A stretch of 28,274 bases of DNA from Parcubacteria group bacterium CG08_land_8_20_14_0_20_43_9. Lineage in GTDB: Bacteria; Patescibacteriota; Minisyncoccia; Minisyncoccales; PEYH01. Positions 1-28,274 of this stretch are shown in pieces; positions within the stretch are counted from its first letter, which is position 1; every line of letters starts with the position of its first letter. The notes under the pieces are model-generated. The model saw nothing but the letters and a program-made list of their open reading frames with translations. It did no database searches and had not been told where the DNA came from. The position numbers and the translations under genes were made by a program. The DNA lies in contig PEYH01000045.1 in assembly GCA_002774465.1 (NCBI GenBank), positions 3,115 to 31,388 of the forward strand. The letters run 5' to 3'.

Positions 1-226
1 GAAGCGCTAAGGGAGGAGTAAGATTGAAAAAGACAAATTCCAGTATCCTTTCAATCAGCACAAAAAAATGGCAAAGAGTGCAGGGAAGGCTTTCATTTAT
101 ATCGGTTGTGCTGGGGTCATCTTGGTTTTGCCCGCAAGGCACGAGTCCGGCTGCTGATGCTTGGCTGGCGATAGCAAATAGCCCCAAAAATAGTCCGATT
201 ATTAAAATTTTTGCAGTTTTAGTCAT
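1..226 (-). CDS. Pilin-like secreted/membrane protein (T4SS_pilin/TrbC-VirB2-like type common in CPR), 5' part; runs off the window
   Basis: Absent from the ORF track because it has no stop in the window. ATG at 226 gives MTKTAKILIIGLFLGLFAIASQASA-AGLVPCGQNQDDPSTTDINESLPCTLCHFFVLIERILEFVFFNLTPPLAL, open to the edge: signal peptide with AxA site, GLVPCG...CxxCxF motif, then a hydrophobic segment. Confidence 0.75.
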   Translation of the reverse strand, partial: MTKTAKILIIGLFLGLFAIASQASAAGLVPCGQNQDDPSTTDINESLPCTLCHFFVLIERILEFVFFNLTPPLAL

Positions 227-240
227 ATTTTTAGTTTTAC

Positions 241-308
241 ATTTTTAATTTTGTTTTTACTTTACATTTTTAGTTTTACATTTTTATTTTAGGTTGCGAA
301 GCAACCGC
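241..308 (-). repeat. tRNA-Arg 3' trailer element, copy A
   Basis: GCGGTTGCTTCGCAACCTAAAATAAAAATGTAAAACTAAAAA starts right after the tRNA CCA; 42/42 identical to 23289-23330 and 65/68 to 25092-25159. Confidence 0.95.
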
Positions 309-385
309 TGGTGCCCCCGGAAGGATTCGGACCCTCAACCTTCGCGTCCGAAGCGCGACACTCTGTCCAGTTGAGCTACGGGGGC
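309..385 (-). tRNA. tRNA-Arg(TCG), CCA encoded
   Basis: GCCCCCG/CGGGGGC acceptor, A73, A20 in D-loop, anticodon arm TCGCG-CTTCGGA-CGCGA, T-arm GAGGG-TCCGAAT-CCTTC (C55 variant). Confidence 0.95.
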
Positions 386-393
386 CTGATTTA

Positions 394-422
394 ATTCTAT
401 ATTACCAATTGAAAAACCGCAA
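394..422 (-). promoter_or_regulatory. sigma70-type promoter for tRNA-Arg(TCG) and the pilin-like gene
   Basis: TTGCGG-17bp-TAGAAT on the minus strand, ending 8 nt upstream of tRNA base 1. Confidence 0.5.
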
Positions 423-437
423 GAATTAAGTTAGAAT
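409..437 (+). promoter_or_regulatory. sigma70-type promoter for cca, overlapping the divergent tRNA promoter
   Basis: TTGAAA(409-414)-17bp-TAGAAT(432-437); ATG at 446. Confidence 0.5.
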
Positions 438-445
438 TGGAGAAT

Positions 446-1918
446 ATGAGTATTCCCATAGAGGTAAAGAAAATAGTCAGCGTCCTTGAAAATAAAGGTT
501 TTCAGGCCTTTGTGGTCGGCGGGTGCGTCAGGGATTTATTGCGGGGAGTTGAGCCGAATGACTGGGACATAGCCACTAATGCCAACCCAAAGGAATTGGA
601 AAAGATGTTCCCTAAAAGTTTTAGCGCGAATAAATTCGGCACAGTAACGGTTTTGACTTCAAGCAAGAAGGACAACTTAAAAGAAATAGAAATAACCACC
701 TTCAGGACCGAAGAGAAATACACAGACAAAAGGCATCCGGACAAAGTCAGGTGGGCGAAGACAATTGAGGAGGATTTGGCGAGGAGGGACTTCAGCATCA
801 ACGCCGTAGCGTTGAAAATCCAAAATCCAAAATCCAAAATCCAAAATCACGAGATAATTGACCCTTTTAATGGGCAGAAGGATTTGGAGCATAAACTGAT
901 TCGGGCGGTCGGCCAGCCGGAAGACAGGTTTCAGGAAGATGCTTTGCGCCTGATGAGGGCAGTGCGCCTTGCCGCTGTTTTGAATTTTGACATAGAAAAA
1001 CAAACATTGTCGGCTGTCAGGAAAAACGCCGGGCTTCTGGAGTTTATTTCCAAAGAGCGGATTAGGGATGAGTTTTTGAAAATAGTGATGTCCGATAATC
1101 CGGACAAAGGCATAGAATCGTTAAGAGAGACGGGCCTTTTGAAACATATCATGCCCGAATTGCTGGAGGGTTATCAAGTGGGGCAGAATAAACATCATAT
1201 ATATGAAGTGTATGAGCACGCCATCAGGTCTTTGCAGTACGGGGCAAAAGAGGGCTTTAATAAATATGTTCGCTTAGCCGCTCTTTTTCACGATATCGGA
1301 AAGCCCAGAGCCAAAGAAGGCCAGGGAGCGGATTCAACCTTTTACAATCATGAGGTAATTGGCGCGAAAATGGCAGCCAAAATTTTGGAGCGCTTGAAAT
1401 TTTCAGGAAAAGATATAGAAAAGATTGTTAAGCTGGTAAGATATCATCTTTTTTACTACAATGTTGGCGAAGTGCAGGAATCGTCAGTCAGGCGGTTATT
1501 GGCGAAAATCGGAGCAGAGAATTTTGACGAGTTGGTGCAATTGAGAATGTGTGATAGGATTGGCTCTGGCTGTCCCAAAGCTCTTCCCTATAAGTTAAGG
1601 CATTTTCAGTATGTAGCGGACAAATTAGCCCTTGACCCTATTGATGTGACCACCTTAAAAGTGGGGGGAGACGATATTATGGAATCTTTGAAAATAGGGC
1701 CAGGTCCGAAAATAGGAAAAATTCTCTCTGTTCTTTTAGGGAAAATTCTTGATGAGCCAGAAAACAACAAGAAAGCTTATTTGAAAAAAAGAATCAAAGA
1801 GTTAGGCGCTCTTAATGAAAAAGAATTGGAGAGATTGGTCAGCCGGGCTAAAAATAAAAGAGAGGAAATTGTGACCAAGAGAGACGAGATGACCAAGAGG
1901 AAATATTGGGTGACATAA
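446..1918 (+). CDS. cca: CCA tRNA nucleotidyltransferase (class II) with HD domain
   Basis: Motifs VVGGCVRDLL, DWDIAT, RRDFSIN, EDALRLMRAVR, ERIRDEF and HD motif LFHDIGKP. ATG 446 preferred over track TTG 437. Four tRNAs in this window lack an encoded CCA. Confidence 0.92.
   Translation: MSIPIEVKKIVSVLENKGFQAFVVGGCVRDLLRGVEPNDWDIATNANPKELEKMFPKSFSANKFGTVTVLTSSKKDNLKEIEITTFRTEEKYTDKRHPDKVRWAKTIEEDLARRDFSINAVALKIQNPKSKIQNHEIIDPFNGQKDLEHKLIRAVGQPEDRFQEDALRLMRAVRLAAVLNFDIEKQTLSAVRKNAGLLEFISKERIRDEFLKIVMSDNPDKGIESLRETGLLKHIMPELLEGYQVGQNKHHIYEVYEHAIRSLQYGAKEGFNKYVRLAALFHDIGKPRAKEGQGADSTFYNHEVIGAKMAAKILERLKFSGKDIEKIVKLVRYHLFYYNVGEVQESSVRRLLAKIGAENFDELVQLRMCDRIGSGCPKALPYKLRHFQYVADKLALDPIDVTTLKVGGDDIMESLKIGPGPKIGKILSVLLGKILDEPENNKKAYLKKRIKELGALNEKELERLVSRAKNKREEIVTKRDEMTKRKYWVT
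815..848 (+). repeat. Heptamer tandem repeat (AAAATCC)x4 + AAAATC inside cca, read in frame as KIQNPKSKIQN
   Basis: Read directly at 815-848. Confidence 0.95.
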
Positions 1919-2034
1919 GAATGAAAAATGAAAAATGAAAAAATAAAAATGACGGATAAAAATCCAAAAAGAAATAAAATTTTAATTTTACATTGTTATT
2001 TTCCGTTTTTCGTTTTACATTTTTAATTTTCTTT
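1919..2034. repeat. Low-complexity spacer: A-rich heptamer-like tract followed by T-rich tract
   Basis: aatgaaaaatgaaaaatg... then ...tttttcgttttacatttttaa; 2006-2026 is the exact reverse complement of 25185-25205. Confidence 0.8.
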
Positions 2035-2108
2035 CGGGGCATAGTGTAGCAGCAACATTCACGATTCGGGTTCGTGCGACTCGGGTGCAATTCCCGATGC
2101 CCCGACCA
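2035..2108 (+). tRNA. tRNA-Pro(CGG), CCA encoded
   Basis: C1-G72, A73, CGGGGCA/TGCCCCG acceptor, anticodon arm CACGA-TTCGGGT-TCGTG; non-canonical D-loop AGCAGCA and T-loop TGCAATT. Confidence 0.9.
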
Positions 2109-2117
2109 ATAATTTCT

Positions 2118-2618
2118 ATGAGGAATTTTTTTGAAAAAACATCATGGCCTTTTCCGGGGTCTAAAAAAGAAACAACGGAATTCGGTAAAGCGAAAAGAGA
2201 TATTTCGGTTTGCGAAAAATGCGGAGCTGCATTTTGGCAAAAATCGTGGCATCGCAGATTGGAAGATATCCCGGATTATGAAAAAGAAAACACTCATTCC
2301 GGGATTTGCCCCGCCTGCCAAATGATAGCGGACAATCGTTATGAGGGGGAAATCATCATTGAGAATGTTCCGGAAGAGAAAAAAGGAGAAATAGAAAACC
2401 TAATCGGCAATTTCTCCGAGACCGCTTTTAGGGAAGACCCGATGGACAGGATTATCTCCATTCAGACGGTGGCCAAGGGAATGTTGAGGGTTTTGACCAC
2501 CGAGAATCAGATGGCCCAGCAGTTGGCCAAGAAAATAAAAAAAACGTTCAAAGGAAAGGTTTCCCTTACGCATTCCAGAAGGGAATCTACTCTCCGCGCA
2601 AAAATCATTTTACCATAG
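2118..2618 (+). CDS. BCAM0308/NMD3-like putative zinc-binding protein
   Basis: CEKCGAAF..KSWH and CPACQMIADNRYEGEI motifs; C-terminal LTTENQMAQQLAKKI. Start moved to ATG 2118 because track start 2085 lies inside tRNA-Pro. Confidence 0.6.
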   Translation: MRNFFEKTSWPFPGSKKETTEFGKAKRDISVCEKCGAAFWQKSWHRRLEDIPDYEKENTHSGICPACQMIADNRYEGEIIIENVPEEKKGEIENLIGNFSETAFREDPMDRIISIQTVAKGMLRVLTTENQMAQQLAKKIKKTFKGKVSLTHSRRESTLRAKIILP

Positions 2619-2634
2619 GGGCGAAGATGGCGCA

Positions 2635-2663
2635 TTGACACCAAAAGCAAAAGAAGATACTAT
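2635..2663 (+). promoter_or_regulatory. sigma70 promoter of the toxin-antitoxin operon
   Basis: TTGACA(2635-2640)-17bp-TACTAT(2658-2663). Confidence 0.75.
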
Positions 2664-2665
2664 GA

Positions 2666-2686
2666 TTGTAATACAAATTATTACAA
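2666..2686. promoter_or_regulatory. Probable operator for the RHH antitoxin
   Basis: Perfect inverted repeat TTGTAATA-caaat-TATTACAA over the predicted transcription start, 4 nt before the ATG. Confidence 0.65.
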
Positions 2687-2690
2687 AATT

Positions 2691-2906
2691 ATGAGAAAAA
2701 TAATAAACTTATCAGTGCCGGCAGGAATGGCAAAATCAATTGACGATATTGTCGCCAAAGGCAATTATGCCAGCAAAAGCGAGTTTTTCCGCGACCTTTT
2801 AAGAATGTGGATGGAGGGAAAAATCTTAAGAGAGCTGGGCGAGAGCCGGAGAGAGCTGTCTTCCGGCAAGGGGCAGGTACTGAGAACTCTTAAGGATTTG
2901 AGATAA
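2691..2906 (+). CDS. Ribbon-helix-helix (CopG/Arc/MetJ-type) antitoxin
   Basis: IINLSVP...IDDIV..GNYASKSEFFRDLLR is an RHH pattern; directly upstream of a RelE-like toxin. Confidence 0.8.
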   Translation: MRKIINLSVPAGMAKSIDDIVAKGNYASKSEFFRDLLRMWMEGKILRELGESRRELSSGKGQVLRTLKDLR

Positions 2907-2919
2907 AACCCTGCTTTTT

Positions 2920-3189
2920 ATGGTAAAAATTTTTTACTCAAGCAAGTTTGCTCGCGAATACCGCAAATTGCCTTTATCCGCCAAAAAGACGGCCGAAAAG
3001 AAAGAAAAGATTTTTAGAGAAAATCCTTTTGATTCAAAATTGAAGACCCATAAATTAAAAGGAGGATTGAGGGACTTTTGGTCTTTTTCTATTGATAGAA
3101 AGTATAGGATTATTTTTGAGTTCGCAACCGAAGAAAAGGTTTGGTTTCATTCTGTGGGGGCGCATGACATATATGGATTGTGGGAATAG
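2920..3189 (+). CDS. Type II toxin, RelE/ParE/YafQ-like mRNA interferase
   Basis: 89 aa, basic; SSKFAREYRKL, LKTHKLKG.L.DFWSFSIDRKYRIIF, VGAHDIY fit the RelE superfamily. Confidence 0.82.
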   Translation: MVKIFYSSKFAREYRKLPLSAKKTAEKKEKIFRENPFDSKLKTHKLKGGLRDFWSFSIDRKYRIIFEFATEEKVWFHSVGAHDIYGLWE

Positions 3190-3261
3190 GGCCATTAGCT
3201 CAGTCGGCAGAGCGCCGCACTCGCATTGCGGAGGTCGTCGGTTCGAATCCGACATGGTCCA
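3189..3261 (+). tRNA. tRNA-Ala(CGC), CCA not encoded
   Basis: GGGCCAT/ATGGTCC acceptor with G3:U70, anticodon arm CCGCA-CTCGCAT-TGCGG, TTCGAAT T-loop. Confidence 0.95.
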
Positions 3262-3280
3262 TTATATAATTTTATTGGGA

Positions 3281-3748
3281 ATGTCGTTTTATAAATACAT
3301 ATTATTAATTGCCATTGCCTTGTTTTTGTGCCTTGCGGCAATTTTGTTTTCTATGGCTAAAAAAGAAAATAATTCAGTTAAGGAGATTTATTTTAGGGAG
3401 AGATGTTTTAGAGCAGAGGTGGTAGAGACAATGGAACAGAGAGCCAAGGGCTTGATGGGGCGGGATGATTTGGCGGAAAATCAGGGGATGCTTTTTGTTT
3501 TTCCGGAACCGGGGCTCTATGGGTTTTGGATGAAAAATATGCTGATTTCCATTGACATTATCTGGCTGGACAAAGATTTGGCCATTACTCATATAGAGCA
3601 TAGTGTCCCGCCCTGCGAAGCCGACCCCTGCCCGGCTTATAATCCGCATTCCCCTTCCCAATATGTTTTGGAAATAAGGGCCGGGCTTGCCCAAGAATTA
3701 GAAATGAAAACAGGCGATAAATTTTATTTCAAAGGCAATGGCGATTAA
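3281..3748 (+). CDS. DUF192 family protein with N-terminal membrane anchor
   Basis: RAEVVET..QRAKGLMGR..L...GMLFVF, FWMKNMLISIDIIWLD, YVLEI.AG. Start moved to ATG 3281 because track start 3092 crosses the toxin and tRNA. Confidence 0.85.
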   Translation: MSFYKYILLIAIALFLCLAAILFSMAKKENNSVKEIYFRERCFRAEVVETMEQRAKGLMGRDDLAENQGMLFVFPEPGLYGFWMKNMLISIDIIWLDKDLAITHIEHSVPPCEADPCPAYNPHSPSQYVLEIRAGLAQELEMKTGDKFYFKGNGD

Positions 3749-4115
3749 TACTAAGGAAATCGGAGATATTGGAGAAGAGATTGCAAAAAAGTATTTGCAG
3801 GGCAAAGGGTATGAAATTCTGGACAGGAATTTTTTCAAAACAGTTAATGGATTAAAAATCGGAGAAATAGATATCGTGGCCCGCAAAGAAGGCGCGATTA
3901 TTTTTTTTGAAGTGAAAACGCTGACCGGGGACAGGAGGTTTGCGCCTGAATCAAAGGTTAATTTTCAGAAACAGGAAAAGATATCTAAAATCGCCCAAAT
4001 CTGGCTCGATGAAAACAATATTCCGCCGGATTCTCCCTGGCAGATAGACGCGCTGGCAATAGTCCTGGATTTTTCTTCGCGCAAGGCCAGGGTCAAACAT
4101 TTTCAGAACATTTAG
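3738..4115 (+). CDS. yraN: YraN (UPF0102) family putative endonuclease
   Basis: GDIGEEIAKKYL..KGYEILDRNF, GEIDIVA, FFEVKT, QIDALAI. Confidence 0.88.
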   Translation: MAINTKEIGDIGEEIAKKYLQGKGYEILDRNFFKTVNGLKIGEIDIVARKEGAIIFFEVKTLTGDRRFAPESKVNFQKQEKISKIAQIWLDENNIPPDSPWQIDALAIVLDFSSRKARVKHFQNI

Positions 4116-4138
4116 CCCCGTTTTTCAATAGGTTTCAC

Positions 4139-4166
4139 TTGACAGGAATCCTAGGATTGTTATTAT
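4139..4166 (+). promoter_or_regulatory. Candidate promoter upstream of nusA
   Basis: TTGACA(4139-4144)-16bp-TATTAT(4161-4166) with TG extended -10. Confidence 0.55.
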
Positions 4167-4176
4167 GAAAAAAGAA

Positions 4177-4201
4177 GGTCCAAGCAGTTGGGCCGTTTTT
4201 T
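4177..4201 (+). terminator. Intrinsic terminator-like hairpin in the nusA upstream region
   Basis: GGTCCAA-gcag-TTGGGCC followed by G and T6. Confidence 0.55.
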
Positions 4202-4226
4202 CTGAAATTAATTTTGTTAACAAGGG

Positions 4227-4283
4227 GCGGTCAACAAGGCCGGGCCTCATAAAGAGACCCGGACTCCTTGACCCGTTGACCGC
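4227..4283 (+). other. Multi-stem structured element upstream of nusA
   Basis: GCGGTCAAC(4227-4235)/GTTGACCGC(4275-4283) encloses AAGG/CCTT, CCGGG/CCCGG and CTC/GAG stems. Confidence 0.5.
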
Positions 4284-4301
4284 TCGTTGATAGATAAAAC
4301 C

Positions 4302-5657
<1,356 letters not shown>

Positions 5658-5672
5658 CAACCGCAATCAACT

Positions 5673-7661
5673 ATGAATTTGGTCTATATTCCTCTTATCG
5701 CATCAATCATAGATATTTTATTTGTCTTTTTATGGATTCGCCTTTTAAACAAATTGAGTTCTGGCCAGGAGAATCTGCAAAAAATAGCCGGAGCCATAAG
5801 AGAGGGCGCCAGGGCTTTTCTCAAAAGAGAATTTAAAGTGATGATAGTTGTTTTTCTGTTGGCGGCAATCGTGCTGGGGATTCTGAATAAAAATGTTTTA
5901 CCGTCGATTGTCTTTTTGATAGGCGCTTTTATTTCCAGCTTGGCCGGCTATGTGGGGATGATGGTTTCCACCTTAGCCAATGTGAGAACAACGGTTTCGG
6001 CCCAAAAAAGCTTTCCCGACTCATTCAAGACCGCTATCCGGGGTGGACAGGTTATGGGCTTCTTGGTCGTGGGGCTGGGGCTTTTAGGGGTGATTATCCT
6101 GTGGATGGTCTTCCAAGATGTCAATCTTCTAATCAATTACGCCTTAGGCGCTTCTTTGGTCGCTTTGTTTATGAGAGTGGGCGGAGGGATTTTTACTAAG
6201 AGCGCTGATGTGGGCGCTGATTTAGTCGGGAAAGTGGAAAAAGGAATCCCGGAAGACGACCCGAGGAATCCGGCGGTTATTGCCGACCAGGTAGGAGACA
6301 ATGTCGGGGACATTGCCGGCATGGGCGCAGACCTTTTTGAATCGTATGTTTCAACGATTATTGCCGCCATGGTAATCGGAGCCGTGGTTTTCGGAACAAA
6401 AGGCATAATTGCTCCCTTGTTCTTGGCGGGAATCGGGATTTTCAGCTCTTTATTAGGCACATTTTTTGTGCGCGTTTCCAAAAGCGCCCTGCAAGAAGAG
6501 TTTTCCAAACAAACCGAAAGCGTAAGAAAAGCCATGGGAAGGGGCGTATTTATTGCCAATGTTTTGATGATTGCCGGGTCATACTTTTTAATAACTATTC
6601 TTTTCAAAAGCATCGGCCTGTTTTGGGCCATTTTGTTCGGGTTGCTTGCCGGCTGGCTGATAGGCAAAACAAGCGAATATTTTTCTTCGGAAAAAAGAAG
6701 ACCGACTCTTGATATCGCAGAGGCAGGGAACAGCGGAGCGTCAAGCGTCATAATAGAGGGCTTGATTGTGGGAATGAAGAGCACGGTTCTGCCCGTCTTG
6801 GCAGTAGGAGCAACGATTGTTTTGTCTTACCATTTCGCCGGGCTTTATGGCATTGCCCTGGCTTCTCTCGGCATTCTGGGAGTGTTAGGCATAAATCTTT
6901 CCACTGACTGTTATGGGCCTATTGCCGACAATGCCGCCGGTATTGCGGAAATGGGCGGTTTGGGAAAAGAAATCAGGCAAAGGGTTGAGGCCCTGGATGC
7001 CGTAGGAAACAGTACGGCTGCAATCGGGAAAGGTTTTGCCATTGGTTCGGCCGCCTTGGCCTCCTTGGCTTGGCTGGCAACCTACGCGCAAAAGATTAAT
7101 GTTGCCTCAATAAATCTTTTAGAGCCGAAACTTCTTGCCGGCCTGTTTATCGGAGCGATGCTTCCTTTTATTTTTTCTGCCCTTACCATGAAAGGGGTGA
7201 GCAGAGGGGCCTTAGAAGTGGTCAAAGAGGTCAGGCGCCAATTCAGGGAAGTGCCCGGGTTGCTGGAGGGTACGGCTAAAGCTGATTATCGTTCCTGCGT
7301 TGATTTAGTGACCAAAAGAGCCATCAGAGAGATGCTGGCGCCCGGGATTTTAGTAGTTATTATGCCGATTTTAATCGGGTTGACTTTAGGCAAAGAGGCA
7401 GTGGCAGGAACATTAGTCGGGGCCTTAAGCAGCGGATTCCTGCTGGCTTTGTTTATGGCAAATTCAGGAGCGGCTTGGGACAATGCCAAAAAATATATTG
7501 AAGCAGGCAATCTCGGGGGCAAGGGTTCCGATGCCCACAAAGCGGCAGTAGTCGGAGATACGGTTGGAGACCCCTTTAAGGATACAGCCGGGCCGTCGCT
7601 GAATATCCTGATTAAGCTTATCAGCGTTGTGGCCCTTATATCATTAGCCCTATTTACTTAA
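5673..7661 (+). CDS. hppA: Membrane-bound pyrophosphatase, K+-dependent, probably Na+-translocating
   Basis: [76 protein letters not shown]; many TM helices. Confidence 0.97.
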
Positions 7662-7667
7662 AAACCA

Positions 7668-8663
7668 ATGGAAAAATCCGTTAAAGAGGTAAGCGAAACA
7701 AAAAAAGAAATATCTGTTAAAGTCCCTTATGAAGAATTTAATAAGTTTGTCCGAAAAGCGTCAGACGAGCTTGTGAAAGAAGTAGAGATTAAGGGCTTTC
7801 GCAAAGGTCAGGCCCCCAAAGATTTGGCGATGAAGGCCGTCAAGCAGGAAAAGATTTTACAGCGCGCGGCCGGTTTTGCGATAAATGAAATTTATCCGGA
7901 GATAATACGAGAGAACCAGCTGGAAGTGCTTGGGCCTCCGGAAGTCGAGATTCTGAAATTAGCGCCATCCAACCCCCTTGAGTTAAGGATTAAGGTTTTT
8001 GTAATGCCGAAAATAGAATTGCCTGATTATCGGGAGATGATTAAGGGCATCAAACAAGAGGAGTTAGTGGTCAGCGACGAAGAAGTTGAGCAGGCGTTTA
8101 AACAATTGCAGGAAGCCAGAGAAAAAATATCGCAGGAGCAGAAGGACAAGATAAAATTTGACGAACCGGAAGGGCTCAAGAAAATTTTGAGGCAGGAGAT
8201 TCAAAAAGAAAAAGAAACGATTGAAAAAGGCAAATTGAGGAACGACATTCTCAAGTCAATCTCGGAGAAATGCAATTTTGAAGTGCCGGAAATTCTGATT
8301 TCCGCGGAAAAAAGGAGAATGATGGATGATATCAAAAGAAATGTCCAGCAGGTTCTGAAAATGACTTTTGAAGATTACTTGAAGAAGATTCAGAAGACAG
8401 AAAGAGAGCTGGAAGATTCTTTGGCCGTTGAGGTGACGGAAAGAATAAAAAGAATGATGATACTGGGCAGAATCCAGATAAAAGAAAGCATTGAAGCCAG
8501 CAAGGAAGAAGTGGAAAAAGAGGTTTCAGGGTTTCTAAGCCATCCTGCCAATGCTGAAGTTAGAGATAAAATCGACCAGACAGCCCTTAGAACTTATCTT
8601 AAAGAGCGGCTGGAAGATGAAAAAACTCTCCAACTCCTTGAAGGGATGGTTATTAATCATTAA
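7668..8663 (+). CDS. tig: Trigger factor, shortened and apparently lacking the FKBP/PPIase domain
   Basis: Ribosome-binding GFRKGQAP motif, C-terminal FEVPEILI..E..RMM chaperone domain, 331 aa, directly upstream of clpP. Confidence 0.9.
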   Translation: MEKSVKEVSETKKEISVKVPYEEFNKFVRKASDELVKEVEIKGFRKGQAPKDLAMKAVKQEKILQRAAGFAINEIYPEIIRENQLEVLGPPEVEILKLAPSNPLELRIKVFVMPKIELPDYREMIKGIKQEELVVSDEEVEQAFKQLQEAREKISQEQKDKIKFDEPEGLKKILRQEIQKEKETIEKGKLRNDILKSISEKCNFEVPEILISAEKRRMMDDIKRNVQQVLKMTFEDYLKKIQKTERELEDSLAVEVTERIKRMMILGRIQIKESIEASKEEVEKEVSGFLSHPANAEVRDKIDQTALRTYLKERLEDEKTLQLLEGMVINH

Positions 8664-8686
8664 TTATTAATCATTAATCATTAATC
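8652..8686 (+). repeat. (ATTAATY)x5 heptamer tandem repeat spanning the tig stop codon
   Basis: ATTAATC ATTAATT ATTAATC ATTAATC ATTAATC. Confidence 0.9.
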
Positions 8687-8697
8687 ATTATCTATTT

Positions 8698-9285
8698 ATG
8701 AACCTTATACCAATGGTTATAGAGAAATCAGGGCAAAGGGAGCGGGTTTATGATATCTATTCCCGGCTTTTAGAAGACAGGATAATCTTTTTGGCCGGAC
8801 CGGTAACGGATATCGGAGCTAATTCCATTATTGCCCAGATGCTTTTTTTAGCCAGCAAGAATCCCAAAAAAGATATCAAGTTATATATCAACAGCCCGGG
8901 CGGTTCAGTCACGGCTGGATTAGCCATCTACGACACCATGCAGTATATCAATTGTCCCATCTCCACGGTTTGCGTCGGTTTGGCCGCCTCTATGGCCGCG
9001 GTCCTGCTGGCCGCAGGAGACAAGGGCAAAAGGTTTGTTCTGCCCAATAGCGAGATTCTGCTCCATCAGGTTGCCGGAGGCGTAAGCGGAGAAGCGGCGG
9101 CCATAGAAATTACGGCCAAGCAGATTATCAAGATAAGGGACAAAATCAACAAGATTCTTTCCAAGCATACAGGCCAGCCGCTGAAAACAATAAGCACCGA
9201 TACGGACAGGGACTTTTATTTATCCGCGCAGGAAGCAAAAGATTACGGGCTGGTTGACGCGGTTATTGAGACAAAAAAGGCCTAA
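8698..9285 (+). CDS. clpP: ATP-dependent Clp protease proteolytic subunit
   Basis: [27 protein letters not shown] (Ser), LHQ (His), TDRD (Asp). Confidence 0.98.
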
Positions 9286-9299
9286 TTAGGCAAAATTCC

Positions 9300-9328
9300 T
9301 TTACAGACAGCCGCTTTACTGATATCAT
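9300..9328 (+). promoter_or_regulatory. Candidate promoter for rny
   Basis: TTTACA-17bp-TATCAT with TG extended -10. Confidence 0.5.
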
Positions 9329-9429
9329 CATTGTTATCAATGAGAAGTTATTAAAATCATTAATTTGGAATTTGGTAAAATTTGGTAATTAATATCAAAA
9401 AATGATTTGCCAGTTTTCCAGCAGACAAT

Positions 9430-10959
9430 ATGAATCAACTTACCCTACTGATAGCGGGCTTTGTTGGCGCCGGGATAGGAGCAACCTTAGGGTATCTTAT
9501 TCGCCAATCAATCGCCAAAAAACAATTAGGCAGCATAGAGTTAAAGATTCAGAACAAGATAGCTCAAGCCAAGAAAGATGTTGACAGCATACTATCTCAA
9601 GCAGACAGCAAGGCCTCCGAAATAATCAAGAAGGCCAGAACCGAAGAAGAGCTGCGCAAGAGGGAATTTTTGAAAACCGAAAGATTTGTTTTGCAAAGAG
9701 AAAACGCTCTGCAGACAAAAATCACTGACTTGGATGAAAAAGAGAAACTGATTTATCAAAAGGCGGAAGAAATCAAAGAATTAAAAGAAAAATTGCAGGG
9801 GATGATAGACCAGGAAATCGGCAAGCTTGAAAATATTGCCCAGTTCAACAGGGATGAAGCCAAAAATGAGCTCTTGGAAAGGATAGAAAAAGAAGCGCAA
9901 AAAGAAATGATAGAAAGGATGATGCGCTTAGAGCGTGAAGGAGAGGAAAAATTGAAAGAGAGAGCCAAAGAAATAGTAGCCCTGGCTATTCAAAGGTGCG
10001 CTTTGCCGCAAGCCCAGGACATAACCACAACCACGGTTAATCTCCCTTCAGACAAAATCAAGGGGCGGATTATCGGAAAGGAGGGGAGGAATATAAAGGC
10101 GTTTGAAAAGGCAACCGGGATTGAGGTGGTGGTTGACGAAACGCCGGAGGCAATAACTATTTCCGGGTTTAATCCCTACCGGCGCTATATCGCCAAAAGG
10201 GCGATGGAAAAATTGATAGAGGACGGCAGAATACAGCCGGCGAGAATTGAAGAGATAGTGGCCAGGGTGGAGGAAGAAGCGGTTGAGCAGGTGAAGCAGG
10301 CCGGAGACGCGGCCGTTTACGAAACCGGAGTGCTGGATTTGGACCCGAAATTAGTGGAATTGCTTGGACGGCTCCGCTTCAGAACAAGTTTTGGCCAGAA
10401 TGTTCTTTTGCACTCCATAGAGGTTTCGCTTCTAAGCGGGATGCTGGCTGAAGAAATCGGCGCTGATGTAAGGGTGGCGAGAAAAGCGGGATTATTGCAT
10501 GACATCGGCAAGGCCATGGATCATCAGGTTCAGGGGTCGCATACTGATATCGGCATTAAGATTTTGGAGAAATTCGGAGTGGAGAAAGAAACTATCAACG
10601 CCATGAAGTCGCATCATGAGGAATATCCCTACGAGAACATTGAATCACACATAATACAGGCGGCTGACCAGATTTCCGGAGCTCGGCCCGGAGCGAGGAA
10701 AGATACTTTGGAGAATTATCTCAAAAGATTGGGCGACTTGGAGAATATCGCCAATTCCTTTGAAGGAGTGGAAAAAACATATGCTATTCAGGCAGGCAGA
10801 GAATTAAGGGTTTTTGTAAAGCCGGAAGAGATTGATGATTTGGCGAGTGAGCGATTGGCGCGGGATATTGCCAAAAGGATATCAGAGGAGTTAAAATATC
10901 CAGGAGAGATAAAAGTGGTGCTTATCAGGGAAAAAAGGATTATAGAGTACGCCAAGTAA
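9430..10959 (+). CDS. rny: Ribonuclease Y
   Basis: N-terminal TM anchor, coiled coil, KH domain (KGRIIGKEGRNI), HD domain (LLHDIGKA), C-terminal YAIQAGRELRV and YPGEIKVVLIRE. Confidence 0.97.
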   Translation: MNQLTLLIAGFVGAGIGATLGYLIRQSIAKKQLGSIELKIQNKIAQAKKDVDSILSQADSKASEIIKKARTEEELRKREFLKTERFVLQRENALQTKITDLDEKEKLIYQKAEEIKELKEKLQGMIDQEIGKLENIAQFNRDEAKNELLERIEKEAQKEMIERMMRLEREGEEKLKERAKEIVALAIQRCALPQAQDITTTTVNLPSDKIKGRIIGKEGRNIKAFEKATGIEVVVDETPEAITISGFNPYRRYIAKRAMEKLIEDGRIQPARIEEIVARVEEEAVEQVKQAGDAAVYETGVLDLDPKLVELLGRLRFRTSFGQNVLLHSIEVSLLSGMLAEEIGADVRVARKAGLLHDIGKAMDHQVQGSHTDIGIKILEKFGVEKETINAMKSHHEEYPYENIESHIIQAADQISGARPGARKDTLENYLKRLGDLENIANSFEGVEKTYAIQAGRELRVFVKPEEIDDLASERLARDIAKRISEELKYPGEIKVVLIREKRIIEYAK

Positions 10960-11020
10960 TCCTGAATAAACGGTGGTCAAATTATAAAGGTCGAGTTTAT
11001 AAGTTAAAGAAATCAAAAAG

Positions 11021-11293
11021 ATGACAAAACAAGATTTAGTTGACGTTTTGGCGCAAAAGGCAGGTATTTCCAAGGCAGCGGCCGGCGAATGCTTAAATGT
11101 GATACTGGACGAAATCGGCAAGGCCTTGGTAAAGGGACAGGAAGTTGTCCTGACTGGTTTCGGCAAGTTTATGGTTGGGAAGAGGAAAGCCAGAACAGGC
11201 AGGAATCCTCAAACAGGAGCAACTATCAAGATTGCGGCGGCCAAAGTCCCGAGATTTAAGGCCGGAAAAGCGTTGAAAGATTTAGTTAAGTAA
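11021..11293 (+). CDS. hup: HU family DNA-binding protein
   Basis: MTKQDLV, LTGFGKF, RKARTGRNPQTG, VPRFKAGKALKD. Confidence 0.97.
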   Translation: MTKQDLVDVLAQKAGISKAAAGECLNVILDEIGKALVKGQEVVLTGFGKFMVGKRKARTGRNPQTGATIKIAAAKVPRFKAGKALKDLVK

Positions 11294-11305
11294 ATCTTTT
11301 TTCCC

Positions 11306-11343
11306 TAAACCAAAAATCCGCTCTTCAGCGGATTTTTGGTTTA
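11306..11343. terminator. Bidirectional intrinsic terminator between HU and the tRNA operon
   Basis: Perfect 17-bp inverted repeat TAAACCAAAAATCCGCT-cttc-AGCGGATTTTTGGTTTA between convergent units. Confidence 0.85.
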
Positions 11344-11345
11344 AA

Positions 11346-11416
11346 AGCGGGAGACGGGAATCGAACCCGCATTAACAGATTGGAAATCTGGAGTTCTGCC
11401 ATTGAACTACTCCCGC
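11346..11416 (-). tRNA. tRNA-Gly(TCC), CCA not encoded
   Basis: GCGGGAG/CTCCCGC acceptor, U73, anticodon loop TTTCCAA, TTCGATT T-loop. Confidence 0.95.
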
Positions 11417-11436
11417 ATTCGGGGGGCCCGGACTTG

Positions 11437-11466
11437 CCTGTCCCAGGCGGGTCCGCCTTGGGCGGA
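11437..11466 (-). repeat. 30-nt GC-rich palindromic insert in the T-loop of the tRNA shell
   Basis: TCCGCC-CAA-GGCGGA hairpin plus CCCG and CCTG-GGA-CAGG; removing it restores TTCAAGT. Confidence 0.75.
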
Positions 11467-11510
11467 AACCGGGAATCTTTCGCTCCTGCACCCGCCTAAT
11501 TTTTGCGCAT

Positions 11511-11581
11511 TCGGGGTGCTGGGAATTGAACCCAGTCTGCGTACTCCCAAAGCACGAGTACTACCGGTATACGACACCCCG
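11511..11581 (-). tRNA. tRNA-Pro(TGG), CCA not encoded, nested in the shell
   Basis: CGGGGTG/CACCCCG acceptor, A73, anticodon arm CGTGC-TTTGGGA-GTACG, CTGGG-TTCAATT-CCCAG. Confidence 0.93.
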
Positions 11582-11639
11582 AAAATTTTGGCGGGCAGGA
11601 GCGAAAATGTCAACCATTACACCACCCCCCGCAATTATG

Positions 11640-11668
11640 ATGTTAGTGGAAAAGCAGCGGTTTGTGAA
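11640..11668 (-). promoter_or_regulatory. Candidate promoter for the shell/Pro/Gly tRNA unit
   Basis: TTCACA(11668-11663)-17bp-TAACAT(11645-11640); start predicted near 11633, just before shell base 1. Confidence 0.5.
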
Positions 11669-11724
11669 GAGGTTTCTTGATTTTCCCGATTATGTTAAAA
11701 TATATCAATATGTAAAATGCGCTT

Positions 11725-12681
11725 GTGGACAACATCCTTTTTCAATTTAACATTTTCGCCCAATGCAGAAAATATCAAGTCCCGCTGGGGCAGTGTCCCC
11801 AATTCCTGTTTTTGGTTATGGGCATAATTATTATCGTTGCCAGCGTTTCATTTTACGCAATAGGCGAAAGATATGTGTCAGACCCGAGAATAGTGGCGTT
11901 AGTCATTTTAGTGGTCTCCATAACCCTGCTTGTTATTGCCTTTACTATTACCCGCAGTTTTGAGGATTTGGCAGAAGCCAACAGAATGAAGGCCGAGTTT
12001 GTGAACATAGTTTCCCATCAGCTTAGAGCCCCCCTGACCAATTTGAGATGGGCCACCCAATTTTTATCATCCGGAGAGTTTTCAACAGTGGCTAAAACAT
12101 TAGCCACTGGCAAGGAATCGGAATATTTTGAGATTATAAAAGATAATTCTCACAGGATGGAACAGCTGATTGACGATTTGCTTACTATCACCCGCCTGAA
12201 AGAGGGCAGAGCCGACACCAAGAAAACGAAATTTTCATTGGCCGGAGTGGTCAGGGGCGTGATAGATGAAGCCCGGCCCTTTATGAAGGCATCTAATATC
12301 TCGATTGAATTAAAGGAAGAGAAAAATACGCCGCTGGTCTTTTCAAGTTATCCCTTGACAAAGATAGTGGTTGAGAACTTTGTGAACAATGCTATCAATT
12401 ACAGCAAGAGAGGAGGGAAAGTAGCCATAGAGATCAGGCCGCTGCCCAAAAGAGTTGAGTTCAGAATAACAGACAATGGAATTGGCATTCCAGCCGGAGA
12501 CCAAAAATATATTTTCGAAAAGTTTTTTCGGGCTAAAAATGCCGACAAGGCGTCTATCTACGGCACGGGATTGGGGCTTTTCATCGCGAAACTGGTTATT
12601 GATGAGATGAAGGGGAAAATTTGGTTCAAATCCCGGGAGAATCAAGGAACGACCTTTTATTTTACTCTGCCAACGAGTTAA
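11725..12681 (+). CDS. Sensor histidine kinase (2 TM, HisKA, HATPase_c)
   Basis: H-box FVNIVSHQLRAPLT, N-box NFVNNAINYS, G1 DNGIGIP, G2 GTGLGL. Confidence 0.95.
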   Translation: MDNILFQFNIFAQCRKYQVPLGQCPQFLFLVMGIIIIVASVSFYAIGERYVSDPRIVALVILVVSITLLVIAFTITRSFEDLAEANRMKAEFVNIVSHQLRAPLTNLRWATQFLSSGEFSTVAKTLATGKESEYFEIIKDNSHRMEQLIDDLLTITRLKEGRADTKKTKFSLAGVVRGVIDEARPFMKASNISIELKEEKNTPLVFSSYPLTKIVVENFVNNAINYSKRGGKVAIEIRPLPKRVEFRITDNGIGIPAGDQKYIFEKFFRAKNADKASIYGTGLGLFIAKLVIDEMKGKIWFKSRENQGTTFYFTLPTS

Positions 12682-12704
12682 TCATTAATCATTAATCATT
12701 AATT
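12677..12704 (+). repeat. (ATTAATY)x4 heptamer repeat spanning the kinase stop codon
   Basis: GTTAATC ATTAATC ATTAATC ATTAATT; same unit as 8652-8686. Confidence 0.9.
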
Positions 12705-12713
12705 ATTACCATT

Positions 12714-13097
12714 ATGAGCAAAATTTTACTGATAGAAGATGAGGTAGCGCTTCAAAAAACCCTTGGTGAATCGTTAAAGTCCAGAAAGCATGAAGTGCAG
12801 TCGGCGTTAGACGGCGAAGCAGGATTACGTTTGGCGAAGAGCGGGAAGCCGGACCTCATCCTTTTAGACCTGATTCTTCCCAAGAAGCACGGGCTGGATG
12901 TCCTGAAAGAGTTGAGGAAAGATGATGAAACTTCCAATATTCCGGTGATAATTTTAACCAATCTGGAGAATGTCGGGGAGGTGGAAAGCGCCATTGAACT
13001 TGGAGCGACCACTTATCTTGTGAAGGCGAATTACAGCTTAAATGAGGTCATTGAAAAAGTGGAAGAAGCGCTTAAGAAGAGCGCTCAATCTGATTAA
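12714..13097 (+). CDS. Single-domain response regulator (receiver only)
   Basis: ILLIEDE, DLILLDLILP, VIILTN, YLVKAN; 127 aa, no output domain. Confidence 0.95.
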   Translation: MSKILLIEDEVALQKTLGESLKSRKHEVQSALDGEAGLRLAKSGKPDLILLDLILPKKHGLDVLKELRKDDETSNIPVIILTNLENVGEVESAIELGATTYLVKANYSLNEVIEKVEEALKKSAQSD

Positions 13098-13123
13098 AAA
13101 CATTAAGAGATTTTTTATTCCCT

Positions 13124-14878
13124 ATGAAGCTTGACGCCAAAAGGTTAAAGGCATTTATTTTGGACGCAGAATTGCTGACCAAGGAGCAGTTCGGGAAGGT
13201 TGAAAAGATAGCCAGGACCGATAATCAAAAAGTGGAGGATGTTTTGGTTTCCCACAGCTTTATCTCTCCGGACGATTTGGCCCGCCTTAAGGCCTATATC
13301 CTCGGAATACCGTTTATCAGCTTAGAGCAGGCCATTATCCCGGCTGACGTTCTTGAGGTTATCCCCGAGCCGATAGCCCGCGCTAACAATATAGTCGCTT
13401 TTAGAAAGGACAAGAAAAATCTGGAAGTAGCCATGATTGACCCGGACGACTTGCAAACCATAGAGTTTATTAAAAAGAAGTCCGATTTAAGGATTCTCCC
13501 CCGCCTGACTTCCCCAGAAGGAATTAAAGCTGTTTTGGCTCAATACAGAAAAACCTTGAAGGCGGAATTTCGGGATATGATTAAAAAGGACGCTGGCGGA
13601 GTAAAGATGATTTCCCCAAGAAAAGAGTTTGGGGATAAAGAGGGGCAGAATCTCAAGAAAGTGGCCGAGGAGCTGCCGGTTATAAGAATCGTTGACACTC
13701 TTTTAAGGCACGCGGTTTTAGACAGGGCATCAGATGTTCATATCGAGCCGACCGAGAAAGAGGTCTTAGTGCGCTACAGGATTGACGGCATTCTCCATGA
13801 TGCCATGACTTTGCCGAAGCAGGTGGCTCCGGGCATTGTGGCAAGAATCAAAGTGCTTTCCAATTTAAAATTAGACGAACATCGTCTGCCTCAAGACGGG
13901 CGCTTTAAGTTCAAGAGCGACAATGACAAATATTCAGTCAGGGTTTCGGTCCTCCCTGTTTTAACCGGCGAAAAAGTAGTAATGCGGCTTTTAGCCGAGG
14001 GGGCCAAGGGTCATTCATTAGAGGAACTCGGCCTTAACGGCGACGCGCTGGAGCATATTTATTCGGCGATTAAAAGGCCTACGGGAATGATCTTAGTGAC
14101 CGGCCCGACTGGATGCGGAAAAACCACCACCCTGTATTCAATCTTGGAAATATTGAATACTCCGGAGATAAATATATGCACGGTAGAGGACCCGATTGAA
14201 TACCGGATACCAAGGGTTAATCAAACTCAAGTTTTCCCCAAAATCGGCCTTACTTTTTCCAGCGGTTTGAGGTCTTTGTTAAGACAAGACCCGGATATTA
14301 TGATGGTTGGCGAAATCAGGGACACTGAAACCGCCTCTTTGGCGGTCAACGCCGCGCTGACCGGACACTTGGTGCTGTCAACTCTTCACACCAATGACGC
14401 CGCCGGCGCCATTCCCCGGTTGATAGATATGAAAATAGAGCCGTTTTTAATCGCCTCCACTCTTAATGTTATTTTAGCCCAGCTCTTGGTCAGGCGGCTA
14501 TGCGATTCTAAAGAAGAATATACGCCGACCGAGGCGGTCATAAAAAGCTTGTCTAAGCAATGCGATTATCAGCGTTTTATCAGGGCGCTAAAAGAGGATA
14601 AAATAATAAAGCCCAAACAAGAAATTTCAGACATTAATTTTTATCACCCAAAGAAGAGCAAATCGTGTCTGGAGGGCTATTGGGGCAGGAGCGGAATTTT
14701 TGAGGTCTTGCCCATTACCGAATCGATTAGAAAATTGATTGATGAGGGCGTTTTTTCTGAGAAAATTAAAAATCAAGCAGTCAAAGAAGGCATGAGAACA
14801 ATGGTGGAAGATGGCCTGGTCAAGGCGGCCTTGGGAGTGACCACTGTTGAAGAGGTATTGAGAGTGGTAATGGAATAA
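13124..14878 (+). CDS. pilB: Type IV pilus/T2SS assembly ATPase (PilB/GspE family)
   Basis: ASDVHIEP, RLPQDGR, Walker A GPTGCGKTTT, TVEDPIEY, LRQDPDIMMVGEIRD, TGHLVLSTLHTNDA. Confidence 0.95.
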   Translation: MKLDAKRLKAFILDAELLTKEQFGKVEKIARTDNQKVEDVLVSHSFISPDDLARLKAYILGIPFISLEQAIIPADVLEVIPEPIARANNIVAFRKDKKNLEVAMIDPDDLQTIEFIKKKSDLRILPRLTSPEGIKAVLAQYRKTLKAEFRDMIKKDAGGVKMISPRKEFGDKEGQNLKKVAEELPVIRIVDTLLRHAVLDRASDVHIEPTEKEVLVRYRIDGILHDAMTLPKQVAPGIVARIKVLSNLKLDEHRLPQDGRFKFKSDNDKYSVRVSVLPVLTGEKVVMRLLAEGAKGHSLEELGLNGDALEHIYSAIKRPTGMILVTGPTGCGKTTTLYSILEILNTPEINICTVEDPIEYRIPRVNQTQVFPKIGLTFSSGLRSLLRQDPDIMMVGEIRDTETASLAVNAALTGHLVLSTLHTNDAAGAIPRLIDMKIEPFLIASTLNVILAQLLVRRLCDSKEEYTPTEAVIKSLSKQCDYQRFIRALKEDKIIKPKQEISDINFYHPKKSKSCLEGYWGRSGIFEVLPITESIRKLIDEGVFSEKIKNQAVKEGMRTMVEDGLVKAALGVTTVEEVLRVVME

Positions 14879-14885
14879 TAGAATT

Positions 14886-15006
14886 CCAAAACCCAAAACC
14901 CAAAACCCAAAATTAAAAATCAGAAGTTCCAGTTAAAAGTAAGGGAATAAAACACTTTTGGACTTAATGCTGAAATTTTTAACTTTTAATTTTTAACTTT
15001 TAATTT
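14886..15006. repeat. (CCAAAAC)x3-4 tract and downstream T-rich tract between pilB and pilC
   Basis: CCAAAAC CCAAAAC CCAAAAC CCAAAAT, then tttttaacttttaatttttaacttttaattt. Confidence 0.8.
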
Positions 15007-15011
15007 ATATC

Positions 15012-16220
15012 GTGACTATCTATTCCTACATCGCCAAATCATTTGAAGGGAAAGACAGAAAAGGGACGGCCAAGGCCGGCAGCAAAAAAGAATTAGCTGT
15101 CCTGCTTAAACAGGATGGATTTTTTTTGGTTTCCGCAAAAGCAGTTAAAGCATCGGAAAAGAGGAAATTTTCTTTAGGGTTAAAATATGTTTCCCTGACA
15201 GACAAGCTGATGGCGACTCGAAATTTGCAGGTGATGATTGCCGCCGGGGTTTCTTTGCCAAGGGCCCTAGAAATCCTTAGCGCTCAAGCCAAGAGCAAAT
15301 ATTTCAAGAAAATTTTGGTTGACATAAAGGACGAGATTATAAAAGGGACGGCTTTCTCGGTTGCCCTGAAGAAATACCCCAGGATTTTTCCTGAAATATA
15401 TCACAGCATGATTCAGGTTGGAGAAAAAACAGGCAAAATGGAAGAAATTCTCAATATCCTTACCCTTCAGCTTGAAAGGGTCTATGAATTGCGCTCAAAA
15501 ATAAGGGGAGCGATGGTTTATCCGGCGGTCATAGTCGCAGCAATGCTTATCATAGGAGTTATTATGCTGGTCAAGGTTGTCCCTCAGCTTAGCAAGACAT
15601 TTCAGGAATTGGAGATTAATCTTCCTCCGATGACCTTGTTTGTGGTTGGCCTCGGCGATTTTCTCGCGCATAGATGGTATTTGGTTATAGCGATATTGTC
15701 GCTGCTGATTTTTGGGATGGCGGCGCTCTTAAGAAACAAAGTCGGAAAAAGATATTTTGACGCTTGGCTTTTGAAAATTCCAGTAATCTCAAGGCTGATT
15801 AAAAAGATTAATTGCGCCTATACTTCCCTGACGCTTAGCGCCTTGATTCAAGGAGGGGTCCCTATCGTCACTGCCTTAGGGATCTCGGCTGGCGCGGTAA
15901 CTAATACTTATTTTAAGGAAGCGCTTAAGGACGCGGCTAAAAGAGTCCAGGAAGGAGAGCGGTTGTCCAAATCAATGTCCAAATTCCCTAACTTATACTC
16001 CAATCTTTTTCTGCAAATGCTGCGAGTGGGCGAGGAAACCGGTGAAACATCAAGCATGCTTGCCAAATTAGCAGATTTTTTTGAGGACCAGGTAAATAAT
16101 GTCACCAAGAATCTATCTTCCATTATAGAACCGGTTCTTTTGCTTTTTATCGGAGTGGTGGTGGCATTTTTCGCGGTAGCTATGGTTCAGCCGATTTATT
16201 CAATAATGTCAGGAATGTGA
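15012..16220 (+). CDS. pilC: Type IV pilus/T2SS inner-membrane platform protein (PilC/GspF)
   Basis: Two T2SSF repeats: MIQVGEKTGKM, KIRGAMVYP, QMLRVGEETG, SIIEPVLLL. GTG start. Confidence 0.95.
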   Translation: MTIYSYIAKSFEGKDRKGTAKAGSKKELAVLLKQDGFFLVSAKAVKASEKRKFSLGLKYVSLTDKLMATRNLQVMIAAGVSLPRALEILSAQAKSKYFKKILVDIKDEIIKGTAFSVALKKYPRIFPEIYHSMIQVGEKTGKMEEILNILTLQLERVYELRSKIRGAMVYPAVIVAAMLIIGVIMLVKVVPQLSKTFQELEINLPPMTLFVVGLGDFLAHRWYLVIAILSLLIFGMAALLRNKVGKRYFDAWLLKIPVISRLIKKINCAYTSLTLSALIQGGVPIVTALGISAGAVTNTYFKEALKDAAKRVQEGERLSKSMSKFPNLYSNLFLQMLRVGEETGETSSMLAKLADFFEDQVNNVTKNLSSIIEPVLLLFIGVVVAFFAVAMVQPIYSIMSGM

Positions 16221-16228
16221 GAGGGCGC

Positions 16229-16274
16229 AAAACGGAAAACGGAAACCGTAAAATAAAATACAAAATACAAAATC
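16229..16274 (+). repeat. Degenerate heptamer tract between pilC and the first minor pilin
   Basis: AAAACGG AAAACGG AAACCGT ... AAAATAC AAAATAC AAAATC. Confidence 0.7.
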
Positions 16275-16297
16275 ATAAAGAGCAAGGTCGCAACCTT

Positions 16298-18109
16298 ATG
16301 TTTTTTAATTATTCAACAGATAGAGGATTTACATTGATAGAGGTATTAATCGCCACCCTCGTAATCTCCATTATTTTTTTGGGCATATTCGGTGGTTTCC
16401 AACTTATTGTCAGAGTGGTGGCGCAATCTAAGGCCAGCATGCAGGCGGTATATTTGGCGTCAGAAAAAATAGAGGAGATGCGGGGCTTGACGTTTGCCGA
16501 TATTAAAACAAAACAAGAAAACATCGTTATCAATGGCATTGAGTATAATATAGAGACGATAGTTGAAGAGTTTGACGATTGTGCCGATGGGACCATTGAG
16601 GGGATTGATTGTTCGGGGGCGGCGGTTCTCCCCGATGCCGCGCCGAATGATTATAAAAAGATGAAGGTCAGGGTTTCCTGGCAGGATTTTTTTGGAGGAG
16701 AGATGGTTTTAAGTTCTTACGCCGCCCCTGAATCCATGGAAACGGGCGAAGGAAAAGGCGCTTTGAGGGTGTCCTTGAGCGACAGTTTGGGCCAGCCGAT
16801 TGAGATTTTGACCGGTGACCAATTAGCTCCCTGTCCGCCGAGTTCCATAAACATAATAAACGAGGGCTGCGCTCTGGACCAATGCTATGGCACGGACACC
16901 AATAATCCCGGAGTTCGCCTTTTAATTTTGGACGAATCCTTGGAGCCGGACGATTATAAGATTATTGTCTCAAAGAGCGGGTACGCGAGAGGAGAAACAT
17001 TTCGTTCCGGCGAAGCATACGGCGATTCAATAATCGCCACTCCCGCCAGAAAGAATCCGACTATCAGCGAGGGGGAGCTTTACCCCATCACCTTTATTAT
17101 TGACCCCTTGAGCGATTTGAATATAAACACCGCGCTTGCTTGGAGCGGAGACAGTTTTTTTGATACTTTTTTAAGCGGAAGCAAAATTTCTTCAATGGAG
17201 AATATTTCTATTACTGACGGCCAGATAACTCTTGCCACTAGTTCTCCGGTAAGCTACTTTGAGGCCGGATATTTGGAATCATCTTCTGTAATCCCGAGCC
17301 AGATTACAGAATGGTATGAGTTTGAATGGTCGGACTTGGAAGACATTGATACGAATATTGCTTATAAAGTTTTTTATGCTACCAGCAGTTCCTGGCTTTT
17401 AATCCCTGATGAGGATTTGCCCGGGAACAGCGTCGGGTTTGATGTCTCCCCCGTTGACTTGAGCCGGCTAAATATTGATAAATATTCTGAATTAAAAATA
17501 AGGGCGGATTTTTTAACCAGCGACCTTTCTAAAACCCCGATTTTGTATGATTGGCGTCTTTCTTGGAAAAACGGAGAGGAAACGATGATTTCCGATGTCA
17601 GCTTTGATATCAGGGGCGATAAAACGGTGGGCGCAGACAGCGATGAAAATCCAATTTATAAATATTTGCAAACCCAAACCTCCGACTGGAACGGGGAAAA
17701 GTTGTTGCCAGGACTGGAAACAGACAATTACTACTTCTCTAATTTTACAAGAAGCGGCGGCGCGCTCAACCTTAACAATGAACTAAGCCCGATGCCTTTT
17801 AATCTTCCATCTGGAACAAGTGAGAGTTTTACTCTTTATCTTGAGTCAGATAATTCTTTGCTTGTTAAGGTGAAAGATGCCTCCAGCGCCGAGCCGGTCT
17901 TCGGCGCCGGGGTCAATCTTTCCAATGAGGGGCTGGGATATGATGTGGATTTGACGACAAACGAACTGGGGGAAGCGCTGTTTCTGCCTCTGCAAATCAG
18001 CGCGGATTATACATTAGAGGTTCAGGCGCAGAACTATTACAGCCAAACCGCCCCGATTTCTGTTTCAGGAGAAGATTATAAAGAAATAGGCATAGAAAGA
18101 TATGAATGA
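16298..18109 (+). CDS. Large prepilin-type protein (minor pilin, PilV-like position) with C-terminal beta-sandwich/carboxypeptidase-regulatory-like domains
   Basis: Class III signal RG|FTLIEVLIATLVISIIFLGIF; C-terminal VKVKDASSAEPVFGAGVNL...YTLEVQAQNY. ATG 16298 preferred; the track N-terminus translates the repeat tract. Confidence 0.8.
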   Translation: MFFNYSTDRGFTLIEVLIATLVISIIFLGIFGGFQLIVRVVAQSKASMQAVYLASEKIEEMRGLTFADIKTKQENIVINGIEYNIETIVEEFDDCADGTIEGIDCSGAAVLPDAAPNDYKKMKVRVSWQDFFGGEMVLSSYAAPESMETGEGKGALRVSLSDSLGQPIEILTGDQLAPCPPSSINIINEGCALDQCYGTDTNNPGVRLLILDESLEPDDYKIIVSKSGYARGETFRSGEAYGDSIIATPARKNPTISEGELYPITFIIDPLSDLNINTALAWSGDSFFDTFLSGSKISSMENISITDGQITLATSSPVSYFEAGYLESSSVIPSQITEWYEFEWSDLEDIDTNIAYKVFYATSSSWLLIPDEDLPGNSVGFDVSPVDLSRLNIDKYSELKIRADFLTSDLSKTPILYDWRLSWKNGEETMISDVSFDIRGDKTVGADSDENPIYKYLQTQTSDWNGEKLLPGLETDNYYFSNFTRSGGALNLNNELSPMPFNLPSGTSESFTLYLESDNSLLVKVKDASSAEPVFGAGVNLSNEGLGYDVDLTTNELGEALFLPLQISADYTLEVQAQNYYSQTAPISVSGEDYKEIGIERYE

Positions 18110-18167
18110 AGACCCGCCTATTTCGCTCGCAGGGGCTTGAAATTAAATTATACATAAAACTCAATCA

Positions 18168-19172
18168 ATGTCTTTTAATCACAAGGGGTTTACTTTAATA
18201 GAAACATTGGTCGCCATATTTATTCTTGGCGTTTTGACTACGGCTCTGTTTTCCATTATTCCGGCAATTTACCGGGTGGATAGTTATGTTTGGCATCAGG
18301 CCTACGCCACGAACGAAGCGAGGAGGGGCGTAAAGACAATAATAAGAGAGATAAGGGAAGCGATTACCGCTGAAGACGGGTCGTATGTCATTTTGTCAGC
18401 CCGGGACAACGAGTTTATTTTTTTTAGCGATATTGACAAAGACGACGACATAGAAAGGGTAAGATATTTTTTAGGAGGAACCTCGGATTACCAGCAAACG
18501 CAAGAATGCGTTTCATATATTGACGGGGGCTCCTGCTCGGTGATATTCTCCGATTTTTTGAATGGGACGCTTAACGAGGCGAGCGTTCAAGCGGGCGTCA
18601 AAGGGGATTTCGGATTGTCGTCCGAAATGGCCGACATCTATGCTGACGGAATTCTTTTGGGCTCGGTTTGCGCCGGCGGGTCGTCCTGTGAGGACTGCTC
18701 TGCCGTTTGGAACGGCGTGACCAGCTTTGACGCGATGAGTCAGACCGCTGATGGCTATTTGCAATTGACTGCCGATGCCAGCAGCCAGGTCAATGACATA
18801 TGCTCTCCCGGATATTTTTCCATGCGCGCTCAATTCCAATTGAATTGGCAAGCCACGGAAGCCGGAGTGGAAAGAGAATTTAAGAAAGGAGTCATAGAGC
18901 CGGTCGGCGATATTCCGGGATACCCGGCAGACCAGGAGGAAGTCGTCATATTGTCCCATTACATTCAGAACCAAATAGGCAGTCCCCAAAAAAGCGTATT
19001 TAAATATTTTGATAAAGATGGGCAGGAAATCACTGACCCGGTGGAAAGAATAAACAACACCAAGATTATAAAAGTTATGCTGATTGTCAATGTTGAGCCC
19101 AATCGCACTCCAGACGATTATTATCTGGAAAGCAAGGTTCAATTAAGAAACTTAATCTCCGGAGATGAATAA
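18168..19172 (+). CDS. Prepilin-type minor pilin (PilW/PulJ-like)
   Basis: KG|FTLIETLVAIFILG, EIREA, SDIDKDDDIERVRYF, C-terminal LESKVQLRN. Confidence 0.8.
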   Translation: MSFNHKGFTLIETLVAIFILGVLTTALFSIIPAIYRVDSYVWHQAYATNEARRGVKTIIREIREAITAEDGSYVILSARDNEFIFFSDIDKDDDIERVRYFLGGTSDYQQTQECVSYIDGGSCSVIFSDFLNGTLNEASVQAGVKGDFGLSSEMADIYADGILLGSVCAGGSSCEDCSAVWNGVTSFDAMSQTADGYLQLTADASSQVNDICSPGYFSMRAQFQLNWQATEAGVEREFKKGVIEPVGDIPGYPADQEEVVILSHYIQNQIGSPQKSVFKYFDKDGQEITDPVERINNTKIIKVMLIVNVEPNRTPDDYYLESKVQLRNLISGDE

Positions 19173-20628
19173 AAGAAAAGGATTCATCATCACCTATATC
19201 CTGGTATTTGGTTCGGTGTTTATGATTTTGTTAATAGCGGTTTCGGGCTTTGTTTTAAGCCAGATGAGGCAGGCGAAATATGAGTTGGCTTACGAACAAT
19301 CGTTGCATATTGCGGAGGCGGGATTGAATAGATACAAATGGTACTTGTTGCATAAGGAGCAGGAACTCTTTGGAGGGGTTGAGATTGGGTGCCCGCCTTC
19401 GGATTGCGCTTCCTGCGCCCCTTGCGAATATGAATTCTCTTTGCCCGGCGCAGGCGCTCTCGGGAAATATCGGTTAGAAGTTCTTGAAGAAAGGGCCTGC
19501 GATATAACCACCTCTGTTCAGGTGGTTTCCACGGGCTGGACCTATCAGTTTCCGGACGCTGACCGGAGTATAAGGGTTCATTATATCAAGCCGACGGTGG
19601 CTGAATATTCTTATATCCTTAACCACAATGTTTGGGCCGGCGACGACAGGATTATTATGGGGCCGTATCACTCCAACGGAGGCATCCGGATGGACGGCCA
19701 GAATAATTCTTTTGTCAGCTCCGAGCAGATTCAGTGGTCTTGCACTGATTCGTATGGCTGTTCGTCCTGTCCCCTGGAATGCGCTTATAGCCCGTCTCAA
19801 GGATGCCTTTGCCCGGGCGTTTTCACCACCGCCAACGGCAATGAGGATTTGTTCCGGATAGATGCCCCCCATTTTGATTTTGAGGGGATTACTATTGACT
19901 TAGGAATAATCAAAGGGCTTACTCAACCCCCGCCCGAGGGCCAAGGCAAGGGTTTATATCTGCCTCCCTCAAACGCTTACGGTTATCATGTTATAATCAA
20001 TCAAAGACAGTTGTCGGTGAGGAAGATAGAGAGAGTCAGCAGGGTCTATGCCTATGATACGGATTTAGGTTATTTTTGGGAATATTCAATCATTGACCGC
20101 GAAGGCGCCGCTGTTAATTATAATTTGAGCGACTGCGGGCTGGTTTTTATAGAAGATAATGTCTGGCTTCAGGGCACAATAAGCGGCAAGATTACTCTGG
20201 CAGCGGCGGACCTTATCAGCCCGTCGGTGACCAGGAATGTTTGGTTAAAGGATGACATAGTGTATTTAAATCCGGATAATTCGGACAGCTTGGTTGTCAT
20301 GGGACAGAATAATGTTTTAATAACGCCGGACTCGCCGGATTATTTGGACTTACACGGGGTATTCATCGCCCAAACCGGCCATTTCGGCAGAAATTATTAT
20401 TCTCCTTACACTTATCCCAATTATGCCAAAAAAGAACAGTTGAACATGCTTGGGTCTGTTATAAGCAACGGGAGGGTCGGCACCAAATGGACTTCAGGGA
20501 GCGTGTGGGTTTCAGGGTACCGGGAGAGGCGGAATATTTATGACCCGACAATGAGTTTTAACCCCCCGCCTTTTCTGCCCTCCATTTCAGAAGAGTTTAG
20601 CTATAAAAAGTGGGAAGAAATACAATGA
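19165..20628 (+). CDS. PilX-like minor pilin
   Basis: KG|FIITYILVFGSVFMILLIAV without E5, SLHIAEAGL motif, Cys-rich segments; overlaps the upstream gene by 8 nt. Confidence 0.7.
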   Translation: MNKRKGFIITYILVFGSVFMILLIAVSGFVLSQMRQAKYELAYEQSLHIAEAGLNRYKWYLLHKEQELFGGVEIGCPPSDCASCAPCEYEFSLPGAGALGKYRLEVLEERACDITTSVQVVSTGWTYQFPDADRSIRVHYIKPTVAEYSYILNHNVWAGDDRIIMGPYHSNGGIRMDGQNNSFVSSEQIQWSCTDSYGCSSCPLECAYSPSQGCLCPGVFTTANGNEDLFRIDAPHFDFEGITIDLGIIKGLTQPPPEGQGKGLYLPPSNAYGYHVIINQRQLSVRKIERVSRVYAYDTDLGYFWEYSIIDREGAAVNYNLSDCGLVFIEDNVWLQGTISGKITLAAADLISPSVTRNVWLKDDIVYLNPDNSDSLVVMGQNNVLITPDSPDYLDLHGVFIAQTGHFGRNYYSPYTYPNYAKKEQLNMLGSVISNGRVGTKWTSGSVWVSGYRERRNIYDPTMSFNPPPFLPSISEEFSYKKWEEIQ

Positions 20629-21722
20629 AATTTGATTTGCTCAACTTGAATCCCGGGACTTTTGGGTTAGATATTTCCGACCGGTCTTTGAAGGCGGTTT
20701 TTTTAAAAAAACACAAGAGGTCTTTAAGAATAGGGGGCTTTGAAGAAGTTTTTTTGCCGGAAGGAATAATTCGCGGAGGCGAAGTCCAGGATATGGAAAA
20801 ACTGGCGGTTTTTATTAAAAAGACGAGCGGGAAATTGAAAGGTCTTGAAACCAGGCAAGTTATTCTTTCTTTGCCGGAAGAGAAGTCGTTTATCCGGCTC
20901 TTAAGAATGCCGGCCATGAGTGTGCCGGAAATCAAGGCGGCCGTGCGGTTTGAGGCGGAGAATTATATCCCTTTCTCGGCAGACAAGGTTTATCTTGATT
21001 CCCAAATTGCTCAATTTCCGGGAGAGAGCAGGGACTATATGGAAGTTTTGGTCGCCGCTTTGCCTAAAAAAACCGTTGACTCTTACGTAGCGGCGATCTA
21101 TGGCGCCGGACTGATACCGGTGGCCATGGAAACCGAATCGCAGGCAACGGCCAGAGCGCTGATAAAGGGCTCTTACGCTCCGAAACCTGTTTTTATAGTT
21201 GATATGGGCGCAACTTCTACCAACTTCAGCGCTTATCTCGGCAATTCATTGCGCTTCACCTCATTTATTACTTTTTCCACCAATAGCTTAGGGACGGTCT
21301 TATCTGAAGCATTGAAGATAAGCCCGGAAGAAGCGGCTAAGGCCCAAGTCCTTTACGGATTCCAAAAGAAAGGAGGCAGAGCAAAGAGGATATTTGAAGT
21401 ATTGTCTCCCGCAATGGCAGTGTTTATCGCAGAGATTGATAAGCATATTGATTATTATCAAGCCCATTCTTTTCAAGGAAAAGGAAACGGTATTAAAGAA
21501 GGCGTCCGCGAGTTGATTTTATGCGGCGGCGGGGCAAGAATTAAGGGCTTAGCAACCTTTGTTTCCCAAAAAACAGGGCTAATCGTCCAAAAAGGAAATC
21601 CGTTAGCGAATCTTCCTTGGGAGGAAAAATTAAATAAGAAGATATTGAAGGACGATCTCCTCCCTTTTTCTACGGCAATAGGGCTTGCTCTAAGAGGATA
21701 CAGGCCGGCATTATATGATTAA
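20625..21722 (+). CDS. pilM: Type IV pilus assembly protein PilM (actin-like)
   Basis: FGLDISDRSLKAV, FEAENYIPF, VDMGATST, LCGGGARIKGL, TAIGLALRG; ATG 20625 overlaps the upstream TGA. Confidence 0.9.
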   Translation: MKFDLLNLNPGTFGLDISDRSLKAVFLKKHKRSLRIGGFEEVFLPEGIIRGGEVQDMEKLAVFIKKTSGKLKGLETRQVILSLPEEKSFIRLLRMPAMSVPEIKAAVRFEAENYIPFSADKVYLDSQIAQFPGESRDYMEVLVAALPKKTVDSYVAAIYGAGLIPVAMETESQATARALIKGSYAPKPVFIVDMGATSTNFSAYLGNSLRFTSFITFSTNSLGTVLSEALKISPEEAAKAQVLYGFQKKGGRAKRIFEVLSPAMAVFIAEIDKHIDYYQAHSFQGKGNGIKEGVRELILCGGGARIKGLATFVSQKTGLIVQKGNPLANLPWEEKLNKKILKDDLLPFSTAIGLALRGYRPALYD

Positions 21723-22248
21723 TCTTTTACCTCCAATTGAAAAAAGTAAGCGCAGGCAAGAGAGATTGCTGAAGTTGACATGGATTTTAGGCGTCTTAAC
21801 GGTGGCGTCAGCGCTCTCGTTCGCCCTTATTTTGCTTTCCGTAAGATTTTACATCGCCGACCAGATTAGGATACAAGACGTCTTAGTGGATGAGGCGAAG
21901 GGCAAAAACATCAAAGTCAATATTTTGCAGGAGAAAATAAAAACGGTTAATTATACCCTGTCCGGATTGAACGATTTTTATCAGAGTCAATTTCCGCTGA
22001 CGGATTTCTTGGGGAGGATTTCCCTACTGCTTCTCCAAGATATGTATTTGGAGAGGTTTTCGTATCAAAAAGAAAATTTTCAGGCGACCTTCACCTGTCA
22101 TGCGCCGACCATTGATTCTATTTACGAGTTCCGGGAAGCAATGAGAAGCCAGGGCGATTTCAAGGATGTCAATTTTGTCTTGCCGGACTGGCTTGAACCG
22201 AATAACATTACATTCAGAGTAAGTTTTAAGTTGAACAATGAATTATAG
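21715..22248 (+). CDS. pilN: PilN-like protein
   Basis: MINLLPP motif (PilM-binding INLLP), single TM, position after pilM. Confidence 0.75.
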   Translation: MINLLPPIEKSKRRQERLLKLTWILGVLTVASALSFALILLSVRFYIADQIRIQDVLVDEAKGKNIKVNILQEKIKTVNYTLSGLNDFYQSQFPLTDFLGRISLLLLQDMYLERFSYQKENFQATFTCHAPTIDSIYEFREAMRSQGDFKDVNFVLPDWLEPNNITFRVSFKLNNEL

Positions 22249-22810
22249 GCAGAAATTATATGTTTCCATATTTTCCATAATCTTCGCGGTTTTATTATTG
22301 TTTGTTTTTTGCATTCTGCCGGCCTTGAAGGCGATTGCTTCAAGTTCCCGGGAGTTGGCGCTTCGCCGGCAGGAGCTCGCCTCCATTGAGTATCTGGCGG
22401 AAAGCTTTGAGGATTTTGAGAAGAATTTCCAGTTCTACGAGGACGGCCTTGCCGAAATGGAGGAACTGCTTCAGCGGGAATCCTTAATTGACCCCGAGAT
22501 TCCGGTAAGTTTTATTAATTTTTTCAAAGAAGAAGCGTCAAATCTCAATCTTGTTTTAAAAATTTTTCCGATTGCTTTTCATGAAAACAAAAATGGGCAA
22601 TGGAATTATATGAGTTTTAAGATAGAAGGCAAGGGTCGGTTTATTGACATAATGAAATTTCTTGAGAAACTGGAAAACAGCCGGTGGCTTATTAGCGAGG
22701 TTAGTTTTGATATTTTGAGCTCAAATGAGACCCTGGCCAAGGAAGAACCAAAATTTGGGGGAGAATATGCGGAAATTTATCTTTCAATAGAGGTCTATGC
22801 CAAAGATTAA
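22238..22810 (+). CDS. pilO: PilO-like protein
   Basis: N-terminal TM, coiled coil, IEGKGRFIDIMKFLEKLEN pattern, position after pilN. Confidence 0.7.
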   Translation: MNYRQKLYVSIFSIIFAVLLLFVFCILPALKAIASSSRELALRRQELASIEYLAESFEDFEKNFQFYEDGLAEMEELLQRESLIDPEIPVSFINFFKEEASNLNLVLKIFPIAFHENKNGQWNYMSFKIEGKGRFIDIMKFLEKLENSRWLISEVSFDILSSNETLAKEEPKFGGEYAEIYLSIEVYAKD

Positions 22811-23114
22811 TTTTAAAATAAATATTAAGGGCGTTAGGCGGGCGATAACAAAAATTTTTTGGCTTTTGGGGCGAAGGGCTTTTGTCGGGTTTTTAATTTT
22901 CTTTTTCATCGGTCTGTTTATCGGGGGCGTGATTTTTTATTATTACGGATTTTTAGTCGTAGTCCGGGAGCCGGAAATAAGGCCGTACGAGGTAAGATTA
23001 GACGACCAGCTGTACCAGCAGTTCCTTGAGAGCTATCGGCAAAGAAGGGTAAGTTTTGACAATGCCGGCTTTAAATTGTATTTTAATCCCTTTTTTCACT
23101 CAAATATTAAATAA
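22797..23114 (+). CDS. Small membrane protein ending the pilus operon
   Basis: 105 aa, one TM, overlaps the pilO stop; no recognisable motif. Confidence 0.65.
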   Translation: MPKINFKINIKGVRRAITKIFWLLGRRAFVGFLIFFFIGLFIGGVIFYYYGFLVVVREPEIRPYEVRLDDQLYQQFLESYRQRRVSFDNAGFKLYFNPFFHSNIK

Positions 23115-23172
23115 ATGATTTTAGCGCTATGGGCGCGCCTCAAGAGGTTTGCCCGCTTCGGGTGGACGGACC

Positions 23173-23201
23173 TTGATTCAGGGGCGCTTTTGTCGTATAG
23201 T
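23173..23201 (+). promoter_or_regulatory. Promoter for tRNA-Arg(TCT) and tRNA-His
   Basis: TTGATT-17bp-TATAGT, 10 nt before tRNA base 1. Confidence 0.6.
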
Positions 23202-23211
23202 GTCAGCACCA

Positions 23212-23288
23212 GCCCTCGTAGCATAATTGGATAATGCAGGGCCCTTCTAAGGCCAAGATTAGAGGTTCGAGTCCTCTCGAGGGCACCA
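23212..23288 (+). tRNA. tRNA-Arg(TCT), CCA encoded
   Basis: GCCCTCG/CGAGGGC acceptor, A20, loop CTTCTAA, AGAGG-TTCGAGT-CCTCT. Confidence 0.95.
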
Positions 23289-23330
23289 GCGGTTGCTTCG
23301 CAACCTAAAATAAAAATGTAAAACTAAAAA
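23289..23330 (+). repeat. tRNA-Arg 3' trailer element, copy B
   Basis: Identical to 267-308 (minus) over 42 nt. Confidence 0.95.
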
Positions 23331-23383
23331 CTGAAAACAGAAGATAAAATTAATAATTAATAATTAATGATTAATATTGTTAT

Positions 23384-23456
23384 GGTGGTCGTAGTGTAGT
23401 GGTTAGCACAAGAATCTGTGGAATTCTTAGGGGGAGTTCGAATCTCCTCGACCACC
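23384..23456 (+). tRNA. tRNA-His(GTG) with encoded G-1, CCA not encoded
   Basis: G-1/C73, GTGGTCG/CGACCAC acceptor, AGAAT-CTGTGGA-ATTCT, TTCGAAT. Confidence 0.95.
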
Positions 23457-23463
23457 AAAAATC

Positions 23464-23495
23464 CCAGAAACCCTTGTATTCACAAGGGTTTTTGG
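23464..23495. terminator. Terminator between tRNA-His and the convergent fic gene
   Basis: CCAGAAACCCTTGT-attc-ACAAGGGTTTTTGG hairpin. Confidence 0.75.
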
Positions 23496-23562
23496 TTAAA
23501 AAGATTGATTTTTAAAATAAATTATTACTATTATGGGCGGATAATTGTTGGGTTGAGGATTT

Positions 23563-24690
23563 TTATTTTTTAAATAAATTAAGATATTCGGTTAACTCAA
23601 ACAGGCGGTTTCGCGAAAAACCAGTGATTTCTTTTAGTAATCCAAGTTTCTCCATGTCAGCGAGTAAGTGATTGGCCGTATTAAATGTTATTTTGAACTG
23701 ATTCATTACGGTTTTTGAGCTAACAATTGGCTGAGAAAATAGAAATAGTAAAACTTCGTTAGCAATTTTAGTCCGCCTGCCAAGTAGCATAATTTTCTTT
23801 TCATAATTCTGTCGTAGCTTAACTATTTTTTGAAACGTTTCTTTGCCCCTTTTTGAGATATCGATGACTCCATTGAGAAAAAATTTAACCCATTGCTCAA
23901 TATCATTAGATGAACGAACCACCGTTAAAGAATTATAATAACTACCCTTGTTCTTCTCAAAAAAGGCGGATAAATATAATGTTGGGTATTTTAGAATCCC
24001 GCGTTCAATCATTTGGAGAATTATTATTAATCTGCCAATTCTTCCATTCCCATCTAAAAAAGGATGGATGGTTTCAAATTGATAATGGCAGATCGCTATT
24101 TTGATGAGAATGGGTATCTGCAGGCTTTTGTTATGCCAAAACTTTTCCCAATCAGTCAACAATTCTGGTAATTCATCTTTGTGAGGCGGAATAAAGAAAG
24201 CATCCGATAAATTAGAGCCGCCTATCCAATTTTGACTATTCCTTATTTCGCCAGGCGATTTATGTTCGCCCCTAACGCCCGATAGCAGAATTTTGTGGGC
24301 ACTCTTTATAAGACGGATCGATAAAGGAATTTTTTGCAATTCGGCAATGACAAAATTCATTGCCTTGATATAATTTTGAACCTCCTGCCAATCATCTATT
24401 TTTTCAGGGCGTATTTCTTCTTTTGGCAAAATCGCCTCATTGATTTCGGTTTTAGTCCCTTCTATTCTGCTCGAGATAGTGGCTTCTTTTATTGAATGGG
24501 CTTTTATAAAAAAATTAACATCTGGCACTAAAATAGAATAAGCATTTAATTCGCCCAAATAACGAACAGCCTCCTCCAATAGCAGGTCAATCTTTTTATC
24601 CTTAAAGTCAAATTCGTGATTGATTGTAGACGGAGCAAAACTTTTATACTCGTTTTGTTGTTTATAATATCCTGATGTAAATTTGATCAT
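23563..24690 (-). CDS. fic: Fic family protein (class II, N-terminal inhibitory motif, C-terminal wHTH-like region)
   Basis: Catalytic motif [12 protein letters not shown], inhibitory [21 protein letters not shown] 24690 preferred; the track TTG 24720 lies in the promoter/operator. Confidence 0.93.
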
Positions 24691-24694
24691 ATTC

Positions 24695-24761
24695 TTGAGA
24701 TATAAATATTTATATCTCAATTTTATGAACTTATTTGAAATATGTCAATAATATATCTCAA
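24695..24761 (-). promoter_or_regulatory. fic promoter with two operator-like inverted repeats
   Basis: Minus-strand TTGACA(24748-24743)-17bp-TAAAAT(24725-24720); perfect 26-bp palindrome 24695-24720; second site TTGAAATAT-N9-ATATCTCAA at 24735-24761. Confidence 0.75.
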
Positions 24762-24941
24762 ATTTTAATTTATAACACTTTTCGTAATATTATACTTCCA
24801 AATATTTTAGTCGGAATTGATCCCGGCTCGATTAGTTTATGATATAAGAAATTTTACCCCAAACAGGTTCTGACATCCCTTCTTCACTAAAGCTACGGAC
24901 AGGCAATGCGTACGCTAGTCGACTCAAACAAAATAACACTC

Positions 24942-24965
24942 AAAAAGCCCGCTAACGGGTTTTTT
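24942..24965. terminator. Orphan terminator-like hairpin
   Basis: AAAAAGCCCG-ctaa-CGGGTTTTTT. Confidence 0.55.
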
Positions 24966-25016
24966 AAATTTCAAAATCTTGTTTTAAGTCCCCAAAAATG
25001 ATAATCTTATTTTAAC

Positions 25017-25091
25017 GCCCCCATAGTTCAAGGGACAGAACAAGGGACTCCTAAGCCCTAGATCCAGGTCCGAGTCCTGGTGGGGGCACCA
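25017..25091 (+). tRNA. tRNA-Arg(CCT), CCA encoded
   Basis: GCCCCCA/TGGGGGC acceptor, A20, loop CTCCTAA (A31-G39 mismatch), CCAGG-TCCGAGT-CCTGG (C55). Confidence 0.9.
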
Positions 25092-25159
25092 GCGGTTGCT
25101 TCGCAACCTAAATTAAAAATGTAAAACTAAAAATGAAAAGTAAAAACAAAATGAAAAAT
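25092..25159 (+). repeat. tRNA-Arg 3' trailer element, copy C
   Basis: 41/42 to copy B; 65/68 to copy A. Confidence 0.95.
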
Positions 25160-25249
25160 TAAAAATTAAAAACAGAACTCAATGTTAAAAATGTAAAACG
25201 AAAAATGAAAAGTAAAAACAAAATGAAAAATTAAAAATTAAAAACAGAA
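25113..25249 (+). repeat. 65-nt A-rich direct duplication with period 72
   Basis: 25113-25177 versus 25185-25249, one mismatch. Confidence 0.9.
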
Positions 25250-25304
25250 TTTAAGGGCAAAAGCGCAGAACTAAAAATATAAAATCAAAAATAAAAAATA
25301 AATT

Positions 25305-25381
25305 GGGCTCGTAGCTCAGCTGGCCAGAGCACGCGCATGGCATGCGCGGGGTCGAGGGTTCAAATCCCTCCGGGTCCACCA
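25305..25381 (+). tRNA. tRNA-Ala(GGC), CCA encoded
   Basis: GGGCTCG/CGGGTCC acceptor with G3:U70, CGCGC-ATGGCAT-GCGCG with A32-U38, TTCAAAT. Confidence 0.96.
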
Positions 25382-25416
25382 TAATCAATTATTAATGATT
25401 AATTATTAAATTCATT

Positions 25417-26628
25417 ATGAAAACTGATTCCAAAAAAATAGAAGAAATTTTGACAAAGGGCGTTGAACAAATAACTGACAGAGAGCATCTTAAGAAAGTT
25501 TTTTCTTCGGGCAAAAAATTAAGGATTAAGCTTGGCATTGACCCGACCGGAGACAAAATTCACATCGGCCGGGCTATCCAGCTTTGGAAATTGAAAGCGT
25601 TTCAAGATTTGGGCCACAAAATTGTGCTGATTATCGGTGATTTTACCGCCCGCATTGGCGATCCATCTGATAAACCAGAGGGGAGGAGGGGGCTCAAGGA
25701 GGAAGAAATCAAAAAGAACGTCAAATCTTATTCCTCTCAAATCGGAAAAATTCTTGACTTGAAAAAAACCGAGATTAGATACAACAGCGAATGGTTTAAG
25801 AAAATGCCCCTCGGAGAGTTTCTGCATTTAGCCGGCAGTTTTTCTGTCCAGCAATTGGTTCAGAGGAGGAATTTCCACGAAAGGTGGAAAAAGGGAGAGC
25901 CGATTTCTTTAAAAGAAATATGCTATCCCCTTTTGCAGGGCTATGACTCGGTGGCGATAAAAGCGGATATGGAGCTGGGGGGGTATGACCAGCTTTTTAA
26001 TCTTAACGCCGGCCGGGACATTCAGCGCTTATTCGGGATGCCTCCGCAGGACATAATGACCCTGAAAATGCTTTCCGGCCTTGACGGCAGAAAGATGTCC
26101 ACCAGCTGGGGCAATGTGGTTAATATTATTGATAAACCGGAGGATATGTACGGCAAAATTATGTCTATGAGGGACGAGATGATTCTTGATTATTTCGAGC
26201 TGTGCACGCTTATCTCTGATAAAGAATTGATGGAAATCAAGAAAGACATCAAGGGCAAAAAGAGTAATCCGAAGAACATAAAAGCGAGATTGGCTTATGA
26301 AATTGTTTCAATGTATCACGGAGGAAAGTCAGCGCAGAAAGCGGAGCAGGAATTTAATAAAATATTCAGAGAAAAGCGCTTGCCTTCCAAAATGCCCGTG
26401 TTTTTCACCCCGAAGCCAAGCTATCCAATTACTGAATTATTGTTTCATTTAGGGTTGGCGAAATCCAAAACAGAAGGCAAAAGATTGATAACGCAGGGCG
26501 GAGTCAGGGTGGATTCCAATATAGTAAAGGATTTTAGGCAAGAAATAAAAGTCAAGGATGAAATGGTTATTCAGGTTGGCAAAAGAAAATTCGCTAAATT
26601 AATAACCCATGACGGCAGATGCGAATAA
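25417..26628 (+). CDS. tyrS: Tyrosine--tRNA ligase
   Basis: GIDPTG..IHIGR, YPLLQGYDS, GGYDQLFN, DGRKMSTSWGN, C-terminal S4 domain QVGKRKF. Confidence 0.97.
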   Translation: MKTDSKKIEEILTKGVEQITDREHLKKVFSSGKKLRIKLGIDPTGDKIHIGRAIQLWKLKAFQDLGHKIVLIIGDFTARIGDPSDKPEGRRGLKEEEIKKNVKSYSSQIGKILDLKKTEIRYNSEWFKKMPLGEFLHLAGSFSVQQLVQRRNFHERWKKGEPISLKEICYPLLQGYDSVAIKADMELGGYDQLFNLNAGRDIQRLFGMPPQDIMTLKMLSGLDGRKMSTSWGNVVNIIDKPEDMYGKIMSMRDEMILDYFELCTLISDKELMEIKKDIKGKKSNPKNIKARLAYEIVSMYHGGKSAQKAEQEFNKIFREKRLPSKMPVFFTPKPSYPITELLFHLGLAKSKTEGKRLITQGGVRVDSNIVKDFRQEIKVKDEMVIQVGKRKFAKLITHDGRCE

Positions 26629-27580
26629 AGAGAGAGTAGCCATTATCGGCGCCGGAATTACGGGGCTCTATTTGGCTTGGCGGTTAAGACAAAAAGGGCA
26701 CAGCGTTGTGGTTTTTGAAAAAAAAGACAAAATCGGAGGTAAGCCCTGTACCGGCTTAGTGTCGGAAAGAATTAAAGAATATATGCCAATAGGCGATGGC
26801 TTGTATCAAAGGAGGGTAGAGTCAGTTTTGGTTCATTTTGAGAAAAAAGACGTCAGGATTAAGGTTAATCCGGCCTATCTTGTTTTTGAAAGAAGGGATT
26901 TGGACAATTTCGTGTATAATTTGGCGAAAGGCGCCGGAGCGGAGATAGTTTTTAATCATGAGATTAAGGAAATTCCGGATGGTTTTGACAGGGTTATCGG
27001 CTGTGATGGCGCTCAATCAAGGATGAGGCGGATTCTATCCTTGTCAGAGCCGGTTTTTCGGTTGGGGACGCAATATTTTGTCGGGAACGAAGGTCCTGCG
27101 ATAGAGATGATAGAGGTTTGGCCCAAAAAATTCGATTATTCTCCTAAATACGGCTTTATTTGGAAAGTTCAAAAAGTAGGGGAAACCGAATACGGCATTA
27201 TCGGGCCAAAGGAGGATGGCGCGAAAGAGTTTGAAATCTTTTTAGATAAGCAAAAAGTTGAATTAGGGTCGCCAGATGTTAAGGCGGCGCTCATTCCTCA
27301 AGAGTTGAAACTTCCAAAGTCAGAAAAAATTACTTTGCTCGGCGATTCTGCCGGCATGACCAAACCGACCACCGGAGGCGGCATTGTTTGGGGGCTTAAA
27401 GCGGGCGACATTTTGGCGGATTGTTTCCCTGATTTCCTCAAATATCGCAGGAAAGCAAGGTTATTTTTCCTCCCCAAAATACTAAAAGGCAAAATAGCGG
27501 TTTTCTTTAGTTATTTTTTGGGCAGATTTCTCCCTTTTCTGCTCCCAAAGACAATATCCGTGGACCCTGACTTATTTTAG
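26609..27580 (+). CDS. FAD-dependent oxidoreductase, geranylgeranyl-reductase-like
   Basis: IIGAGITG, KPCTGLVS, IGCDGAQS, LGDSAGMTKPTTGGGIVWG. Confidence 0.75.
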   Translation: MTADANKERVAIIGAGITGLYLAWRLRQKGHSVVVFEKKDKIGGKPCTGLVSERIKEYMPIGDGLYQRRVESVLVHFEKKDVRIKVNPAYLVFERRDLDNFVYNLAKGAGAEIVFNHEIKEIPDGFDRVIGCDGAQSRMRRILSLSEPVFRLGTQYFVGNEGPAIEMIEVWPKKFDYSPKYGFIWKVQKVGETEYGIIGPKEDGAKEFEIFLDKQKVELGSPDVKAALIPQELKLPKSEKITLLGDSAGMTKPTTGGGIVWGLKAGDILADCFPDFLKYRRKARLFFLPKILKGKIAVFFSYFLGRFLPFLLPKTISVDPDLF

Positions 27581-27596
27581 AATTAATTTTCATAAT

Positions 27597-28046
27597 ATGA
27601 GAAAACAAACATACGGCATCGAGCTGCAGATTAATAAAAATCTTTTCAGATTGTCGGTTTTCGTGACAATCGTGGCAGTGGGAATGATGCTGGCGGGATT
27701 TTTTGCCCGGGGCGGTTTCCCGACTACTAAGATAGGCGCGTTCTATATCGGCGTCTTGTTTATTTATTCAATGCACAAAGAAGCGCTGCGCTGGATAGGA
27801 GGCAAGAATATCCAAAAGGGCGAGAGAAAGGGAGAGTACTTTCTTTATCTCTGGATTATATTGGCCACCTTGCTTTATTTAATTAATTTTTTGACAAAAG
27901 ATTACTTTGTTTTTGACAGCCAAGGGAATCAGCTATCCTCTTTAGCGGAAATCACCCTTACCGCGCTTGAGGTGTGCGGAGTATTCATTTTTGCCCGCAT
28001 TGCCAAAGCGGTCTTCAGCGTTGTTTACTCCGGAGACAATAAATGA
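27597..28046 (+). CDS. Hypothetical integral membrane protein (about 4 TM)
   Basis: 149 aa with four hydrophobic segments; follows the operon direction. Confidence 0.7.
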   Translation: MRKQTYGIELQINKNLFRLSVFVTIVAVGMMLAGFFARGGFPTTKIGAFYIGVLFIYSMHKEALRWIGGKNIQKGERKGEYFLYLWIILATLLYLINFLTKDYFVFDSQGNQLSSLAEITLTALEVCGVFIFARIAKAVFSVVYSGDNK

Positions 28047-28064
28047 TAAGAGAGGTTGGGATTG

Positions 28065-28152
28065 GGAGGGGTGCCTGAGAGGCCGAAAGGGATGGTTTCG
28101 AAAACCATTGTAGCTATTGCTACCGTGAGTTCGAATCTCACCCCCTCCGCCA
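28065..28152 (+). tRNA. tRNA-Ser(CGA), CCA encoded
   Basis: GGAGGGG/CCCCTCC acceptor, G73, ATGGT-TTCGAAA-ACCAT, long variable arm GTAGC-TATT-GCTAC. Confidence 0.96.
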
Positions 28153-28185
28153 AAATTGAAAATCGGAATCGGAAGCCGAAATGGG

Positions 28186-28264
28186 GTCGGCACAAAGTGC
28201 CGACACAAATGTATTCCCCCCAAAAAATCCTGAATCTGAAAGGGTTCGCCACGCTCCGCGTGGC
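28186..28264. repeat. Two REP-like GC-rich hairpins downstream of tRNA-Ser
   Basis: GTCGGCAC-aaa-GTGCCGAC (28186-28204) and GCCACGC-tcc-GCGTGGC (28248-28264). Confidence 0.55.
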
Positions 28265-28274
28265 TCAAAAAGTA

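Follow-up and report, generated by a model that had tools for sequence, protein, structure and literature searches.

Three tRNA-Arg genes within the window, the whole 28,274-nt stretch of Parcubacteria DNA analysed here, are each followed directly after the encoded CCA by the same short repeat. Its core is a stem-loop whose pairing is maintained by selection, and in several Paceibacteria lineages it lies where a tRNA, or in rare cases a protein gene, meets the gene downstream. Rather than a jumping element, the motif is probably a signal for RNA processing or stability that has so far gone undescribed, and we give about an even chance to the fuller reading that it is a selected, structured RNA module at the junction of tRNA and downstream RNA, serving processing and 5′-end protection, with the copies in the source genome derived from recent copying. 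The features concerned are listed below by window position.

2..226, minus strand: 5′ part of a conserved 200-218-aa ORF with a hydrophobic N-terminal segment and no Pfam match, lying downstream of tRNA-Arg(TCG) and its module in the source genome (G000), G002 and G004
227..291, minus strand: A-rich leader of copy A, reaching as far as the start codon (ATG) of the next ORF; the first 51 nt of this leader also occur in copy C (65/68 from the GC on)
292..308, minus strand: core of copy A, with GC (308-307), stem GGTTGC (306-301), loop TTC (300-298) and stem GCAACC (297-292); predicted to fold as an isolated hairpin beside the tRNA cloverleaf
309..385, minus strand: tRNA-Arg(TCG), CCA encoded (ARAGORN; Rfam tRNA)
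437..1918, plus strand: CCA-adding enzyme gene with three Pfam domains (PolyA_pol head, RNA-binding, HD), located next to tRNA-Arg(TCG) in divergent orientation and given as context only
9430..10959, plus strand: RNase Y gene (TIGR03319, 592 bits, over the cut-off), candidate endonuclease of the proposed mechanism
23173..23201, plus strand: promoter-like site TTGATT-17-TATAGT just upstream of tRNA-Arg(TCT) (consensus match only)
23212..23288, plus strand: tRNA-Arg(TCT), CCA encoded (ARAGORN)
23289..23330, plus strand: copy B, 42 nt, equal to copy A by sequence match; hairpin at 23291-23305
23331..23383, plus strand: locus-specific A/T-rich spacer, with orthologues between Arg(TCT) and His in G001 and G004
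23384..23457, plus strand: tRNA-His(GTG) (ARAGORN), then a canonical hairpin-plus-T-run terminator
25017..25091, plus strand: tRNA-Arg(CCT), CCA encoded (ARAGORN)
25092..25159, plus strand: copy C, 68 nt, matching copy A at 65/68 positions; hairpin at 25094-25108
25113..25249, plus strand: 72-nt tandem duplication (1.9 copies, 98%) within the A-rich spacer of copy C
25305..25381, plus strand: tRNA-Ala(GGC) (ARAGORN), then tyrS at 25417-26628

The shared 42-mer occurs in the window at 267-308 (minus), 23289-23330 (plus) and 25092-25133 (plus), the first base of every copy being the base right after the tRNA CCA, and shuffled versions of the window contained no match to it. Copies A and B are identical at 42/42 positions and diverge beyond, and copies A and C match at 65 of 68, in agreement with the first-pass annotation. 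Its account of divergent tRNA-Arg bodies with a common 3′ end also held, with 51-54 of ~77 positions in common between bodies (~66-70% alike) and identity between copies extending 8-10 nt into the tRNA 3′ end (GGGCACCA or GGGGGCACCA). ARAGORN called the ten tRNAs that the annotation had placed in the window, and the trailer is missing from the other seven, as claimed; in the genome as a whole it follows none of the 33 other detected tRNAs, tRNA-Arg(CCG) among them. Across the entire 463-kb assembly the hairpin is found at only three places, the trailers of tRNA-Arg TCG, TCT and CCT; the genome-wide listing of copies thus placed all of them behind tRNA-Arg and none elsewhere, although not every tRNA-Arg has one. 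Two copies had been described as leading into further genes, a count that needs correction, as all three lead into a gene on the same strand (the 200-aa ORF; tRNA-His; tRNA-Ala followed by tyrS). That the repeat was created by assembly has next to no chance of being true. Although the assembly is a draft, a metagenome bin in 54 contigs, and a 50-nt repeat breaks contigs assembled at k=31, read-derived contigs from four groundwater runs cross every junction of tRNA with repeat and of repeat with flank, a contig from a separate metagenome assembly (99.87% identity over 3746 nt) covers both the TCT and CCT loci, and the same architecture is present at orthologous loci of sister genomes. The loci are upheld by this junction check and misassembly, which the annotation had named as a concern, is effectively refuted.

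The core motif reads GC, GRYYRC, UUC, GYRRYC, UAAAWU, that is, a 6-7 bp stem with a UUC-type loop and two unpaired bases (GC) ahead of it, after which an A-rich leader reaches to the next same-strand gene; in the window copies the stem has 6 bp with four G-C pairs, at about -8 kcal/mol. Among nine copies from four genomes of the genus, 54 of 54 stem cells are Watson-Crick and four of the six pairs vary on both sides, with no one-sided change. None of the shuffles attained the observed pairing or covariation, and slid registers of the alignment paired at only 24-48%. The six stem versions all conform to GRYYRC/GYRRYC, all are Watson-Crick, and they differ by paired transitions only, a path that runs via G-U pairs, while the loop, the GC ahead of the stem and the TAA behind it are invariant. 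These observations show that selection has kept the stem paired. Its position is fixed as well, with onset 5 nt after the discriminator (N73) in 15 of 16 tRNA copies, or 2 nt after an encoded CCA, independent of whether the three intervening bases are CCA, CAA, CTT, TAA or TCA. Rfam models matched the window only at its tRNAs, with nothing meaningful for the trailer at E values up to 5.

Within the genus the motif stands behind 8 of 23 tRNA-Arg genes versus 2 of 156 other tRNA genes and, by locus type, at 4 of 5 Arg types versus 1 of 35 others. The source genome has three copies and its sister genomes 0-3 (the motif is absent from G003), all directly behind a tRNA. Relatives also carry it behind tRNA-Leu(CAG), tRNA-Lys(CTT), tRNA-Leu(GAG), tRNA-Tyr(GTA) and two protein genes, in the last case directly behind the stop codon. 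A covariance model located it in five other families (three with tRNA-Tyr as its host, one with tRNA-Leu(GAG) and one with rpmJ) and, in another order of the class, behind a CDS. Outside this genus there is no Arg specificity. The proposal of an Arg-family-specific 3′ processing, stability or regulatory trailer therefore survives in part: a trailer fits the evidence, but specificity for Arg does not, since relatives have the motif behind Leu, Lys and Tyr tRNAs and protein genes. In a metagenome scan using a pattern that did not require the stem to pair, 9 of 9 matches that pair lie directly behind a tRNA, compared with 0 of 13 that do not. A same-strand tRNA or ORF begins ~20-200 nt downstream of 13 of 16 copies, with the conserved 200-aa ORF, RNase J, rpsM and tRNA-His, Ala, Val and Thr among these downstream genes; in G125 and G096 the next tRNA begins 23-32 nt past the stem. 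Few genomes have the motif, and their distribution is patchy (5 of 150 sampled in the order and 1 of ~145 others in the class), and therefore it is not a general requirement for tRNA maturation.

The combination of an invariant loop and flanks with a stem that need only pair, together with enrichment at tRNA-Arg genes in this family, might also be expected of a binding site for a specific protein, an RNA or DNA palindrome co-regulating the flanked genes, for instance in arginine-tRNA supply. This is quite improbable given that the hosts vary by lineage (Tyr, Leu, Lys, rpmJ), that no candidate regulator is linked to the motif, and that sequence conservation would be expected of a DNA operator, yet four of six half-site positions swap. 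The trailer could instead be freed as a stable small RNA with its own function, like the E. coli leuZ 3′ external transcribed spacer; its conservation and structure fit this, and a 5′ hairpin would stabilise the freed fragment. We consider this very improbable, as beyond the stem there is A-rich sequence of low complexity, such as occurs in dozens of this genome's intergenic regions, this sequence is not conserved in length, and nothing ahead of the next gene signals a 3′ end.

A GC-rich hairpin right at a gene end, behind two protein genes as well as tRNAs, resembles the terminators of compact genomes, and an unconventional terminator or attenuator, ending or throttling tRNA transcription before the next gene with a hairpin that lacks a U-run, could be imagined, all the more as rA:dT hybrids are fairly weak. 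However, the stem is followed by UAAAWU and an A-rich tract (UAAAAUAAAAAUG) rather than a U-run, a terminator scan made no call at any copy, and the same genome has canonical hairpin-plus-T-run terminators behind tRNA-His, Gly(TCC) and Val(CAC). The short distance from stem to next tRNA in G125 and G096, and the lack of any promoter-like call in the spacer (23331..23383) before tRNA-His, also argue against termination, which we regard as decidedly unlikely. The earlier statement that the hairpin is not an intrinsic terminator is borne out, the canonical intrinsic type being excluded by the missing U-run and the absence of terminator calls at the hairpins.

Comparison of orthologous loci indicates how the three copies arose. 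In G002 the Arg(TCG) orthologue shares its stem and A-rich start with the source genome, with CTT replacing CCA. The Arg(TCT) orthologues in G001 and G004 have a different stem (GACCAC) within an otherwise orthologous spacer, which measures ~90 nt in G000, G001 and G004 versus 2 nt in G003, and no motif follows the orthologous Arg(CCT) in G001, G003 or G004, so that this site is occupied in G000 only. A related genome has the same motif version behind tRNA-Lys(CTT), whose 3′ end is that of Arg(CCT); on the contig studied here the last 20 nt of tRNA-Arg(CCT) are likewise those of tRNA-Lys(CTT). As judged from these comparisons, the three near-identical copies are recent, and the version native to Arg(TCG), together with the CCA, has been copied to Arg(TCT) and Arg(CCT) at their 3′ ends. 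This most likely happened by recombination or gene conversion, through the tRNA 3′ end that the genes have in common and through A-rich or older motif sequence, gene conversion across such short homology being what we infer from the patterns. At this locus, trailers have been copied from one tRNA 3′ end to another inside one small genome.

The same patchy occupancy, the identical copies within the source genome and the scatter of a near-identical core across families could be produced by a small non-autonomous mobile element (REP/PATE-like or other) inserting behind tRNA 3′ ends, its stem kept paired for a transposase that reads folded DNA, and the genome does contain two Y1-transposase (IS200/RAYT-like) proteins (28.7 and 24.1 bits to Y1_Tnp) and several low-copy palindrome families. 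Yet there are just 1-3 copies per genome, each at a gene end and at fixed offset, with the left edge inside the tRNA end, an inconsistent right boundary (42 vs 68 nt), and neither terminal inverted repeats nor target duplications found. No constant target appears in the bases ahead of the GC, the motif was not found in viral contigs, and compensatory change by transitions only is the usual signature of an RNA helix. A mobile element is therefore unlikely, and its specific form in the first-pass annotation, an element targeting GGGCACCA ends, fails on several counts, as two tRNA-Lys with that end in the same genome have no trailer, the genome total is three, and relatives carry the motif behind non-CCA ends (CTT, CAA, TAA, TCA). 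A transposase with matching ends was sought, and the palindromes beside both Y1 genes proved to be other sequences. The expected occupied and empty sites do exist among relatives, but no target duplication accompanies them. An integrase attachment site was rejected separately: every copy adjoins a different, complete tRNA, the sole integrase-family gene is on another contig, and housekeeping genes lie between the copies.

In the processing and protection reading that we favour, the stem-loop would act in the transcript, where an endonuclease would separate the tRNA from the stem. The candidate is RNase Y, whose cuts are known to fall a few nucleotides, at a constant distance, upstream of a structure. 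In S. aureus saePQRS a duplex positions the RNase Y cut 6 nt upstream of itself, and the downstream fragment is stabilised (PMC5449607). Cleavage would release the tRNA 3′ end, in an organism without detectable RNase Z or RNase E, and the downstream RNA would then begin with a hairpin that would shield it from the 5′-3′ exonuclease RNase J. RNase Y (in the window) and RNase J are both encoded. Profile searches of draft genomes found no RNase E/G in the source genome and no RNase Z in the source genome or five relatives, with 0 of 81 genomes of the order over the RNase Z cut-off. Against this model stand the shortness of the stem, at 6-7 bp far below the 24 bp of the sae element, and the specificity of RNase Y in B. 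subtilis, described as diffuse (PMC11780869). It also fits poorly with the protein-gene copies, where cleavage at 5-6 nt ahead of the stem would coincide with the stop codon, and it leaves the Arg bias within this family unaccounted for.

RNA processing in the candidate phyla radiation is little known experimentally. In this lineage about half of the tRNA genes lack an encoded CCA, and the profile searches recovered neither RNase Z, at the cut-off in 81 genomes of the order, nor RNase E/G, in the source genome. A short covarying motif at a fixed offset offers a concrete, testable handle on how tRNA 3′ ends are formed under these conditions, and is relevant to the mRNA 5′ ends of genes behind tRNAs, including those for RNase J, ribosomal protein S13 and a conserved secreted protein. 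If the motif is only a stabilising hairpin, the element would be of an ordinary type and only its setting would be new.

Among known systems, the motif resembles RNase Y sites guided by downstream structure, such as S. aureus saePQRS and the B. subtilis cggR-gapA junction, in having an intercistronic stem a fixed few nucleotides past the presumed cut (PMC5449607), in a predicted cut that would leave a 5′ hairpin and a stabler downstream RNA, and in the presence of both RNase Y and RNase J. It differs from saePQRS in that the stem is 6-7 bp rather than 24 bp, the upstream partner is a tRNA, flanks and loop are conserved, and the cut is a predicted one. As in E. coli tRNA transcripts with a terminator hairpin right after the CCA (leuX), or with an RNase E cut 1-3 nt after the CCA, the hairpin abuts the tRNA 3′ end and its removal is needed for maturation (PMC2811032, PMC2190699). 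The E. coli hairpins have U-runs, end the transcript and are removed by RNase E, PNPase or RNase P, whereas the trailer here has no U-run, is followed by a gene, and belongs to a genome in which RNase E/G was not found. With REP elements and their RAYT (Y1) transposases the motif shares short extragenic palindromes at gene ends, compensatory variation and Y1-like genes in the genome; REPs, however, number tens to hundreds of copies and flank the RAYT gene, unlike a motif with 1-3 copies at fixed offset and not beside Y1 genes. In enterobacteria 3′ETS(leuZ), reportedly described by Lalaouna et al. in 2015, is said to be a functional tRNA trailer that acts as an Hfq-dependent sRNA sponge and has the operon terminator at its end. 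Like the present motif it is a conserved 3′ trailer of a tRNA whose role, putative here, goes beyond discard, but nothing points to base-pairing targets for the present trailer. In mitochondrial tRNA punctuation, tRNAs ahead of mRNAs set the mRNA ends through tRNA processing. The module considered here differs in its bacterial lineage, in the extra hairpin at the new 5′ end and in being used at only some junctions. A bolder and doubtful proposal is that in Paceibacteria without RNase Z and RNase E a cis-encoded ruler hairpin 5 nt past the discriminator guides a nuclease of the RNase Y/J type to form the tRNA 3′ end and, in the same step, caps the mRNA or pre-tRNA that follows at its 5′ end, which would amount to bacterial tRNA punctuation with a dedicated RNA signal.

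The same element lies behind all three tRNA-Arg genes of the window, as the first-pass annotation had described. Of the ten tRNA genes that ARAGORN found in the window, three are tRNA-Arg, and the 42-mer reported earlier matched three times, each time from the first base past the CCA of one of these genes; none of 100 shuffled windows contained a match.

309-385, minus strand: tRNA-Arg(TCG), followed by copy A (ARAGORN)
23212-23288, plus strand: tRNA-Arg(TCT), followed by copy B (ARAGORN)
25017-25091, plus strand: tRNA-Arg(CCT), followed by copy C (ARAGORN)

The reported similarities were also reproduced: copies A and B are identical across 42 nt and diverge beyond, 65 of 68 positions are the same in copies A and C, and the identity extends 8-10 nt back into the tRNA end, while the tRNA-Arg bodies have just 51-54 of ~77 positions in common. 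The window is part of contig C36 of a 463-kb genome bin (G000; 54 contigs, 43% G+C), and this hairpin was not found in the bin beyond the three copies, either at random non-tRNA sites or behind the other 33 detected tRNAs, so that its reported absence from other tRNAs holds for the whole bin. The tRNA-Arg(CCG) of G000 has neither an encoded CCA nor the hairpin, a tRNA-Arg(ACG/GCG) is missing from the bin, and tRNA-Lys(CTT) and tRNA-Lys(TTT) both end in GGGCACCA and both lack it. The last 20 nt of tRNA-Arg(CCT) (window 25072-25091), comprising the 3' strand of the T-arm, the acceptor and CCA, are identical to those of tRNA-Lys(CTT) (C36:86-105). Since these two hairpin-free tRNA-Lys both end in GGGCACCA, targeting of any such end, suggested earlier, is excluded as a rule. 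Three other features lie close to copies B and C:

20610-23114, plus strand: pilM-led run of type IV pilus genes, stopping just before tRNA-Arg(TCT)
23563-24720, minus strand: gene of the Fic/DOC family with an HTH tail, located after the TCT and before the CCT locus
25113-25249: 72-nt tandem duplication (1.9 copies, 98%) in the A-rich spacer between tRNA-Arg(CCT) and tRNA-Ala(GGC)

Repeat-driven misassembly, the technical explanation raised at first, does not account for the three copies. In four groundwater runs, contigs run out of each tRNA through the first 30 nt of the 50-nt repeat, and others lead from the repeat into each flank. These Logan contigs stop 30 nt into the repeat, as expected at k=31, and confirm each junction but cannot join the flanks across the repeat; that link is provided by an independently assembled metagenome contig, L296, which covers the TCT and CCT loci at 99.87% identity over 3746 nt. 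The match to L296 ends at L296:3746 (~window 25384), right past tRNA-Ala(GGC), where the window goes on into tyrS and L296 does not, which could reflect a strain rearrangement or a contig that is chimeric at a tRNA. Another organism in the same samples (runs X2/X3, at window 25093) has at least 31 nt of the Arg(CCT) 3' end in common with the window, and past CCAG its loose contig ends hold a different immediate stem-loop, CTTGCGC-TCC-GCGCAAG.

The A-rich part of the repeat (AAAAATG, AAAACTA and like heptads) is the general intergenic style of G000, with loose matches at dozens of sites on many contigs, and it was discarded as part of a mobile unit because the same heptad-like sequence fills dozens of intergenic regions. 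The distinctive core consists of GC, a 6-bp stem (GGTTGC/GCAACC) with the loop TTC, and then TAAA, and it folds as an isolated hairpin beside the tRNA cloverleaf. No T-run follows the stem and a terminator scan called none at the hairpins, in agreement with the earlier view that this is not an intrinsic terminator. Nine aligned copies give 54 stem cells, every one of them Watson-Crick, with double-sided changes in four of the six pairs and single-sided changes in none; neither the pairing nor the covariation score was reached in any shuffle, and only 24-48% of cells paired when the register was slid. The stem versions (GGTTGC, GGCCGC, GACCAC, GACCGC and GGTCGC, plus GATTGC(C) in another family) all fit GRYYRC and differ by transitions alone, and neither the loop nor either flank varies, which is what selection on a helix at the RNA level would be expected to look like. 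Three other identities were considered and dropped: mimicry of an anticodon (the loop CUUCG equals positions 32-36 of tRNA-Arg(UCG)), as the same loop stands behind Arg(TCT), Arg(CCT), Tyr and Leu; a promoter with TAAAAT as -10 and the 17-nt hairpin as spacer, as the -35 would be the variable tRNA end, a poor match; and a single CRISPR-like repeat, as there are no arrays.

The RNase Y of the window places the organism in the Patescibacteria, Paceibacteria/Parcubacteria group, near Candidatus Nealsonbacteria. For an unbiased survey of its genus, the Rfam tRNA model was used to retrieve every tRNA locus of four other species (G001-G004), and the trailers of these loci were read. The module was present at the same offset behind Arg(TCG) in G002 and G004, Arg(TCT) in G001 and G004, Arg(GCG) in G002, and Leu(CAG) in G004 and G001, and no copy was found in G003; the G004 count excludes the trailer of its tRNA-Lys(CTT) (L093), which reads as N, and one more copy is possible there. 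A related metagenome contig, L279, carries the hairpin module behind tRNA-Lys(CTT). The three bases between the discriminator and GC are CCA, CTT, CAA or TAA, and this variability indicates that the encoded CCA is not part of the signal. Within the genus, 8 of 23 Arg genes carry the module versus 2 of 156 other tRNA genes, and by locus type 4 of 5 versus 1 of 35 (Fisher p about 3e-4 by locus), counts that predate, and so omit, the Lys(CTT) copy. The Arg enrichment in this genus is real, but the module is not an Arg-specific device, its hosts elsewhere being Tyr, Leu and Lys. The bias may reflect copying among similar 3' ends.

Such copying would also explain why the three copies in G000 are so alike. 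Copy A has its stem and the beginning of its A-rich part in common with the Arg(TCG) trailer of G002, and the Arg(TCG) locus is therefore the likely source of the G000 version. G001 and G004 have a GACCAC stem in an Arg(TCT)-His spacer whose distal part is orthologous to the one in G000, so that the first 42 nt and the CCA at Arg(TCT) of G000 read as replaced by the TCG-type version; in G003, only 2 nt separate Arg(TCT) from His. No such motif was found behind Arg(CCT) of G001, G003 and G004. The paralogous copies of G004 differ from one another, which shows that identity is not required for function. A right boundary at 42 nt in one pair and 68 nt in the other, with the left one inside the shared tRNA end, looks like conversion tracts and not like element ends, and together with the patterns at orthologous loci this suggests recent recombination or gene conversion between tRNA 3' ends.

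The first-pass annotation had given a small non-autonomous element targeting such tRNA ends as one of two readings. Comparison of occupied and empty sites across G001-G004 showed patchy occupancy, as a transposing element would give, with other families of trailer sequence at the orthologous sites that lack the module, but no defined element ends; copy number is also low and the offset from the gene ends is fixed. No integrase or transposase with matching ends came to light: the sole integrase-family gene of G000 is on another contig than the window, and the palindromic repeats on either side of the two genes for Y1-transposase-like proteins are other sequences, particular to each gene: TTGGAAACCWGGTTTCCAA, and a ~110-nt direct repeat holding TTACGATGCCGGGTGGCGTAA.

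C52:6908-7162 (= L164:1435-1941), minus strand: Y1-transposase gene, IS200/RAYT-like
C51:21263-21511 (= L165:1309-2019), plus strand: Y1-transposase gene, IS200/RAYT-like

We rate transposition low, and the module is probably not a transposon.

Beyond the genus, two covariance models built from module copies were used to search 150 genomes from the order, 150 from the class and the family's 26. Clear matches lie directly behind tRNA-Tyr(GTA) in three families (G053, G126, G125) and tRNA-Leu(GAG) in a fourth (G096), a weaker variant lies behind tRNA-Arg(GCG) in another genus of the organism's own family (G012), and two matches stand right past a TAA stop codon, of rpmJ in G097 and of a CDS in G183. 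Weak matches in G050, G112, G129 and G165, and a second in G126, were set aside as chance, being within coding sequence or non-pairing. The module is rare, being present in 5 of the 150 genomes sampled from the order; a rerun of that search with an improved model returned the same matches, and searching the families of G126 and G096 (2 and 1 genomes) gave nothing further. JGI metagenome contigs were scanned with a degenerate pattern that fixes the loop and flanks and does not require pairing, and all nine pairing matches were behind a tRNA versus none of 13 non-pairing ones, a clean internal control. Viral contigs gave no match, no Rfam family matched the trailer at gathering or relaxed thresholds, and a literature search for hairpins in tRNA trailers of the candidate phyla radiation gave no result.

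Stem-loops directly behind a tRNA seem to recur in this family. Those of Arg(TCG) and Arg(TCT) in genus g7 are different from the module and begin 3 nt after the discriminator. A second trailer family, a ~45-nt AT-rich long hairpin with folding energies of -11 to -16 kcal/mol, begins immediately past the discriminator; within the genus it stands behind Glu(TTC), Val(GAC), Phe, Ile(TAT), Arg(TCG) or Arg(GCG), depending on the genome, and in two other genera behind Arg(CCT). A third, longer family behind CCA-ending tRNAs has the inverted repeat GAATCAA...TTGATTC around ACTTTCAGAAATTTTG, then a GC-rich hairpin, and over 70 nt of it are identical behind Arg(CCT) and Leu(TAA) of G002 (L063, L061). 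GC-rich palindromic insertions also occur in the T-arm region of Leu(CAG) of G001 (L187:1530-1625, minus strand) and of tRNA-Gly(CCC) of G001 (L115) and G002 (L051).

C13:730-801 trailer, outside the window: second family; further sites in L119 (Arg(TCG) of G001), L090 and L077 (G004)
C36:1-85, outside the window: trailer of the third family, behind tRNA-Lys(CTT) at C36:86-161
Window 28153-28230: looser relative of the third family, behind tRNA-Ser(CGA)

A same-strand gene follows within about 20-200 nt in 13 of 16 copies, which makes the module intercistronic rather than terminal. Downstream are a conserved 200-218-aa ORF (Arg(TCG), three genomes), RNase J (Leu(CAG)), rpsM (rpmJ) and a conserved 118-120-aa ORF (Tyr), and in some copies the next tRNA is as close as 23 nt. 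The nuclease repertoire of G000 is of the Gram-positive type, with RNase J and RNase Y present and RNase E/G not found.

Window 9430-10959: RNase Y gene

RNase Z was not found in G000 or five relatives, and none of the order's 81 genomes that are at least 90% complete gave a match above the curated cut-off; weak TIGR02651 matches proved to be RNase J or membrane-anchored ComEC-like metallo-beta-lactamase proteins. CCA is not encoded in about half of the tRNA genes.

In Staphylococcus aureus, an RNase Y cut is set 6 nt upstream by a downstream duplex, and the downstream fragment is stabilised (PMC5449607). By analogy, a stem 5 nt after the discriminator would put an RNase Y-type cut at the tRNA 3' end, and the new 5' end of the downstream RNA would lie 0-5 nt from a hairpin. 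Stem-loop stabilisers at the 5' end block 5'-end-dependent decay by RNase J, and the hairpin would thus block such decay of the downstream RNA. This mechanism would explain why the offset is fixed, why the stem must pair and why the module is intercistronic, and it fits poorly with the two copies at stop codons, the shortness of the stem, the rarity of the module and the Arg bias; in its specific form, as ruler and cap, we consider it unlikely. The observation itself is real and non-random, and a selected stem-loop at RNA junctions combined with recent copying, as covariation and tract boundaries suggest, is a reading to which we give an even chance. We regard the module as a candidate new RNA motif with a putative function; its general kind, the cis-acting intercistronic stem-loop, is known.

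Follow-up and report, generated by a model that had tools for sequence, protein, structure and literature searches.

Nested tRNA-Pro(UGG) genes in Patescibacteria, probably formed by recurrent insertion of a small cassette that carries a replacement tRNA

In a stretch of 28,274 nucleotides (hereafter the window) from Parcubacteria group bacterium CG08_land_8_20_14_0_20_43_9 (assembly GCA_002774465.1, contig PEYH01000045.1, positions 3,115 to 31,388 of the forward strand), a complete tRNA-Pro(UGG) gene lies between the two halves of another tRNA-Pro gene. This nested layout is real: it was confirmed by direct reading, folding, read-derived contigs and comparison with relatives. The explanation that we consider probable is a recurrent DNA-level insertion of a replacement-tRNA cassette, in which the inner gene works and the outer gene (the shell) is a decaying relic. 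A protein-less cassette of 118 bp, in which short A/T linkers join a complete tRNA-Pro(UGG) to an imperfect inverted-repeat stalk, would have been inserted as DNA into the anticodon loop of a resident tRNA-Pro(UGG), and the inner gene would now provide the cell's tRNA-Pro(UGG). Members of this cassette family appear to strike the tRNA-Pro(UGG) of Patescibacteria repeatedly and at the same position.

On the minus strand, from 11631 to 11419, the locus consists of a 5' tRNA half, an 11-nt arm, an 8-nt A/T linker, tRNA-Pro(UGG), a 14-nt linker, a 13-nt arm and a 3' tRNA half. Its features are given below, where G003 and G004 are congeners of the window's genome (G000) and a slash marks a junction between shell and insert.

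11640–11668, minus strand: promoter-like site TTCACA-17-TAACAT, ending at 11640, 9 nt ahead of shell base 1; the start would fall just before shell base 1, and the motif is kept ahead of the intact tRNA-Pro of G003 and G004
11601–11631, minus strand: shell 5' half, resident tRNA-Pro(UGG) positions 1–31 (acceptor 5' strand, D-arm, anticodon-stem 5' strand); 29 of its 31 bases match the intact gene of G003
11590–11600, minus strand: cassette left arm TCCTGCCCGCC, a variant of the conserved family left end TT/CTTGCCC(C)GCC
11582–11589, minus strand: A/T linker AAAATTTT from left arm to inner tRNA (direct reading)
11511–11581, minus strand: inner intact tRNA-Pro(UGG), all stems paired, with U33, G37, C1-G72 and A73
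11497–11510, minus strand: right linker; its first 5 nt, ATGCG, are the same 5 nt as after the shell and part of an 11-nt direct repeat
11484–11496, minus strand: cassette right arm GGCGGGTGCAGGA, variant form of the conserved family right end CGGGGTGAA/GGA; base-paired to the left arm except for a GT bulge
11419–11483, minus strand: shell 3' half, resident tRNA-Pro positions 39–73 (anticodon-stem 3' strand, variable loop, T-arm, acceptor 3' strand, A73), 33/35 identical to G003, T-loop insert excluded
11437–11466, minus strand: 30-nt palindromic element between shell T-loop positions 55 and 56 (direct reading and copies in relatives)
11346–11416, minus strand: tRNA-Gly(UCC), 2 nt past the shell in the same transcription unit (ARAGORN and Rfam), identical to the G004 tRNA-Gly
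11307–11337, minus strand: hairpin and T-run downstream of tRNA-Gly, read by eye as a likely intrinsic terminator, kept in G003 and G004 and absent from the consensus-scan list

An earlier note, made from the letters of the window, had described an intact tRNA-Pro(TGG) within the 5' and 3' halves of a tRNA-Pro-like shell, and direct reading confirmed both this arrangement and its stem counts. The shell has 7/7 acceptor pairs (11631–11625 with 11426–11420, with A73 at 11419), 4/4 D-stem pairs by direct reading, 5/5 anticodon-stem pairs (11605–11601 with 11483–11479) and 5/5 T-stem pairs (11473–11469 with 11431–11427). The T-stem, however, closes a loop of 37 nt instead of the usual 7 nt, because the 30-nt palindrome occupies 11466–11437. 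CCA is not encoded in the shell 3' half. The nested double cloverleaf is the minimum-energy fold of 217 nt (−102.6 kcal/mol, z = −4.3), none of 200 shuffled sequences folded as well, and the predicted stalk of 12 bp, a 2-nt bulge (GT) and 5 bp is part of this fold. The promoter before shell base 1, the tRNA-Gly 2 nt after the shell and the 11-nt direct repeat (11414–11424 and 11506–11516) were also found as described. The note took this repeat as a hint of a duplication/insertion origin; it fits gene conversion, or a substrate for direct-repeat deletion of the kind that removes shell 3' halves in relatives, at least as well as an insertion footprint. The expectation that a tRNA finder would report the inner gene only held for ARAGORN, which called tRNA-Pro(TGG) at 11510–11582 and tRNA-Gly(TCC) at 11346–11416 and left the shell uncalled, and for Rfam, which gave the inner tRNA-Pro at 11511–11581 (51 bits) and the tRNA-Gly only. 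A second promoter-like site, TTGACA-17-CAAAAT, lies inside the shell (11613–11585); it is probably due to chance, because its start would be at or inside inner base 1.

The locus is not a misassembly, a point on which the earlier note had called for a check: independently assembled Logan contigs of 1646 and 1265 nt from two groundwater runs, which may be the source sample of the window, cover 11300–11760 with 0 differences. A strain variant in a third run (X6) has two left-arm changes, at 11598 and 11600, which weaken the stalk and are uncompensated. The locus is present in 24 runs, and none listed for this stretch was an RNA run. The window's genome, that of an ultra-small bacterium, is a 463-kb, 43% GC, 96%-complete bacterial metagenome-assembled genome from groundwater with a tmRNA, and its relatives with public names are Patescibacteria (Parcubacteria/Paceibacterota, Portnoybacteria and Harrisonbacteria). 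ARAGORN identified 36 tRNA genes in the whole genome, in which the proline isoacceptors were CGG and UGG only, so that the separate tRNA-Pro(GGG) gene considered in the earlier note was not found. The inner tRNA-Pro(UGG) is the sole UGG isoacceptor found in this 96%-complete genome and is presumably a working gene. The locus neighbors are housekeeping genes (RNase Y, HU, a histidine kinase and response regulator, ClpP and a pilus ATPase), and no protein is encoded in or near the insert. Each cassette arm occurs once in the genome, where no further copies of either were found. Short CCGCC..GGCGG hairpins are scattered through it and are generic.

The origin of the shell could be traced by synteny. 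G003 has an intact tRNA-Pro(UGG) with the same promoter motif upstream and a tRNA-Gly downstream, and 62 of its 66 bases are identical to the joined shell. Two of the four differences form a compensated pair (T6:A67 to G6:C67), and the D-loop and the variable loop account for one base each; the pair change in the shell of the window may have arisen after the split. At the same place, G004 has a different intact tRNA-Pro(UGG), followed by AT and then a tRNA-Gly identical to that of the window. The shell is the resident tRNA-Pro(UGG) of a tRNA-Pro/tRNA-Gly operon, and a UGG rather than a GGG gene because the syntenic G003 ortholog has the anticodon TGG. The locus of the window is a mosaic among congeners, with a G003-like shell and a tRNA-Gly identical to that of G004; therefore, homologous exchange at this operon is evident. 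The inner tRNA is of a different sequence type from its shell. The resident gene is broken twice. In the anticodon loop, TTTGGGA became T plus cassette plus GGA, and the remnants of the old loop are T32 and GGA36–38; in the T-loop, the 30-nt palindrome lies within TT/CAAGT. When the halves were joined with the T-loop insert kept, ARAGORN found no tRNA. When this insert was also removed, a cloverleaf was obtained, but all excisions gave C33 and a non-proline anticodon, so that no single excision restores a proline anticodon loop; the earlier note had found none that gives a canonical Pro(GGG) loop. All excisions leaving a loop of 7–9 nt gave C33 with CAG, CTG or CCT, and U33 with NGG was never obtained.

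Similar nests were identified in many other genomes, and because of this recurrence the arrangement is far beyond chance. A strict pattern (shell D-loop, a gap of 20–50 nt and the start of an inner tRNA) matched 7 of the 401 genomes of the order, distributed in six families, with one control match. In a collection of species-representative genomes, 25 stretches matched; about 18 of them were real, and the real ones were all from Patescibacteria. A junction-based pattern found 67 metagenome contigs, 58 of which had a tRNA-Pro(UGG) 12–23 nt past the conserved left end. A good shell 3' half, defined as at least 6/7 acceptor and at least 4/5 T-stem pairs, was present in 35 of these 58 nests (24 distinct sequences), mostly with a canonical T-loop and in several cases with CCA encoded. 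We define the family by a co-oriented tRNA-Pro 5' half ending at U32/U33, the left end, a whole tRNA-Pro, the complementary right end and a 3' half beginning at 36–39. In the consensus, shell positions 1–31 are followed by TT/CTTGCCC(C)G, a helix strand of variable sequence, 2–8 nt and tRNA-Pro(UGG); after the tRNA come a few nt, the complementary helix strand, CGGGGTGAA/GGA and shell positions 39–73. The two family ends, CTTGCCCCG and CGGGGTGAAG, form an inverted repeat, and the arms in the window are imperfect (11 and 13 nt). The layout in the window matches the consensus of the 24 distinct metagenome nests and the 7 genomes as a slightly degenerate member, with one left T missing and a right end of TGCAGGA instead of TGAAGGA. 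RNAalifold on 14 diverse nests predicted the double cloverleaf, with compensatory changes in 37 of the 64 consensus pairs; thus, both the arrangement and the compensatory stem changes that the earlier note had proposed to look for in related genomes were found. Within the stalk, the covariation is confined to the inner part; the outer part does not vary. Nests are patchy even within the genus, as G003 and G004 are without the insert.

The comparison of two loci, L058 and L055, is informative about how layers are added. Their flanks are about 99% identical and they share the same outer shell, and L055 has a further 114-nt cassette. The extra cassette, with the same end words, sits precisely within the anticodon loop of the tRNA that in L058 is the unbroken inner gene, so that TTTGGGA reads TT[...]GGA in L055. 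L058 is thus the empty and L055 the filled site, and the shell created in this way has two stem changes. Three-layer stacks were found in L055, L072, L088 and G171, and G082 and L076 have three 5' halves in series. In G002, the inner tRNA and left arm (with linker, 90 nt) are 99% identical to those of the window and are housed in a different, decayed shell. In the family consensus, T34 and G35 are lost; in G171 and L023, removal of the insert would give TTTGGGA exactly, and the shell encodes CCA. Two other loci, L032 and L040, have unrelated junctions and the appearance of simple local duplications, so that nested layouts may arise by more than one route.

The shells are in very different states. 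Across loci they are perfect (some with CCA), mutated or without a 3' half, and the contrast with the inner gene is clear in the metagenome nests, in which 58 of 58 inner genes are intact versus 35 of 58 good shell 3' halves. The 3' half is missing or its acceptor decayed in many loci (for example, G002, G141 and G082). Among close variants, stem-breaking changes occur only in the shells (L117, L083 and L055), and changes in the inner gene are confined to the D-loop. L076 corresponds to L103 minus the shell 3' half, the loss lying between CCCCGA repeats at two tRNA 3' ends. In addition, small hairpin elements have been found in the shell T-loop, variable loop or anticodon stem of the window's locus and of L049, L087, L059, L058 and G044.

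The 30-nt palindrome in the shell T-loop belongs to one such group of elements. Of 61 relatives, 6 contain the element, each genome at 1–6 insertion sites, and the control gave no matches. It lies in-frame in at least eight open frames of 175–590 codons, in which it is always read as SAxGGxASG(G/W); other sites are one 23S-like sequence and, in relatives, two tRNA-Leu fragments with the element at T-loop position 55/56. A short, multicopy palindrome that is in-frame in coding sequences and also present in RNA genes has the features of a REPIN/RAYT or RPE-like element, and the presence of the T-loop insert both in-frame in proteins and in RNA genes resembles Rickettsia palindromic elements (RPEs).

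On the basis of these data, we propose that RNase P and a 3' endonuclease would release the inner tRNA from a common transcript, and that the stalk and shell stems would hold the leftover halves folded apart from it. The relic shell would have acquired the 30-nt palindrome later. Because each cassette brings a fresh target, Russian-doll stacks could build up, and the shells would then decay by mutation, hairpin insertion and direct-repeat deletion. Neither an enzyme, a transposase end, a target-site duplication nor a second copy in the window's genome was found for the cassette; therefore, we infer its mobility at the DNA level from comparison only. The inner gene alone would be functional. 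Candidate routes for insertion are homologous recombination via shell homology after DNA uptake, or a host enzyme acting on hairpin or single-stranded DNA. DNA uptake followed by recombination through shell homology would be the simplest route of spread, and a hairpin-specific host enzyme is possible.

Several potential mobilizers were considered. The mobility-related genes of the window's genome are one tyrosine recombinase, one group-II-like reverse transcriptase (C29) and two weak Y1/RAYT-like genes. A GIY-YIG homing endonuclease was rejected: none was found in this genome, and tblastn of the GIY-YIG protein of G001 against the fetched loci gave three homologs, none adjoining a nested tRNA-Pro. 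A Y1/HUH (RAYT-like) transposase showed no association, being present in 211 of the 401 genomes of the order (53%) versus 4 of the 7 nest genomes. A reverse transcriptase route was also discarded, as nothing ties the group-II-like enzyme on C29 to the locus.

Some observations count against regarding the shell as a relic. Perfect shells, with 7/7 acceptor pairs, a canonical T-loop and in some cases CCA, are common elsewhere; where the acceptor stems of different loci disagree, the pairs are fully compensated, and covariation is seen in the stalk. This could reflect selection at the RNA level rather than youth. Such features also fit young insertions in working genes together with selection against leftover strands that would disturb the folding of the inner tRNA. 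The main alternative is that the nest is a functional RNA design in which the stalk-held shell halves form a selected, anticodon-less tRNA-like scaffold. This scaffold might hand the inner tRNA over to RNase P and the 3' endonuclease, or the halves might have a role of their own as a two-piece tRNA-like RNA. We consider this alternative unlikely. Besides the covarying stalk and the shell acceptor and T stems that remain paired across diverse sequences, it could draw on the 24 distinct shells with canonical T-arms, several encoding CCA, and on pair 6:67 of the window's shell, which a compensated change sets apart from the inner tRNA as well as from the G003 ortholog. It could also draw on the acceptor strands of shell and inner tRNA, which are never identical within a locus, too few loci being independent for a meaningful statistic. 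On the other hand, a selected scaffold is difficult to reconcile with the 30-nt T-loop insert in the window and a similar one in L049, the absent 3' half or decayed acceptor in G002, G141 and G082, three-layer stacks and serial 5' halves without obvious use, and the patchy distribution within the genus. Moreover, shell stem breaks in close variants are uncompensated, and the strain variant weakens the stalk of the window. A more specific version, in which the released halves stay stalk-joined as a selected two-piece, anticodon-less, CCA-ended tRNA-like RNA (for example, a processing chaperone, decoy or regulator), seems quite unlikely; it would explain the many shells whose acceptor and T stems are perfectly paired and distinct from those of the inner tRNA. 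The anticodon-less carrier suggested in the earlier note would agree with stalk covariation and with perfect shells elsewhere, but not with the disrupted shell T-loop in the window itself.

It is also very unlikely, in our judgment, that no mobile cassette exists and that the nests were made in place by partial tRNA duplications (tandem 5' and 3' parts, or template switching at the anticodon hairpin) and gene conversion, with the junction words reflecting shared descent. Such a process would agree with L032 and L040, in which the shell parts are identical to the inner gene and the L040 spacer resembles the upstream flank, and with the 11-nt repeat of the window, which indicates exchange between the inner and shell 3' ends. 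Rare anticodon-stem variants shared by shell and inner tRNA in L109 and L112 likewise point to in-place duplication or gene conversion over import of a foreign tRNA. However, the inner tRNA of the window is of the other sequence type and its shell matches the native gene of a congener, every new layer shows the same junction words again, as does the filled site whose empty counterpart is otherwise about 99% identical, and the same inner tRNA and left arm are present in two different shells within the genus. A further possibility, that the shell is an intron-containing or split tRNA whose insert is excised and whose exons are ligated to yield a second tRNA-Pro, was put forward in the earlier note with Pro(GGG) as an example; we judge it highly improbable and reject it for this window. 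An RtcB ligase is encoded in the genome, and in G171 and L023 excision would restore TTTGGGA in shells that encode CCA. However, an intron takes more than a ligase. A search of the 96%-complete genome for a splicing endonuclease (EndA, PF01974) found none at E up to 1, with positive controls, and cmscan (E up to 1) identified only two tRNAs in the locus, with no group I intron or other Rfam family. The 118-nt insert is mostly tRNA and has no match to the group I catalytic core model. A bulge-helix-bulge consists of two 3-nt bulges on opposite strands, 4 bp apart, whereas the stalk has one 2-nt bulge on its 3' strand between helices of 12 and 5 bp. The ortholog is a TGG gene, no excision yields U33 with NGG, the T-loop insert would demand a second excision, and T34 and G35 are lost in the family consensus. 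Finally, it is barely credible that the locus is either an assembly chimera or a scar left by a tyrosine-integrase element that had entered the anticodon loop. Anticodon loops are classic integrase crossover sites and one tyrosine recombinase is present in the genome, but integration leaves a restored gene and a displaced partial copy, not a complete gene inside both halves. The topology here is nested rather than tandem, the insert is only 118 bp, and no integrase or island adjoins the locus, whose neighbors include RNase Y, HU and a two-component system; a chimera is contradicted by the read-derived contigs that span the locus with 0 differences. Among the possibilities raised in the earlier note, a recent pseudogene with intact stems came closest to the cassette insertion that we prefer: a resident gene with two insertions was indeed found, but the recurrent family, with its conserved insert ends, and the stacks had not been foreseen.

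Comparison with known systems helps to place the proposed cassette. Devoto et al. (2019; PMC6784885) reported tRNA introns in Lak megaphages, which they called enigmatic, and wrote of one that it 'itself may encode a tRNA'. The likeness is that a predicted tRNA (Thr-TGT) is broken by an insert predicted to hold a tRNA, with variants with and without the insert (PMC6784885). The differences are that the host is a phage and the tRNA another one, that conserved hairpin ends, stacks and a decay series are not described, and that splicing was assumed from a tRNA finder in eukaryote mode, whereas the outer gene in the window cannot be restored (PMC6784885). Genomic islands and prophages in tRNA genes similarly target a loop, offset the damage with carried tRNA sequence and leave fragments. 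However, they measure kilobases and have an integrase gene, and the direct repeat that they produce comes from duplicating just the tRNA segment past the crossover, whereas the 118-bp, protein-less cassette carries a whole tRNA gene and is enclosed by both target halves. Disrupted tRNA genes of archaea share a loop interruption closed by a helix, and in some lineages the insert is thought to be mobile; they need EndA and a bulge-helix-bulge, both absent here, and yield one mature tRNA, whereas the window comes from a bacterium (tmRNA present) and its anticodon loop cannot be rebuilt. MITEs, REPINs and RPEs are likewise short, protein-less, hairpin-forming insertions, which are moved in trans. 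The cassette has terminal inverted repeats (imperfect in the window), like a MITE. It differs from these elements in that two loop bases are lost instead of a target-site duplication being made, the arms are single-copy in the genome instead of dispersed, the cargo gene is of the same kind as the target and the stalk covaries instead of being a fixed terminal repeat. With the free-standing GIY-YIG protein SegB of phage T4, a tRNA gene region is inherited preferentially and the surroundings of tRNA genes undergo gene conversion, which offers a parallel. In the relative G001, small GIY-YIG genes are interspersed with duplicated tRNA pieces; none was found in the window's genome. A full-text literature search for nested tRNAs or tRNA introns in the candidate phyla radiation (CPR) returned nothing relevant, and the nested tRNA-Pro family is apparently undescribed for bacteria. 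Our best reading would amount to a new class of mobile cassette, one that has no protein gene, targets the anticodon loop and brings along a tRNA as a replacement.

If this is true, tiny hairpin cassettes would time and again overwrite tRNA genes of CPR bacteria in situ, each supplying a new copy of the very gene that it ruins. Such gene turnover, which may also amount to a class of selfish DNA, would be new for bacteria. The stacks would then be a readable fossil record of successive events. Since tRNA finders give the inner gene only, shells go unannotated and could pass for introns or split tRNAs. The insertion point beside U33, the conserved ends and the covarying stalk would provide handles for finding the responsible enzyme, and the nested locus is small enough for testing in a heterologous host.

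A second overwritten tRNA appears to be present in G000, the genome from which the window comes. The features of its two other relevant contigs, C41 and C29, are as follows.

C41:9349-9382 (locus L142:350-383): orphan 5' half resembling tRNA-Ala, with U33 as its last base.
C41:9405-9479: intact tRNA-Ala(UGC), anticodon TGC, 22 nt downstream of the orphan half.
C29:1-60 (L141): tRNA-like 5' part, continuing past the contig end.
C29:1804-2967 (L141): 387-aa group-II-like reverse transcriptase, adjoining rpsB and tsf.

On C41, tRNA-Ile(GAU) is located upstream of the orphan half, and the intact tRNA-Ala(UGC) is of a different sequence type from it. It should be noted that C41 stops 64 nt past the intact gene, which limits the view of any 3' half. 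The tRNA-like 5' part and the reverse transcriptase lie together on one short contig, C29, and the former is possibly the missing tRNA-Thr-UGU of G000.

The tRNA-Pro/tRNA-Gly operon (window 11346-11631) was compared with the corresponding loci of two congeners, G003 (L013) and G004 (L018). The shell, that is, the tRNA-Pro(UGG) split by the cassette, showed a 94% match to the tRNA-Pro of G003, but the tRNA-Gly was identical to that of G004 and very unlike that of G003. Thus, the operon is a mosaic among congeners, which indicates recombination between lineages at this site. The single D-loop difference between the shell and its G003 ortholog creates the -35 element of a promoter-like site.

Window 11585-11613, minus strand: near-consensus promoter-like site (TTGACA-17-CAAAAT) in the shell 5' half and left cassette arm.

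This site probably arose by chance, because its predicted start falls at or within base 1 of the inner tRNA.

Several small repeated hairpins were also identified.

Window 267-308, 23289-23330 and 25092-25133: GC hairpins after tRNA-Arg genes.
Window 11437-11466: 30-nt double-hairpin in the shell T-loop.
G001 C9:26950-27500 (L010), minus strand: tRNA-Leu(CAG) block of a relative.

All three tRNA-Arg genes in the window carry an identical GC hairpin (GCGGTTGC TTCG GCAACC) immediately 3' of CCA, accompanied by an A-rich repeat tract, apparently a common terminator or processing module. The anticodon-stem regions of shells hold two more families of small hairpins, one a 20-nt perfect palindrome that begins with CCTGCCTGCC and the other a ~30-nt hairpin (CCCCGNAG...CTACGGGG); the two replace each other between near-identical contigs (L055:2090-2409 versus L058:6270-6489; also G044 (L003), L047, L049, L107, L029 and L059). 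The 20-nt palindrome resembles a cargo-free fusion of the two cassette arms.

The 30-nt double-hairpin belongs to a small family found in 6 of 61 relatives, with 1-6 insertion sites in each genome (L124, L127, L130, L133, L136 and L138 in G026; L125 and L131 in G042; L120 in G017; L010 in G001). At least eight long ORFs (175-590 codons) contain in-frame copies, always translated as approximately SAxGGxASG(G/W); other sites are one 23S-rRNA-like sequence and tRNA-Leu fragments at T-loop position 55/56. In the G001 block, the T-arm and acceptor 3' end of tRNA-Leu(CAG) appear again in two copies downstream of the gene, both with the 30-nt palindrome in the T-loop. Between these copies lies a 90-aa GIY-YIG ORF whose stop codon is within the second palindrome, and the block ends in a hairpin similar to that of the tRNA-Arg genes. 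The 30-nt family is a CPR-bacteria counterpart of the Rickettsia palindromic elements.
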